A stretch of DNA of 64,000 nucleotides from contig OZ237736.1 in the NCBI GenBank assembly GCA_965178125.1, forward strand, positions 372,001-436,000, in the 5' to 3' direction. The number at the start of each line of letters is the position of its first letter. Position 1 is the first letter of the stretch. Positions 1 to 64,000 of the stretch are shown in pieces. The stretch is from Bilabrum cf. latius (lineage: Eukaryota). Under the pieces are notes generated by a model, which was not told the origin of the DNA, did not search any database, and worked only from the letters and a program-made list of their open reading frames with translations. The position numbers were made by a program, and so were the translations under genes.

Positions 1-1750
1 CTGAACTGACAGCGCCAGAGCTCCCATCCTTTGCCGCGGCAGCAGGTTCGACCACCTCCAGCCTGGCCCGGATGCGGACGCAGCCGCCCACCGGTGTAAA
101 CTTCAGAGCATTTGACACAAGATTTGCTACAACCTGCTTGATCCGCACGGGGTCGCCTCGGATGTGACCCGGGACGTCGTCGCCGATCGCCACGTCGAGA
201 GCGATGCCCCGGCTATCGGCCGTTCGCTGGAAGGTCGCAACGATGTCGTCCAGCACCTGAGGCACGTCCACTACTTCGTCCCGCAGCTTCAGCCTGCCCT
301 GCTCGATGCGCTGGGCCTCGAGCACGTCATCGAAGATGCACTGCAGCCCCTTGCATCCTTCTTGCTGGGACCGGAGCACGTCCAATGCCTCCCTGACCTC
401 CTGGCGCAGCTCACCACTGGCAACGGTATCTGCCTTGGACCCGCTAGTGCCGCTTGTCCTCCTGCCCCGGCTGTGTCGAACTGAAGAGAGCGCCTTGATT
501 CGAGTCAGGCTCGCCTCCAGCTCGGATACTGCCAGAGACACCGCCTGAAGAGGCACCCGGGCCTCGTGGAAGATGTACCTGGTGAACTGCTGGATGGTGT
601 TCAGCCTCGTGTCGGCAGCCTCTCGCTTGTACACCTGTGCTTGCGCTGCCTGCTTCGCGACGAGGTACAGGTCGCTGTGGAGAATGGCTGCAGACGTCAT
701 GTACCGAAGAATGACGACGAGGATGTCGGTGCAGAAAACGAGAATGTCGCCGATGTCCGGCCCGACTAAAATGTCGATGTAGTAGTTGATGCCAGCGACG
801 TACACGAGGATCAACACGGCTGCAGGCACGTTTACGCGAGAGCAGCAGCTGGGTGGAGGACCTTTTTCGGCTTGCTCCGAGGGCGAGGCATTGCTTTCTT
901 CATTGCCTAGGATTGAGCTGGTGGGGTCCACGAGGTACACGGCTGGGTCACCACTCCGTCGGCTGCTCGGTGTGCCACCACCGAGGTCGAAATCGAGCCA
1001 GGGGGCCAGGTAAGGGTCCATTTGAAACCGAAACATTTCACCAAACACCAGAATCGCGGAAAGCAAGACTCCGAGGCCAAAGGGTATCTAGAGCGGGCTT
1101 CCAATATACTGCGCCAGAAAGCCGGAGACTACCATCAGTACCAAGGCAATCGACATTGCGACGACTCGCCGCAGCCTGAGTCGAACGACCAACTATCCAT
1201 CGTTCGAAAGAGCAGCTGCGCTTGAAATTGCAATAATCGCCCGGTGGTGATAGCCTGGGTGTCCCAGAACCGTTATACCATACGATAAATGCAAGCTAAG
1301 GAATGCATAGGCGGATCCAACCTGCGGAAAGCTGGGTGTAACACGTGTACATTCAATGATGATTCGATATACTGGCACTGTCCATAAATACACCCAGGCG
1401 ATTCCGGTACTCACTGCTGTGTCAAACAGAAACATTGAGGCCAGGTACATCCGTGATTTGGACGTGTCCAAGAAGGCCAGGCCGCACAATGCCAGCATGC
1501 CATGCAGAAGAAACGCACTTGACAGGGCGGCGTGCATAACTCTATCTGAGAAATCGACTGGACCCGTGCAATCCTGAGACAGTACGAAGCAGGTCGTCGT
1601 GAAGCTCCAAAAGCAACAGAGCGCTGACAGTATCAGCATGGTCAGGTACAATATCCATTCATCAAAAAAATTAGACACCATACCAATGCTGGAATAGGCA
1701 CTTGCCCTATCCGTTGCGATCCGCCTTTGGGAAAGGATATATATCTTCAT
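1..1750 (-). CDS. Multi-pass membrane sensor histidine kinase (about 8 TM + HisKA + HATPase_c); 3' end runs off the window
   Basis: ORF 1193..1750 continues in frame through TAG at 1193-1195 and 1088-1090. It then reaches the H-box (RYIFHEARVPLQAV, ~550-580), DDVLEAQRIEQG and the N-box (GDPVRIKQVVANLVSNALKFTP, ~90-160). Confidence 0.85.
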
Positions 1751-1964
1751 CTTCTAATGCCGAGTCGCACAAGATGGTCGCACTGCAAAAAACCTTGTGG
1801 ACTATGATAGCAGGTGTAAAGAATCACGAATTGCTGTTACACCTGCTCTATCCGGTGACATCACAACACTTAGCTGAATTACTGGCGAATACCGTCAATA
1901 AATATTGGAAAGCGATCCGCCAAGAATATCAGATTCGGCATTTGTAACGTGAGAAAAAAAACAC

Positions 1965-4700
1965 CGGCACCGCATTCATGCGCCCAGTTGCAAAGAACGA
2001 CCTGGCCAGAGCCCCAAGGTGGACGAGTTCAGACCTATCTGCTACGCTTCGGTGCTCTCGAAGACAATCAGTCTTGTAGCAAACGCTAAGGTCGTTGAGT
2101 ACTGTGAACAGCATGGACTCTTCGGCCTCGACCAAGCTGGGTTTCGGGTTGGCAAGAACTGCTAGCAAGCTTACTGTACCGTGCTTGAGTGGGTCCGACA
2201 GCGTGGACTAGACGGCGGGGTCCTTATCTTCTTTGATGTGAAGGGTGCTTATGACAGCTGTCAGTGGAATATCATGGAAGCGATCATGAAGGCTCAGGGC
2301 TGGGGAGATCAGGCAACTGGTTTCCTTCTGTCACGACTGAAGGTCTCGGTCCGGATCAGGGACCCAGCAACTGGTAAGACATCCAGGCCAATCCAGAAGG
2401 AGGCTGGGACCCCGCAAGGAGAAGTACTCTCACCGGCGCTCTTCCTCGTCTTCATGGGGGTCCTCCTCGAGGCCATTGCGAGAGAGCGCTCAGATTTGGG
2501 ACACTCTCATGTACTACAACCGTCACCAGGATGTAGAGGTACTCCTTGGGGACAGTGCGGCTATGCAGATGACTATGTAGCGGCAGCAACGACATGGACG
2601 GAGGCCTGTCAGGTGGTCGCGGTCGTCACTGAGCTGTTCGAACTGGCCGGACTTGAGCTTGGATTTCGACCAGTGAGTCCATCAGGGCTCGCGAAGAAGA
2701 CTGCCATGATGCCGTTTGGACTTGCAGCCGACTCCTTTCCCCGTGGGTGGGACGACGATATCGCGTGTACAGCCACGGAAGTGAACCCATCATGGGTAGA
2801 ACAGACATGGACCGTTCCCCGCGCGAAGTCGTATGTGTATCTAGGGTTGCTGATATCGACGACGAGGATCCATGCCACAGCAGCAGAGCTTGGGCCCGGC
2901 TACGAAGAGAGGGACGTGATAGCCATTGACATGGTCCCCCACGTTCGGCGAAGGGTGGCAATGGCGATGCAACAAGCGTCCATCATAACCCGCGCTGCAG
3001 TTGACTGTGATTGGTCGGTTCGTCTACACTCCCAGATTCTCTATTCTGGAGCGCTCACAAGCGCGCTCTATGGCATTGGTGCTGCTGGATGCGCCACTGG
3101 CTGGGAACGCTTCCGAGGTCTGGAACAGCGGATCTCTGTGAACTACGGCGTGATCATGAATGCAGCTGTGCTGAGTGTAGTGGACCGTTTCCTGGCACGC
3201 ATGAGGTGGATGCTGGCCACTGGAATGGCTGACCGTATGCCATTTGCCGTCGAAGGACGTCGCTTGCCGAAAGTGGCGTTGGATTCTGAGGTATGGCTTG
3301 CGAGTGCTGCCGGAAGGACCGCACGGGACCTCTTTGAGCTCATGCGAGCCCCAGATAGGAGGGGTCTACCAGTGGTATCTCACTACATCCGGACTGCATA
3401 CATGTGCCAGTAGATGTCGCAGCAGGGACCTCTTAGTGCTGCGGCGTCTCTCAGGCTTCACCTTCATGACAATGGAGTATCTGTTGACAACGGAGTGACT
3501 TGGCTGGGTGAGAAGGAGCTGAATCGAGCGGTGCGCCGTTGGCACTCGTCGAAGTCTGCTTCTAGCATCAGGTCTTTCAGGAACTTGAGCCCTGGATGCC
3601 ACTCCGGTTACGTCCTGGCGAGCGCAATCAGGCAGCAGAATGCAGAACAGACAGTGTCACTGGACCAGTACCATGGTCAGGTTGATGGGGTGTTCGGCCC
3701 TGGTTCACTGCCTACCACTGCAGCACTGCAACTGCGTGGCTCCGACGGGCGATTGATCCTTCGTGTTCGTGCGGGTATTTACCCTCGTTCCTGTTCCCCT
3801 ACTCCAGAGCTGACTGACAAGGTGGCTGTGGAGATGACTCGCCGAGAGTCATCGCTGCAGTCACGTGGTCTTCAGGCAGAGTGGGTCTCCGGTGACTGGG
3901 CCAGTCGAACTTCAGAGGAGAAGGGCAAGATAAGGAAGGCATGGGCGGACCATGGCCTACGTCTTGAACCTCACCCACAACCTCTGGAGCAGGACAGGCG
4001 TGGAGTCGCTGCTGCTGAGCGAACCATTCCCAAGATGCGCCGAGCAATTGCCCGCTCTAGCGCCTCTGTTGGATTGGTACGGCTTGCGACACTGGTGGTT
4101 GATGAGCTGAGTGTAAAGATCAGAACGTTTCCGTCCTGGACTGCCTGCAGGTGGTGGACTGGGGCCTCGGTGCGAGGCTGGACTGCGAGCTCATCGGATG
4201 ACCTGTATGCTGCAATGCGAGCTCAGGATCGCAGGGGACATCGTGTGGCTCGCCCTAGAGGGCTCATGCACACTCTTGAGAGGATCTGGGCGCGTGAGAT
4301 GGCGACTTCGCTTCGCTGTGTCTTGCGTGAAAGGGAGTAGCTACGTCGTACATGGACGTCCCGCTGGTGGCGGATGGCATGTGTCGACGGTCCGGCTGTC
4401 CTTACGAGGATGGCTCGGGCTCACTCTCCTTCCCTCTGGTCCTTTGGTGGATGAGTGGCTGAGTCTCAGGGTGATCGTCTCGGTATGTGTAGCACCATGA
4501 TGTTTCGGAAATCCTCTTTGGGACGAGGGGTTCTTCTTTCTTTTGCTTTCTTTTGAGGCTTTGGCCTTTGCTCTAGGGGGGGGCTGCGGGTCTTTTGATC
4601 GCGTTGTTCTCTGAGGTCATCTTTGATGGCCCCACCTTGGGGGTGTGACAGCCATTCGTGGTTGCACATTACTTTGTGTGGTTTCTTTACCCTACAAATT
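1965..4700 (+). mobile_element. 5'-truncated non-LTR retrotransposon (LINE-like); boundaries approximate
   Basis: Starts abruptly within the RT N-terminus after an A-run at ~1954-1961. T-rich presumed 3' UTR to ~4700. No endonuclease, ORF1 or TSD recognised. Confidence 0.75.
2013..4454 (+). CDS. Non-LTR-type reverse transcriptase ORF (5'-partial; probable 1-nt frameshift near 1995)
   Basis: Motifs DEFRPI, QAGFR, FFDVKGAYDS, GTPQGEVLSPALF, YADD and YLGL. Single frame with TAG at 2163, 3411 and 4338; first TGA at 4452-4454. Confidence 0.85.
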
Positions 4701-4896
4701 ATTCTGGTATTCTGGTACCGCCGGCCGCCGGTGGTGGCACGGTGGTGCAAGTACTTGCGTCAAAGAAGGTTTCAGCGACCATTATAGCGATTGAGCCTAA
4801 CTTTGCGATAGTCATTTGTTGTATTATTATTTTCATTGCTTCTGGGGCCGTGATAGTCGTGCTTTCCAAGATTAGAAGCAATTTCCGTCGGATCGA

Positions 4897-7800
4897 ATGC
4901 GGCGAACTGCAACTGCGACCCAGATACCAAGCCAACAGTGGACCTGCACCTGCATCATTGCCTATGCGTTGTTTGTAAGTATGTGTAAGGCGTCATCAGC
5001 CCCTGTGTACAAGGATTAGCCCAGGTGTAGTTCTATAGGGGCATAGTCAACTAGTTGGTGCCGTCATTTGCTTCCGTTGGACGTGCATCTCGAGCCATGG
5101 TTCGATGAACTTCGAGTTCGGGCGCTACTCCCAACGATTAGCCCATTCTAGCAGCTTCTAGCATCCGGCTCTGCATCACCGCAAGGCACATAGTCGAGCC
5201 CCTCTGCCGGCGTCGTGTGGATGGCTGTGGACTTGCAAGGCGATTTCCGCAAGGCGAATTCGGTGTACCTGCCGGGAGCAGTTCCTGCCGACTTTGGCGA
5301 TTGGAATTTGGAAGAAATCACACACTCCTCAACCGCCCGCGCCGACATCATCATCCGCGTCGAGGTGCAAGGCAGCAGCCTGCCGGATTCCCGGCTGGCG
5401 GGCTCGATCATGCTCGCTGACGGCGGAAGCGTCCGGGCGTGGCGAGCAACCTCGAGCTCATCGGCGCCATGGAAAGAAATCACGGGGTACAATCGCCCCG
5501 TGCTGCTGGGCCGGGGGCTTCAACTCGTTGGTGAGGGCTAGGGTGACCAGAGTGAAGGGTCTTCCGTCGTGGTGAGCAGCCGCAACGCCCTTGGCAACAG
5601 CACCCGGCGGGCATTTGACGAAGCTTCAGAGGCGCTCGCGATCCGAGTGGCCATTCCAATGTCTGCTATCCATGAGCTAGACCCGTTCAAGAACTCTGGC
5701 GCCGCGAGTGCCTGGGCGGGTGCACCCGTCGTGACCAATCAGGGCACGGCGGCGCTCGAAGCCATTTAGGACCCAGCGACTGTCTCCTGCTGGTCTGGGG
5801 GCAGATTTAGTCTTACGCAGTGCGCTCTAGCTCGGGCAACAGCCGATAGACTGAAGGAAAACCATGTGTGGGAAAAAGGGTACCGCGCTGGGGTGGAGGC
5901 TGACGACCAGTACGTCTTGGAGATCGGTATGGGAGCGGGCGAAGATGCGACATGTGCGTGGCAGGCATCGGGCACGATGTTCTGCTGGGGAAGCGGCAAT
6001 GGTGGCAGGTTAGCAACCGGTAGTACAGCGAATGTGCGCGTGCCAACCGAGATCCTTGTCGCTGGCAGTGTGATCAGCGCCAGCATCGGATACGAGGACA
6101 GCGACAACAATGTGCATGGGTGCGCTGCATTGCTCGAAGGCAGCGTGCTGTGCTGGGGCTCGAACTCGTTTGGACAACTCGGCCTGGGCGACAAAGACGA
6201 CCGAGAAAGGTTGCTGCCCCAGTCCCTATCCGTCACGCAAGCCACGCAGGTGTGCGCCGGGGCGGGCTTTTCTTGTGCTGTCATTGCCAACAAGGCGCAT
6301 TGCTGGGGCAGCAAAGACGAAGACAGGAGCGGCACGGGTGGCAACGATGCTTTCAGTCCACGCCAAATAGACGGAGGCACGTCTACGAAAGTTGCGTGTG
6401 GTAAAGACTTTGGTTGCGCTATTATCGGCGGTGGTGCCAAGTGCTGGGGTAAAGGAAGCCAGACTGGCGTCGGCGACAGAACGAGTCCATCGAGTGTATC
6501 AGGACTATCAAGTGGAATCGTTGATATTTGCGCAGGGGGGGATCATGCGTGTGCCGTACGATCGAATGGCAGGGTGGTGTGTTGGGGCAGTGGAAGCAAG
6601 GGACAGCTAGGCAGGACACCATCTAGTTCATCGCCAGGCGAGGTCACTGGAATCTCGACCGCAGTTAAAGTAAGCTGTGGGGAGTTCCATACGTGCGTCG
6701 TCTTATCGGACCGTAGTGTTCGGTGCTTTGGAGACAATGGGAATGGTCAGGTAGGCAGCGGGAGCTCAGCTTCGACAGTGGGTTCGCCAGCATTGGTGGT
6801 TGGCCTGCGTTCGGGTGCCCTCGATGTAGAATGCGGCGCACGGCATACTGCAGTCATGCTAGACTCTGGCCAAATTCAAATGTTTGGATATAACGGAGGC
6901 AGCACTGGCATTCTGGCCGTGCCCTCATTATCTGAGTCCAACACAGCGCTGACCCCCTTTGGGCTTGATGACGACATTCAAAGCGGGGCCGCCCGCAAGT
7001 CCGTGGCAGTCAGGGGGCCTGCTGCCGTCGGCAGCGATCACGTGTGCGTGCACTTGGACTTGAATCCTATTGCAGTGCAGTGCTTTGGCTCAAATGATCA
7101 CGGCTAGTTGGGGGCGGGTGATCTCGTGCACGAGATCCAGGCGTGGAGGATGCCACTTGTGCAATACAGGCTGACCCTCACGTCTCCCGTAGCCTAGCTG
7201 GCAAGCGGCGGCGCACATTCGTGCGTGATGTTCTCAGATGGTGATGTGTATTGCCATGGAAGAAACAACGAAGGCTAGCTAGGAATCGGGTCGACCTCCA
7301 ATTTAGGAGTGCCAAGATCCTCAGCAATCTCGCTGCCCGAGCCTGCAGTGGCAGTTGCTGCAGGCGACGCCCACACATGCGTTCTTCTTCTCGATGGCAC
7401 TGTGCGATGTTTCGGTAGCAACGCAAACCAACGCATCGGGCTAGGCACTGGCACTGCCAGGAGCACCTCGCCCAGCTCTCAGCTGTCCATGCCGGGAGGT
7501 CAGGACGCAATTGTCATCGGCACTGGAGCCCTGCACACCTGTGTGGCACTGCACGACACCTCCATATCCTGCTTCGGCAGCAATAGCAAAGGCTAGTTGG
7601 GAGATGGCTCGACGACGTAGCGCGGGGCCGGGAGTGCGAACAAGTGGGATGGGGGCCGCGTGAGACAGATTTGCGCGGGGGACGACTTCACGTGTGCCCT
7701 GGCGAGCGGTGGTCACATGCGATGCTGGGGAGCCAAGGAGCACGTTGGCTCGAATCCGGCTGCAGACATTACCGATGCTAGCCTCGCTGCCAATGTCTCG

Positions 7801-10800
7801 CTAGCTCACGCAGGTTTCAGCTCCAAACAGGTTGCATCGATAGGCTGCGGGGCCAAGCATGCTTGCGCTGTCACTGCCCATGGTTAGCTGCTGTGCTTTG
7901 GCGATAATTCGCAGGGGCAGTTGGGCACCGGAGACTCGACAAACAGGCCGGACTCGAGCACTGTAGCGCCGGTGCCGGTGGACTCTTTGGGATCAAGAGT
8001 TGTGCGGGTCTACTGCGGCGGGGACCGGACATGCGTGCTGCTGCAGAGCGGGGCTTTCAAGTGCTTCGGCAAACAAACGTCTTGGAAGATTGGGCATGCT
8101 TTATCCACATCAAGAACGCCAGACCAGGCAGCCGAGGTCATGTTCGGCCACAAGAAGAAGAGGGAGTGCGCCGGTGGCACGGACTGCATGTCACCGGGCT
8201 CCGCGATGCTGCAGCCCTACACCATCAACTACGATGAGACTGAAAGTTCCGAGGCGATCCTCTCGCGCTCACTCCCCAATCCAAGGACATGGTCTGCCAA
8301 TGGTTACATGTTTCCCGGCGAGGTAGACCCGCTGCTGAACGAGAGGGAGGCAGTCGGTGCCCTGTTGAGCGGGGGCTCGGTTGAGGTGCTGAGTGGAGAT
8401 GTCGTGGTTTTTGCTCCCCCTGAAACTACTCTTGATGCCCCTGCTTTTCTCAACGACACCGCTGTCGTATTTGGTAGTGCTGTCCGGAATTCGATCCTTC
8501 CGGAAGGCGGCTCAACCCTGACCATCGCACGTAATTGGGCGGCAATAGAACAGATGCAGCTGGTAGAATAGGGCAATGTGGATGTAACAGTGAGCGGCAA
8601 GCCTTGCACGAACGTGTAGACGGGAAATTGGAAGAGCATTTAGTGCAAGTCTCCTGCCGGGGACGGTCTCGGTCACGAGGTGCTCGTGTGGATTTCAACG
8701 CGCGCGCCGGGTTTGCTTCCTAGCGTGATGAGGGTTGGCTCCATCGACTACACCATGCCACTTATATCCCAAGTCACTCCAAGTGGTGGCCTGCTCCCGC
8801 GGATTAGCTCTGCTGGCACTGGATCGACGATTCAAATCATTGGCTCTGGTTTTGGCAACCCCGGAGCTTTGGCACAGGCACCAACCGTGCTGATTGGACC
8901 TTTGGAGGTGCTTTGCGACAGCATCGTTCATGTTTCCGACATCTAGTTGAGCTGCAGGATGCCGGCTGTTGCAGGCACCAACTTGCCTTTAGTGGTGAAA
9001 GTGCGCGACTCGTGGAAGAGCCCAGCCGTGAATGTGTCCACCGGAATGGCTCGAATAACTGCAATCGACCCCGCTCAGGTGCTTCCAGCGGCACCAGGAA
9101 CATACACGTACAACTTCACGATCAGCGGCACGGCTTTCAGCAAGGACCTCCTGTCCAGTATATCGGTTGGCGGAGAAGAGTGCCCAATCACCACGGTTGT
9201 GTCAGACAGCGAGATTCGATGCGATAACGTCGAGGCACCCAGGTCATGGCAATCGAACGACGTGGTTGCGACGTATGGTGGCAAGCAATTGAAAGCAAGG
9301 GGTGCGTTAAGAGCCGTAGCAGCTCCCACTGTGACATCGGCCGTGACGACGAGCGGGGTGCCTGTGGCCGGCGGCGTGCAGGTGCGTCTGGTGGGCGACG
9401 GGCTGGGCGTGTCTGCGTCTGACATAGCGTCTGTGACGTGGGCTGGTCGGTCGGTGGCATCGTCGGGGTGGGAGTGGGTGAGCACGCAGGAGGTGCGCGT
9501 GATGGTGCCGGCTCGCGTGGACAAGAGCCCGAGCGGGGACGCGGCTGCAGTGGTGGTGAGCACACGCGGGGGTCTGTCTTCGCCAGCGTACAACGTGTCG
9601 TACGACTCGATCCGTCTGGAGGTGGTGGCGCCAGTGCAGCCGCTTCCGGGGTCGGGTGTGTACGAGGAGATGTTTGAGGTGGGTGGCAGCGGGCTTCGGT
9701 CTGACACGTTGCTGGGCGGGTGGGTGGGCGGGAGTCGTTGCGGGAGCGTGAGCGTGGTTGATTCGTCTGCTTTGGGTCTTGGATCTGTGTCGGGTCCGTA
9801 TGTGCGATGCAGCGGTGTGCGGTCTCCATCGTCTTGGTCTGGTCGTGACGTGGTGCTGTCGTATGGACTGGTGGGGAATGTGACTCTTCGGGACGCGATC
9901 CGTCCGTTGAATGCTCCCACTGTGACATCGGCCGTGACGACGAGCGGGGTGCCTGTGGCCGGCGGGGTGCAGGTGCGTCTGGTGGGCGACGGGCTGGGCG
10001 TGTCTGCGTCTGACATAGCGTCTGTGACGTGGGCTGGTCGGTCGGTGGCATCGTCGGGGTGGGAGTGGGTGAGCACGCAGGAGGTGCGCGTGATGGTGCC
10101 GGCTCGCGTGGACAAGAGCCCGAGCGGGGACGCGGCTGCAGTGGTGGTGAGCACGCGCGGGGGTCTGTCTTCGCCAGCGTACAACGTGTCGTACGACTCG
10201 ATCCGTCTGGAGGTGGTGGCGCCAGTGCAGCCGCTTCCGGGGTCGGGTGTGTACGAGGAGACGTTTGAGGTGGGCGGCAGCGGGCTTCGGTCTGACACGT
10301 TGCTGGGCGGGTGGGTGGGCGGGAGTCGTTGCGGGAGCGTGAGCGTGGTTGATTCGTCTGCTTTGGGTCTTGGATCTGTGTCGGGTCCGTATGTGCGATG
10401 CAGCGGTGTGCGGTCTCCATCGTCTTGGTCTGGTCGTGACGTGGTGCTGTCGTATGGACTGGTGGGGAACGTGACTCTGCGGGACGCGATCCGTCCGTTG
10501 AATGCTCCCACTGTGACATCGGCCGTGACGACGAGCGGGGTGCCTGTGGCCGGCGGGGTGCAGGTGCGTCTGGTGGGCGACGGGCTGGGCGTGTCTGCGT
10601 CTGACATAGCATCTGTGACGTGGGCTGGTCGGTCGGTGGCATCGTCGGGGTGGGAGTGGGTGAGCACGCAGGAGGTGCGCGTGATGGTGCCGGCTCGCGT
10701 GGACAAGAGCCCGAGCGGGGACACGGCTGCAGTGGTGGTGAGCACGCGCGGGGGTCTGTCTTCGCCAGCGTACAACGTGTCGTACGACTCGATCCGTCTG

Positions 10801-13800
10801 GAGGTGGTGGCGCCAGTGCAGCCGCTTCCGGGGTCGGGTGTGTACGAGGAGATGTTTGAGGTGGGTGGCAGCGGGCTTCGGTCTGACACGTTGCTGGGCG
10901 GGTGGGTGGGCGGGAGTCGTTGCGGGAGCGTGAGCGTGGTTGATTCGTCTGCTTTGGGTCTTGGATCTGTGTCGGGTCCGTATGTGCGGTGCAGCGGTGT
11001 GCGGTCTCCATCGTCTTGGTCTGGTCGTGACGTGGTGCTGTCGTATGGACTGGTGGGGAACGTGACTCTGCGGGACGCGATCCGTCCGTTGAATGCTCCC
11101 ACTGTGACATCGGCCGTGACGACGAGCGGGGTGCCTGTGGCCGGCGGGGTGCAGGTGCGTCTGGTGGGCGACGGGCTGGGCGTGTCTGCGTCTGACATAG
11201 CATCTGTGACGTGGGCTGGTCGGTCGGTGGCATCGTCGGGGTGGGAGTGGGTGAGCACGCAGGAGGTGCGCGTGATGGTGCCGGCTCGCGTGGACAAGAG
11301 CCCGAGCGGGGACGCGGCTGCAGTGGTGGTGAGCACGCGCGGGGGTCTGTCTTCGCCAGCGTACAACGTGTCGTACGACTCGATCCGTCTGGAGGTGGTG
11401 GCGCCAGTGCAGCCGCTTCCGGGGTCGGGTGTGTACGAGGAGACGTTTGAGGTGGGTGGCAGCGGGCTTCGGTCTGACACGTTGCTGGGCGGGTGGGTGG
11501 GCGGGAGTCGTTGCGGGAGCGTGAGCGTGGTTGATTCGTCTGCTTTGGGTCTTGGATCTGTGTCGGGTCCGTATGTGCGGTGCAGCGGTGTGCGGTCTCC
11601 ATCGTCTTGGTCTGGTCGTGACGTGGTGCTGTCGTATGGACTGGTGGGGAATGTGACTCTTCGGGACGCGATCAGACCCATGAGCAGACCTACGATCTCG
11701 TCGGTAGTGTCTGCGACGTTCCCAGCGAAAGGAGGAGTTATCATTCGAATTATTGGAGATGGCTTCGGACAGTCTGCGTCTGACATTGCGGCAGTGTCAG
11801 TGGATGGCGTAGAAACTGCCTCCTGGAGCTGGATCAATACTGCAGAGGTGAATACAGTGCTTCCAGCGAGTTCAAGAAGGACTGCAGTCCTTGCAGTGCA
11901 AACCAGAACCGGTCTGTCAGCGACGTTCGAGCTGAGATATGACCTACCATCGGTTGCCAGCACTCAACCGGGCTACATCTTGTTTGGTCAAGCTGTTTCG
12001 AATGCAAACCCTATTCTCGTATGCGGAGACAACCATGCTCCAGTGGAGCAGGATGCAGAGGTATTCGGTGGAGCTAGAGTCACTGTGACAATCGCTGGTA
12101 GAGAGTGCCAGCGATCTGTGCCTGTAAACAGTAGCTGCTCTCAGTGCGTCGAGCTGCGGCAGGAGCTTGCCGATTGGTCGAAACCGCGTGTAGTACAGGT
12201 TGACATCGAAGATCGAGAGTCACCAGAGGTCAAAGTCATTGAGACGTACGGAGCGCCGCAGCTCCTTGGACTTGAGTTTGATTCATTTGGAGTCAATCAG
12301 GACGTTGTTATGTTTGCAAACAATTTAGGTGAGCAGCCAAGCGACGTGTTGGGCATCGTGCTGCAAACGGTTGAGGAGGCAACTGGCGACTCACTTCCCG
12401 TGGACGCTCAGGATGTCGTCCGGCTGAGCGACATTGTTGGTGATGCTTCCTTCGATGAGCCCAGTTTCTTTGCTGGTGCTGTGACTTCCATGCAAGGTGG
12501 CAAAGTGGAGCTCTACGGCGGTGTGCAGCTGGGCGAAGGCACGGTGTCTTTCGCGGTGCCAGAGGGACTGTACTTGTTAAACGCCAGCTAGCGCCACGCT
12601 TCGGAATAGATAAATGGCCCGTCACCGGTGGGGTATCTCCGAATATGCACCCGGGCACTCGTTTGTACGCCTGCTCGGACAGTGGCAGCTGCAACGGCTC
12701 TCACCGAGCCACCTGTTCTTGTACCATGGCAGGTGATTGCCAGGCGGCCAATCGGGGACCCGACGCAGGTTGAAGTTGTTTGGACGTATCCGTCCCCGGA
12801 CGATGAAGCCAGGCTGCTTGCATCTTTTGGTTCTTTGAGCCAGCATGCACCTGCGACCGAGTTTCAATTGGTGGTGTCGCCTGTGAAGGGGACGTAGAGT
12901 GCTCAATCGACTCCACTCGACGCCGGGGGCGAAGAGCAGGTATTCACTGTGCAGGCGCGCAGGGCACTGCTGGGCACTGCGCCGATTGGTGAGGGTGCGA
13001 GGAGGCTGCAGCAGTCCTTAATCAATGGCACCGACGACTTGGACCTGTCACTCGACATGCTCGCTGGCACAGGCTCGTACAGAGTATCGGGCACTATATC
13101 TGCGGTAAAGGCAGGTGACATTGTGAACGGTTCAGCTCCGTCTAGCGTGGCCATTTATCGTCATGTTGTCACCACGAGGCACGTCCAGCCGGTTGTGGTC
13201 GCTGTGGGTGCGCAGGACAGCACTTCCGGCAAGGCTGCGCCAGTCGCCCGAGTAGACAACGAGGTCCGTGCCTCTTGCACTGCAGATCAATTCTTCGCGT
13301 CAAAAGAGGTCAACGCAACCGAGAGGGTGTGCAGGAGCTGCCCATCCACGGTTGCACCGTGCGGCGGCTTGGAAGCAGACGAAGTGCTTGCCGTGCCCGG
13401 CATGTGGCGGGTGCCGTGGAGCAGGCAGCAGTACCTCCCCTTCGCGAGGTGTCCTAGACCTGAGCTCTGCAGGGGTGTCGAGCAGCAGGCGGTGCAAGTG
13501 CTGGGTAGGCCGCAAGTGCCACAGGCAGAGGAAGACGCTATCGGAGTTGACGCGCTGCAGTCCATGTTCGATGCCGTTGTTGACACTTCGGGTCCTCTGA
13601 ACCTGTCGTTGGTGTCGACTGAGAGAGAGCTTGAAGGCTGCGCTGGCGACCACGCCGGTGTGCTGTGCCTGTCATGCGTCAGGGGCAAGTTTTTAAGCGC
13701 TGGGGGGGACTGCAGGGAGTGTGATCCTGGCAAGGCCGCCGGCCAGGTGATCGGAGCAGCGATCCTGGCCATGATGCTGACTGCGTGCATGTTCCTGCTG

Positions 13801-16002
13801 TCGCACCGGGACGCCATGAGCTTTTCAAGGGACTCCGAGGCCTTCCGATCGAAGGACTCCTCGGCGATGGGAATCTTGAGGGTGGTGCTGGGGCACGTGC
13901 AGGTGATTTCCATCTCCAGTGCGATCCGGCTGGAGTGGCCCACCGGGTTCGTAAGGCTGCACGGGTTCTCCAATGCAGGCACCACTGGGGGAGTAGACCT
14001 GGTCTCTCCTGACTGCGCACTGACCGGCAACGTGGATAGGGATGCTAACCTGGAGACTGGCATCGACCTTGGGGACAGCCCGGTCTTCAGTCGGGTCATA
14101 CTGGCCGCGTTGCTTCCTCTGTGTCTCCTCGGATGGGCGGCGCTAGCGTGCTACTTTGCGCCACCGCAGCTCTTGGACATTGCTGGGGGTGCAGTGAAGC
14201 TGACGAGCGCACCAAAATCGGACGCCACCGCTCTGCAATCGTAGGTAAAGTCGCTGCGAGCCAGCCAACGAAACCTCTTGTCTGGAATCAACCCACTGTC
14301 GCGAAAACCTGGGCTGCTTGCGGATGGGAGCACTGGCAGCAAGTTACCAGTTGCAGCGAAAAGCCAAAGCGAACTCGCTGCCAACCAGACCCACACGGCC
14401 AATCCCGTCGCTAGCTTGCTGCAATCCTCGAGCTCAAGCTCCAGGTCGCAGCAAAGCGGTGCCTCTGGATAGGCGGTAGCAGGACCGGATTTTTCGTTCG
14501 CGAGCAAGGTTCGAACGGGCGGCAGAACCCCATCTGAAGCCGCTGCAGCCGTCAAGCCCAAGGTCAAGGCCCGCGATCGCCTGTTTCTCGGCAACACGGC
14601 CACTTTCCTGCCAAGGCTTAAGGACAGGGTCATACTATGCGTTACGGTGATCGCAACGGTGCTGCACGCGTTCGTAACATCCCAGGCGATGAAGCTGCTG
14701 ACCTGCTAGCCGGTCGGTCCTGACGTCATAGAAGAGGCTTCGGCAGCAGCAAGCTAGGCTGATGGGAATGAAACCGCAGTCACATCAGACGCCGACAACA
14801 GTGGGTACAGCGCGTTTTAGCTCCGGCTCGTGGGCGACCTCGACGTAAACTGCGAAGCAACCGCGGGCCAGCGATTCGGGCTCGCCATCCCTGTCCTGCT
14901 GATCCTATCGCTGGGCGTGCCAGCTCTGCTCGGGTCGGTGGTGTGCTACCGCCGTGGCCAGTCTCCCACTACCAAGTACCAGATGAGCTACCTGGTTGCA
15001 AACTACGCAGGGCATGCGCAGTACTGGGAGGCCGTTGCGATGGTGAGGAAAGGGTCGCTGGCGGTTCTAACCGCGCTGCTGGAGCCAGTCGGGGTTGCAA
15101 TGCAGGTGAGTGTGACACTGTTGATAGTTGTTCTCAACCTGCTGGCAGTGACAGCACTGGCACCGCTTCGGACCTAGCTGGAGAACAGGTTAGAACAGGC
15201 ATCGGGCGGCGTCTTGGTGTTCACGTTTATCATCCTCTTGGCTCTTCCTGATGATTTCGCCGTGTCAAGCGCTGCTCAGGAGGCAGCATTCGAGCAGCTC
15301 GGCGGGCAAGATAGACTGCGTGAGAGAACGGGTGAGTGGGCGCTCGCCATCAACGCGCTGTTCTTTGCGGCTGCTGGGCTCGCCCTGATATACGTCTCGC
15401 TGCCTGGCAAGTGGAAGCTGTATCTGCAGTCCTGTGCCGGTGGGCCCTTGTGCGCTGCATTGCTCCCGTGCTTTGCTCTAGGCAGAGATCATGATGACCA
15501 TCTAGGCATTGCCAAGGGTGGAATTTCGGGCTGGAGCGCAAGTGGCAGCCGCAACGGGCGGCACGCCGCGGCCAAGCTGGCTAGGAGGGTCAGCAGCCAG
15601 CCGCAGCTGCACCTACCAGGGCCAGCTGCAGACGTCGATTAGAAGTCAAGCGTGGGCCCCCCGCGCGCTGGTCTTGCCAGTGCAAAGGGTCTACCCGGTG
15701 CCAGAAGTGCTGGAGCCAAGCAGCCTAGCCTCAAGCCAGCGGGGCGGCGAGACCTGGATTTGAGCTAGCTGGGATCCACGGGGACCGGTGGAAGTTCTCC
15801 TCGGTCTGGCCCAGGCATGCCCGACGAGCCCTCGCGGGAAGTGGACAGCACTTCGGCTGGCCGGTCGAGCAGACCAGCGCAGGGGCCGAAGCGGGTGCGG
15901 GCTCCCCACAGGCAAGCCAAGAGCGCGGGCGCAAGGCGCTTGCCGCCAGGCAAACGACCGGATCGGCCAAAGCCTGGGAAGCTGGCGCCAGAAGAGGTGT
16001 AA
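4897..16002 (+). CDS. ~3,700-aa receptor-like protein: signal peptide, RCC1/BLIP-II repeats, IPT/TIG repeats, Cys-rich region, multi-pass (~7) TM C-terminus
   Basis: Track ORFs 5215, 5569, 5866, 7309, 7660, 7921, 8680, 8947, 12628, 12949, 14278, 14830, 15214 and 15817 all lie in one frame. They are separated only by TAG (27 counted); the first TAA is at 16000. Motifs CWGSNSFGQLG, HTC, PTVTS..GG..V.L.G and YWEAVAMVRK. The start ATG is inferred. Confidence 0.85.
9322..11673 (+). repeat. 591-bp tandem repeat, ~4 near-identical units (197 aa each, about two IPT/TIG-like domains)
   Basis: Unit starts at 9322, 9913, 10504 and 11095. Only scattered substitutions (gag atg/gag acg, gac gcg/gac acg). 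Confidence 0.97.
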
Positions 16003-16429
16003 AACGACGCTGTTCTCTGCCGCCCCATGCTATCGGCATGCGAGGTTGTGGATTGCCTCTGCGACTCACGCGACCCGGAGGATGCAGGCAGGCCAGCGTC
16101 GGTACGAGCACCAACAATAAGATAGAGCAACAATGAGGTGGTTATTTTGTACGTTTCGTGGATGATCTTATCTTGCTGGGATCTAACTCACACGAGTGTA
16201 TACCGCGGCACACCCCGCAGCGGGTCGATTTTCAATCGTCTCGGCCTCGGTGAGCCTAAATGCGGAATCTAAGTCACGGTAGCGGCATTATCTCTCATCC
16301 TGGCCTAGCTCGGTCGTCCTCCTATCCTGTCGGCTGTCCTGTTCCGCCTGCACACTTCTGCTATCCGCCGAGGTGAAGCTGCCAGCTTTCGAGATGCGTC
16401 CTTTTGCCTTGGTGACTCCTTTCTGATTA

Positions 16430-17669
16430 TCATGCTCCCTTCGTCTCTCCTCCTCCACTTGCCTGTCGTGTTCCAGCTGCTCCACCCGTCTCTCCAGCTC
16501 GCCTACCGTCTGCTCGCTGTGGTCCCTGGCCCTGCACGCCATGATCACGCTTCCTTCCATAAAAAAAAGAAATAGACCCCAGCAGCGACGCAGCTCCTCG
16601 TGGGGAGTGCGCACCACCCGATGCATCCACCTACTCTGGACACCTGGCGCTGTTGGGAGCAGAACTAGCGCACCTTACAAGCGACCCGCGAGTATGGCGT
16701 CTATCGTCCCCCACAAATCTGGTGGTCGACCACTCGGAAGCGGCGCACACGGAGGGAGTCTGAACGACTGACGATCCGGCTACACTAGATGCCAATGAGC
16801 CAGGCCCAAGGAACATGCTTTCATAGAATTGATCACTGTCGTTGATCCGACGACTCCCACTCGCAGGTTTAGGGCTCCAGATCGTGTGCCGTCGAGGCGT
16901 CGCACGGCGTTCCACGCTGGAGCTCGAGGGATCCTCCTGCCACCAGACGATCTCTTCGGCGCAATCTTGCATTATCCTCCCTCGTTGATCCTGTTTGGTA
17001 TCAGCATCGCCTGATGGAGCCGCTGCCTTGCATTCCGTGCCATCCTTGTCGCAGTCAGGGTCTGGTCCCCCGGCAGGCGGCTTGGATGGATTGGTGCCGT
17101 GAAGCTGCCGAGCACCAGCCGATGCTCCCTGCTCGTCATGCTTGTGCTAATTCTCTTCGATTTTCGCATCGTGCGCAGTACCAGCTGTGATATCCCGCAG
17201 CGGGTGTCCCGGTGGCAGGTACTGGCTGAGCTCGTGAAGCACCACGGGCTGGTCGTCCAATTCGTCCAGCCGGCTGACGAGCGCCCTAACTCTGCTGGTG
17301 ACTGTACTCGATACAGCGCCAGTGTCGTTGCTGTTAGACCGGAGGCCTCGTTTGGATGGCGAGCGGTGCTGTGCTGCAGAACCGACAGCACCAGAAACTG
17401 CAGGGCATTGTAAGCTGTGTTGGATCCTACAAAAACATCCACGTCAAGCCTGCCTGAATCAATACGATGGTAACAGACGGTAGAGTATCAGACACTCAAC
17501 TCATATTTGATACTGGACTAATTTGCACACTGTTCTCACCAAGAACTGCTGGAATCAACGAGCCACCAGACTATGTAACTCTTTGCTTGGCCATACTATT
17601 TGTCGTCGCTGTGGCTTCAAACACATCATCGTCATTTCTTTTATCTTGCAAATGATTCCAACTATCCAT
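16430..17669 (-). CDS. Hypothetical low-complexity protein (putative intron 17398-17539; C-terminus uncertain near the homopolymer at 16561)
   Basis: Frame from 17397 to 16430 is interrupted only by TAG. GTGAGA donor and CCCTGCAG acceptor are phase-compatible. No homology recognised. Confidence 0.3.
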
Positions 17670-18405
17670 AGCTCCTGCGATACATGGACTTTAGCTGGCT
17701 CAATCGATACAAAGGCGTCACTGGAATACTTCGAGTTACAGCCACGCACTGCTGAACTCGACATAATTTGTTAGCATCACGCTAGTAACAATGCGACATT
17801 TATTAGCGTCATTGAAACGACAAGGACAGTTGTGTGGTTCAGCGAAAGCACAACGCCGACGGCTGGAAGCTAGGCCTGACCAAGGTCCATTATAGTCCGT
17901 ACATCGGGTTTTGCATGCGGTTCGTGCCACAATGAGCTCTTCAATATTCTCACCACCCGGAGATGCTGGCACATGTTTCGCCCTGCCCCCTATTTGTCGC
18001 TGCTACATGAACGACAGCCTCCCGTCGGCCCTCCGATCGTGCGTTGGGCTGATACTCGCATTACTAGTAGTAGAGTTGTCTTTGCACTCCTTCATGGCAT
18101 CAATTTCGTGCTAGTCTTTGATTGCTGCAAGATCAGAGCTGCCGCACAGTCCCATGACAACGTCTTAAGCAGGACCACAATCGGAGCTTTTAACATTTTT
18201 CATCATGCCGGCGGCCGGCACTGCCACTGGCAACTCCTCGGCGATGTCGGCAGAACTGCCGACGGAAGCTATATCCTCGAAAGACTAGAAGCATCGAGCC
18301 AACGTTTGCGAATAAAGATAATTGCACAATGATATTCTATTCCTAGCAAAATCGCGGACGTAGAAGCCTGCATCAAGACTACTTGGACTCGTAACAGACC
18401 CAAGA

Positions 18406-19656
18406 TCAATTCAAAGAGCCTGTAAGTCGCCGCCTCGTCCTACAGTCCTCACAAAGCACCAAGCGCTCCGGCGTGACCCCCACACTTTTAAACTATAAGG
18501 CCTCCTCAGATCTACACTCCTGCTCCCCCGAAGCGAGAGCCGGAGGGCCGGGGTCGACAATGGACCCGCGGCGCCACTCCTTCCTTGTGACGGCCCGTCC
18601 CATCGAATTCCCGCCAATCTCCTGCATGTTTTCGTCGATGCCATCAGACAGACGCGATGAACTAAGGCCCCAGATGATCCATGAGGAAGCATCGGACGGG
18701 GGTCGCTTGCCATAGACGCGAATCGCGCTGCGCCCGTCGGTGTCGCCGTCACCACTACCACGCGAACAAGCACTGCTTGTAGTGCTCGCCCCACGAGTTC
18801 CTGAGCTAGTCGCGATGGACACGCTCCGTGCATACCCCAGATTCATTCCAGATTCCTCCACAGAAGGCCTGCTCGTCAGGTCCCGGACACTGGTAGCACG
18901 CTAAAGAGCATCCCCACCGCAGCGGTTGCCGACCGGAGTTTCGTGTGCTCGTTGAATGCTGCAGCTGTGGCACCACTCGTCGGAGGGCTGCGTTGACGCG
19001 TACTCTCGGTGCCTGATGGCACCATTTGCTGAAAGATGTTCGCAGCCTGCTACGGGCGAGCCTCTGGATGGCGTTGCCGGCTGCCTTAAGCCTTGCCCGG
19101 GCGATGAATCGACTGCCAACGAATTGCGTACTCTGCCAACTTTCCCAATGGGCGAGGTGCGACCCCCGTGTAGAGATGCAGCTCCGCTGGAAGGATACGT
19201 CTGAGGCCATGCCACTCGTGGGGCGTGCAGCCTCCAAGACGTGGACGGCCCGGCCATGGCTGCTGTGCTGCTCCTTCGGCCCTCCCGATCCGACGACTCC
19301 GCCCCTCGGGCAATCTGGCCATCTTCATGTAGATCAAACCCTGATTGGCGTTGTGAACGCGAATGCAGTAATATCTTGTCAACCGGCGGGAAGCTCTAAC
19401 CAGCACTTGTAGCGAGCTCAAGCGGCTGGCCATTTGGCTCCTCTGATCGGCCGTTTGCGTCGCCCCTAGTATTGAAGGATTCCTCGTGGCTTAATCCCAC
19501 GCCATCACCACAAGATACTCGTGACTTGACTGAACCACTTGATTCCTGTCGGTTTCTTTTACTTGGTCCATCTTCAACTAGGTCATCCGGGAATGCTGCG
19601 CTTTCTCGAAAGCTAAAAAGAAATGAATTAGCTTCGAAGCGTAGCACAAATAACAT
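18406..19656 (-). CDS. Hypothetical protein (5' exon structure unresolved; GTAAGT donor at 19714)
   Basis: ORFs 19396..19656, 18901..19257 and 18493..18861 share a frame joined by TAG. Ends at TGA 18406-18408. Confidence 0.4.
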
Positions 19657-20328
19657 CGTGTATGATACGCGCTACAGTGCTCTGGCTTGCAGGGGACAAG
19701 ACAGACCGACTTACCTCCGTACACCAAAGTACTGCCAGTGCCGAGCCACTCCACTTCCTCTGCCCCTGTGCAGCGTACCACAGCCAAGTTTTGCAAGCCT
19801 GAGCCGGCTTTTAAAGCTACACTCTGCTTGGTCTTTTCAACGCAAGTCACTTCATCAGTATCTGCGGTGTTTAATAGCTGGATTCCGGCAGTTCGACGTT
19901 CCTGGGCTTGGCTGTAACCATGTGGTCTTTTATATTCACAGCGTGCGGTAATTGTCACGAGTATATGCCGTAGCTACATTATTAAGTGTGTATAAATGGC
20001 AGCAAGCAAACTTTTCTTCACGCAGCCACCCTAGCACGCTCGATCAACACCTCGGCCTCACGAATTGATTCCTGCACTTCAGGCCTGGCCATGCGACTGG
20101 AACCGCTGGCTTCGGAGGGTTCAGCAGCAATATGAGAATCAATGTCAACTACTTTGCAGTTCAAGCTGCTGCACATGCCCATTGTGTGCTGATCTGGACG
20201 AATTTTGACTTTTTGCCGATCAGCAGAATTGAAGAAGAAGAAGAGCCGAGAAGCGTCACCGTGACAGAGCCAAAGTTGGGCTCACATAGCAGGCTACCCC
20301 AAGGAATAGCGGACTTAACACCACCCAA

Positions 20329-23300
20329 TCAGGCCTATTCCATGTCTTCCATGCTTCCAAACGAAGCGCCAGTCGACACCTTCACGATGAGAGGCACGGA
20401 CAGCCGAACCGACCCTCCCAGCAAGGCCTTGCCCCCTCTCACCTGAGAAGGGACTGAAACTGCCCTCAGGCCGGCCCCAATTCCACTAGTCTCACCTCTA
20501 TCACCAGATGATCCTGAGGGAGATCCCCTTCCGGCCCCAGGGAGTGCCCCCAGAGGAGGCACCGCCTGTCGACCGACTGACCCTGCACCGCCGAGAACCG
20601 AGTCGTCCGTCGAAGCGAGACTCAGCGCCCCACCCGATCCCGAATCCCCAGAACCCCCCACGCCCACCCCACGCCAAGGCGAATGCTCCAGGCACCCAAG
20701 GCCAGGCCGCTCCGCTAGCCCGCATCGCACCAAGGGGCCGACAGCCACCTGGCCCATGGCAGGTCTGCACAGGCCGGCCATCGCAGCCGGTACTAGCTTC
20801 GACATGCACCGCGTCAGGTACGCTGCCACTCGAGCCCTGCTCTCCGCATCGCCGGGGCACTCCAGCACCAGCTCATCGTGCACCTGCAGCAGCACCTGCG
20901 ACCGGGCCAGCGCCTCCATTGTTCCCTGGTCCACCCCGCCAAGAAGGAACCCGTCGATGGGCTGTCTCCTCCCAGTGCCAATGCCCCCATCTAGCCCCCC
21001 CAAGCTGGAACCGAGGGGTGCCCCCAGCACGCGCTCCGCCGCCGCATCCAGCGCCCGCTCCACCAGGATCATGGCCACTTTGATCAAGTCTGCTGCACTC
21101 CCCTGGATCACCGTGTTGACCGCCCTCCTCTCTGCCTCTGCCCTCAGTCCCCTGTCGCTCGACGCGCTCGTGTTTGCGAGGTACCTCCGCCGGTTGGCCA
21201 GCGTGATCACGAAACCGTGAGCCCTCGCAAACTGCCTGGCAGACTCCATGAACCTCTGGATCCCGGGAAAGTGCTTGAACAGGCGCTTCCTCACGTCCCT
21301 GACCGCAGCTGCGGACGTGCCCAGCTTCCTAGCGGCGTCCTCCACACCATTGCCGTAGATCATCCCGAGCGTGACCGTCTTGGCCATGCCTCGCTCAGCG
21401 GCCGTCACGTCGTTGGCGTGCTTGCCGAAGACCATGCCCGCCACGGCTGCGTAGATGTCAGTCCCTCGGCTCGCGATGCCTGCCTGGCTGAGCGATGGCA
21501 TGCCTATGCCAGTGCTGCCCTGGCTGGCACCAGGCGAGGGCGCGCTTTCAAACAGCCGTAGGAGGTTCCTGTCTTGCGCCACGTGGGCCAGGATCCGCAT
21601 TTCAATCTGCCCGTAATCCGCTGCGAGCAGCGCACGGTCGGGGCCGCTGGCGACCAGCGCTGCACGGAACGATCCGAGCTGCTCCACCCCGTCATCTTCC
21701 TGCTCATCTCCATCCCCATCGGTTGCTTGAGCGGCAGATTGCTGCCCTAGACCGGCACTTGCCCCGCCTGCCGCGTATCTCTGCACCGCGGTGCTTTGCT
21801 TAGGGAGATTCTGCAGGTTTGGGTTGCGGCTGGACAGCCGCCCAGTGCCGGTGCACACCTGTGGCATTTGCGCGTGCAGTGTGTGGAGGCCGGGGTGGAT
21901 GCTAGCGGCAGCATTGGTCCAGTAAGTTTGTGTGCCTACCGGGTGTACAGACCCGATCGAAGCCGCAGCATTGGTCCTGCTACTGCTACTGCTACTGCTA
22001 CTGCTACTGCTACTGCTACTGCTACTGCTACTGCTGCTGCTGCTGCTGCTGCTGCTTGACGCTGATGGTGCCGGTGGCGATGCAGCTGTACCCTGTGGCG
22101 CCCTCTGCTGGCGAGCAGGCAGTAGGACCCGATCGGCAGGCTTGACGGCCTTGCCTCCAAATTGCATGAACGTGTTGATCGACTTGGTGACCTTGCGCCA
22201 GCGCAGGATGATGCCCGGCAGGGGGTGCTGCGACTGCAGCTGCTGCAGCACTTCTTCCCTGGTCGAGCGATGTATCTTGGTCTTTGGACCGCTCTCCTTC
22301 CTCGCCCGCTGCCTCTCGTCATGATGAAGTCCCAGCTCATCGAACAGAATGCCCGCCACGTCCTTGTTGCTGGACACCTAGAACGACCGTCCCAGGCACC
22401 TGTGAGCGTCCTGCTCCAGCTGCTTCTGCCTCTTGCTGAGGTGCTTGTCGTACGCATCAGTGATGGCAGGCAGGAAGGGGACACCGGCGGCTTCAACGCG
22501 AGCCAGCAACGGTGTTAGTGCCATCTCTTGGAAGTAATACACGCCCAGCTGTCCCCGCATGGCGAGCTGTCGTTCCAGGAGGCAGTAGAGATGAGCTGTC
22601 CGGCAGAGGGTGCCCCACAGAGACTGCTTGGACTGCGGCTGCGCTGCGCCGCTGCTGGCAGCGGGACTATGATGCAGGTCCAAGGGGAGGTAGAATGACT
22701 CGGGGCAGGGGCTAGCTTGAGCCATTTGCCATAGGACTGACGCAGGAAGTCCCTGCACGGCCGGGGTCCTGACAGCTGCGGTGACCTTTGTCACTTCCTG
22801 CACAGCTTTCACGACGGCATCCGTGTGAACAGTGTACGCGGCGGTGGTGACATCTGCAATGCACTGCACTGCACTGGCAGCGGCAGGGATCACCTGCATG
22901 AGTGCGTGTAGGTTCGTGGCCCCGCTGTTGCACACCTTTGGCACGCCCGGGATCTGCAGAATCCGCGCCAGCACGGCCCACCTCCACCGAGCTGGGACCG
23001 CCGCGGCCGGATTCACAGATGCAGAGCGCTGGAGCGCACCAGCCTTGCTGTTGTCCCCACGTAGACAAGAACATACCCAATCGTCGAGTACTTGTGCCGC
23101 CGCGGCATCACCGACAAGCGTGCCTGCACCTTGCTTGGACTGCTCTGAACTGCAGTCGAAGTCGGGCTGCATGGGAAGGAGGAAGAACCTGGCGTGCCTG
23201 ATCCATTGAATGACAGCATGCGCCTTGTCATTGGCAGTGTGCTACCAATCGCGGGGCATCGCGGCGATTGCGACGTGGGTCACCCCGTCAGGGGAGGTGG

Positions 23301-24741
23301 GACGGCCGAGCACGCGGAACACGAGCATCGAGCAGGTGCCCAAGCAGCGCAGCGTCTCCTGCAACGAAACCGATCCCTTCTAGCCTGGAGCTAGAACCAC
23401 ATCAAGCGGGTTAACACCATCGGCACTAGTGCCGCTGCCCTCGTCTGCATCGTTGGCACATGCCCGGCTCCAAGAAGACAGGTCAATTAGTTCGAAGCGA
23501 TCGTGGACAGCTGTGCTCGCCCTCGTCTGCTTCACTGCCTGTGCCCATCCGCTCGCTGCAAATCCGGCAGTTGGAGGCGTGTGAATGCGTCTCTAAAGCT
23601 GCTATAGTTCCTTTGGCGGCGGTGCAGACGCGCTGGGGGATGTCCCGCCGAGTCGCCTAGCGCCTGCTCGCCCAAGCGAAGAGGCTCTTGCTCGCTTTTT
23701 CGGCCTGGTGACCTCACCCGGCGCGCTCGTTGCCTGCGTAGTCGAAGCGCCAGCTATTTCCTATTCAATGAAGGAAGCGTAACTCGAATTTCTCCGAGAG
23801 CGAGAACTCTCCTCGTGGGCTCCTTGCGCTTGGCTGCTGCTAGTAGTATTCGACTGGTGCACCGCCGATCGCTGGACTCGCTTGCGACCAGCCAGGCGCC
23901 GGTCGCTGTTGGTGATTTTAACAACCTCGGACGGAACCAGCTATCCGTTAGCTTGCTCTTCCATTGGGTGACTGGCGTTCAGACCTCTTTGATTGGAAGG
24001 CTGTGGCAGCAGCTTCAGCCTTGACTGCTTTGCACTCGCTGCGGCTCTCCTCCCAGCCGACCCTGCATCTCCGTGTACATCGCCAGATTCCATCGCTTGT
24101 GCGGCTAGCGCGTGTTCTCTTCGAAATCTAGAGGCAAGGTCTGCCCCGCCTGGTGCAGAGCTGGTCACCAGCTCAGCTTGAGCAAGTGCTCGACTGCTCC
24201 TTCCGCCATCCTGCTTTGAGCTCAACAATTTCCGCATCGCGTCTGACGATGAGTCGTTAACTGTACTTGGATTGCCGGGGTGTACATTCGAGCCTGCACC
24301 TGTCGCATCACCGATCTTTCGCAGCTGCCATATTGCTCCGACGTTGCTCAGTCTACTTTCTGCGGACGGCAAGCCTTCTTGGCGACCATCCCGCTAATTA
24401 CTTGACTCAATTCGTCCTCTTGAATTCATTGCAGATTCAATATTCGCCGCAACTGGCGCCTTGGCCTCTAGTCTTTGCGAGCTTGGATAGGCACTGAGCC
24501 TTGGACCTGCAACTTGCTCCATGGTAGCCGCCATCGCATTAGGCTACGAAAACCAGTGTTCACGAGGAACTTTAGACCTGTCCTCTGGCTCCGTTTCGTA
24601 GGGAATTGGCGGCTCAACAGGTCTGAATTGGTCTTGCGAAAGGATTACTTCAAGGGCGAACGGGTCAGACTGCTGCACTCGCTCGTACTCGTGCCGAGCA
24701 AGCGGGCGAAGCTGTGGGTCTCTCAACAATACGTACTCCAT
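20329..24741 (-). CDS. A-family DNA polymerase (Pol nu/theta-like polymerase domain, no helicase), ~1,470 aa
   Basis: Motifs TGRLSSRNPNLQNLPK, ADYGQIEMRILAH (A), RGMAKTVTLGMIYG (B), AERRAVNTVIQGSAADL and QVHDELV (C). ORFs 24544, 23941, 22378 and 20335 share a frame joined by TAG. Ends GAA TAG GCC TGA. Confidence 0.88.
21977..22056. repeat. (CTGCTA)n/(CTG)n microsatellite encoding poly-Ser in the polymerase
   Basis: Seen directly in the sequence. Confidence 0.95.
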
Positions 24742-25049
24742 GCCTCACAAGCCCTACTATTCTGGCTTGCTTTGATGCTTGTTTGCAGTTTTCATATTTT
24801 TCAAATTCGAACCATGCCGAAGGTTCGCTGATCGCAGCGAGCGTCGCAAATCACTATTTTTGCAACCAACGCCCTCATGCGCAGCTGCAAGTCTTCTATG
24901 TAGGCGCTCAGGCGGTTTCAAGCCGCTTCTTTGTTCCCGTGAGCTGAGTGTGTGCTTGTTCTAGCCAGTACGACGATTTTGCTCAAAGTCGAATCTTCTT
25001 CATTTCGTGATAATCTCTTTGTTGCAGCGTTGGAAGAGCGCTCTCCGCC

Positions 25050-26607
25050 ATGCCTGCTTTTTCAAGAAACTTTGGATCCTCCATGGCTGGCTCAGCGGGC
25101 GATGCTGGCCGTGGTAGCGATTCCACGGGCGTATTGGGAGGCATGGCTGCGGGCATCGTGGCGGGGACAGCCGCTGTTTCTCTGTCTCTCTGTGAAGACG
25201 CTGATTCAGCTGAAAAAGCCGTGACTGGGGACCCTGAGGTTGATTGGGCCAACTCCAGAAAACCTTGGAGGGTTGTGTTCGTGCTCGGGGGCCCGGGAGC
25301 AGGCAAGGGCACGCAGTGCGCTAGGATCCGAGACGAGTACGGCTTCGTGCACCTGAGCGCGGGCGACCTGCTGCGGGCCGAGCGCGACTCTGGCAGCAAG
25401 ACGGGCGAGATGATCCAGCGCTACATCTCAGAGGGCAACATCGTGCCGGTGGAGGTCACCGTCGGCCTGCTCAAGGCAGCGATGGAGAAATCGGGGGCCA
25501 CTCGTTTCCTCGTGGACGGCTTTCCTCGCAATGAGGACAACCTCATGGGCTGGCAGAAGATCATGGATCCCCTCGCTGACGTGGAGTTCGTGCTCTTCTA
25601 CGATACCGACGATGAGACTCGCTTGGGCCGGCTGCTCAAGCGGGCGGAGACGAGCGGCCGCACGGACGACAAGAAGGACGTCATCATGAAGAGATTCAAG
25701 TGAGGGAGAGTTTTCCTGCTTGGTAGTGCAAGCGTGTGTATAGCGTGTGGTCTGGAAGGTACTGGCAATGGACAGACGCTGTCGCCTTAGCTTCTTGGCT
25801 TGGCAGCACAGTGCGATGCAGTTGCAAGCTCGCCATACCCCCCCCGTCTCTACCATTCCCCGCCTCTAATACAATTATTGCAGGGTATTCCGCGAGCAGA
25901 CGATGCCCATCGTGCAGTACTACGAGAAGCAGGACAAGGTGCGCATGGTGGACGGTCAGCCAGCCCCAGAGGTGGTCTTCTCCTCCACGCAAGAGGCCAT
26001 CGAGCCCGTCATATCGGGGCAGGTGCTAGAGGCCAACATCCGGCTGCTGCAGGCCGCTCATGGGGGCGACTGGGACTCGTACAGCCAGCTGGTGGACGGC
26101 AGCCTCATCACCCTCGACCAGGAGGAGACGTTTGGCCTGCCTGTCAGGGGTGCGCAGTTCCACAAGAAGTATTTCGATGCCATGGAAGCGGCTGGGGAAC
26201 AAGGAGCGGCCCAGGACGAGGAGATCGCGCCGCTGAGCAGCCCCGGGAGCACCAGCTTCAGGCTCCTGGACCCCTCGGTTCGGATCCTGGGGAAGGGCTC
26301 CGCGGCGGTGTCCTACGTCAGGCTGGTGACACCCAGGGAACAAGGGGATGGCGAGGCATCTGCTGCTCCGATCAAGCCCAAGGCCTTCTCTGAGACTCGC
26401 ATTTGGCAAGAGATCGACGGCGCGTGGCGGTGCGTGCACCTGCACAAGAGCCCGCTCAGGAGCCTAGCTGTAACCGAGGAGGAGGCAGAGCTGGCCTCGC
26501 TACAGGCGGCCGTGAGGAGTGCGAGATGGGCGGCGGAGTCGGCGCTGGAGCAGCTTAAGGCGGAGGATGAGCGCGTGGAGGCAGATGACGCCAAGGGGCG
26601 CCAGTGA
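25050..26607 (+). CDS. UMP-CMP kinase fused to a C-terminal CaMKII association (hub, NTF2-like) domain; intron 25700-25883
   Basis: Motifs GGPGAGKGTQC, HLSAGDLLR and LVDGFPRN. Splicing restores KRFKVFREQTMPIVQYY. C-terminal GDWDSY..FHKKYF..ETRIWQEIDGAWRCVHLHKS. TGA stop. Confidence 0.88.
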
Positions 26608-26731
26608 TCGCAGATTGATCAGCATTTGAGTATCGCCGCAGCCGGGGATTCGGAGCGTGCCAGCGGGGACCGCAGGCGACAAGGCAACTAGACTCGGGCA
26701 CCTAGGTCAACTTATTTCAACGCGAGAGGTC

Positions 26732-28335
26732 ATGCTACGTAGGATTCTATTATTTTGTACCGTATTGCTCTGCCTAATAGGCTGCAGTGACTCAACGCGG
26801 AGCTCTAGTCCGTCACGGAGCGTATCGACAAGGTTGCTTGGGCCTGTTGGACTGGGAGCCGTCTCTCGTCCCGGTCTGCGCGGTTCCGATATTAATTCTA
26901 TTGTGGAAGATGCGGATGGATTTGCAAGCAGTGCAATTGATTTCAGAGGCCGTCGCTTACAGATCGTTGAAGAATTGGACACGTTTACAATTGTGTTGGT
27001 AGTGCTCATCCCGTTTCTGGCAGGGATTGTCGGGTATGGCACTAATGTACTTGCTCTTCATATGACTTTCTACCCCTTGGAACCGCTTGGGTTTTTCATC
27101 CCATGCGGCTGCGGTCGAGTCTTGGTGGGCTGGCAGGGGATTGTGCCTTCAAAAGCCGAGAAAATGATCTCAAAGCAAGTTGATCTTATCACAGAAGAGC
27201 TTCTCACCCCGAGACAAATTTTTGAAAGGCTAGATTCGCGGCAGTTTGCCGCCCACGCCCGATCACAGATCGAGCTAACGGTACGGGAAACGATCGAGGA
27301 GTGAGGCACCCAGAGCGTCGCCGCCATGTTGATTTTGCTGCTATATTGGATCCCAAAGTATTGATACCATTCCTTCCTCGATACTGGTTCCGCAGGATAG
27401 TCAAGGCAACGGTCCCTGAGAACATTCGAGCTGCTATCCCGTCCGCAGTGCTGGACGAAGTGGCCGACATGTTCATGGATCGAGCCCCCGGTGTGGTGGA
27501 GCAGATTCTTGAGGGCATGAAGGTGAAAATTGACAGCATTTTCGACGTCAAGGCCATGTCTCTGCGGGTCATCCTGAACAACAAGAAAATCCTCGTGGAC
27601 ATCTTCTAGAAGTGCGGCGCGGAGGAGCTGGACTTCATCCGAACGAGCGGATTCTACCTCGGGTTCCTCTTCGGAATCGTCCAGTCGATCGTCTACGTTT
27701 TCTACAGGGAGTGGTGGGTGCTTCCCGTGTTTGGTCTCCTGGTCGGCTGGCTCACGAACCAGGTCGCCCTCTTCGTCCTCTTCAAGCCGATCGAGCCGCA
27801 GACGTGCTGCTGGAGGGAGCAGTGCTGCGGGTACTACATCCAGGGGCTGTTCCTGCAGCCCGAGAGACGCCTTTAGGTAGCTAAGATCTACAGCGAGCTC
27901 GTGGGCGGCACGATTCTCCGCGCCAAGAACATCATCGAGGACCTTTAGCACGGTGACGGCAGCATGGTCCTGTGGGGGATCGTGCAGGGGGTCGTGTCGA
28001 AGAGCACCGACGATAACTTCAACTCCTTCAGCAGACTAGTTGCGCTGTATACCGTGGGTGACGAGAAGCTCAAGAAGATCAAGCACGTGCAGTCTGCCAT
28101 GATCATGCAGTCACTGCCCAAGATCATGCTGGAGAACGAGGACTTCATGATGGAGCAGTTCGACGTCAGCAACCAGCTGCATGCCAAGCTGAAGGAGCTT
28201 TCCCCGGCCATGTTCGAGAAGATCCTTCATTCTGTTTTCGAGGAGGACGAGATCCAGCTGATCGTGGTGGGGGCAGTGCTCGGCGGTCTGGTAGGACTTG
28301 CGCAAGCAGGGGTCAGCATACTCGCCGGGGTGTGA
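26732..28335 (+). CDS. DUF445-family membrane protein; intron 27301-27395
   Basis: Motifs VGYGTNVLALHMTFYP, WQGIVPSKA, DIF[TAG]KCGAEELDFIRTSGFYLGFLFG and FEEDEIQLIVVGAVLGGLVG. TAG at 27607, 27874 and 27946; TGA stop. Confidence 0.85.
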
Positions 28336-28765
28336 ATGAAACAGGGACAACACTTGTTGTGTAGCCGAGGGTGTGCAACTTAGATTGCAGAACAATTTCG
28401 ATGTTTGTTGCTCCGGTAGCCGGACACCCAGTCCACTGCCAGTTCAACCAGTTGGCGGACCAGTCTTGAAGTTACGTGCACTCCAGGCCGGGCTGCTTCG
28501 ATATCAAACTTGGGCCGCCCGCGCAAAACTGCTCCAGATCTACCTCGATTAGGCAGGCCTTTACCTGTAAGGTATTCCAAGTTGTAGCAGCGCCATAAAT
28601 ATTGAGTCTGTGCGTTTCAGCGGCACCGCTGTGGATGCGTGCTTCTGTGCACTTCCTGCCGTTGTACGCTGCTTGCAACAGTCCTGCAGACCAATAAGTT
28701 GAGCCCAGCGAACAAATTGCACACCAAGTTTCTCCTGGCATACATCGAACTCTCCTTGCAGAACC

Positions 28766-30193
28766 ATGCGAGCTGCTCTAGCTGCTCTAGCAGCAATGAT
28801 GGTAACGCGTGGAGCTGTCGGCGAGAAGCTCTTCACTTCCCAGCCCCCTAAATGGGAGCCGCAGTACCTCATGGAGAAGAGCACGATATTCATGCCCTGT
28901 AATGAAAGTGGCTACTTTGATCCCGAATTCGCCGCTGAATTCGGCGTTGCTGATTTCGACTGGTCTAATGCAAAACAGCTTTGGGCGAACGACAGGCCGA
29001 TGCGATGCGAGGAGCGCCTTGTTGAGCAGGCCAAGATGGTGAAGCAAAGGGACAACTCCACCAGAGTATTTGTGTACCGCAATTTTGTGAAGGCCCTGCC
29101 ATGGTACACAAGTGTGCGGGAGAAGATCACCGATCCTGCGTACTCCGGCTGGTTCCTGGAATTCAAAGACTACAAGGGTCCGTCGAGCAACCACTCCTAC
29201 CACGTGCCCGCGTGCACGTACGAGAAGTGCAGCGGCTTCTATCATGACCAGGTAAGTCCCGCTGCTCGCACCATTCAGTATTCGCGTATCTGCCCCAACT
29301 GCCAGCATCGCGCGCCCAGCCTTCTGCTCTTATAATGACCATGCACGCAGGACCAGACCCCTCAGTACCCGCACGGCGACGGATCATGTGATCAGGAGTG
29401 CGACTGCGGCGAGAACCTGCCCTGCGGCGAGTACCTCTGGGATCACCGGAACGACACGCTCCGCGAGTGGCTCATCAACGACTTCGCCCTGGGGGCCACG
29501 GGGCTGGGCAGCCCCTACGTCGACGGCTTCTACTTCGACGACGGCTGGACGAACAAGCCCCAGAAGAGGGCCCCGTGGTGGCCCAAGGAAGGCTTCTGCT
29601 CTGGAGACCCCTTCGGAGGACCGACCGAGGAGTACCCCAACTGCACGGCAGACATGGGACTGTCGCAGCAGGACGTCGAGGACATCTACCAGGGATGGCA
29701 GGCCACAATGACGGCTACTTTCCAGGCCGTCATCGACCACGGGGGCCTGCCCTGGCCCTACCTGGCCGAGAACACGGTAGCGTCACCAAGCCAGGCTGGC
29801 GACAGCTGCAACGCAGCGATGAAGAAGTACTGCGAGCCCACCGGTTCGCCCCCGGCCGTGCCTGCCCTGTTCGAGTACACCAAGTCTAGTAGCGGTCACG
29901 TGTCCCCGCTGCCGCAAGCAGACGTGGACATCGCCTACTTTTTGCTCTCCAGGGGTCCCTACAGCTGGCTGGGTTACGCGTGGGAGGGATGCACCAACAA
30001 CGAGCAGCCCGGCGCGAGCGGGTACGAGTACGCGATCCCAGCCGGCGTCAAGCGCGATTACGGCACGCCCAACGGCCCGTGCGTGGAGCAATCACCAAAC
30101 TCTGGGGTGTGGGTCCGCGACTGGAGCAAGGCCACGGTGCAGCTTGACTGCAACACGCTCACGCCCACCATTACCATGAAGGACACAGCTTGA
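28766..30193 (+). CDS. Secreted protein, putative glycoside hydrolase (GHL15-like); intron 29252-29350
   Basis: Signal peptide; motifs RVFVYRN, YLWDHRN, VDGFYFDD and GVWVRDWSKATVQLDCN. GTAAGT...CGCAG intron keeps the frame. The family call is from recall only. Confidence 0.65.
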
Positions 30194-30336
30194 ATTGTGT
30201 GGCGCAACGCGGTTTAGAAATGGACACTCTGGACAAGCGCACTAGTAACTTTCTTCGTGTCTGATCAGCACAAGCAAGTGAGCACCGAATGCACAAATAC
30301 ATCCGGATCCGGATCCGGGTCGGACAGCCAGCAGCC

Positions 30337-33300
30337 TCAGCTGCCTCCTCCGTGCGACTCTTGAGCTGCTGCAGCTGCACCCCCACCGGCAGCACCGCCT
30401 GAAGCATCCCCGTCTTGCTTGTCCAAATACTCTCCTGCCTCAATAGCCCGTAGAATGTCTTCCACGCTCGGGGGCTCGCTGTACTCGTCGTCGGCCTGCT
30501 CAGCCTCGCTGTCCACTTCCCATTTCACGCCGCCGTCGATGCTGCTGTGCTCGCGCAGCTCATCTCTCCAGTTGGACGTATCTTCCTGCGCCCCCATGGC
30601 GAGGTTGAGCACGTCTCCGAGATTTTCGCGCGCATGTGGTGCCGTCTCTTGTTCTCTGGCGTAGTCGATCCAGAAGCGCCGCTGCACGTCCAGCAGCATT
30701 CTGACCAGATCAAAGCTCGGCGGCCTGCTCTCTGGCTCGCGCTGGAGGCACTGGATCACAACTTCACGGAGATAGGAAGGCATCTCTGGGGATGCAACAC
30801 GGTTCATAACTTCCATGTGCTGGTTCAGTGCGTCCAGAATGCTCGCTGAGCCCAGCACCTCCTTCCGAACGTACGCCATCGGGTGCCTGTGAGAGTTGTG
30901 CTGCCACGGCCGCATCCCAGTCCAAATTTCCCAGAGAACAAGCCCCAGAGAGTAGACATCCGAGGCCTCGCTGTACTAGTCACTGTGGTCGAAAGTCTCC
31001 GGGGCCGCGTACTCGAAGGTGCCTCCGTTGCGCAGCCTAACCGTGGTGAGGCTCCCAGAAACCGACCGCTGCACATCGCTTCGTTTCCGCCGAAGCGCGC
31101 TCCCAAAATCGGACAGCTTGACGCGGAATGAGCCAGTGACAAGAAAATTGTCGCCTTTGATGTCACCGTGCACGCATGAATCGTCACGAATCATCGTGGC
31201 CCCCGAGTTGGACCCGTCCAGCTGAGGGAAGCCATAGTGTAGCAGGCGCACGGCTTTGGCAGCCTGGATCATCATGGCTATCCTGCGGGCCTTGCCTATT
31301 CCGCTAAAATCCGAGTCTTGCTAGACCACGCTGTGCAGAGATCCGTTCTCGCACAGCTCTAGAACGAACCAGATTTGGCTGACGGATTCCTTGTAGCTCC
31401 ATCCGCGCAGCTTGCAGAAATACTTCTTGCGAAAGGCGCTGTAGGCGGCCTGCAGCTGCGCTTCGTTGTTAATATCGGTGAATATGCGGCCAGCGTTCTG
31501 CTGCAGACCGGTAGCAGCCGGATGCGCGAGCTACTGGCCGATGAAAGCGGGCTCGTCGTCGTCCCGCAGACCAACCTCCGCGCCATCGTCGGCCTCATCG
31601 TTCACGCCTCCACTGAAGATATTCTCGTCCTCCTCGTCGCTCTCAGTGTCATATTCAGCGCCACTTCCGTACGGATACTCTTCATCTGTGGTATCACCAT
31701 TGCCGCTATAGGACGTTGTAGCGCTGTAACCGCCCTACATCCGATCCCGTAAGCCAGTACTGCCGTCATCATCCGCAATGTCATCCAGCCCTGGCTTATC
31801 TCCCCCCCTCGTCACGTGATCTGCCTTCCGCTGGTAGTATTCGACTTGATAGGGCTACAAGGTGATCTGCTTGATTGCGACAGGAAGCAACCCAGCGGAC
31901 GTGGACCAGGTCCCCCTGAATACAACCCCGTTCGCCCCTTTGCCAAGCTGCTCGCTGGAGCAAGCGATCTGGTCGATGGGGATGTTGACTGCACTGCCCC
32001 GCATCCCATCTGCTTCCTCCAAGTCCGCAGAGGGGTCCAGGAAGGATCGGCCAGGGATGCCACCGCGCCGGCCCCAGCCCAGGTCCAGGCAGCATGCAAG
32101 AGAGGCGGTGCACATCGGCTGGAGTGCTTCGGACCCTTCTTCGGGGGCTGCAGCACTTGCAACCCCTCCGGTTCCTCCATGGGTCGTACCAGCCTTCGAC
32201 GAGCCCGTGCCGCTCTCCTCCTATGATTGAGTGCGTGCTTGCAGACCCATCTCAAGGTCCGGCTATCCGCCCGATGGGGATTGCCGAGGAGGAGCATGGC
32301 TGTCTGGTAGGTCAACCCTCTCGTCGAGTGCCTGGACCAGCCCCCCTCCGTCGCTGTCGGAGCTGCTCCCAGCGGCGTCTTTCGGTGCTTTCGAGTGCAA
32401 GCCTTCGGCGGGTTCGGTAGTAGATACTTGCGCATTCGCGTGAGCCTCGTCGGACGGTCCGATGTCTGGCATGGCCATGTAGTGATCAGCGCTAGAGCGG
32501 CTTCCCTGCCTGCCTCTCGCTGCCTGCCGCCGTTTCTCAGCGGCTGCTCTCTTTTTCTCCGCTCGAATGAAATCCCTCGCGTTGGCGAGATCAAGGATCT
32601 GCTTGGTGGTGAGCAGCTCCATGCCAGTGGAGCCCTGCACAGACGACTGGCTGCGTTCCCTCCTGACCCCTCGCTGTTTGGGAGCAAGAGAGCGCGTTCT
32701 CGGCAATCGGGGGGATCCTGAACCGCCCTGGCCATTCGCACTAGAAGCCTGCCGCAGCTGACTCAGGCGGCCGCCCACGGCGTACATTCCCGCCGTAGAG
32801 TCTTCGTCGTGCTCGACATCGACGGCGGCTAGAGATGCACCGGCGGCTGTTGCAGTCGCGTCGCTGGCGTCAACACCAGCCTGCATATCACCGTTCTGAG
32901 GGAAGGCATGCTGCGTGCCGTCCAACACAATGGAGTGAGCGCGACCACCACCGGCACGATTGCCCCTTGCGAGGTGGGACAGGGTCTGCCTTCGGCCGTG
33001 GGAAGGCTGCTGGCCTGTCTCACCAGGAGTGCCCTCGCGTGAATGCTGGGCAGCTTCTGCCGCCCCTTCTCCCGCGCCGCCGACGATTTGAATGGAACTG
33101 CCGTGGCCGTGGCTTCGACTGCCTGCCCTGCTTCTCTTGCCCGGAGGCCTCTGTTCCCGCATCTTTTCGAGCACATCATCAGTCAGCTGCACGATCCTTT
33201 TCCCGTTCGACTTGGTCACCTTGCCAAGCAGTCGGGTATTGCCCCTAAAGCCAACCCCAGCGCCGCTGGCTGCAGGCTGGTAGGCGATCAGCTGCTGCTT

Positions 33301-35409
33301 GTCGCTATCGTACACCGCCGGGAGAAATTGGCGCGACGAGTGAAGCAGCATCGTGGATCGCCTGCGAGAGTGCAGCTCTCTGCGGGCCCCGAGTCGCTAG
33401 GAGGGGCGCGCGCCGACCGCGGCTGGCAGTGCCGTGAGACCACCCCGAGCCGAGGCGGCCTCGGTTGTCGAGCGGGTGCGGCGCAAGATGGGCGGCCGAC
33501 CCACAGTAGCGTTCGCGCCGGAGGCATCGATCGGGTCGTGGACCGCGCCGTCTTGCTCTGCTCTGCCGCGGAGGTCGGCTTCGGAGCCCATCGAGACCAA
33601 TCCCCTGTTCCCTAGGTCACCGTCACTGTCCTGCACTGACACTCCGCTCGCGAGCCACACGGAGTCAGGGGCGCGAGGCAGGTCGATCGTGCCGGTGGTG
33701 ACGGCTGCCGGTGTGCCAGTGGCCCGCTGCGATGGCGTGCCGCTACCAACATCGCCGCTACTGGACGTGGATGCGGCTCGCAGCCGTGGGCCGGAGCCCT
33801 CGCTGTCTCCCCGAGCACGGGGATGGTCAACATGCATTTCGACCGCCGCAGCACCCGCGCCAATCCGCGCCTGGCCGGGGCTTGCGTCATCGTGCTGGCT
33901 GGCTCGGCCCCTGTGCGATCTCGGCGTGGCTCCAGGAGGGGCCTCCTGGCCGGTGTCTGCACCGGCCTGAGGTACGAGACCACCCGTCGTGTGAACGAGT
34001 TTACTAGATAATTCATGCTGGTCAGTAATGGGTAGACGGGGCACTGCTGCTCCTGTCTGCTCGCCATCCGGTAGATCCTCACCTTCGGCAGTGTATTCGT
34101 CGCGATCATCTTCGTAATCATCTTCTTCTTCCTCGCCATAGTAATCGCCGCCCTCCTCGGGTCCCTCGAGGGACGGCTGCTGCTGCTGCTGGTGGCCCAC
34201 AGGCACCATGGTGAACTGCTTGTTCGCTCGTCTCCTGCCCTCATGCATCATCTGGGCCGTTGGAAAATCGTTCCATAATTTGCTGTCTGATGACAGCGCG
34301 ACGATGATCATGATTGGCGTTGAAAAGGAGCGCATTGCCAGCACAATCACGCCGATGAGGCTGTGGAAGAGCCCGCTCGCCAGGACGAGCAGAAAGGCGC
34401 ATCGCCACACTGCCGTGAAGAAAGCGTAGCTATACAGGGAAATCCGGGCTGCGAGAATCAAAATCAAAGGCACTAATCGTCGTGATCATGCTGAATTTTG
34501 GAGGATGTGGGCTACCAGCTCAGGTGCGGCCTGTTTGGCCTGTCCAAGTCAAATCTGCCTTCAAGCGCTGCCAATGCAGAGCTCAAATACATCGCACCGT
34601 AGCATTCATATCCAAACAATAGTAAGCGCGGAATAGCCACCCCTGGACTCACTTTGGACCCCAAACAGGAAATTAGCCGTGAACAGAGCAGCGTACTGAA
34701 CGGCTGGAAGGATTGCGATGACCAAGTCAGTTCGATACTCCTTCGCTTGATTCTCGGCTGGACTCGGCGCCCAATCCTGATCCTATTTCGTGGGAGATGC
34801 ACTAAAGAATCCGATAGTTGTGATCGTAGACGCGACAAGCCCGTAGCCGAAAGCAAGCCACGCGGTGGTTTGGATGGCAATGGGAGTGGGCAAAGCGAAG
34901 AAGTAGAGCCACCCAATTGTCGAAGCTGCAGTCTCAAAGCATAGCCAGTACCCAAAGTAAGCGAAGGTCCCTTGCGGCTCCTGAGAGCCACCTAGCCTCG
35001 AGTAGGTGGCTCCAATGTACCAGTCGGGATAGCTTTCGTCAAGCTCCAGAAGCAGGGGAACCATTCGGCCCGCCAGCGCAGCGAATGCGAACCATCCTAG
35101 CGGCAAGTACTCCGACTTCATGGATATTTGACCGCTAGAGTTGCGTTCCGGCTGGCGCCCCACTGTCCAACCGCATTGCGCAGCCAGCAGCAGGGCAAGC
35201 ATACATAGCAGCCCAGCACCCGAGGCTGCAACCTCCGTGTAAAACAGATCTGTCTCTGTTACGGTTAGCATCTTAAGTTGCGAGACGGTCCATTTCTGAA
35301 GCAGAGAGTGCGAGTTTCGCAGCATTTTCCGTGAGCTGCTCGCCACGGTGCGGCGCAGTGTGATGAGTGCAGTCAACCCACAGGTCCGTTCATCTTTATC
35401 TCGCGACAT
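30337..35409 (-). CDS. Multi-pass membrane protein with C-terminal TKL-type protein kinase, ~1,620 aa; intron 34449-34652
   Basis: Six track ORFs in one frame joined by TAG. Motifs LGKGANGVV, VAIK, HGDIKGDN, DFG, YAAPE and SDVYSLGLVLWE. TGA at 30337. Confidence 0.8.
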
Positions 35410-35557
35410 AGGGTCTAAGCTAACGGTATCGTTGCCCCGACTGAGTCAATTGTGATAGAATTTCACAAGTCTCTGGTCTAGGTGCTCTCTGTAGGCTCAC
35501 ATCTTGATACCATCTCGTATCCAGCACCAAACGAGATCAGCACCTTACGGTACGATC

Positions 35558-36967
35558 ATGTCTGGCTTCAAGTTTTATATGTGAGCACATCGGATTGAGC
35601 GAAAGTTTCATTTGGCTAATGCTTGATGTAGTTCACGCGGATGAGGCTGGATTTACGCGTCCCTCCCATGTTCGCAGCAAGGATTACACCTCGGATCCAA
35701 TCGCCAGGTTGTACGATCTGAAAGAGACTATCGGGTCGTGAGACGCCTTAAAACATACATTCTTATTAAATTCTTGCATCCAGCAGTAGTGATTGAGGTT
35801 GCGCGCCTCACTGCTGCGATCCCTGCACGTCTCACCCAATTGCGCAGCGGTACTTTTGCCGAGGTTAAGCGAGGGATCGATCGCGCCACCGGGAAAGATT
35901 GGGCAATTAAAATGATTGCAAAGGCCAAGCTTGACAAGGAAGACGAAGAGGCTCTGGCTGTAGAAGTTGAGATTCTCGAGAAGGTGAACCATGCCAACAT
36001 CGTGCAGTTGAGACAAGTTATTGACACCAGGCGCCACTTTTACATGGTGATGGAGTTGCTGACAGGCGGGGAGCTGTTCGACAGAATCGTAGACAAGGTC
36101 AAGTACACGGAGCAGGAAGCCGTCGGCGTTGTCCGCCAGGTGGCGCAAGGCCTGGACTACTGCCACAAGCTTGGCATCGTGCACCGAGACCTCAAGCCAG
36201 AGAACCTCATCTATGCCTCCAAGGACGAAGACGCCGCGATCAAAATCGCCGATTTTGGGCTAGGCAAGATCGTCGACGACGACAGGATCGCGATGGCGAC
36301 CGCCTGCGGCACGCCGGGGTACGTCGCTGCGGAGATTCTCCAGGGCCAGAAGTACACCGACAAGGTGGACTGCTGGTCCATCGGGGTCATCACGTACATC
36401 CTGCTATGCGGATTTCCCCCCTTCTACGATGAAAACATGCACAACCTCTTCAGACTCATCAAGGCGGGCAGGTTCGGCTACCCGTCCCCCTACTGGGACG
36501 GTGTCACGGAGGAAGCCAAGGACTTCATCAACAAGCTGCTGGTGACCGATCCCAAGAAGCGAATGTCGGCCGCTGACTGCCTGTCCCATCCATGGCTTAA
36601 GGCAAAGGAGGCCCCGGAGGCGTCGGGCAGCGGCGCGGCCGCGGGCGGCGTGGCCCTAAGCGGCGCACAGGAGATGATCAAGAAGATGCAGATCAGGAAG
36701 AAGTTCCGGTCCAAGGTGCACTCTGTGGTGGCCCTCAACCGCTTCAAGCGCCTCTCGGGGCTCGCGGGATTGAGCCTCGCTGCCAGGCTGGAGAAGGCGG
36801 CTGACACGGAGGAGGGGCCGGGGCTCACGGCGGCGGCCGGCTCGGCGGCGTCGGGAGGGGCGGGGGGCGGCTCGGCTGCGTCGGGCGGAGCGGGGACTGG
36901 GGCTGGGGCTGGGGCTGGAAGCAGCAAGGCCGCTGGGGCGGGGCCGGGGCCGGGGGCGGGCAAGTGA
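35558..36967 (+). CDS. CAMK1-family protein kinase; introns 35581-35677 and 35738-35847
   Basis: Spliced N-terminus MSGFKFYIKDYTSDPIARLYDLKETIGSGTFAEVK. Motifs HRDLKPEN, IADFG, TACGTPGY, ILLCGFPPFY and a CaM-binding-like RKKFRSKVHSVVALNRF. TGA stop. Confidence 0.92.
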
Positions 36968-37101
36968 GCGAGCGCCTGCCTAGTTCCGGTATTTGTTTTG
37001 AGGTCGTGATGCAGAGTTTGCCACATCAGTTTCGTTGATGGCGAGCCAGCGATACGTTTCTATGATGCAGAAGCACCGCCATCGCTCGATAATCCAACCA
37101 T

Positions 37102-40100
37102 TCAAAGTTCCTCCGAAAGAGGCTCCTCCCCCTCTCCCTCTCCGCCCTTCTTCTCCTCCTCCTCCTCATCCTCGCTGTCATCGGCCTTCTTTCCGCCCTC
37201 CTGACTGGGTTCCTCTGCCCCGCTGCCGTCCTCTTCGCCTACCTTGCCATCCTCGCCCTCGACCTGAGCCGCCTCGGCATCATCGCCCCCCGCAGCATGA
37301 GCATTCCCGTCCTTCTCTACCTTCTCATCCTCGGTGGGTGCGCCAGCGCTCTCCCCCTCGCCAGCGGTAGAGTTGGTTCCGTTCGTGGCCGCGTCGTCGG
37401 CCTCCGGTGCGGGTGTCGGGGTCGGCTTGGGTGCCTTGTGCGTGCGCATTACGGCCCTCGTGGCGGCGACCACCTCGGCTCTCAGCTGCTTGGCGGTGAA
37501 GGCCGGCTCCTCGTGGGCCTCCTTGTCCTCCTGCTCGGCCACCTTCTTCTCGATCCAGCTGGACAGCTCCGAGACAGCCTTGCTGGCCACCTCCGTGGCC
37601 ACCTCGGTGATCCAGGGCTTCTCCTCCTGCCAGCTGCCCACGATGCCCCGGAGTTTCTCGGCGGATTCCTTGGCGTCCGCGAGTGCCTTAGGTCTGGCCT
37701 GCTTCTCGGCGTGGCGAGACCAAGCGGCGCCAGCAATGGCTCTGATCCCGCCCGCGCGCGTGTTGTACTCCCCAGCCTCTGTCTGCCCCACGTCCTCGCC
37801 GTCCTCATCCAGCCAGTCGCGCGCAGCCTCCAGCAGCTCGCTGAGGGCCTCCCGCTGCTCCTCGCTCGTCACACTCTCGAAGTCCTCGGCGCGGTCGATG
37901 GTCTGCTCCCTGGTGGAGTAGATGAGTCCCTCCAGCGTGTTCTTGGCGCGCTGCCGCTCGCGCCTGTCGGCGTCGGCGCGCGCGAGGCGGAGGAGTCGGG
38001 CTCGCGCGAGCTCCAGTGACTTGCCTTGGAGCGGCTAGACGTCGAGTGCCGAGAGGTCCTCCGAGACTCGCAGGGGCCTGCGGACCACGCGCTTCTTGGG
38101 CTCTGGCGTCGGGGTGGGCGTGGACTCTGCGGCGTCACCGTCATCTTCTTTCTCTTCCCCCTCACCGTCAGCCTTCTTCTCTTCGTCGCCCTCCTGCTTC
38201 TTGCCGTCCTCTTCCTCAGCGTCCGTTTTGCCCTCTTCCTTCTTCTCTTCGTCTTCCTTCTCTGATTTCTTCTCCTCCTCGTCGTTTGCCTCGCCATCCT
38301 TACCCTCCGAGTCCTCTGTCTTGTCTTCGGTGCCATCCTCTTTCGAATCCGCCGAGGGGGAGGGGGAGGGGCTGGGGCTGGGGTAGTAGATTTCCTCCCA
38401 CTGCGCCTCTGCTCGAGACAGGCGGACGATGCCGTTGTGGTTGAGCTTGAAGTGCAGCGTGACCTTGGGCGTACCCAGGTGGCTCAGCTCGCCCTCGACC
38501 AGGTCCCTCACGCCAGTCACGTTGTACCTGCCGATCACGCGGTTTGTTCCCTCGGGCAGGCGTGCCGCGGGGTCGTAGTAGAGCGTGGTGACAAGGTCCT
38601 CGTCGTGCTGGAAGGAAATGCGCTTGGCCTTGCCCAGAGGAGCGTACTTTTTGTAGAGCGAGGCACGGCGCTGCCACGGCTTCTTGGGCCCGTCTTCTGC
38701 TTCGGCCTATTCATCCTCCTCCTTCTTCTCCGCCGCTGCCTCGTCTTCCCCTTCCTCTGCCACTTGTTCCCTGGGAATCTCCAGCACCCTGGCACCGATC
38801 CCGAATGGGGTGCCATCCACCATGCCCACGTGCCTGACCTTGAAGGCCGTGGAGATGTTCGCTGCCATGAAGGCAGAGCCCAGCGCCATGGCTTCGTCGC
38901 CGTTCAGGCGCACGCCCAGCGTCCGCTTGCCGCCCTCCTTGGTCGCAAGGACGGAGCGGAGCCGCTCCTGCACCGCGGGCACCCTCACACCGCCACCGAG
39001 CACCTCCACGTCATCGATGTCGTCGATCGTGTAGTTGCCCTCTGCCAGCACGCTAGCCATCAGCGCGTCGATCCGGTTCAGGATGGGCTGCACCCTGGCG
39101 ATGAAAGGGCCCCTCGAGACGTGGTGCCTGAAATCCACCGACGGAGTGAGTGACTCGATCGTCACGGGGATCTCCTCGTTGGCGCTGAGGATCTCGACCA
39201 CTTTGCCCGCCTTCTTACGGATCTTCTGCATGGGCCTGAGGTAGTCTCGGATGTCCTTCGACTCGCCCTCCAGCGACTTGCCGTGCTTCTCGTTGAAGGC
39301 ATCCGCGAGGAGCTCCGCCATCGCGTTGTCCAGCTCCGAGCTGCTCAGAGCCTCGTCCCAGGCCTTGGCGGTCACGCGCCCCAGGCTCGCATCCTTGCCG
39401 AGCTTCTTGTAGCTGGAGAACTCCACGACCTGTGCCTCGGTGGAACCTGCACCCACGTTCACGAACAGGACCGTCCGGGTCTCGTTCTTGAACACGCGGT
39501 CGATGGAGAACTGCACGGCGGCCGCCGTGTTTTCGTCCGCGAGCGCGAGCACCTTCAGGTCTGCGAGGTCTGCGGCGCGGAGCAGCGCCTTGCGCTCCGA
39601 TTGCGTGTAAAAGGAAGGAATGGTCATTACCACGTCTCGGATGCGGCCATCCGCGTGCGTCTCGCTAAAGTCCTTCAAGTGGCCCAGGTATTGTGCCACA
39701 AGCTCTTCCGCAGAGAAGGTCTCCTCCTCCTCCGGGTTGGTGTCCCTATGCTTCGGCAGCACCAAGCTGGCTGCTCCACGCTCAGGATCGTTGACGGCTT
39801 TCACCGTCACAATGCGCTCAAGCGCACGCTGAGCGCGAGGGTGCGACACGTTGACGCCAAGCAGCTCCGTACCGCCCACCAGCACAAACTGCGGCTTTCT
39901 TGTTAGCATACCGTCTGCATCGCCAGCAAACATCCTCTCCCCCTTGTAAAATGCAACTGCGCTGCGGGTCTTTCGCTTGCTCTGCACGTTGTGCAGGATT
40001 TCGAACGGAGTGCCAGGCTTCACCAACGCGACTTTGGAGAACTCGCTCCCAAAGTCGATGCCAAGGACCATGGCACTAACCTACGGAGCCTGCAGCTAAA

Positions 40101-40158
40101 GCATGGCACCAAAAAGGGCCACACCTGCTGCAGCCACTGCTGCCATTCCAGTTCGCAT
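37102..40158 (-). CDS. HYOU1: ER Hsp70-like chaperone Grp170/HYOU1
   Basis: Signal peptide containing TAG at 40096 and 40081. Motifs VLGIDFGSE, QSKRKT and LNGDEAMALG. Further TAG at 38707 and 38035. Ends in the ER-retrieval-like SEEL followed by TGA. Confidence 0.92.
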
Positions 40159-40292
40159 ACTCAGGCCCAAAACACTGTGATCCCACGTGTCAGATTTGCT
40201 TTCGCCCAATCAGCACCTTACTAATTTGATCCGAAATTCGGAGCCAAATACACTTTCCGTCCAATCCAGAAGTAGCGCTTTGTGGCGCTGAA

Positions 40293-43200
40293 ATGTTGCG
40301 GAGAACGTCATCGCGCATCTTGCCATCCCTAAGTAATGGCGTTCGTTTCTCTAGGAGGCGGTTATATGCAGCAATACCCGCGCCAGGTAGCGCTGTGGAC
40401 AGATTCTGTTTGCTGCACCACGGAAGATTTGTCTCGACCTCGGCGGGAGCAAGTTCTGCCCGGCTTGAAGATGGGAACAATGCAGATTCTGTATCGTTGA
40501 TGACGTCTGCGACGCGATCAGCAGCGGATCTGTCAAGAGTGCTGGAGGCAGCCAGGCTAGCGAATCAGCAGGCCGAAGGCGAACCTGGCGTGCGACGCAA
40601 TCTCCTGCTAGTCAAGGCTGGCGGTGAGGTCGTTAGCACACAGCTGGAGGAGTTTGCAACGAGTATCCGCAAGCTTCGCAGCCTAGGAATCACGCCTGTC
40701 ATCGTGCACGGCGGAGGGCCGCAGGCGAACGACGAGCTCAAGGCGAAAGGCGTCGAGCCGCAGTACGTCGGGGGCCACCGCGTGACTGACCGAGCAACCA
40801 TGGACATAGCTGACCGCATATTCCGTCAAGTAAACGCGCAGCTGTGCGAAGGTTTGCGGGCCGCTGGTGTGGACGCGGAAGGCATCCCGTTCGGCTCACT
40901 TCATTCCGTGCCAGACGACCTCGAAACGTACGGGCTCGTGGGCAGAATCACCGGCGTCGATGCGGGAGCCATCGAAGCGGCCCTCGCGAGAGGTGCGGTC
41001 CCGGTGCTCACCTCACTGGGCAAGGCAGAGGCAGACTTTGACAGCCTCAGCGGGTCTGGCCTGTCGGTCGCAACTGGCGAGGCGCTGAACGTGAACGCCG
41101 ACGTGGCCGCCCGGGTGCTCGCCTCGGAGCTTCGGCCGTACAAGACCGTGTTTCTGTCCGCCGGCGGCGGCATGCGCGGCGCCGACGGCGAGATCCTTGC
41201 GGAACTCGACATGGCCCGCGACTTTGCGACCATGGAGGCCCAGGACTACGAGGGCCGCCAGGGAACACTACTGAAGCTCAGGGAGCTGAAGAGCATCACG
41301 GACTCGCTGCCCCCGGAGGCCTCCGTGTGCGTGTGCGCGGCAGGAGACCTTCCCGCCCAGGTGCTTCCTCACAGAGGACCGGGTACTCAGGTGCGTGCTG
41401 GTGCCAAGGTGGTCCGCTTCGACTCGCCGGGGGCGCTAGACGCTGGCAGGCTGGACGCATTGTTCCGGTCTAGGGGCCTGCCCTCCCTTGAGGAACAAGT
41501 GGCCCAGCTGGGTGAAGGTTCCGCAGTCGGCGCCGCGGACTGGAGCGTGCTGGACGGAGTACTTGTGGTGGGCGACTACGAGGCAGCCGCCGTTGTTCTC
41601 CGGCACACGGTCGAAGATGAAGATAGGGATGAAAAGGGGGAGCAGGGGCAGGATGGTGAGGAGGAGGACGGCCCTCCCGTGCTGCACTGCATGGCGGTGT
41701 CGGGGGAGGGCCGCGGCAGGGGATCGGATCTCGCCCTGTGGTCTGCACTCAGGGAACAGTACGAGTCCCTCTGGTGGGTGGCCGAGCCTGCCGCGCCTTC
41801 TGCTCTGCTGGCAGCCGATGCGGCTGCTCAGCTTGACGGAACCGAGGGAACAGTCGTGTCCCCGGACGAGGCTGCGGCCTGGGGCTCCGCGCTGTCGTTC
41901 GACGCGTCAGTCGAGCACGCGGCGGGCATGGTAAGGCTGGTGCCAGCCGACATCCGTGGGCCTGCAACGGGGGCCGAGAACGGAGGCGAAGGGGGCGAAG
42001 GCGAGGTGGAGGTGGAGACAGAGCAGGCAGGGGGAGGCGCGGGCGTGCCAGGCACCGGGTCCGAGCTGAGGAGGGGCTACTCCGTGGCGTGGTGGGGCCT
42101 CGAGGAGATGGAGCAGGCCGAGGATGCGGTGCTGTCCGCGGCACTGCGCTTCGCCCGGATGAAGATGGAGGGGTATCCGACCGGACTGGTGTACTCGGGC
42201 TAGGATGACGTCGGCGCCAAAGAAACCAGCGAGGCGGAGCCAGCCGTTGCAGTGACCCCGGGGGAACGAGACGCGCTCAGGGCGGCGCAGGCTGCCGCGA
42301 CAGCCTCCGCGTCGTTGTTCCCCAAGAAGAGGGTGGCCCTGATCGGAGCAAGGGGTTTCACCGGCAGGGAACTAATCCGGGTGATGAGCCTCAGTGGGTA
42401 GTACGAGATCGGAGCCGCCGGGTCCAGGGGGATGGCGGGACAGGTGGTGGCGGACGCGCTGGGCGTGGCTCGGCCCGAGGACGCCTCCGCGTTGTTCCCT
42501 GGCCTCAGGTTCGAGGCCATCGCACCGGAGGACATCGCGGGGGGTTCCGCTCCCGCGGACCCGGAATCGTTCGACGCGTGGGTCCTCGCGCTTCCCAACG
42601 GCCTATGTGACGACTACGCCAAGGCGGTGCGGAAGGCTACTGGGGTAGCAGAGGGCCAGGAGGCCACCAGCGGCCCCGTGATCTTGGATCTCAGTGCAGA
42701 CCAGCGGTTCGACGACTCTGGCACTTGGGCGTACGGCATGCCCGAGAGACCCGGTGCTAGGGAACACATCGCGGGCGCTAGGTGCGTGTCGAACCCGGGG
42801 TGCTACGCCACCGGGGCGCAGCTGGGACTGCTTCCGCTGCTGGAGGGACCCGGAGCGCTGGGCGCCGCGCAGCAGGTTCCGCACGTGTTCGGGGTGTCGG
42901 GGTACAGCGGCGCAGGCACAAATCCCTCCGACAAGAACGATCCGGACCGCCTCCGTGACAACTTGCTTCCCTACGCTCTGGTGGGCCACATCCACGAGAG
43001 GGAGATTTCGAGGCACTGCGGCAGGCGGGTCGCCTTCAGTCCGCACGTGGCTCCCTTCTTCCAGGGCATCTCGCTGACGTTCAGCGTGCATCTAGAGCAG
43101 GCGAAGATCCGGGCCGCGGGGGCCGATCCAGGGAACAAGGGGGAGGTGGAGGCGCTGGTGCAAGGGCTGTACGAGAATGCCTACGGGGAAGAGCCGGCGG

Positions 43201-43433
43201 TGCGGGTGCTTCCCCTGGGGTCCTTCCCCGATGTGGGGTCACACGGTACCAAGCAGCACGGAGTGACAGTGGGAGGGTTTTCGTACGACCCGTTGACGGG
43301 GCGGGTGGGCCTCGTCAGCTGCATCGACAACCTGCTCAAGGGGGCCGCCACGCAGGCCGTACAGAACCTCAACCTGGCCCTCTACGGGAGGTAGGGCGAG
43401 TTTGCTGGGGGATTTCGGGGCCTTTTCTTTTGA
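40293..43433 (+). CDS. ARG5,6: Bifunctional acetylglutamate kinase / N-acetyl-gamma-glutamyl-phosphate reductase (Arg5,6-type) with mitochondrial-like presequence
   Basis: Kinase motifs LVKAGG, VIVHGGGPQ and NVNADVAA. Reductase motifs VALIGARGFTG, SNPGCYATG, GVSGYSGAG and IDNLLKGAATQA. TAG at 42201, 42399 and 43392; TGA at 43431-43433. Confidence 0.9.
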
Positions 43434-43997
43434 TCGTGACCCGACGCATGTGTGCCTCTTCTCGAAGTTTAAAGCACCTGAAAGCTGCCGACTACCCGTG
43501 TCGGTCCCCGTAGCTAACCCTTGCTTCCCGCCGTCCACCCCCCTCACCAGCTGAGCTTGAAATGACCCAATCATTGAGTTGCGATTGTCTTCACTTGATC
43601 ATTTGAAGTCGTCGAAGAAGTCGTTTCAAACCACGCTACCATTACAGATCGGGAGTTGATTCTGTAGGTGTCGGCAGATTGCCAATCTCATCGGCACAAT
43701 GGCCGGTCGCTTCGGCGATTCAATCAATGCTAAATCGAGCGGCGCCAGCATGTCATCACACGCTCTGCAGGGTATATACAATACCCGCTTAAACGAGGCT
43801 CTTATATCGAGAACATAGCAATGTAAGTTATCATGGTACTTGATCCGAAAGTCATCAGATACTACTAGCAGTAGGAAAAGAGTACTTATTAAGCTGCTAC
43901 AGTTTCGACCCCCTCGTGCTGCGATCATAACCGTCTTCGTGCACCACGCAGAGGCCTACGATAATAATTGAATAGATTCAGGTTGATTGTCGGCATA

Positions 43998-46106
43998 ATG
44001 GAGGGCGTCCAGGCAACATATTGCCCATCGGGACGGGTGCCTTACTCGGCGCCAGGTACCTCGGATGAGGATGTGGCTCATGTGCTGCTTGGTATGGGCG
44101 CACTACCAAGAGACACGTACAAAAGGGAAGTAGCTTGTGCATCAGAGTCGAGAGCTGGTGATTACACCACTGAATCGGAACCAGTGCCAGTGGCCCGGCT
44201 AGGCAAGACTGGAAAGAGTGGGCTGCGATTCGCGAACACATCCTTTCACATGCATAGCGCCTTGGTGAGATCTCATACTGATGTATTCTGACCATGAATG
44301 CTTTGTTATTACATTATGTTTGTATTGTCCGGCCCAGTATCTGCGCAGAACCATGGACCATGCCTTCCTGCCGAGTGTTCAGGCTTCCATAAGAGGGCTG
44401 AAGCCGTGGCGCGGCGATCTGTGGAACCAGTTCCTCGGCAGTATTCGCGGTCTGACATGGCAAGAGGTCAAACAGGCATTTATTGCCATTTGTAGACGGC
44501 TCAACCTGAGAGAACGTCGGTTTAGCGACAGGATTTGGGTGAAATGACCATTCGCACGGTTTGTCCGACAGCTTGCGGGCTCACAAGACCACCTGGTGAG
44601 AGCTTCAGACGGGGCGCAACCAGGCAACAAATGCTACGTGCGCATGGAACAACGTGTCTCCCAACTTCGAACGGGCCAGGGCTTGTCAAGACGCGCCAAG
44701 TGCTCCCGCCAGGGCGAGTTTCCACTGCTAATGTCCTGCCATCTTCACTTTCGGCGCTCCAGCGCTCTGAAAACCAGATCCAGCGGCCAGGCTATAGGTA
44801 CATCAGCCCGCGTAAGCGTAGAGGATGTGATATTGAGGGACATATGAGAATCTCTGCTGGTGATTGCTGGGGCGTCGGCAGGAGGCTTGCTACCGAAACA
44901 GGTTTCGACGCTGCGACGCTGATATCGAAGTCTGTGATGGATGCCCGTCGAGCCGTGGAGGCAATGCAGTCAGAGCAGATGGACCCGCAAGACGAACAAA
45001 TAGAAACTGGTGGAAGAGCGCATTTCTCCCCAACTTCCGAGTGGTGCACTCTGGGCCAGCAGAGGTTCGCTACGTTGGGGCAGAGGACGATGGCGCAGTC
45101 CGTGTCCGGTGGCCCTGTCTCTCTGACCACCTGTCCTGATCAGGTCGAGTGGTCTGACCTCTTGAAATCGTGGAACCTTTTGAAAGGCATGCGCAGACGT
45201 CGGGCACGTCTTGCCGCCAGTGCGCCTTCATTGCGTAGCTCTCGCGCCGAGGACCCCAACAGCATCCCATGCGACCAACAGACCAGCCTCGATGAGTTCG
45301 CGGCGCGATGCACGCAGGACGGCATGTCTTGCGACTACCGACAGTACAGTTCACCACTGTCACTGCTCCTTTCGTCGACAAGCCTAAGAGGCGCATCAAG
45401 TGTGAATGAGGGCCCCGAACGGCGGGCGAGCGCAGCCGCACCTCTCGGATTTCGTGGCAATACCATGGCTAGCAGCAGCAGCAGCAGCAGCAGCAGCATG
45501 CCAGTCTAGGCAATGAGCATGTCAGCTTAGGCGAGTAACAGCCATGCGATGCGCCGTGCGCCTTGGCCGAGCCCGCAAGGTGCAATCGATCTACGTCTCA
45601 GCGCGCCGGACGTCGCTGAGCCCCCAAATGCTGCGGTTCGGAAGATCCCTTACTCGATTTCAGTAGATCAGCACAGCGTTGAGGCAACGCGTTGCGTTGC
45701 ATCGAGCGGCACAGTCGCCTTGAAGTCCGCTCCACTTGCAGGCCACAAGCGATCCAGAGAGCTCGCCATGTTGCGTTTCCACAACCAGCAGCAGGAGCAT
45801 GTGGAAGATATGTGCGTCTCAGAGATCATGTACCAGTCAGATTTTGCTGATTTGGGTGCCGCAAAGGATTCTGTAGGTGCTGCAAGGCAGCAGCCGCGAG
45901 CACCTTTTGCTCCAAGCGCAACAGCAGCGCGAGGACCGAGCACCTGGTCGTAGGCGAGTAGCAAATATGACGCGACACAAGCATTGCTCTGGTAGCGAAG
46001 CTTGCGCAGGTTTGCCCCGGGGGTTGTTGAGGGCGGGAGCCGCAGTGGTCCAGCTCACAAGGCGCCTGAAAAGCATGCTTCCAAGCGCGGGCGGGTTGAG
46101 ATGTGA
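43998..46106 (+). CDS. Hypothetical protein; putative intron 44218-44337
   Basis: ORFs 43968, 44298, 44535 and 45549 share a frame. After the 120-nt intron only TAG interrupts, until TGA at 46104. Confidence 0.5.
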
Positions 46107-46712
46107 ATTCAGTCAATCATAGTATGGAAGTTTGTGTAATTCATAGCACGTAGACAGCGAAAAGTGGCAAGCTTTGAGAGTCTGTTGGGGATTTCTGAGT
46201 GGTTCTGGTTTTTGGGCGCTGACCGCCAGGGGCAGTCATGATGCCGATCGTCGGCATTATCGATCTGCATGGGTTCCTTCCTATTTACAACACCAAGCAG
46301 AACCCTTCGAGTTCTGTCGGTATTGGACGGGTCTAGCTTTTTCGCATCACTAATTAGCAAGTATACACTGTATATTTTCAGCTAAGAAAGGAATCGTTGG
46401 TGTGACACCGATAGGGCGGCTGGCGTGCGTGGACACATCTCGTAGCAGCCTGAGTAGCACGATCCCAGTAAGACTGTCCTACAGGCGCGCTATGAATGCT
46501 CCGAAGCGCCAATTACCCCATTTAAAAGCATGTTGTTGGATCACGTAGCTTTGAGCATGATTGGCTTGCACTACTCGACGCGGATGCATCGCGAGGGCCT
46601 GTTGCTGCAGTTGGCCTTTTGCTATCGATTTTTGTAATGCATCTCCACCGCTGTAGTCAAGCACTGTAGCAATATATCCATTATCCAATATTGCATTCCA
46701 TCCTATCGCAGG

Positions 46713-48758
46713 ATGAACCAGTATCAAGCTGAAAGCGAACATAAGAGACAGAGAGCCCAAGATTCTCCGACGGTGCAGCGCGAAATCGGCGTGTCTTCTG
46801 ATAACAATCGACTAGGTGCAAGCGAAAATGGTGCGTTTCGAGCTATGCATGGCTAGGTACCAAGCACGCGGCGTGAGCAGCGGGTCCGAGCACCCGGCTT
46901 CGTGCAGTCAGCAGCCCAACCACCTCAGGTTCTGTACGCTTTGCACCCACCCACTGGCTTCGACATCTCCACGCGTGACAAACAAAGGCGGCCAAATGGC
47001 TATCGTCTTGGTACACAATATTGGCCCCAAACTGAGCGCGGGCCGCCTACTAGACACGTCGGCCCTGGTGACTGGCAGCCTTTAGCGAGTTGGAGGAGCA
47101 GTGTGGAGCATCGTGGCAGCATGACAGGTCACCATCTGGGGCCAAAGCCGGTCAAAGGTTCCTCCCATCAAGTAGCAGGCCGTCCTATGAAGCTATTCCG
47201 GCTTTCTCCGCCCGAACACCCCTCCCGTGCTTCCAGTACAAGCTAGAGTCGCGACGGTTCTGCCAGTGCCGGGGCGCCACACACGCTAGGGTCAACCCGT
47301 CCTCCTGCCAAGCACAGGCCCGCCGGATTGGCAAGGCCCGAGGCGCAAATGATTAGGGCACAGCGCCAGTTCCGGTTAAGCACGTCAGTGCCCCCCGACC
47401 ACCCGAGCAGCTGCATTGCAACGGGCGGCGGTGCCCTTGCCAGCGGCATGCACTGGTCGATGCTTCGCGGTTCGGTACAGGGCGCGAGGGCAGACCCCAA
47501 GGCGGGCGCGAGTAGCCGACCTTAGCATTAGCACAGCCACTACAGCTAGCAACAAGAACGGCTCATGTACGATCGTTACGTTGGCCACGCCGCAGGCAGT
47601 GCGGATCAACCTGAGTAGATCTACTCATCTGCACTCGTCACATCGCAGACAACGCCGTTGTCGCTGGTTGGACGAGATGCCTGGACACCGACCAGTCAGC
47701 CTTATCCACTCCTTCGCGCTGGTGCTGGTGCTGGTGCTGGTGCTGGTGCTGGTGCTGGTGCTGGTGCTGGTGCTGGTGCTGGTGCTGGTGCTGGTGCTGG
47801 TGCTGGTGCTGGTGCTGGTGCTGGTGCTGGTGCTGGTGCTGGTGCTGGTGCTGGTGCTGGTGCTGGTGCTGGTGCTGGTGCTGGTGCTGGTGCTGGTGCT
47901 GGTGCTGGTGCTGGTGCTGGTGCTGGTGCTGGTGCTGGTGCTGGTGCTGGTGCTGGTGCTGGTGCTGGTGCTGGTGCTGGTGCTGGTGCTGGTGCTGGTG
48001 CTGGTGCTGGTGCTGGTGCTGGTGCATTCGCTAGGGCCGGAGTTCGGACTGGAGTTTAGGCTCAGACAGCAACCCTGGGTGTGCAGCACCGTACTGGACC
48101 CAGGGAGCGGGGCGCACTCACCCCCGGCGAATTGCACCACGCTGCACTTGAGCTGTAGGCAGCGATCCAGCGACGGCAGCTTTGGAGTGCTCAACAGGGG
48201 GGGGCAGCGGTCCCAGCTCGCCCCAGCGGTTTCGTCGTGCCGGCAGGTGCCTAGCAGCAACTACATCCCACCGCGCAGTTGGTCGCATCCGCTGCTGGCT
48301 ACCGGCCGAATGCTCTTGTCTCATTGGCAGCCTACGGCCGAGTGCAGCTCACCCGTGAAGAAGGTGCAGCTGGCGGGGAAGGCATGCGAACATTAGCCGG
48401 TAGTGATCAGCTTGCTCGCACTGGTGGAAGAGCTCGGCCTTCTGGCAACACATGGCCAATGGCAGACAGGCATCGTCGCCCCAAGCTGTTGCCAGCTGAC
48501 GCTGTGATCGGAAAGAAGCGAGGAAGGAGCAAAAGCGAGAGCGAAGTGCAACCGATTGTGCGCGCCAAGCACGTCAATGGCGACAGAGGATAGATGCCTG
48601 CGACTACGCAGAATGCCATGAATCTGTGGCAAATCGGACAAGACGAGGAGCTCGCAAAGAATAGCGGCTTTGCGACCCCTGCAAGCGGCTCCGTGTCACC
48701 GGTGAGCTGGGCGTCAAGCGGGAGTGAAACTAGCGGTATGAGCGAGGGTTGCGATTAA
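46713..48758 (+). CDS. Hypothetical low-complexity protein with an (Ala-Gly)51 tract; may have an upstream exon
   Basis: ORFs 46902, 47328, 47658 and 48279 share a frame joined by TAG. First TAA at 48756. Confidence 0.5.
47718..48023. repeat. Perfect (GCTGGT)51 microsatellite
   Basis: 306 bp, seen directly in the sequence. Confidence 0.97.
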
Positions 48759-49318
48759 GGAAGCCGAGATGGTGTGTTTGACATCCTCCCTCGTGTAGAT
48801 CACGTCCGCGTGCCTGAACTTCTCCTTGAACAGCCCACCTGGTTTCACGATTCTCCGGTGTCCCACGGCTGGTGTTGCCGATGATCCGCTCGACTGCCAC
48901 GGGAGTGCTCGCGGCTCTTCGGATGAAGAAGGCGGTTGAGCGCTGAGGATCGATGTGCGGCTGCGGCGTCAGCGCCAACTACGATGTGGCACTCCGATCA
49001 TGGATTTCGTTTCGCTGCGGCTGCGGCACACTCTGACGGCTCGAAGGTAGCATCGTCTGGGCTAATGTGTCGCGTTTCGAACAAGTCGTGTGCTCAGGGG
49101 CTGATGAGACCAATTGCAAAGCACAGTTGCGAGTATTTTGTCGTTCCACGCTGTATCATTCCTTTGCTCAGCCCCCTACAAGCAGGGCGCTGTGCGGCCA
49201 GCGCTCCACCTCGGCGGTGGCCGGTTTCGGAGGGTAACGTGCACTTTGCAGTCCGTGTTGTTCGGCTGCGGTCGTGCCCACCTTTGGAGCGTCTTTGGTG
49301 TTTAAACCATTAATTTGC

Positions 49319-52300
49319 ATGTCCCTATTAAGTGATAGTATTAATGGCTTTTCTCCAGCCGGTAGAGCACCCTTGTATTCCCAGGATTGCTTGTGAGATT
49401 CGTGAAGTTGCACATGTGCTGGTCTTGTCGTAGCCCTTGCGGTGCGCTGCGCTACGAATGATCACTCTTTATGCATTTAGCCTCTAATTTCCAATGTGCA
49501 GAACAATATTTGTTTGTGATGGCAATCTAGTCACGGCCTTTTCTGTGCTGAACGGGCAGCGGGTGTTCTCTGCTGCTGGGCACACTGCGACGGTCACATC
49601 GGTGGTGCAGCACCCTTCTGTTGCGTCCAGGCTAGTCACTAGCTCGCTAGATGGTACAAGTGAGATTATTATTCTAGTCCCTCTCGCGATAACGCTACTC
49701 TCTGCGGTGCAATGTTTTGAATGCCGCTGCACTGGTTGTCTTGCTCGCAGTTCGAGAGTGGGACGCGCGCGATGGAGCGCATCTTAGCTGCCACGCAGTC
49801 GGTCGCCCTATTTCACACATGGTAGCATCACTTGTTTAGGATGGGATCGTGTACGCTGCTACTGTAGAATATTCGGATGGCACTGGAAGGGCCACTGGGC
49901 TTGCGCTTCCCGGCACCGAAGCAGGCGCCGCCACTGGGCACAGACCGAATGCGCTGCAGTCGGGCTCGTTGGTCCTTAAGCTATCACTGAACAGCGACAG
50001 CGCGCCGCATGCTGGGGCGAGCAGCCAGTCTGCCACCAGCAGTGCCGGTGCTGCCAGCACCTCCTCCAAGCAAGACAGGAAGCGCAAGAGGAGACGGTCC
50101 TCGTCAGCTAGCTCTACAGGAGCTGATGCTTCGGAGACAGACTCTTCTTTTGCCACTTAGGCTGCTGCACCGCCGTCAGCGGAGATCAAGCGCACGTACG
50201 CGTGCTCTGGGGCGGGGCCATGCGTCGGTCTCGCAGTGCGTCGGCGTGTCGCTAGTGTGACGAGTGCTGGGCAGGCAGCCATGGAGAGCGACGCCAGCGG
50301 CGGTTCTGAGCGAGCCGCGGGAGGCGAGTTTGTTGTCTGGGCGGGCGGGCAGACTCTCCGTGTGCTGGACACTTCCTCTGGCAGCCTTGAGGCGCACAGG
50401 CACGACAGGCCACTCACCGCCATGTCGGTCGCGAGCCAGGGAACAGCGGTCACGGTGGGTGACTCGATGGGCAGGCTGATCGAGATTGAGGCGCTGAGGC
50501 CTGGTCGCAGCGGCACGGGCTCCTCGGAGAAATCAAGCTCGGCACCATCGGAGAAATCTAGCTCGCTTGCCATCCAGGTGGCTCGGTCGCACCAGCAGCC
50601 GGGATCCAGGGGCGGCCGGGGAGACAGGGCGGTTAGGCACTGGCACTCGCACGCGGTGTGGTGCTGCGCCTACACAGAGGACGGGCTGCAGCTGCTGTCA
50701 GGTGCGGAGGAGGGCGCTCTTGTTGTCTGGCCCAGGCAGCAGCAAGGCGGGGGCAAGCCGAACTTTCTGCCGAGGCTCGGGGCTACGCTCCTCGCCATCG
50801 CGTCCAGCGACGGACCTGCCGCCGGTGCCAGCACAACCGTCGCATCCTCATCCTCATCAGCATCATCGTCGTCAGCTGCGGCGGTGCCTGTCGTTGCCAG
50901 CGCGGTGCGGGAGTCCGTGCCACCATCCTATGCTCTTGTTCTCTCGGACAGGTCGCTGCTGCTAGTGGATTCGCGCACTTTGGCCACCCTGTGGAGGGCC
51001 CGAGGGATGGCCAGTGGGGCGGCGGATGCGTCGCTGGAGGCGGTGAGCCACCGGCACCGAGCAGATCCCGGCCGAGAGCTGGCAATCTCCCTGCGGCAGT
51101 CGGCCGTTTTCGCGCCAATGCTGCCGGGTGGGCAAGGGGGGGGCGCGTCTGCCGCGACCCTGAGAAAATCGATGCTTCCGCTGCTCACCGAGACGAGCGA
51201 GTTGCGCGGCGCCTTGCCCCGTTTGCCAGCCACGGATGCAGCAGCCGTGGGTGCCGCGATCGTGTCCCAGCGGTGGCACGGAGCTTTGGCTCGATGCACG
51301 GACGCTGCTGCTGACAGGGCGTGCGCTGCCCTCACTCGGGCTGCCAGCGACGTCTCTGCGGGTTTGGGTTTGGCTGGCGGGGATTCTGTTGCTGTCACTA
51401 AGCTGGTGGGGCCTTACGTGGCTGCAGCCAAGGAGGCGGCATTCTGTGCCGGTGGAGCAGTCACGTCTACTGTCGTCGGTGTGCCAGCGTCCATTGGCGG
51501 CCTCGTGCCGTTCGACATCGCGGACGCACTGGCTCGGCAGGATGCAGATGCGTCGTATTGCAGTGCCACGGGCGGCGTCGGTGCCGTGTCGTTGCTGTCC
51601 TCATCCAGCGGTGGATCGTCGGCGGGGGTTGCGGCGCTACCTGACGGAACTTTTCTGGCGTCTGGTGCACCGGGTACTGGTGCCTTGCAGCAGCTGAGGC
51701 TGGGCGTGCTTCGTGCGTCCGGCATCGATGGCGCGGGCCTGGGCGATCAGTCGTCAAGGCCAGCAAGAGTCGTGCTATCGCATGCCGATATTGTACAGGT
51801 GAGCTAGTAGTATGCGTGCGTGCTTGTCTTGTCTTGGTTTTTGCCGTGCTGGTGATGTGCATGGTGATGGGTTGGGTTGCTGCATGTTGCCTGCTTGCCT
51901 GCTTTGTGCTGTCCTTGCTTTTGCCTACGCCGCCAAATCGCTATACCGCAACCCGTCAAGTACCCACGACGATACGCGGCACGCAATGGCGGCAAGACGT
52001 ACCCCCGCGGTTTTGTCGAAGAAACCGTGGTGCACTCTTCGAAGCTCCGCTTCTGTTTTCTCGATGGGATGACGGAGTCAAATGAGTAGCGACATCCTCA
52101 GCTGCTTGCCAGCGCTTTGTGTGCTTCCGTGCTCTCGAGTACCCACTCTATTACACGACGCAAAGACTCGCCAAGCTTTTGCATGCCTTTAATTTGTCAT
52201 TGGGCGCAGGTCTCGCCAAGGACGAACGCATCGCGTGCGGACGACACCCCGCCGCCAGACCCGGTCGTGACCCACGTGGCTGTCTCGAATGACGGCAGCA

Positions 52301-55005
52301 GCATTGCAACATCCGAAGTAGCCAGGGACGAGCTGGACGCAGGCACATCCACGCTGCGGTTCTGGCACAAGCTGCCCGGGGTACAGGGCGCGGGGTGGGT
52401 GCCCGACACGGTGGCCCACGCCCCTCACAAGCAGGGCCATCCCGTCGGCTCCCTCGTGTACTCGCCCACGCAGCACGCCGTGGTGTCGACTGCTCCCGCC
52501 AGGTCCTTCAAGCTGTGGGTGAGGGAGTCGGACACCTCCGACAAGCAGATCAAGATGTCGAGCCTGACGGTGACGCAGAGGGACAGGATGAAGCGGCGCG
52601 CTGACAGGGCCAGGCAGCTGGCCAAGAAGGCAGGACTGGACCCCAACCGAGCGGCGCGCGCGGCAGAGAAAGACGAGCTTGAGAGGGTCAAGCAGCAGCG
52701 CGCGGCCGACAGCATCCGGTGGAGCTGCAGGTCGCAGTGCTTTTGGAGGGACCTTCCCATCGGTGGAGCGAGTTTCTCAGGGGACGGTGCCGTGCTCGCC
52801 GTCGCCTACGGACCGTCGGTGACTCTGTGGGCGCCCATGGGGGGCACCTTGCTGGGGGTGCTGTCCCCGCCTCCCACCGTGGGGGTGATTTCCCCCGGGG
52901 GTCGAAAAGAAGGAAGTGTTGATGGTTTGCTGCTCGGGCCCGGCGGGGCAGCGCTTCAGGTGTGGGAGGAGCAGAGGAAGCAGGCGTCTGCTCGCCTGAG
53001 GCACGTGTGTCTGCTGCCCGACTCGTGCTTCGTGGTGGCAGCCACTGCCACGCAGGTGCAGCTGTGGGACGTGCGCTCTCTGGAGATGCTGTGGTGCCTG
53101 GATCTCGGGGAACAGTGGGAGGGCAGCAGAAGCGAATCGGAGCAGCCCGGGTCCACCAGTGGATTCGTGGTCTCGTGCGTCACACCAGAGAGGGCAAAGG
53201 ACCAGTTCACGGGGCACGCGACCCCCTCGAGATTTGCCGTCGTTCTGTCTGCCGCACAGCCCACGGTGGCCGCGTGCCAGGCGCGGTCAGCAGCAGGAGC
53301 TGCCAAGGAGGCCAGTGCTGCTACTGCCACGCCGTGCGCCGGCCTCGTGCTGCTGCTGAGCCCCTCCGCCCCCGTGCCTTTGGCCACGTGGAGGATCCCT
53401 TCACTCGTCACACCAGTGAGCCGCACGGCCCCAGTTGCGGGCGAGAGCTCTCCACTCCGCCCGGACCTGGACGAGATCTTGGCGGATGCTCGCCGCTTGG
53501 CCAGCGAGTCCCAGTCGCCGAGCAAGGGCAAGGGCAAGGGCACGAGCACGAGCAAGGGTACGAAGTCGCCAGCTCGGTCCAAGGGCAAGGGCAAGGGCAA
53601 GGAGGCGCTGTCCAACGGGAAGCCATCCTCAAAGAAGAAGCGCAAGACAGAAGGGTCGACAGACGCGGGCAAAGTGGCGGGGAGGGAGTAGGACGAGACA
53701 GCACGGGAGGCCGCGCTGGCCGCCTCGGCAGCTTCTGGGCTGCTCCTGCCGCCTGCCATCGGGGAGGGCAGGGAGGAGGAGGACAGCGTGGCCCACTACA
53801 CGGCCGCGTTGTTCCTTGAGGAACAGGCAGCGGCCTTCCGCGCGCGGGCTCTCTCGGTGGCGTTCCTCACCCGGGACCGCGCGATTGCAGCACTCAAAGC
53901 CGTGGGTTCGAAACCCGCTTCGCAGTCCTGCTGCTGCCTGATCATGACCCGGGCCGATGGTAGGATCGCCAGCCTCGGCTGGGACGGCCGCTCTGTTGAG
54001 AACGCCGCCCATGCCGCGAGTGGCGCGGGTGCATCGCACGATGTTGCTGCTGCTGCCACTGCCACTGCTGCTGCTGCCACTGCTGCTGCTGCTGCAATGC
54101 TTGAGGACGGGCCGGTCGGCCTCCGGGGTGCTGTGCCCAGCGAGGGCCACCAGGGGGCCAAGACACTGGCCAGGCTGGCGCGGGCCATGGGTGACGTCAG
54201 GAGTGACGTCATTTCCGCTGCGGTTTCGACGGGGTACGGTGCGGGTGCCCTGCCCGACGCTCGGCGTGGCCGGAAGGACACGTCGGTGCTTGGGGCTCCC
54301 TCGCACCTGCTGCCACCACTGAGCCAGGTGTTTGGATAGTTCATCATGGCCACGCTGCCTGCCTCCGTGGAGGAACAGAACCGTGTGACGAGTGGATCTG
54401 GGCGGGAGGGTGCTCAGGCGGGCGCTGCTGGTGTTGGCAGCAGCAGCAGCGGCGGCGGCGTGCATGGCCCCGACACCGGCTTTGGCGGGGAGCAGCAGCT
54501 GATTCTGGATGGGCATGGGGATGCAGAGTCGCCTTGGGTGTGGGGGATCAAAGAAGAGCAGGAGCTGCAGCTGGCGGGCAGCAGCAGCAGCACGGGCGAC
54601 GTCCCTGCGCTCACGCCGGAACGCCACGGCCAAGCTATCATCGAGCAAGGTGGGAGCAGGGAAGCCACCGAATCCGGTCGGATTCAGCCTGCCCCAGTCG
54701 TAGATTGGGAGGACCGCGAGGCCTGCATCTCGTCGCTGCTCCCATCTGGTTCAGAATTCGCGAATGAGACTGGGCGGGGTGCAGACGTGAAGGCATCGGG
54801 AGCGGCGACAGGGCCCGAGAACAAAAGCGCCTCTGCAGCACGGACACCGTAGCTTGAAAGCGGTAGTAAAGCTACTCGTTCGTTGCAGAAATCGCTTGCT
54901 TCTATGCGAAAAGCAGTTGGCGGTTCTTGGGTTGACGATACAGCGGCAAGGCGCCTCGTCGTCTTGAAGCATCTGATGCGAGGCATTGGCTCCTACAGTA
55001 GTTAA
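49319..55005 (+). CDS. WDR75: WDR75/Utp17 (UtpA, SSU processome); introns 49393-49501, 49660-49750 and 51799-52209
   Basis: Motifs TSSLDGTIREWD, HWHSHAV..LLSGAEEGALVVW..FLPRLG, TLRFW, SFKLW and PSHLLPPL. TAG at 49837, 50158, 53689, 54337 and 54850; first TAA at 55003. Confidence 0.82.
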
Positions 55006-55229
55006 TGCTTATATTAGGCATGAATACCTTTATCAGATACTTCTGTAGTAGCCAAGTGGCTGACTAGCTCATGCAGTTCGGGCCGGGCCTGCCTCTTCTA
55101 GCTACATCCCGAGTCGTGGCCAAGCTACCTACCACAAGATATATGTGTTCCATTCGCAGAATAATCGCGGAACTGCCGCCATGATAAGAACAACGTCCCC
55201 AAAAAATACAGGGATAATTCCGATCGAAC

Positions 55230-55238
55230 AAAAGAAAA
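55230..55238 (-). terminator. RNA polymerase III terminator (TTTTCTTTT)
   Basis: T-runs immediately 3' of the tRNA. Confidence 0.75.
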
Positions 55239-55311
55239 TATCAGTGGTGGGCTTCGATCCCACTACCTCTCGCGTGTGAAGCGAGCGCTCTACCAACTGA
55301 GCTACACTGAC
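55239..55311 (-). tRNA. tRNA-Val(CAC)
   Basis: 73-nt cloverleaf. Acceptor stem GTCAGTG/CACTGAT, anticodon arm CTCGC-TTCACAC-GCGAG, T-arm GTGGG-ATCGAAG-CCCAC. Confidence 0.95.
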
Positions 55312-55877
55312 ACACACCTGAGACCGTGAAATAGAGTATATGATCGCAATAATTATTGATTGATAGATACGTGACTCCTGGGACCCAAAGAAACACAACG
55401 AGTTGGCCTGCCCGTCCACCACAGTCACAACTGCTCTCAACAAGAGAAGATTAGGCTTTCAGGTGAGACTTTCTTCGTGCCACCGACTCAATTAAACATA
55501 TTATTACAAATTGCGCACAAGTCACGGTGCCCAAGTCGCGGATTTGGCGAGTGATGGGATTGGAAGATGGGTCAACTAGAGCTAGCGTTTTTGACCACGT
55601 CTCCACGCACACTCCCATGCTCGTATATCAGCCCACCCAATGCGCAATGCGGACTGGATCCTAATTTTTTGTTATGTTGTGTTATGACTGGTACCACGAA
55701 TTGCACTGAAGGCTCGCAGACCGCCGCAACAGACGTGTGTTCCTGCCTGTGTCTAATTTAGGCGTTAGGGTGGCGCGCCGCGTGCGCAGGCGGCTAGACG
55801 ACGAGCCAGCCTCTTTTTCTGCGCCGCCTTCTGCACAATGATACGTACGAATAATTCTTATATTCTGTCACTGCAGA

Positions 55878-57479
55878 ATGGCTGCGCAGCCACCTGCAAG
55901 GGCGCAAATGAACCCGCCTCCCGGCACGTTCGGCTACGCGAGCAACGGAGGAGCCGTCCAGCCTCAGCACGTGGAGCTCGGGGCAGCAGGGCACGGCTAC
56001 CCGTACAATCCCCAGAATCCAGTCTACGGCCATGCGGCAGCGTCGTCCCAGTCGGTCGTGGGGAGCCCCCACGCGTCCGGGCGGCAAGTGGCGCCGGTCG
56101 CTGCCGCGCCAGCCGGAGGCGACCAGATGGCCGCCGCTGCAGCCCCGGGCGCGCCAGCGCCGTTCAAGAAGTACCATCCGCTAGACGAAGAGGCTGATCC
56201 TGACGCGGGCAAGTACAAGAGCGACGACAAGTGTTTCGAGCTCCCGTACAAGAAGGTCCTCCACACCACCCACTACTGCATCCTCGATCAGAACCCGAGG
56301 AAGCACGTCCGTGCGGCTTACCGCGACCTGAACAAGCGATACGGGTGCATAACCGTCTGGTTATTCGAGAATCAGCACATCATTTCAAGCCTCGGCGTGC
56401 TGTCTGCCCTGTTCCAGGTCGCGCTGGTCGTGGTGGCCGGCTTCTTTGGGTCGGGCGGCGAGACGAGGGTGAACGACGTGGTGGCGGCCTGCTGCTCGGG
56501 GGTCGGAACCATCCTGATCGCCATCAAGCCGTACCGGCTCTAAAGGTACAGGCAGCGGCTCGGGATTGAGTTCGCGAACGAGGAGGCGAAGATCGCGGCG
56601 TACGAGGCATCCCTGCGGCACGCCCCCGTGGACCACACCTCCTGCACGCTCTTCCGGTGCATGTGCTGCTCCTACAACACGGTGCGATCTGACGACATCA
56701 CGGTCAACCGAGAGCTGAACAGGGAAGGTCCCTGCACCTGCACCTACCAGCAGATCCAGTGCTGCTCCCTCTGCTTCCCTCCATGCACCCTCTACAAGTG
56801 GTGGTACACGGATCCTGCCCTGCTTGCACACGGGCTGCGGACGACCGACATGCACCACCGGAAGTACGCGATGGAGGACTTCAGCCAGGAGTACGGATCT
56901 GCCAGCCAGCAGGCCGAGCAGTTCTTCCAGTATGCCCTCGTGGGGGCTGGCCTGCTCCTCCTGGCTGCCTTCCTTCAGGTGCCTGTGAGCGACGGCTCCA
57001 CCTACGACCAGGTGGTGTCTGACCTGTACGGCAACTCCGGGAGCGTGGTCGGGAACGTACCCAGAGACAGGGCGTTCGAGATATCGTTCTACAAGGCTCA
57101 TGTAGACCTGTTCCTGGTACCCTTGTTCAACCCACTCTACTACACGTACTCGACCATGTTCCCTCTGACATCGGCGGTCAGCTCCACCAACGTGAACGGC
57201 AAGCACGCCATCGTGTTTGAAGACCCCAGGGCCTGGGTCATGTCTTTCGTGCGGAGGGCAAAGGAGCACAACGAGGACCCGGAGCACGCGGCCATCGTGG
57301 CGGGGGCCATGCTGGTCGAGACCATGGACCGGGACAAGAACCAGTGCTGCAGGAACCTTTGCCTGCGGACCGCTTCGTTTCAGCTGCTTGGGACGGCGGG
57401 TGTTATGCTTGCCGTCATCCTGTACGTCGCGTTCATCTTCCACGAGCAGCGGCTGAATGAGCAGGAGGTCGAGGCGTGA
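55878..57479 (+). CDS. Multi-pass membrane protein of unknown function with Cys-rich segments and one internal in-frame TAA (56541-56543)
   Basis: ORFs 55878..56543 and 56628..57479 are in frame with high-GC3 codons across the gap. TGA stop. Confidence 0.65.
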
Positions 57480-57984
57480 ATCAGCGCGCCGTACGTGCTC
57501 CTCCTCTCAGAGCAACTGCTTGTGCTCGCTTCAGCTGGGCGTGGTGCCCTGCTCTGAACTCACAGGTTGTGCCCGGGCTAGCCGGAGTTACACTTGATGA
57601 GTTTCCTTGCTGGGGCATGCCTGCCGCAGCTGCAAGCATGTTTCGATCGAGCGGCTGGTCGTGGATCCAGCTGCTGCCATGGGCCGTGTGTGCGATGCTC
57701 ATCCCGGATGCCCTGTGAATCTGGGTGCCTCCCGCAGGCTCGTTTTCGTGCTTGCTGGGGGCAATCCTGAGAGCAGGTAGACGGTTGGTATTTGCACCTG
57801 CAAATGCTCTTGGTAGCAGTTGGCCGGCGCGAAACCTGGTGGAGCACGACGCACTTCCGGAGTCCGGACTAGGAACCTTCGATTGAAGGTTCGCGTGTGC
57901 CCCATCGCAGCCAGCACCAGTGTGATTGCACTTGGTATACAAGAACATCCGCCATATCTACATTAATTCAATCATTGTATCATC

Positions 57985-59026
57985 ATGCCATACTTTAACT
58001 GCTAGGCTTGCCAGGAAACTGTGAAGGGAAGCAAAGTTGGTGAGACTTGATCAGCATCGAAACAGCAACAGCGAAGCTAAGGGCACATCGCAGCATACCG
58101 GTTGCGTTTTTTCATTCAGCACAGAAGCGCATTGGCGTTCAAAATGTCCAGCCTGCGACGAGCTCATGTGTGTGGACTGTGGCTAGAGTTTTTTTGGAAA
58201 TGGCTACAAGGGGCACTCGCAGTGCGTCTCGGAAGCCAAGAAGTATCAAGGCCACTTGTATGAATCAAGCGCTGAAAAGAAAAAAGCAAGCGCCATCGAC
58301 AAGTTTGCAGCTGTTGTGCAGGCTGCGTCGGAAAATCATGCGGGAAGCGAAACTGGCAGGCTGCTGCAGCAACTGATAGGCAACACTACGGTTCCTCGCA
58401 AGCGCAAGGCGTTTCTGAACTTTTGCGGCAACTCGCTGCGCATTCGAAATCCAAAGCAATCCGAGGCTCTTTGGGACGCCATCGATGTAGAGCGTCAGAA
58501 GGCCGCCAAGCTGGCCGAGGAGGAGGCCAAGACAGCCAAGGCGGCGAAAGAGGCTGCCAAGGCAGCTGCAGCCAAGGAAGCGGAAAAGCCCAGCAAGAAA
58601 AGCAAAAAGTAGAAGAAGGAAAAGAAAGAAAAGAAGGAGAAAAAGAGCAAGTCGGGAAAGAAAAGGAGCAGAGAGGAGATGGAGGCGGGCGAGCATGGAG
58701 GGGACTCGGAGGAGAGCCTTTCGTCGGGCCCCGGCGGGCCTGCGAGCGGAGCGGGCGCAGACGAACCCTCCCCATCCCCGTCCCCCGGGTCATCATCGAA
58801 GGGGGCAGAGGCAGCCCTCAAATGCCTGCAGCGGGCCGCCAAGAAGGCCAGGGTGGACCTCGGGGCGGTTGCAACCTGCAGCGATGGAAAGGACTCGGAG
58901 GTCGTCAGGGCGGCTTCCAGGCGGCTGTGGAAGAAAGCTGGCGGCGTGGAGGGCATGGGAGTTGCGACCAAGGAGGAGGCTAAGGCCGCCGTACTCGCCC
59001 GATTGCAATCTATCACGACATCATGA
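57985..59026 (+). CDS. LYAR: LYAR-type C2HC zinc-finger nucleolar protein; intron 58040-58124
   Basis: MPYFNC[TAG]ACQETVK..H..C..LMCVDCG[TAG]SF..YKGHSQCVSEAKKYQG, then VPRKRKAFLNF and a Lys-rich tail. TAG at 58003, 58184 and 58610; TGA stop. Confidence 0.9.
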
Positions 59027-59085
59027 TGCATGATTGCTGGCGCGCTTGTAGAACCTATCACCATGTCTCAATGCAGCAGCAATCG

Positions 59086-59632
59086 TTACGACGTACCGGT
59101 GGTCTTAGAGCCACCGCTTGAACCACCACTCCCTCCCCCAGAAGAACCTCTAGCGCCCCCGAATGGGGCCCCTGCCGCAGCCTCTGCCTCTTTCCTGGAG
59201 GCGTCCTGCAGCAAGTCCGTCTCTACCTCCATGGCAGGGACCTGGACGTATCGAACCACGGAGCCGCGAATGAAAATATTCTTGATTGTAGCCTGCATAC
59301 GAAGAAATAATGAATAATGCGCTCTTTGTGGGGCTGCAGCATGTGCTGCTCTGCACTGCTGTTCAGATGAAACGTCTTACCAGCTGTGGGAACCGCTTTG
59401 CATCGATCACCCTTGCATTGTCAAGCTTAAAATTCAAATACTGGTCGACACTATGCAGAATTCCCGAGATCTAGACTTCATTCTTAAGCTCTATCTGGAC
59501 AGGCTTGCCAACCAGTGTCTTGAAGAATGACACGAACAGCTGCGGGCAAATCGAAACAAAGAAGGGGCTCTCAAGAATGTACAGAGGACATAATGCTGCT
59601 TTTAAGTGTGAGATCGCTCCTGTACTCACCAT
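59086..59632 (-). CDS. LSM2: U6 snRNA-associated Sm-like protein LSm2; introns 59540-59629 (after an ATG-only exon) and 59293-59380
   Basis: MLFVSFFKTLVGKPVQIELKNEV[TAG]ISGILHSVDQYLNFKL...IKNIFIRGSVVRYVQVP. TAG at 59471; first TAA at 59086. Confidence 0.95.
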
Positions 59633-59755
59633 TATCAAAGGATTATTGGCTGCTGCAGCGGGGCCGGCTTGGCGCCGCGCATTCATGGGGTTCCGCTGTA
59701 GTTGCATTGCGCTGTGGCGCATCGCGAGTTCTTTCGCGATGTCCATTTCGTTGCA

Positions 59756-62127
59756 ATGGCGCACGCAGATGTCACCATAGCCTCTGCCAGCGAAGACGGT
59801 ACATTATTATGTTGGGATGCATCCAGTCTGACCCCCTTGAGTCGGCACAACCAGGCGACGTTGTAGCGAAACTGTAAGACGAGGCACACAGACTGCCCAG
59901 GTGCAACAGCAACACTGCTGCTAGCACCGGACATAATTGATTCGTAGAACATGCAGTTTATCACGGGATAGAGTGTATTCCGCACATTTCCTGCATTTGG
60001 ATGATCGCAGGTCTCAGGGTTGTCAACGGGTGCACCCCAGACTCTGTCATGCCGAGCGCACAGTACCTGTCAGGGGTGCATGCCTCAAAGCCGTCTTTCT
60101 GCAGCTGGCGCTTCGCAAAGACTTCCCCAGCGCTCTAGTTTTCTGCTCCAGAGCGTCTGTCGTGCCTTGCCTACTGCCCCACAGGCACCTTCGCAGCTGC
60201 GGGGTCCTCGAGCGGCCGCTTGTATGTGTGGGACGTCACCTCGGGTGCTCTCCAGGGCGTCATCAGGGCACACCTTAGGGGCGTATCGGCCGTCGAGTTC
60301 AACTCCTCGGGCGATCAGATCGTGACCGGAGGGGAGGACGGCCAGATCCACCTGTGGTTCCTTCAGGAGATCATCGGCCTGCCGTACGGGCCGGGGGGCA
60401 GGGCCAAAGCAGTCGCCGGGCTTGGGCTGCCCGCCGCATCGGGAAAGGCACCCGCGGGGAGCGGCGCGTCATTGCAAGCTGCATCATCATCATCATCATC
60501 ATCATCGTCGTCGTCGTCGTCGTCCTCGGCAGCTGCCGCTGGTAGGCAGCCGGCCGCCAGCCCCTTCGCGGGAGGAATTGGGCCCGGTTCAGGCATCATG
60601 AGCATGGGCGGCATGGGCGGGCGGGCCTCCCGAGAGAACAGGGTGCGACCAACGGTCACGTGGAGGCACAGCCCGTTGCCGATCACCGCACTGCGGTGCG
60701 CCCCGGGGGATATTGGTGGGTCCTTCCGTTTTGTGGCGAGTTCCAAAGACGGTGCAGTCCACAGATACCTGTCTTGCCTCAGAGATGGCCCGGAGCTGCG
60801 TGTGAAGCTGCCGGGGGGTGAGACCCCCGAGTGCCTGTGCATCGACTCGGTGACCGGCACCGCGCTCGCCGGCTGTTCCTCGGGAAACATCGCGTTCGTG
60901 GACTGGAGCGGGGTGGTGGCGGCTTCTGCACACTCGTCACACCAGGGAGCCCCGGGGGCTGCAAGCAGCGGGAGCGGCGGGAGTGCCGCCGCGGCAGCAG
61001 CCCCTTCCCAGGAGGCGAGCAAGGGTGTCTCGCTGTTCCCCGCCCACTCGGGTGCAGTGCATTGTGCCGCCTCGCTGGTGGGACCCGGCCGAGACGTGGC
61101 CGTGACGGGGGGCGCTGACGGCAAGTGCTTGGTGTGGGATGTGCCTCGGAGGGTGTGCCTGCGCGTCTTTGACAGGCATCAGGCACCCGTGATGGCCCTC
61201 GAAGTGTTCCCCGCCAACCCGCTAGCGCACTTCACGGGCGGGGCCGTGGGCGTGAGCGGGTCGTCCGCCGGTGGTGCGTCATCTGGGGCAGCGGCGGGCG
61301 CGTCAGGGAACAAATCCGGAGCCAGGCCCGGGGCCGCCGCGGTGCTGCTGCCTCCCGTGCAGCTCAGGAAACAGCCGGCCAGCTCCACCGACTCGGAGCC
61401 GATAGTCCAAGGTTCCTCGGATCGATCGATTCCGAGTTACTCGCTGCCCTCGGGGAACACTGCAGCACTGGCCGCGTGCGAGGAGTACAACCTCAAGGTG
61501 CTTGCTGAGGCGGGCGCGGCGCCGGTCACGCGAGCCCCCCACGTCCCGCGCACGATCATCCTAGACAGGACCCGGCTTCCTGACGATAGCCTCGAAGCGA
61601 TGGGTGCGATGGATAGGGAGCTGGACGAGAAGCTGGCTGGGATGGTCAGCAGCAGGGCAAAGATGGTGCTTGAGGCCATCCGGACCACGGGCTCGGCGGA
61701 CGTGATCGAGTCGATGTTCCAGCCGGTGCACAGGGGAGGGGGGTGGGTGGGCGGGGGGTTGACCGCTGAGGTTGGGGCGAGCGGTGCGGTGAGCAGCAGT
61801 GGCATTGCCGGCAGCCTTGCCGCTGCTTCGAGTGCTAGCGCGGGTCCCCCTTCGAGTGGATCGGCGGCGATGGCGGCTGAATCAGATGGCGGCAATTGTG
61901 ATGCCGACGGGAAGAGTCCCTCCAAACGAGCACGCGTAGAAGCCGTCGAGAGCAAAGGACAAGGCAGCAGCACCCCCATGGAGGGAGCGTCCGGCGATAG
62001 CCAGGCAAGCGAGACTGACGACAAGGGAACCGCGAAGCAAATCGCAGCTCTGCGCCAGGAGAACGAAAGGTGGCGCGCGGTGGCAAAGCAGCTGTCAGCT
62101 CGGCTAGGGATCAAGTTGCCGTCTTGA
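59756..62127 (+). CDS. WDR18: WDR18/Ipi3 WD40 protein (Rix1 complex); intron 59874-60010
   Basis: APERLSCLAYCPTGTFAAAGSSSGRLYVWDVTSG..AHLRGV..IVTGGEDG, HSPLPIT and a C-terminal coiled coil LRQENERWRAV. TAG at 59864 and 60136; TGA stop. Confidence 0.82.
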
Positions 62128-62380
62128 GTGTTGTCTTGCAATCTGTATTTGAGTGCAATGTGATCGAAGCATGGATGGTCTACATTGGTAAGTGCATTTC
62201 GACCTTCTTGGATCTAGGTTCGCAGGCCCATGCTTGCTCAACGCGGATACATGGGCTGGACAAATTCGGAGCCAACTTGGAGTTAACGCCGATGCGACGC
62301 GTGGCCGTAGACCGTGCAGTCATCCTGCTCGCTGCATCGACTGCAGTCCAGGAAGCACTGCTGTAGTACCGCAAATTGAT

Positions 62381-64000
62381 ATGCTTAAGAAGTCAGATCA
62401 AACTATCAGCGACACTAGCAGCGATAATCAACCTGCGAGGAAGAGAAATCGCGTATTTACACCAGACCGTCGGCAACAAGTTCGCGAAGCTAGCCGTCTA
62501 CTTCGATAGAAGCGCAGGCAAGAGATATAGCAGCTACGGGATCGAGTTGAAGAGCTTGAAAAGGAGAATGCTGATTTGCACGCACAACTGGTGCAAGTAC
62601 CCGTGTAGACTAGCTCGCTCGCAGTGGGCCAAACTGTCTTCCGTAGTGGAGTAGCAGCTCTAGAACCGCCTGTTACACAATTAAGGGAGAAATCTTAGGA
62701 ACGTCCTGCTAGACATCCTATTGGAAGTGGCATACAACAGCAAGGTGCCGCCCTGCTTTCGCAATATACCGGTGAGTGGTGAAAGAATCGTGGCAGATCG
62801 AGCCACGCCAGCGCTCGCTCGCTCGAGAATTATCACAGCTCATATTGTGGCTGCAACAGACAGTCACGCTGCTACTTCGAAATTGATGTTAAATCATTTT
62901 CATCGTTCACAGGTAAAGGTGTTTTGCACATGGAGTCGCCGGAAAGACCAGCAACTCGTGCGGCGAAGGGCAGATTTGCGGCGGTACTGCCTTGCAACAG
63001 ATCACGTGGATTTCACGTCGTCACAAGTGAAGACCGCGCTTCAAGTACCGTTCAAGCCCGAAAACTTAGAGGAGTATCCTGCGCGCTGGACTTTCCGGGT
63101 ATTCGAGGCGCTGCACCGCCAAGTGATTAGCTCCCAGAGTCTCAGGCGCCTAGATTGATAGCAGTGCCGATTCAACAGCCGGCACAGACGTTCATCAAAG
63201 CGCCCAACCCTTTGCTACCAACAGCACTAGCAGCTGTCGATGATTCGGTTCTGCTGAGACGACAAAACTATTTGCGACCGCCGCTGAAAGACTCGCATCT
63301 GCTGCGCGAACCAGTGCATTCAGCTGCAAATCCCAATGGAAGATTACCCGGCGAGTACACGGGGATACAAGGAGCGCCATTTGTCTCGCAGTCCAGCCAT
63401 CACTACATGCTCGGTGGATCGACTGGGCGGCCTTGGTCAGCCGCCGCCTCGAGAGATTACCCGGACCTTGGCCATCGGACAGCGGCATGGCAGAAATAGC
63501 AGCAGCAACACCAACAAGACATCGGTCGCGGTGGTGCATCACATATGCAGGCAGACGGGCAAGCAGGCAGCCTTCCCGTGCCTCCCACCATGGCAGCATC
63601 CGGATCATGGCCATCGTCAGAACCTCCCACCATGGCAGCATCCGGATCATGGCCATCGTCAGGACGAGCTTTGAGAACGTCCACCGAGCAGCCGAAAAGG
63701 CAGTAGCAACAGCAGCACGGCAGTGGTGCGTGGCAGTTTAGGCTATCCCTTTTCGGGCCGAAGCAGACCAGCGTTTCCTGCGGCATAGCACCCTGCTCAG
63801 CACCGCCGCCACCCCCGCCCGATTCCTCGTCATCATCGACCACCGCAACGGTGCCAGAGGCCCGATCAGGGGCTGAGGCTGTAGCGTCAATAAAACTCAG
63901 CTAGCACACTGCTGATGAACACAAGCATGTCTCTGTCGTCACCAGCGCTTCCCAGTCCAGGTCACCCAGCAGCAGGGAGTCCAGCAGCTCGATTCAGTGG
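62381..64000 (+). CDS. bZIP-like transcription factor (3' end beyond the window); intron 62772-62912
   Basis: RRQQVREASRLLR[TAG]KRRQEI[TAG]QLRDRVEELEKENADLHAQL. The frame stays open except for TAG to the window end. Confidence 0.72.
63581..63662 (+). repeat. 42-bp-period tandem duplication (PPTMAASGSWPSS x2)
   Basis: cctcccaccatggcagcatccggatcatggccatcgtcag occurs twice. Confidence 0.95.

Follow-up and report, generated by a model that had tools for sequence, protein, structure and literature searches.

Reading frames and in-frame TAG codons

The window analysed here, a stretch of 64,000 nt with 59.5% G+C, raises the question of whether TAG is translated in this genome and, if so, as which amino acid. 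Under the standard code no stop-to-stop frame exceeded 1,215 codons. When TAG was read as sense, the longest frames were 3,734, 1,472, 1,383, 1,068 and 1,046 codons, a gain of up to threefold that was obtained only with TAG; with TAA as sense the longest frame remained at 1,215 codons. In twelve frames with Pfam or homology support (12,841 codons) we found 70 in-frame TAGs, alongside 364 CAG and 110 CAA codons. Five more were found in the DUF445-like gene (three), LSm2 (one) and exon 1 of the LYAR-type gene (one). A reading made from the sequence only had reported more than 70 in-frame TAGs without frameshifts; the number holds, and no frameshift occurs across the 12,841 codons.

The twelve frames were delimited by TAA and TGA, not by TAG, so the absence of internal TAA and TGA is informative only under homology, which spans the frame in PolA (residues 1-1468), Arg5,6, HYOU1 and the RCC1 region. 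No internal TGA or TAA was found in the homology-spanned frames. Off-frame, the same DNA contained 180 TAG, 473 TGA and 69 TAA triplets; at the off-frame rate of TGA plus TAA (0.021 per codon), the probability of a 3,701-codon frame without either is about 1e-34. The TAGs are evenly distributed along the frames without enrichment at the 3' end (12, 3, 9, 7, 1, 7, 8, 5, 6 and 7 by frame decile, 65 sites in 11 frames), and homology extends across and past them in the LSm2, Arg5,6 and PolA comparisons. TAG is confirmed as a sense codon here.

Pseudogenes full of nonsense mutations would also carry TAGs, and nothing but the TAGs themselves speaks for them, apart from a reverse transcriptase (RT)-like frame at 2274-4454 that may be a dead element. 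However, 70 TAGs without a single TGA, TAA or frameshift have a chance of about 1e-119 at the off-frame rate, and the housekeeping genes show conservation over their whole length. This explanation is already refuted by the counts, and the probability left to it is negligible.

Gene content of the window

The window stems from the nuclear genome of a protist, rich in GC and poor in introns. On the minus strand, a membrane histidine-kinase-like frame (2..1861) with four in-frame TAGs runs off the window; its Pfam HATPase_c match (1.4e-04) is below the cut-off. An RCC1-repeat/IPT-TIG membrane protein (4897..16002, plus strand, 3,701 codons), recognised by Pfam WD40_RLD (3.9e-94), RCC1 and TIG, contains 27 in-frame TAGs and stops with TAA. 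The family-A DNA polymerase PolA (20329..24741, minus strand, 1,470 codons; Pfam DNA_pol_A 6.1e-84) contains ten, the last of which (20335) is two codons before the TGA stop. Two plus-strand frames are without TAG: a UMP-CMP/adenylate kinase (25050-25703; Pfam ADK 5.4e-36), for which Protein Atlas gave only "eukaryotic UMP-CMP kinase", and a CaMKII_AD-like frame (25870-26607; Pfam CaMKII_AD 2.4e-15). This region (25050..26607) terminates in TGA. It is followed by a DUF445-like membrane protein (27226..28335, plus strand; TAGs at 27607, 27874 and 27946, stop TGA), which Pfam DUF445 matches only weakly (8e-06, under the cut-off), and by a protein kinase (30337..34335, minus strand, 1,332 codons; Pfam Pkinase 1.6e-26) with eight in-frame TAGs and a TGA stop.

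The HYOU1/Grp170-type Hsp70 (37102..40158, minus strand) was recognised by Pfam HSP70 (3.8e-60), by PDB matches to Sse1/BiP and by relatives named "hypoxia up-regulated 1"; its C-terminus reads ...SEEL followed by TGA. Two of its four in-frame TAGs lie within the N-terminal hydrophobic leader, in agreement with the earlier statement that the signal peptide is interrupted. A fused acetylglutamate kinase/NAT/N-acetyl-gamma-glutamyl-phosphate reductase of the Arg5,6 type (40293..43433, plus strand; Pfam AA_kinase, NAT, Semialdhyde_dh and dhC) contains three in-frame TAGs, one of them (43392) 13 codons before the TGA stop. The WDR75-like nucleolar WD protein (49819..55005, plus strand) comprises the frames 49819-51855 and 52069-55005 with eight TAGs and a TAA stop; the TAGs at 51805 and 51808 adjoin a likely intron and are probably intronic. 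Its Pfam match to Beta-prop_WDR75_1st (1.1e-09) is below and that to Beta-prop_WDR75_2nd (2e-08) above the cut-off.

A LYAR-type zinc-finger protein (plus strand; exon 1 from 57985, exon 2 to 59026, stop TGA) contains TAGs at 58003, 58184 and 58610. The first separates two Cys residues of the first finger, exon 1 reading MPYFNCXAC, and the second is inside the Pfam zf-LYAR match (2.6e-10, residues 2-27). LSm2 (59083..59620, minus strand; PDB LSm2 chains 1e-15) has two exons, a TAG at 59471 within the Sm fold and a TAA stop. The positions that had been quoted for the TAGs 58003, 58184, 59471, 43392 and 20335 are all correct. The last protein (60001..62127, plus strand; Pfam WD40 8.3e-18) has one in-frame TAG (60136) and a TGA stop. 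The name WDR18 proposed for this one could not be confirmed, its PDB matches being generic WD40 proteins only. The only tRNA gene in the window is a tRNA-Val(CAC), and no rRNA was found there.

A diverged relative with in-frame TAGs

L001, an independent metagenome contig from a diverged relative, is syntenic with the window, including the kinase and CaMKII_AD-like region. It contains 43 in-frame TAGs in five frames (4,310 codons), and all five terminate in TGA. The PolA orthologs are 58% identical over residues 1-1468, and the window TAG at 22378 corresponds to Q in L001. The kinase/CaMKII_AD region is 71% identical to L001 6589-7644, where one L001 TAG faces a window Q, and the DUF445-like gene is 76% identical to L001 343-1203; here the residues opposite the three window TAGs are M, E and E, and one L001 TAG faces a window Q. 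Both organisms have TAG at only one of the 33 aligned TAG sites in these three ortholog pairs, which indicates that the reassignment is old and that TAG turns over like ordinary synonymous Gln codons. On this sequence evidence a second, diverged organism has the same code, which is new here, and given L001 the TAG habit is not an assembly quirk of a single sample. No tRNA gene was found in L001, and no eRF1 gene in either the window or L001. A scan of genome contigs with the lineage-specific PolA N-terminus found no relative. A further sequence, L002, gave a PolA match at 27%.

L001 also bears on whether the TAGs are translated as such at all, or are base-calling errors or sites where U-to-C RNA editing restores CAG. 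Among the words sampled from a 6.3-kb stretch, only 93-95% occurred in three runs guessed to be RNA, a shortfall that cannot be interpreted without read alignment, but 100% occurred in four runs that are possibly the source sample; none of the seven runs is listed as RNA. The 43 TAGs of the independent contig stand at other positions, TAG was never a checked terminator, and we know of no nuclear U-to-C editing on such a scale. We consider errors or editing highly improbable.

TGA and TAA as terminators

TGA and, less often, TAA appear from the gene ends to be the only terminators. TAA terminates three window genes, among them one that stops 233 bases before the tRNA gene; the others terminate in TGA. 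Since TAA and TGA remain terminators, the change is limited to UAG. The common UAR-to-Gln code (table 6 type) would have UAA also as Gln, merely rare because of the high GC. TAA triplets are scarce across the window (218 and 239 on the two strands) and no L001 frame terminates in TAA, which is compatible with such a code. However, its criterion, in-frame UAA as Gln, was met neither in the window nor in L001: internal TAA was found in none of the 12,841 window codons (about 21 expected from the CAA:CAG ratio) and in none of the 4,310 L001 codons (about 26 expected). TAA as sense extends no long frame, and the three TAA-terminated genes also stand against this code, which we judge very unlikely.

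It is more difficult to exclude a context-dependent UAG, read as Gln inside genes and as a stop at some gene ends. Dual meanings have precedents in Condylostoma and, for UAA, in Blastocrithidia. TAG is found near the TGA of PolA and Arg5,6, another TAG follows the TAA of the second WDR75 frame by four codons, and a TAG terminator would not be directly visible because the frames were delimited without TAG. However, the Arg5,6 homology passes the "terminal" TAG, GEFAG aligning with DEFAGI of the relatives, the PolA proteins of window and L001 share the alignment column of their last residue, and the TAGs lack 3'-end enrichment. The sequence-only reading had maintained that no recognised gene needs TAG as its stop and that apparent TAG ends run on to TGA. 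Both statements stood: no checked C-terminus was at TAG and every checkable end was TGA or TAA, with only a handful of ends checkable by homology. A stop function of TAG at some ends is therefore unlikely, but keeps some weight.

Amino acid assigned to TAG

Gln is the best-supported meaning of TAG, as judged from alignment columns and ortholog pairs. In L001, TAGs are located at the invariant Gln of the polymerase motifs DYGQIEMR and PNLQNLP, where Q was found in 120 of 120 and in 98% of 121 Pol I HSPs, respectively; the column set came from polymerase-domain search matches, mostly bacterial Pol I. Across the three window/L001 ortholog pairs, 14 of the 33 aligned TAG sites are opposite CAG or CAA in the other organism, and in conserved context 12 of 18. 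Within the window, the TAGs at 7105, 7276 and 7594 take the place of Q in the GQLG of RCC1 repeats. Q fills 62-66% at these three columns (about 1,700 aligned HSP columns), and 65-72% at four control GQLG sites of the same protein coded by CAG or CAA.

Column log-odds gave Q 6.0, S 2.0 and E 1.0 for 22 window TAG sites, and Q 7.8 and E 3.2 for nine L001 sites, with all control codons decoded correctly (10 of 10 in the window, 7 of 7 in L001). The Gln enrichment whose absence was to refute the reassignment is thus present in both organisms. The Gln signal from the window organism alone is moderate, with the three RCC1 sites contributing most of it. The window PolA TAG at SFXVSS falls where 90% of 97 bacterial Pol I HSPs have N, yet the L001 ortholog has Q. 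Two candidate markers were rejected: LSm2 TAG 59471, a variable site since the solved LSm2 chains have E or S there, and the Arg5,6 TAG columns, which are variable and so uninformative on the residue.

UAG encodes other residues in some other lineages, and in the window organism it might likewise stand for, say, Glu or Ser. In conserved stretches of the L001 orthologs, the residue opposite a window TAG is E in two cases, S in two and M in one, and S and E were the runners-up in the log-odds. But Q is ahead by 4 to 5 log units, the GQLG sites with TAG behave as those coded by CAG or CAA, and the close relative L001 clearly has Gln at invariant sites; Q-to-E and Q-to-S substitutions are, besides, common. 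We give little credence to another residue. The Gln assignment of the sequence-only reading is supported by the GQLG, PolA motif, ortholog and log-odds evidence, and has no RNA or peptide evidence.

Proposed explanation

We are highly confident in the explanation as a whole, that this is nuclear protist DNA in which the stop UAG has become Gln, UGA and UAA are the stops, and the code is common to at least one diverged relative. UAG would be decoded by a tRNA-Gln bearing the cognate anticodon CUA, which differs from that of tRNA-Gln(CUG) by one base; there is no tRNA evidence for this step. The eRF1 would have lost recognition of UAG and kept that of UAA and UGA, which is likewise inferred without an eRF1 sequence. 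New TAG codons might then arise freely from CAG through C-to-T transitions.

Placement of the organism

The organism is most likely a stramenopile outside oomycetes and ochrophytes, a placement that has two genes behind it, together with a quick tree built from one gene and lacking an outgroup. Among the best 120 HYOU1 matches, all 24 relatives that were fully named are stramenopiles (22 oomycetes, Nannochloropsis and Hondaea), and three further names were incomplete. The best named Arg5,6 match is Cafeteria. In the tree the query fell among unnamed sequences, separate from both the oomycetes and the ochrophytes. The PolA polymerase-domain search was useless for placement, returning mostly bacterial Pol I. 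The sequence-only reading could not identify the organism from this window; here it is placed near stramenopiles. The closest full-length HYOU1 match listed, P0016, is an uninterrupted entry of 1,024 residues.

Comparison with known code changes

Nuclear code changes are rare, and we found none reported in the literature for stramenopiles. The sequence-only reading called UAG-only reassignment to Gln rare, and the portions of the sources available to us agree, giving it only for Iotanema spirale and a few ciliates (PMC11687900, PMC5304391). Rarer still are changes of UAG without UAA, which PMC11687900, in its accessible part, gives for a single fornicate, a single rhizarian and a single green alga, plus a few ciliates. 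Iotanema spirale (Fornicata) has the same assignment in a non-ciliate, UAG as Gln with UAA as stop, within what could be consulted of PMC5304391 and PMC11687900. It differs in supergroup (Metamonada) and is known from a transcriptome, with T32G reported in the eRF1 GTS motif (PMC5304391, available in part); in contrast, the window genome is GC-rich and its code is common to a second diverged species. The ciliates Protocruzia tuzeti and two phyllopharyngean lineages (NCBI table 15 type) also share the assignment, UAA and UGA terminating (PMC11687900, same portion). The window is unlike ciliate DNA in its G+C content, its long chromosomal gene arrays and its stramenopile HYOU1 relatives.

In the UAR-to-Gln codes of many ciliates, Hexamita, Streblomastix, ulvophyte green algae and Amoeboaphelidium, a stop was likewise captured by Gln, going by the same incomplete sources (PMC11687900, PMC5304391). 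The capture presumably took place via a mutated tRNA-Gln. UAA is also sense in those codes, whereas in the window no gene contains it internally and three terminate with it. The rhizarian exLh (UAG to Leu) and Scotinosphaera (UAG to Ser) likewise changed UAG alone with UAA as stop, as given in the part of PMC11687900 at hand. Their residues differ from that of the window, where Leu was outside the eight highest-scoring residues and Ser scored 2.0 against 6.0 for Gln.

With a chance only somewhat better than even, this may be the first stramenopile nuclear code change, an old and clade-wide UAG-to-Gln reassignment with UAA kept, in a GC-rich lineage outside oomycetes and ochrophytes, where UAG was uncoupled from UAA independently and TGA is the dominant stop. 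So far this lineage would be known from the window genome and an environmental relative whose proteins differ from it by about 40%. One more independent origin, in a supergroup from which no case has been reported, would help in testing two ideas on what usually ties the changes of UAG and UAA to each other: eRF1 constraints and tRNA wobble. A GC-rich genome with mostly TGA stops is a prediction of the route in which the codon is first freed up and then captured. Assemblies of this organism and its relatives need annotation with TAG as Gln; standard gene callers will fragment most of their genes (longest frame 1,215 against 3,734 codons), so that proteins will be missing or truncated in databases.

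In-frame TAG codons in the window genes

Stop-to-stop frames in the window were at most 1,215 codons long when read with the standard code. With TAG read as sense, the longest frames reached 3,734, 1,472, 1,383, 1,068 and 1,046 codons, and reading TAA as sense lengthened no window frame. The twelve frames backed by homology (12,841 codons) contained 70 in-frame TAG codons, versus 364 CAG and 110 CAA, and five more TAGs were found in a DUF445-like gene (three), LSm2 (one) and LYAR exon 1 (one). Two TAGs in the WDR75-like gene are probably intronic. A sequence-only reading had reported TAGs within intact genes of the window; this was confirmed, and the five TAG coordinates it named (58003 and 58184 in LYAR, 59471 in LSm2, 43392 in Arg5,6 and 20335 in PolA) are all correct.

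Read in its two remaining frames, the DNA of the twelve homology-backed frames contained 180 TAG, 473 TGA and 69 TAA. Compared with the in-frame counts, this indicates that TAG is tolerated in frame near the background rate, unlike TGA and TAA, which are excluded. Given the off-frame TGA plus TAA rate, the probability of the 3,701-codon RCC1/TIG frame (4897-16002, + strand) lacking both codons is about 1e-34, and that of all 12,841 codons lacking them, at the off-frame rate, about 1e-119. The frames were bounded by TAA or TGA, so finding neither codon inside is informative only for stretches covered by homology.

A syntenic relative

Through scanning metagenome contigs with the protein of PolA, the family-A DNA polymerase of the window (20329-24741, - strand), we found a 15.9 kb contig (L001, G+C 55.7%) whose PolA shows 58% global identity with residues 1-1468 of the window protein. 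The neighbouring genes are orthologues of the window CaMKII association-domain frame (71%) and DUF445-like frame (76%), indicating that the two loci are syntenic. The five long frames of L001 (4,310 codons) contained 43 in-frame TAGs, 23 of them in PolA, and no TAA; all five end with TGA. The in-frame TAGs are therefore no quirk of a single assembly and are older than the split of two well-separated organisms.

The syntenic block of L001 includes an extra gene, not present in the window, encoding a bacterial-type alpha-L-rhamnosidase (2126-6304, + strand; Pfam Bac_rhamnosid6H, 1.8e-46) with ten in-frame TAGs. If bacterial in origin, this gene has since adopted the code of its host.

The residue encoded by TAG

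Two TAGs in L001 PolA fall on conserved polymerase motifs. At the DYGQIEMR site the aligned residue was Q in 120 of 120 Pol I HSPs, and at the PNLQNLP site in 98% of 121. Three ortholog pairs gave 33 aligned sites with TAG in one partner, 14 of which had CAG or CAA opposite; at the sites in conserved context, defined as 10 or more identities among 20 flanking residues, this rose to 12 of 18, with S opposite two of the others, E opposite two, and P and M opposite one each. Only one aligned site in these pairs had TAG in both organisms. In the RCC1 repeats, three window TAGs occupy the Q of the GQLG motif, with column Q of 62-66%, and four CAG- or CAA-coded GQLG sites in the same protein gave 65-72% (about 1,700 HSP columns against 150 RCC1 proteins).

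A column log-odds test used BLOSUM62 conditionals and required five or more identities within eight residues on each side. At 22 window TAG sites Q scored 6.0, ahead of S (2.0) and E (1.0), and at nine L001 sites Q scored 7.8, ahead of E (3.2); all control codons were decoded correctly (10/10 window, 7/7 L001). The claim that TAG encodes Gln, with Gln enriched in the TAG alignment columns, is thus supported by the invariant-Q sites, the ortholog pairs, the GQLG motifs and the log-odds. TAG makes up 13% of Gln codons in the window (70/544) and 21% in L001 (43/208).

Counter-evidence was also found. The LSm2 TAG column is variable (E or S), the TAG columns of Arg5,6 (fused acetylglutamate kinase/NAT/reductase, 40293-43433, + strand) are variable, and three TAGs of the window DUF445-like gene stand opposite M, E and E. 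Opposite the window PolA TAG at SFXVSS, 90% of 97 bacterial sequences have N, although L001 has Q.

Remaining stop codons

TAA terminates the RCC1/TIG gene, the second frame of the WDR75-like gene (52069-55005, + strand) and LSm2, and the other window genes end with TGA. No internal TAA was found, against about 21 (window) and 26 (L001) expected from the CAA:CAG ratios if TAA encoded Gln. TAGs are spread evenly along the frames. The earlier proposal that no recognised gene needs TAG as its stop agrees with the ends checked by homology: the Arg5,6 homology runs beyond the last TAG (GEFAG aligned with DEFAGI), and the PolA orthologues share an end column although the window TAG stands two codons before TGA. 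With so few gene ends open to checking, a minor second role of TAG as terminator is not ruled out.

Lineage and novelty of the code

Among the best 120 matches of HYOU1 (Grp170-type Hsp70, 37102-40158, - strand), all 24 fully named organisms were stramenopiles (22 oomycetes, Nannochloropsis and Hondaea); three further names were incomplete. The named matches showed 37-44% identity and the best match 49%. The best named match of Arg5,6 was Cafeteria (46%). In a quick maximum-likelihood tree without outgroup, the query joined unnamed sequences (SH-aLRT 99 for a set of three), separate from oomycetes and ochrophytes. From sequence comparison, and with moderate confidence, the organism may be assigned to an unsampled stramenopile lineage.

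According to the portions available of PMC11687900 and PMC5304391, Iotanema spirale, Protocruzia tuzeti and two phyllopharyngean lineages read UAG alone as Gln, one rhizarian reads it as Leu and Scotinosphaera as Ser, whereas UAR stands for Gln in many ciliates, Hexamita, Streblomastix, ulvophytes and Amoeboaphelidium. Full-text literature searches gave no stramenopile with an altered nuclear code (subscription journals and supplements were outside the scope), and in the accessible part of a 2024 stramenopile overview (PMC11412368) the sole mention of "genetic code" is a mitochondrial reference. We consider the reassignment of UAG to Gln in this nuclear code, which retains UAA and UGA as stops, to be real and common to a clade. 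The code table is already known; the lineage appears new, and this is probably the first such code in stramenopiles. The observation made from sequence is confirmed, and its interpretation supported.

As a probable route, by inference alone, a tRNA-Gln(CUG) gene copy would have acquired the anticodon CUA, and eRF1 would have lost recognition of UAG while keeping UAA and UGA. TGA would already have ended most genes, UAG would first have been released from its role as terminator, and it would then have been refilled via CAG-to-TAG transitions.

Gene content

The window (64 kb, G+C 59.5%) contains eukaryotic nuclear genes with few introns in long same-strand runs. Pfam and PDB matches identified a histidine-kinase-like frame, the RCC1/TIG membrane protein, PolA, the DUF445-like membrane protein, a protein kinase, HYOU1/Grp170, the fused Arg5,6-type enzyme, a WDR75-like protein, a LYAR zinc-finger protein, LSm2 and a WD40 protein, for which the proposed name WDR18 remains unconfirmed. 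A UMP-CMP kinase frame followed by the CaMKII association-domain frame (25050-26607, + strand), an arrangement kept in L001, is probably one gene with an intron. In PolA, some 30 consecutive serines separate conserved polymerase blocks, and its long N-terminal half showed conservation only with L001.

In translation, the RCC1/TIG protein shows a tandem array of four almost identical units, each about 185 residues long (9075-11786); two long antisense frames over the same stretch, one of 903 codons and one of 804, are probably spurious. An RT-like frame (2274-4454, + strand) with two TAGs gave a partial RVT_1 match (1.8e-05) below cut-off and is possibly a decayed or dead retroelement. Three long TAG-sense frames without family match, at 44298-46106 (+, six TAGs), 62930-64000 (+, four) and 18406-19656 (-, three), may represent either lineage-specific genes or non-coding DNA. 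A further frame without family match (46713-48758, ten TAGs) may be non-coding; a long simple repeat within it (47718-48025) translates in that frame as a run of Ala-Gly dipeptides. The sole RNA gene found in the window was tRNA-Val(CAC) (55238-55312, - strand), located 233 bases downstream of the terminal TAA of the WDR75-like gene.

Follow-up and report, generated by a model that had tools for sequence, protein, structure and literature searches.

Is UAG translated in this genome while UAA still ends translation? The question is raised by a reading frame that runs through many TAG codons and closes on TAA, for which the initial annotation had proposed a code like NCBI translation table 15 (UAG = Gln, UAA and UGA = stop). 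We addressed it within a single 64-kb window, the whole stretch of DNA analyzed, in which ~25 genes make up the entire sample.

TAG codons in an RCC1/TIG gene

The gene at the center of the proposal and the positions within it that bear on the meaning of UAG and UAA are as follows.

4897..16002, plus strand: RCC1/TIG gene (3,701 codons plus stop), encoding RCC1 repeats, IPT/TIG domains and a C-terminal transmembrane portion
7105..7107, plus strand: TAG at the Gln position of an RCC1 G-Q-L-G motif (amino acid 737)
7276..7278, plus strand: TAG at the Gln position of an RCC1 G-Q-L-G motif (amino acid 794)
7594..7596, plus strand: TAG at the Gln position of an RCC1 G-Q-L-G motif (amino acid 900)
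16000..16002, plus strand: TAA, putative stop of the RCC1/TIG gene, based on a GC drop, the codon score and the lack of fit to a splice donor

Pfam matches for this gene comprised WD40_RLD (7.9e-98), RCC1 (9.1e-64) and TIG (5.3e-37). Counting all 3,702 codons reproduced the composition described previously, with 27 TAG and neither TGA nor TAA ahead of the terminal TAA, and with free use of CAA (35 CAA, 85 CAG).

The RCC1 motif G-Q-[LV]-G is repeated eight times in the protein, and its Gln position is encoded by TAG in three instances, by CAA or CAG in four and by CGC (Arg) in one. From these three motif positions, Gln is the most likely meaning of UAG. Leu, Ser, Glu, Tyr and Lys are known or conceivable alternative meanings of this codon. 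A code with UAG specifying a residue other than Gln, and with UAA and UGA as stops, would fit the location of most TAG sites in variable columns, as well as pairwise alignments to UVR8 that place two of the three motif TAGs opposite Arg and Asn; nuclear codes with UAG = Leu and UAG = Ser are also described (PMC11687900). The UVR8 alignments are neutral on this point, and the variable columns in which TAG sites fall in the Arg5,6 and Grp170 alignments (genes described below) do not discriminate between residues. The position occupied by the three TAGs is, however, Gln in four of its five remaining instances within the same protein, and a single transition turns CAG, the Gln codon used most often here, into TAG. 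We, therefore, regard a non-Gln meaning as quite unlikely and treat UAG as a probable Gln codon below.

Codon usage within and outside coding frames

Across 14,187 codons of confident coding sequence, in-frame TAG, TAA and TGA numbered 69, 1 and 0, while the two other frames contained 98 and 93 TAG, 37 and 42 TAA, and 257 and 250 TGA. Adding six probable ORFs gave a larger set of 17,235 codons with 95 TAG, one TAA and no TGA in frame, as opposed to 47 and 55 TAA and 303 and 327 TGA out of frame. This in-frame pattern is far beyond chance: TAG is nearly unconstrained, and coding frames avoid TAA with about the same stringency as TGA. The in-frame TAG codons are spread over most Pfam-supported genes and, if read as Gln, account for 12% of Gln codons. 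The comparison of internal TAA with internal TAG that had been suggested as a check thus yielded, within the window, 1 versus 69 over the confident codons.

Open reading frame lengths point in the same direction. When TAG was freed as a sense codon, ORFs of at least 300 codons covered 81.7 kb rather than 41.6 kb, a doubling, while freeing TAA instead of TAG gave 44.4 kb, almost no gain. That the TAG-bearing frames are an artefact, namely pseudogenes or non-coding DNA, is refuted by the absence of in-frame TGA from 17,235 codons set against its abundance out of frame, and many of these frames encode strong Pfam domains; we assign this explanation a negligible probability.

Gene ends on TGA

Two genes with informative C-termini end on TGA.

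37102..37104, minus strand: TGA, stop of a Grp170/HYOU1-like Hsp70 gene (37102..40158; Pfam HSP70 3.2e-60)
43431..43433, plus strand: TGA, stop of a fused Arg5,6-type gene (40293..43433; Pfam match)

The Grp170 protein ends in the ER-retention signal SEEL, followed directly by TGA, and its homologues carry C-terminal -EL or -DL in 91 of the 95 listed (120 aligned). The C-terminus of the Arg5,6-type protein lies within a few residues of its homologues' ends. Judged from the sequences of these two ends, UGA is a real stop. By our count, 11 confident genes, out of 14 confident ends, and four probable genes truly end on TGA. The earlier count of 13 ORFs ending in TGA needs correcting, as three such ORF ends do not mark the end of a gene: GTGAG splice donors give rise to the TGAs at 25701 (adenylate kinase exon 1) and 27302 (DUF445 exon 1), and that at 51853 lies inside the WDR75 intron. 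Introns in the window are ~100 nt or longer, with GT[AG]AG donors at seven of seven.

Probable gene ends on TAA

Besides the RCC1/TIG gene, three further loci close on TAA.

55003..55005, plus strand: TAA, putative stop of WDR75 (exons about 49819..51798 and about 52069..55002; Pfam WDR75 propellers)
59086..59088, minus strand: TAA, putative stop of LSm2 (three-exon gene, about 59086..59632)
48756..48758, plus strand: TAA ending a probable ORF, 46713..48758 (10 in-frame TAG, no Pfam family)

As initially annotated, when TAG is passed over, the first stop reached is TAA in the RCC1 gene (16000), WDR75 (55003), LSm2 (59086, minus strand) and ORF 46713..48758. We assign it as the probable end of the three confident genes, RCC1/TIG, WDR75 and LSm2 (three of 14 confident ends), and of the one probable gene. 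Past the TAA of the RCC1 gene, GC content falls from 0.71 in the 150 nt upstream to 0.56 in the 150 nt downstream, a drop resembling that past TGA stops. The next in-frame TGA (16843) is 281 codons on, and the stretch up to it scores −0.11 per codon, versus a gene mean of +0.15; the drop in coding potential after the TAA is modest, and scores are already low (0.056 and 0.002) in the final in-frame windows of the gene. For WDR75, AT-rich sequence follows the TAA, but the next in-frame TGA is only five codons away and this end is, therefore, not decisive alone. For LSm2, the next in-frame TGA follows after six codons. Of the six frames, that of ORF 46713..48758 alone runs 681 codons with neither TGA nor TAA; it has an atypical composition (GC3 of 0.49) and a low codon score.

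None of these TAA gene ends is explained by a splice donor. A donor considered at the TAA of the RCC1 gene was rejected, as seven of seven donors have A at +4 and G at +5 and GTGTAA has neither. Shifts in composition and coding potential are the only support for termination at the three confident TAA ends. The caution attached to the original proposal, that TAA-terminated C-termini are not conserved, applies to all three confident genes; given this and the TGA within five to six codons at two of the ends, we infer, rather than observe, termination exactly at TAA.

The same two nearby TGAs would suit an ordinary table 6 code, in which UAA and UAG both encode Gln, UGA is the sole stop and TAA is merely rare through GC-richness. 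Table 6 is used by many ciliates, hexamitin diplomonads, ulvophytes, Streblomastix and Amoeboaphelidium. It shares with the pattern observed here the stop-to-Gln direction and the UGA terminator, and it would directly account for an in-frame TAA at 56541, described below. It requires, however, frequent in-frame UAA, of which there is one in 17,235 codons. From the CAA share of 0.207, 14.5 in-frame TAA are expected beside the 69 TAG of the confident set, and one was observed (P = 1.8e-6); in the larger set, 22.9 are expected (P = 1.3e-10). The TAA:TAG ratio of 1:69 stands against 111:426 for CAA:CAG, 200:544 for GAA:GAG and 91:367 for AAA:AAG. The supposed sense TAAs would, moreover, cluster just before TGA, with two of five lying six or fewer codons ahead of the next one (P = 4e-4), and the RCC1 gene would be 281 codons longer, the added sequence resembling non-coding DNA. 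We consider table 6 very unlikely and retain UAA as a terminator.

A single in-frame TAA

The initial annotation had reported only one internal TAA, which was borne out for coding-looking frames.

56541..56543, plus strand: single in-frame TAA in coding-looking sequence, inside orphan ORF 55878..57479

Over 150 nt on either side of this codon, GC3 is 0.94 (upstream) and 0.92 (downstream), with no other lesion. We rejected an intron across the site: high GC3 extends up to and from the codon, leaving no room for introns of ~100 nt or longer. Homologues of the ORF were sought with a word-based search and a full HMMER search of 1.84 billion representatives, with zero matches, and exact patterns around the TAA had zero matches in metagenome, genome and viral contigs. 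The simplest reading is that a lineage-specific gene here carries a nonsense allele or a site of local readthrough, or that the base call is wrong; we do not take the codon as evidence for a general sense meaning of UAA.

A different account would give UAA a dual role: a stop as a rule, but now and then decoded or subject to readthrough within a gene, as in Blastocrithidia nonstop, with 56541 translated and the lineage representing an intermediate toward reassignment of both UAR codons. The high GC3 on both sides and the otherwise intact ORF are compatible with this account, and UAA is a minor terminator (three of 14 confident ends), so that a wider meaning would be less costly here than in the published UAG-only lineages, in which UAA ends 86.9 to 98.3% of genes (PMC11687900). 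It remains a single case in 17,235 codons, situated in the gene set most biased against A-ending codons, where rare sense TAA is least expected. A purine at +4 favors termination, and the base at +4 of this TAA is A. Tolerated sense or ambiguous TAA should also be much commoner, given that CAA makes up 21% of CAR codons. We, therefore, view dual use as improbable. Likewise improbable, and put forward as a speculation, is the placement of the lineage between UAG-only and full UAR reassignment, with UAA ending a minority of genes and being decoded or read through at rare sites such as 56541. In a GC-rich genome with TGA ending most genes, losing UAA as a stop would carry a low cost. If true, the lineage would be a living intermediate on the stepwise route by which UAA and UAG come to share a meaning.

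A probable UAG-only code and its precedents

Weighing these data, we consider it probable that the window belongs to a GC-rich, intron-poor nuclear genome of stramenopile affinity in which UAG is a sense codon, most likely for Gln, and UAA and UGA are terminators. The table 15-like assignment is supported by the in-frame TAG/TAA/TGA counts of 69/1/0 and by the TAA at the putative ends of three confident genes. UGA would serve as the main terminator and UAA as a minor one. Decoding would involve a tRNA-Gln with anticodon CUA, derived from tRNA-Gln(CUG), that pairs with UAG and not with UAA, together with an eRF1 whose weakened recognition is limited to UAG. Among tRNA genes, a tRNA-Val(CAC) was the sole one found within the window, and an Rfam search returned that tRNA and nothing else; the window contains no eRF1 gene.

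Table 15 provides the same codon table (TAG = Gln, TAA and TGA as stops) but is a label rather than a lineage; its attribution to Blepharisma is described as an error (PMC5304391). The premise of the initial annotation that a decoupling of UAA and UAG is very surprising is dated, with UAG-only reassignments in print since 2017 (PMC5304391, PMC11687900). UAG = Gln with UAA kept as a stop has been published for Iotanema (PMC5304391) and for Protocruzia and phyllopharyngean ciliates (PMC11687900), and, according to these reports, only a CUA anticodon reads UAG yet ignores UAA.

A close parallel is Iotanema spirale (Panek et al. 2017, PMC5304391), where UAG has moved to Gln on its own and UAA continues to end genes. 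In both, UAG supplies a small share of Gln codons, about 8% in Iotanema (PMC5304391) and about 12% here, and a T32G change is reported for Iotanema eRF1 (PMC5304391). The two differ in that Iotanema is an anaerobic fornicate, unrelated to the stramenopile-like lineage studied here, in their predominant stop, which is UAA in Iotanema (PMC5304391) and TGA in 11 of 14 confident genes here, and in the material, a transcriptome for Iotanema (PMC5304391) and genomic DNA in our case. Protocruzia tuzeti and two phyllopharyngean ciliate lineages likewise reassign UAG only to Gln and retain UAA as a stop (PMC11687900). In these ciliates, UAA is reported to end 86.9 to 98.3% of genes (PMC11687900), in contrast to the GC-rich, non-ciliate and TGA-dominated genome analyzed here.

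A further comparison concerns Blastocrithidia nonstop, for which all three stops are described as reassigned, with UAA meaning both Glu and stop (PMC12152300, PMC12153298). It offers a precedent for a codon that terminates and is yet decoded internally, and thus a possible model for the TAA at 56541. In-frame stops are abundant in that organism, while here TGA never occurs in frame and TAA once. More generally, ambiguous stop/sense codes such as those of Condylostoma and Blastocrithidia feature terminators frequently in frame, a pattern different from the zero TGA and one TAA found in 17,235 codons.

Host lineage and significance

The best named homologues of Grp170 and the Arg5,6-type protein came from oomycetes, ochrophytes and Cafeteria, with a top identity of 47%; these are best matches only, three of them checked in the taxonomy. 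On such best matches alone, the host is probably a stramenopile. Separately, a Grp170 search of metagenome contigs was driven by low-complexity peptide patterns and returned only distant loci (39% and 22% identity). All or part of the stretch is present in 10 sequencing runs, and none of those listed is recorded as RNA.

In the literature searched, we found no report of nuclear stop-codon reassignment in stramenopiles. The window probably contains a new case of an already published UAG-only code, possibly the first in stramenopiles. For this genome, gene calling by the standard code or table 6 would be wrong. Codes that split UAG from UAA are rare; they demonstrate that two codons whose meanings generally shift jointly can be told apart by eRF1 and a tRNA with a CUA anticodon. 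If correct, our reading would mean that such a code arose independently once more, in a lineage of stramenopile affinity. As genomic DNA exists, the predicted tRNA-Gln(CUA) and eRF1 changes, which Panek et al. could only predict for Iotanema, could be read off the sequence. Lastly, with TGA rather than UAA as its main terminator, this genome is relevant to the published argument that UAA is locked in as a stop by heavy use.

Codon usage in open reading frames

The frame at 4897..16002 (+), which we call the RCC1/TIG gene, comprises 3,702 codons, among which the codon count gave 27 TAG, no TGA and TAA only as the terminal codon (16000), with Gln codons CAA and CAG used 35 and 85 times. These counts agree with the initial annotation, which had described 27 TAG, no TAA or TGA before 16000 and free use of CAA. 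Because its product carries RCC1 repeats (Pfam, 9.1e-64), an RCC1-like domain (7.9e-98) and IPT/TIG domains (5.3e-37), the frame represents a real gene rather than an accidental opening. Within it, a 591-nt unit encoding a 197-aa repeat occurs four times in tandem at 9322..11685 (+) with ~99% identity, a level at which either recent expansion or assembly collapse/duplication is possible.

Under the three standard stops, ORFs of 300 codons or longer numbered 28 in the window and spanned 41.6 kb. With TAG freed, there were 41 such ORFs (81.7 kb); with TAA freed instead, there were 30 (44.4 kb). Codons were then counted in a confident set of 20 exon or gene segments with Pfam or strong GC3 support.

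Occurrences of TAG, TAA and TGA in the confident set (14,187 codons)
TAG: 69 in frame; 98 and 93 in the two other frames
TAA: 1 in frame; 37 and 42 in the two other frames
TGA: 0 in frame; 257 and 250 in the two other frames

In-frame TAG is, thus, nearly unconstrained, and TAA is kept out of coding frames about as strictly as TGA. CAA:CAG stood at 111:426 (CAA share 0.207), with GAA:GAG at 200:544 and AAA:AAG at 91:367 in a slightly smaller set; if TAA:TAG mirrored CAA:CAG, 14.5 in-frame TAA would be expected versus the one found (binomial P=1.8e-6). Adding six probable ORFs (G14, G15, G22, G2, G4 and G10), the first four each with one frame open over 356 to 726 codons, gave a larger set of 17,235 codons with 95 TAG and the same single TAA, at 56541, versus 22.9 expected (P=1.3e-10). 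The earlier report of one internal TAA across the window held in both sets.

The residue encoded by TAG

The motif [FWH]G-x(4-5)-G/Q-X-[LVI]-G occurs eight times in the RCC1 repeats of the RCC1/TIG gene, and its X is the sole conserved position where the meaning of TAG can be read. CAA or CAG (Gln) occupies it in 4/8, an Arg codon in 1/8 and TAG in 3/8:

7105 (+), TAG at X of the RCC1 motif
7276 (+), TAG at X of the RCC1 motif
7594 (+), TAG at X of the RCC1 motif

In pairwise alignments with UVR8, two motif TAGs are matched by Arg and Asn, the UVR8 repeats concerned being themselves off consensus. Two of the three TAG sites in the fused Arg5,6-type gene are alignable and non-discriminating as to residue, and all four in the Grp170/HYOU1-like gene fall in variable or gapped columns. 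Read as Gln, TAG would account for 12% of Gln codons. Reassignment of UAG to Gln is, therefore, well supported, if not proven.

Gene ends

TGA is the main stop, ending 11 confident genes (family-A DNA polymerase, adenylate kinase, DUF445, GHL15-like protein, the 30337 kinase, a CaMK-like kinase, Grp170, Arg5,6, the ORF ending at 57479, LYAR and a WD40 gene) and four probable ones. The initial annotation listed 13 ORFs ending in TGA, but three TGA ORF ends are not true stops: those at 25701 (adenylate kinase exon 1) and 27302 (DUF445 exon 1) (+) are products of GTGAG donors, and that at 51853 is intronic. As GTGAG donors create in-frame TGA at exon ends, ORFs ending in TGA overcount true stops. 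A TAA-TGA pair at 29333..29338 lies inside the GHL15 intron. Grp170 ends in SEEL followed by TGA, and -EL or -DL closes 91 of the 95 C-termini listed among 120 aligned homologues. The TGA end of Arg5,6 coincides with the ends of its homologues, and these two cases establish TGA as a genuine terminator. At 43431..43439 (+), Arg5,6 ends in TGA-TCG-TGA, a second in-frame TGA standing one codon past the stop.

TAA is the putative stop of three confident genes, RCC1/TIG (16000), WDR75 (55003) and LSm2 (59086, minus strand), and one probable gene (48756, of the ORF beginning at 46713); all four of these ends had been proposed previously. No plausible splice donor was found at the TAA of any of the three confident genes. 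Past TAA 16000, GC falls from 0.71 to 0.56, as it also does past TGA stops, and the 281 codons from there to the next TGA have a mean score of -0.11, compared with an in-frame mean of +0.15 (5th percentile -0.04) and off-frame means of -0.26 and -0.23; the last two in-frame windows are already weak (0.056 and 0.002). In WDR75 and LSm2, the next TGA follows after five and six codons, so these two ends alone are non-discriminating. Were all five TAA assumed to be sense, the chance of two lying six codons or fewer upstream of a TGA would be P=4e-4. Together, these sequence features indirectly support TAA as a stop at gene ends. The TGAs soon after the stops of Arg5,6, WDR75 and LSm2, few as they are, may hint at back-up stops.

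The in-frame TAA at 56541

The exception lies at 56541..56543 (+), inside the ORF at 55878..57479 (+), which lacks TAG, shows very high GC3 and encodes a multi-pass membrane-like, lineage-specific product. Over the 150 nt upstream of the TAA, GC3 stands at 0.94, compared with 0.92 downstream, and the nearest downstream in-frame ATG is 40 codons away, with 38/40 intervening codons ending in G or C. A spanning intron was rejected, the sequence leaving no space for one. The protein matched no Pfam family and no homologue in a word-based search or with HMMER against 1.84 billion representatives, so no aligned residue can be read at the TAA. Exact-pattern scans of metagenome, genome and viral contigs returned no second copy of the surrounding sequence. 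In our view, this TAA is most simply explained by a nonsense allele, an erroneous base or readthrough at this site. It also keeps alive a dual meaning of UAA, as both stop and sense, which we consider improbable.

Gene content and host affiliation

Overall GC is ~0.59, with GC3 ranging from 0.64 to 0.84 among the better genes. Introns are present but few, with GT[AG]AG donors in 7/7. In LSm2, an ATG followed by GTGAGT at about 59630..59632 (-) suggests an intron right after the start codon, in which case exon 1 would be the start codon alone. Besides RCC1/TIG, Pfam identified a histidine kinase fragment, an adenylate kinase with a CaMKII-AD-like domain, a DUF445 protein, a GHL15-like protein, two protein kinases, a Grp170/HYOU1-like Hsp70, the fused Arg5,6-type gene, WDR75, LYAR, LSm2, a WD40 protein and the polymerase listed below; several further long ORFs have no Pfam family.

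2274..4454 (+), reverse-transcriptase remnant (RVT_1, E=1.8e-5, under the Pfam cut-off) within an ORF of 726 codons whose GC is flat across codon positions, probably a decaying retroelement
20329..24741 (-), family-A DNA polymerase with an internal run of ~30 serines and a 900-residue N-terminal part without Pfam family
44298..46106 (+), long ORF, six in-frame TAG
46713..48758 (+), long probable ORF, ten in-frame TAG; a perfect GCTGGT array of 51 copies (47718..48025) encodes a long Ala-Gly run
62930..64000 (+), long ORF, four in-frame TAG

Each of the last three has just one open frame, no family assignment and a GC3 profile that is either flat or inverted, and its in-frame TAG density equals that out of frame; they may encode fast-evolving disordered proteins.

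All organism-named Grp170 homologues and the single named Arg5,6 match are stramenopile (oomycetes, Nannochloropsis, Tribonema, Pseudopedinella, Paraphysomonas and Cafeteria), three of these lineages being confirmed as such in taxonomy. At top identities of 44 to 47%, these best matches suggest a probable stramenopile affinity of the host.

Decoding and relation to known codes

According to two reports, a CUA anticodon pairs with UAG and ignores UAA, while UUA would decode both (PMC5304391, PMC11687900). A tRNA-Gln with a CUA anticodon would, in this manner, decode UAG and leave UAA, and eRF1 would have to give up UAG recognition but retain that of UAA and UGA. Both genes are absent from the 64-kb window, where the sole tRNA and sole Rfam match is tRNA-Val(CAC) at 55238..55312 (-), between WDR75 and the ORF with the internal TAA.

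Codes with UAG=Gln and UAA still a stop are described for Iotanema spirale (2017; PMC5304391) and, later, for Protocruzia tuzeti and two phyllopharyngean ciliate lineages (PMC11687900), and UAG=Leu and UAG=Ser variants are on record (PMC11687900); decoupling of UAG from UAA is, therefore, already known. The present case differs in its stramenopile-like best matches and in its stops: UAA is described as predominant in Iotanema (PMC5304391) and as the stop of 86.9 to 98.3% of genes in the ciliates with UAG=Gln (PMC11687900), whereas TGA ends 11/14 confident genes here. Full-text searches of open-access main articles gave no nuclear stop-codon reassignment in stramenopiles. The in-frame counts (69 TAG, 1 TAA, 0 TGA), the RCC1 motif and the gene ends support the code originally proposed, with UAG read as Gln and UAA and UGA as stops, as a further case of a known code type. 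It is of interest mainly because the tRNA and eRF1 can be read directly from an existing genome.

Follow-up and report, generated by a model that had tools for sequence, protein, structure and literature searches.

The DNA analyzed in this work, a stretch of 64,000 nucleotides referred to as the window, very probably comes from the nucleus of a eukaryote with few introns and high GC content, which uses TAG as an ordinary sense codon for glutamine, TGA as a stop codon and, most likely, TAA as a stop codon as well. This long multi-gene stretch has a GC content of 59.5% and contains a 411-base GT-AG intron and a retroelement. Its 15 ORFs, representing about 14,900 codons, were found to contain 87 in-frame TAG, one TAA and no TGA. 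Every long gene of the window has TAG, and the TAG-bearing ORFs include those for DNA polymerase A, two kinases, an Hsp70-family protein, ARG5,6 and WDR75. Judged from sequence, a variant code in which UAG alone has changed meaning, with Gln as the best fit to the TAG sites, is supported by three observations: TAG occurs within conserved genes that appear intact, Gln is present at the corresponding homologue columns, and TGA serves as stop. Furthermore, the copies of a reverse-transcriptase element (2019-4454) differ at 39 listed sites, of which 27 are synonymous, including sites past the TAGs at positions 2163 and 3411. The reading frame is therefore kept after TAG.

Evidence on the identity of the encoded residue comes from a giant gene on the plus strand (5941-16002, start uncertain) that joins RCC1 blades to IPT/TIG repeats and to a tail spanning the membrane. 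Its RCC1-like domain (5983-8142, plus strand) was delimited by the Pfam models RCC1, RCC1_2 and WD40_RLD and a blade list, and comprises about 14 blades spaced by 47 to 67 residues. With TAG translated as X, the segment 5851-8700 matched RCC1 (3.5e-64, 6 stretches, 213.6 bits versus a cut-off of 21.7), RCC1_2 (5.7e-67, 8 stretches, 220.4 bits versus 22) and WD40_RLD (1.1e-96, 324.7 bits versus 150). These whole-protein scores exceed the Pfam curated cut-offs and argue for membership of the RCC1 repeat family (PF00415, PF13540 and PF25390). The nearest solved structures to the domain are those of UVR8 (E = 5.7e-30) and RPGR. Like RCC1, UVR8, RPGR and HERC1/2, the protein has the blade motif and matches the Pfam models strongly, but it differs from them in the fusion of its approximately 14 blades with IPT/TIG repeats and a tail that crosses the membrane several times, the predicted length being some 3,400 to 3,700 residues.

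The first-pass annotation had reported that CAA, CAG and TAG replace each other at the same Gln of the RCC1 motif in this gene. The six codons that it listed were indeed found to share one frame (each start position modulo 3 equals 1), and each of them occupies the position marked by a question mark in [WFH]-G-x4-G-?-L-G. All lie on the plus strand. Gln is encoded by CAA in blade 2 (6175-6177, gga CAA ctc, CWGSNSFG-Q-LG), and by CAG in blade 5 (6604-6606, gga CAG cta, CWGSGSKG-Q-LG) and blade 13 (7918-7920, ggg CAG ttg, CFGDNSQG-Q-LG). TAG stands at this column in blade 8 (7105-7107, ggc TAG ttg, CFGSNDHG-TAG-LG), opposite Gln in RPGR and UVR8 blades; in blade 9 (7276-7278, ggc TAG cta, CHGRNNEG-TAG-LG), mostly opposite Gln and in some blades opposite Lys, Arg or Asn; and in blade 11 (7594-7596, ggc TAG ttg, CFGSNSKG-TAG-LG), opposite the Arg of a UVR8 GRLG blade in the printed alignments. 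The list was incomplete in that it missed the CAG of GNGQVG in blade 6 (6748-6750, plus strand, CFGDNGNG-Q-VG). G-?-[LV]-G is present in seven blades, and the probability that at least three of the six TAGs of the domain land on seven motif columns by chance is 1.1e-5 (720 codons). The three TAGs of the motif would be synonymous substitutes for CAG or CAA. The other three in-frame TAGs of the domain, again on the plus strand, lie on variable RCC1 columns: 7195-7197 at profile position 38 (Ala.27, Ser.14, Gln.11), 7618-7620 at position 22 (Asn.16, Asp.14, Ser.12, Gln.09) and 7885-7887 at position 3 (Thr.23, Ser.12, Ala.10).

The further claim that this gene assigns TAG to Gln without any database was too strong, although Gln itself is supported. 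Over the approximately 14 blades, the motif column contains Gln four times, TAG three times, Arg three times and Lys once, and three blades are degenerate, so that family-wide frequencies are needed to single out Gln. In the best 150 RCC1 homologues, Gln was present in 2548 of 3364 motifs (75.7%), followed by Glu (244, 7.3%), Arg (242, 7.2%), Ala (86) and Lys (59, 1.8%). Over the three motif TAGs, the likelihood ratio is about 1115:1 for Gln versus Glu and about 1162:1 for Gln versus Arg. The consensus residue, which the annotation had proposed to read from an alignment to Pfam HMMs, was read here from a repeat profile made from 800 of 3112 RCC1 homologue segments: all three motif TAGs fall on profile position 14, whose consensus is Gln. 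The summed log-likelihood over the six TAGs of the domain is -9.4 for Gln, -15.4 for Glu and -15.5 for Ala. The query used in the homologue search had Gln at the TAG sites, which may slightly bias the proteins retrieved but not their columns. Across genes, TAG counts follow the counts of Gln best among the 20 amino acids, with Poisson log-likelihoods of -33.7 for Gln, -36.7 for gene length, -51.0 for Glu and -52.7 for Lys.

These data suggest that TAG corresponds to Gln in homologues; exceptions are 13 of the 17 ortholog pairs described below and a column of the family A DNA polymerase (20329-24741, minus strand, 10 in-frame TAG). The polymerase TAG at 22378-22380 (residue 788) faces an Asn conserved in bacterial Pol I: among 120 distant Pol I homologues, this residue was Asn in 109 and Gln in one. 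A TAG aligned with a non-Gln consensus had been named as the result that would speak against the assignment; outside the RCC1 gene it was encountered this once, and it does not outweigh the remaining evidence. The three TAGs of the fused acetylglutamate kinase/reductase gene of the ARG5,6 type (40293-43433, plus strand, ending in TGA) all lie on unconserved columns and are uninformative. One TAG of a LYAR-type gene is located within a Lys-rich run.

Another source of information is an environmental relative, L001, which is 65 to 78% identical to the window and retains the gene order kinase, Hsp70-like, ARG5,6. In these three genes it has 13 in-frame TAG and, over about 2500 orthologous codons, no TAA. 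The Hsp70-like genes of both end in EEL followed by TGA (SEEL in the window, where this Grp170-like gene lies at 37102-40209 on the minus strand and has four in-frame TAG), and the orthologs of the CaMK-like protein kinase (35786-36967, plus strand) also end at TGA, which shows TGA in use as a stop codon. Among ortholog codon pairs, Gln gives the best fit over the 17 TAG positions taken together (-45.2 versus -50.6 for Glu) and over the seven with conserved flanks (-15.4 versus -22.3). Gln is opposite TAG in 4 of the 17 positions: the 11 TAGs of the relative face GAG (five), Gln codons (four, including the kinase codons CAA at 36014 and CAG at 36689) and GCA (two) in the window, and those of the window face codons for Tyr, Thr, Ser, Lys, Asn and Leu in the relative, with Gln in none of six. 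For the TAGs of the relative alone, Gln is barely ahead of Glu (-21.0 versus -22.4). None of the 17 TAG positions is common to both, a point that is neutral to the Gln reading or weighs against it; TAG codons may turn over fast.

The rival reading that survives best, although we consider it unlikely, is that TAG and TAA both encode Gln and that TAA is scarce merely through the high GC content. Such a code corresponds to NCBI table 6, which is used by many ciliates, Ulvophyceae, diplomonads (Hexamita), Streblomastix and aphelids (Amoeboaphelidium) and has in common with the window a stop-to-Gln reassignment and TGA as stop. However, TAA does not behave as a Gln codon in the window: CAA is not rare (131 versus 426 CAG), and if TAA shared this preference 26.8 codons would be expected beside the 87 TAG, of which one was seen (P = 7e-11). 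In the seven ORFs that are bounded by TGA under either code, 35 TAG but no TAA were found, where 10.2 TAA would be expected, and the absence of TAA from the orthologous codons of the relative argues in the same direction. The frame of the giant gene is open from 4816, with no TGA before 16843, and the high density of TAG in 4816-5800 leaves the true start of the gene uncertain. Of the 4009 codons in 4816-16845, 33 are TAG, two are TAA, both from 16000 on, and none is TGA, compared with 55.7 TGA expected (P = 6e-25). The TAA at 16000, the first in this frame, is the probable stop of the gene: the 281 codons beyond it contain two TAA and five TAG, and third-position GC falls to 0.61, versus 0.68 to 0.71 in 13216-15615. 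The giant gene and WDR75 appear to end at TAA. A few ORFs grow longer when TAA is read as sense, which we count in favor of the table 6 reading. In-frame TAA also occurs once at 56541, inside a strongly coding frame whose third-position GC is 0.81 before the codon, 0.95 around it and 0.86 after it. On account of this codon, which also speaks for the table 6 reading, TAA does not behave cleanly as nothing but a stop; that TAA has been kept as a stop is nevertheless most likely.

As to the residue, the main rival is that TAG encodes Glu, the residue assigned to UAR in peritrich ciliates and in Blastocrithidia, so that the three RCC1 blades would read G-E-L-G. Glu is the second most frequent residue at the motif column and reaches 32% in some homologues, but in none of 146 homologues does it occupy at least 43% of the motifs (maximum 0.32), and the likelihood ratio over the motif TAGs opposes it. 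The relative provides evidence for both sides. Its TAGs face GAG in 5 of 11 positions, two of them in near-identical contexts with 9 to 10 of 10 flanking residues identical, and the kinase column at which it has TAG and the window CAA contains Glu or Asp in five printed solved chains of distant CaMK/CDPK proteins. Several of the GAG pairings, however, come from acidic tails of low complexity that can only be aligned arbitrarily, and four TAGs of the relative are opposite CAA or CAG, whereas Gln is opposite just 2.6% of Glu positions. Furthermore, the Hsp70-like gene encodes 136 Glu but has only its four TAG, in line with the poor Poisson fit of Glu (-51.0 versus -33.7 for Gln). A Glu code is therefore judged quite improbable.

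Still less credit is given to decoding of TAG as Arg, Lys, Asn, Leu or Tyr, or to ambiguous near-cognate decoding. The three Arg and one Lys that further blades of this gene carry at the motif column, the Asn column of the polymerase, the Lys-rich run of the LYAR-type gene and the six different residues opposite the window TAGs in the relative would agree with such a reading. However, Arg and Lys are infrequent at the family-wide motif column (7.2% and 1.8%), the blades that carry them also deviate elsewhere from G-?-L-G, and the ortholog and per-gene fits place these residues far below Gln. It is hardly credible that the code is unchanged and that the RCC1 gene has decayed to a pseudogene or owes its TAGs to sequence errors. 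One transition turns CAG into TAG, so that nonsense decay would also give TAG at Gln columns. However, the gene runs over about 3700 codons without TGA (55.7 expected) and without frameshift, it has no TAA before 16000, where the CAA share predicts 11.1, in-frame TAG is also used window-wide in housekeeping genes and in the relative, and the contigs of three public runs, one spanning the whole gene and two parts of it, are identical to the window over the parts covered. The giant gene thus appears to be a large intact surface-protein gene and not a dead one.

The repeat-based finding by itself is one supporting argument for a UAG-only code with TAG as Gln, and not a new kind of biology. By analogy with other such codes, TAG would be read by a tRNA-Gln with the anticodon CUA, and eRF1 would have lost recognition of UAG. 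An anticodon UUA would read TAA as well. The only tRNA gene of the window is a tRNA-Val(CAC), and no eRF1 gene lies within these 64 kb.

Change of UAG to Gln is an already known, rare kind of code change, and the lineage concerned here is possibly unreported. Few cases exist in which UAG has changed meaning without UAA. The consulted parts of two reports describe nuclear codes of this type in Iotanema spirale (Fornicata), Protocruzia tuzeti and the phyllopharyngean ciliates Hartmannula sinica and Trochilia petrani (PMC11687900, PMC5304391), the former treating the UAG-only variant as translation table 15. In these codes, as in the window, UAG is best read as Gln, UAA stays outside coding frames and UGA is a stop. 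Unlike the ciliates, the window is long multi-gene DNA with the GC content, intron and retroelement mentioned above, and its organism seems different from the fornicates, which are anaerobes lacking mitochondria, as the N-terminal extension of ARG5,6 looks like a mitochondrial presequence. Code 15 with TAG as Gln is also described for crAss-like and other gut phages (PMC9523058). These phages recode late genes inside bacteria that use the standard code, whereas the window, with its housekeeping genes, is part of the genome of a eukaryotic cell.

Together, the window and its relative may represent aerobic protists with GC-rich DNA that are not ciliates and form an unreported lineage, one in which UAG alone was reassigned to Gln and UAA is still a stop, with fast TAG turnover and perhaps occasional UAA read-through as at 56541; this would be a further independent split of UAG and UAA, and is put forward tentatively, as somewhat doubtful. 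UAG-only cases inform on the co-evolution of release-factor specificity and suppressor tRNAs, and a GC-rich, non-ciliate case with a sequenced relative would make it possible to follow, between two genomes, how a newly captured codon turns over. In practical terms, annotation with the standard code would fragment most long genes of this genome. Under that code the 10-kb RCC1/TIG gene is broken at TAG, as are the genes for ARG5,6 and the polymerase, and the assembly must therefore be translated with TAG as Gln.

Within the giant gene, tandem copies of a 591-base TIG-containing unit (9322-11673, plus strand) are free of TAG and 99% identical to each other. The best named homologue of ARG5,6 is that of Cafeteria roenbergensis, with 46% identity over 43% of the query.

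The gene at 5941..16002 (+) encodes RCC1 blades, IPT/TIG repeats and a membrane-spanning tail. Translation of its frame with TAG as X gave an RCC1-type protein that was far over the cut-offs of the Pfam RCC1, RCC1_2 and RCC1-like domain models, and the nearest solved structures to the RCC1 region were those of UVR8, RPGR, HERC1/2 and RCC1. The first-pass annotation had proposed that paralogous repeats of this gene swap CAA, CAG and TAG at the same Gln of the RCC1 motif, which would assign TAG to Gln. When the sequence was read directly, its six codons and the flanking codons quoted with them were found at the correct coordinates and in a single reading frame, but a seventh motif codon, CAG at 6748, had been overlooked. 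About 14 blades were counted, three of which are degenerate. The motif column, namely, the queried position of [WFH]-G-x4-G-?-L-G, is Gln in four blades (CAA at 6175; CAG at 6604, 6748, and 7918) and TAG in three (7105, 7276, and 7594). In other blades it is Arg (three) or Lys (one), and these same blades deviate from the motif elsewhere too. A further three in-frame TAGs occupy variable RCC1 columns (7195, 7618, and 7885), and the probability that three of six TAGs in 720 codons land on the seven motif columns by chance is 1.1e-5.

The RCC1 region, with Gln placed at the TAG positions, was searched against 1.84 billion representative proteins, and the 150 best matches were kept. Among 3364 instances of [WFYH]G-x4-G-?-L-G in these homologues, the motif column was Gln in 75.7%, Glu in 7.3%, Arg in 7.2%, Ala in 2.6%, and Lys in 1.8%. 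As the family scan gives no residue alignment, the TAG columns were compared with a repeat profile built from the homologues (800 of 3112 extracted blades used) instead of the Pfam consensus. The profile consensus reads ...CWGsNssGQLGdG..., and all three motif TAGs fell on its Gln, as the first-pass annotation had anticipated. At homologue frequencies, Gln is favoured about 1100:1 over Glu or Arg for the three sites, and the six domain TAGs summed over the repeat profile place Gln ahead of Glu by 6 natural-log units. In alignments to solved structures the TAGs are mostly opposite Gln, with the exceptions of TAG 7594, which faces Arg of a UVR8 GRLG blade, and TAG 7276, which in part of the RPGR and UVR8 blades is aligned with Lys, Arg, or Asn. 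The TIG-domain TAGs (8569-8944) were uninformative: the 150 homologues supplied just 11 alignment blocks there, which gave one or two residues per column.

The real rival to Gln is a meaning of Glu. It draws on a comparison with L001, an environmental metagenome contig of a related organism, in which GAG faces 5 of the 11 aligned L001 TAGs. However, this gene would then need Glu at at least 43% of its motifs, a share reached by 0 of 146 homologues (maximum, 32%). Per-gene TAG counts also track Gln counts best of all amino acids, far better than Glu or Lys; the Hsp70-like gene contains 4 TAGs against 136 Glu, in agreement with a TAG:Gln ratio of about 0.15 across the window. One site speaks against Gln: TAG 22378-22380 of the DNA polymerase gene (20329..24741, -) falls within an F-N-x-x-S motif. 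In 120 distant Pol I homologues (about 30% identical), its column is Asn in 109 and Gln in one. With this site added, Gln was still far ahead in arithmetic on homologue column frequencies. The three TAGs of the fused acetylglutamate kinase/reductase gene ARG5,6 (40293..43433, +) are uninformative: each falls either within an insertion or at a homologue column that varies. In a weak test on the residues that neighbour TAG, Gln outscored Glu and Lys by about 10 nats, yet Tyr and Phe scored as high as Gln. In two stretches that resemble each other, 63497-63526 (+) and 63701-63727 (+), TAG occurs within CAG/CAA runs (..K-TAG-Q-Q-Q-H.. and ..Q-TAG-Q-Q-Q-H..), both in the frame of a putative ORF (62924-64000) with no family match. 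TAG is also found within Glu-flanked and Lys-rich stretches, and its presence inside runs of Gln codons is only suggestive of a Gln meaning.

Positions 1-8715 of L001 correspond to about 35700-43400 of the window, with the order and orientation of a kinase (+), the Hsp70-like gene (-), and ARG5,6 (+) kept. Protein identities for these three neighbouring genes are 65%, 73%, and 78%, and the GC contents are 0.583 (L001) and 0.595 (window). Across the shared genes, L001 has 13 in-frame TAGs and no TAA; TGA follows the ...EEL ending of both Hsp70-like proteins and is also the stop of the two kinases. The codon pairs are less clear-cut than expected. The 11 aligned TAGs of L001 pair with GAG (five), CAG (two), CAA (two), and GCA (two), the six of the window pair with TAC, ACT, TCG, AAG, AAC, and CTG, and none of the 17 aligned positions is TAG in both. 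Several of the GAG pairings sit in acidic tails, where the alignment is arbitrary. The two Gln pairings of L001 TAGs that fall in the highly conserved kinase include one column that is Glu or Asp in distant CaMK/CDPK structures. Candidate residues were scored by the substitution frequencies seen between the same orthologs, in which Gln pairs with Gln at a frequency of 0.54. Gln was best over all 17 positions (-45.2 versus -50.6 for Glu) and over the seven with conserved flanks (-15.4 versus -22.3), and it led by a small margin for the L001 TAGs alone (-21.0 versus -22.4). We read these pairs as pointing to Gln as the best single meaning of TAG, and to TAGs that probably lie mostly at weakly constrained sites and turn over fast.

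The weaker alternative, that the RCC1 gene is dead and that nonsense decay placed TAG at its Gln columns with the code unchanged, is excluded by wider data. CAG to TAG is a single transition, so decay predicts TAG at Gln columns too, and the motif argument alone therefore does not separate it from a code change. However, the frame 4816-16845 contains no TGA in 4009 codons (55.7 expected) and no TAA upstream of 16000, whereas its 33 TAGs amount to a rate of 0.0082, close to the 0.0076 of the other five frames. Likewise, 15 ORFs of the window together hold 87 in-frame TAGs, no internal TGA, and one TAA; among these ORFs are those of a family A DNA polymerase, a Grp170-like member of the Hsp70 family, the fused ARG5,6 enzyme, WDR75, and two protein kinases. 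A reverse-transcriptase ORF at 2019-4454 (+; Pfam RVT_1) with three in-frame TAGs belongs to a multicopy element (depth about 155 versus 12.6 for the RCC1 gene in source-run contigs), and 27 of the 39 listed differences between copies are synonymous in frame, also 3' of TAGs 2163 and 3411. A 98%-like variant of this element is present in another run. No TAG/CAG variants of the RCC1 gene were found among the contigs of three runs, all identical to the window over the parts of the gene that they span. The RCC1 argument is thus sound as supporting evidence for a UAG-to-Gln code, but it was only the wider data that removed the pseudogene rival.

The window is eukaryotic nuclear DNA: a 411-base GT-AG intron (gtgagc...gcag; 51799-52209, +) splits WDR75 and joins its two propeller ORFs in phase 0. 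Two consecutive TAGs (51805-51810) belong to this intron and are not coding, so part of the in-frame TAGs counted in long ORFs may be intron sequence. TAG is densest (10 in 681 codons) in the ORF at 46269-48884 (+), which has no family match and a long (Ala-Gly)n microsatellite-like run at about 47700-48000, and which hence may not be coding throughout.

TAA behaves differently from TAG. CAA accounts for 131 of 557 standard Gln codons, about a quarter, and TAA would be expected about 27 times if it shared the meaning of TAG, but it was seen once. Seven ORFs with TGA ends under either code contain 35 TAGs and no TAA, and TAA apparently serves as the stop of the giant RCC1 gene (16000) and of WDR75 (55003). 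Given this depletion and these ends, the code looks UAG-only to Gln. One TAA does not fit this picture: it lies in frame at 56541-56543, within an ORF devoid of TAG (55878-57479, +) whose two halves may form one protein and for which no homologues were found at E <= 0.001 within the length range searched. Third-position GC is very high on both sides of this TAA (0.81 before it, 0.95 in the next 39 codons, and 0.86 further on), which marks the frame as strongly coding. The TAA may be read through or occasionally used as a sense codon, or it may reflect a recent nonsense allele or an error of assembly. A 21-base GT..AG intron around it was judged unlikely because the WDR75 intron is of ordinary size.

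In-frame TAG is read through with Gln as the best fit, TGA is a stop, and TAA is avoided. On established knowledge of such codes, as given in excerpts of PMC5304391, the CUA anticodon of a tRNA-Gln, a single mutation away from CUG, would decode TAG, and eRF1 would have lost UAG recognition. Neither gene lies within the 64-kb window, where the sole RNA gene detected (Rfam included) is a tRNA-Val with anticodon CAC (55238-55312, -).

UAG-only to Gln is already known as a code type: excerpts of PMC11687900 report it for Iotanema spirale, Protocruzia tuzeti, and two phyllopharyngean ciliate lineages, and UAR to Gln for many ciliates, Ulvophyceae, Hexamita, Streblomastix, and Amoeboaphelidium. Unlike these cases, the window combines 59.5% GC, a multi-gene chromosomal context, and the fused ARG5,6 enzyme. 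Searches of the main text of open-access papers and preprints yielded no report of UAG-only to Gln in a GC-rich lineage outside the ciliates. The best named homologue of the ARG5,6 enzyme is from Cafeteria (46% identity), the matches of the DNA polymerase were mainly Pol I proteins of bacteria (about 30% identity), protein atlas matches were to broad eukaryotic clusters only, and the prokaryote genome collection held no relatives.

Some features of the giant gene may be added. The long frame 5' of its blades (4816-5800, +) has seven TAGs in about 320 codons and little excess of third-position GC, and it includes a candidate signal-peptide-like start, MRRTATATQ...; the first exon is uncertain. 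Within the gene, a tandem 591-base unit with copies about 99% identical (9322-11673, +) encodes IPT/TIG-type repeats. The opposite strand is also open there for 962 codons because of composition (GC skew 0.29).
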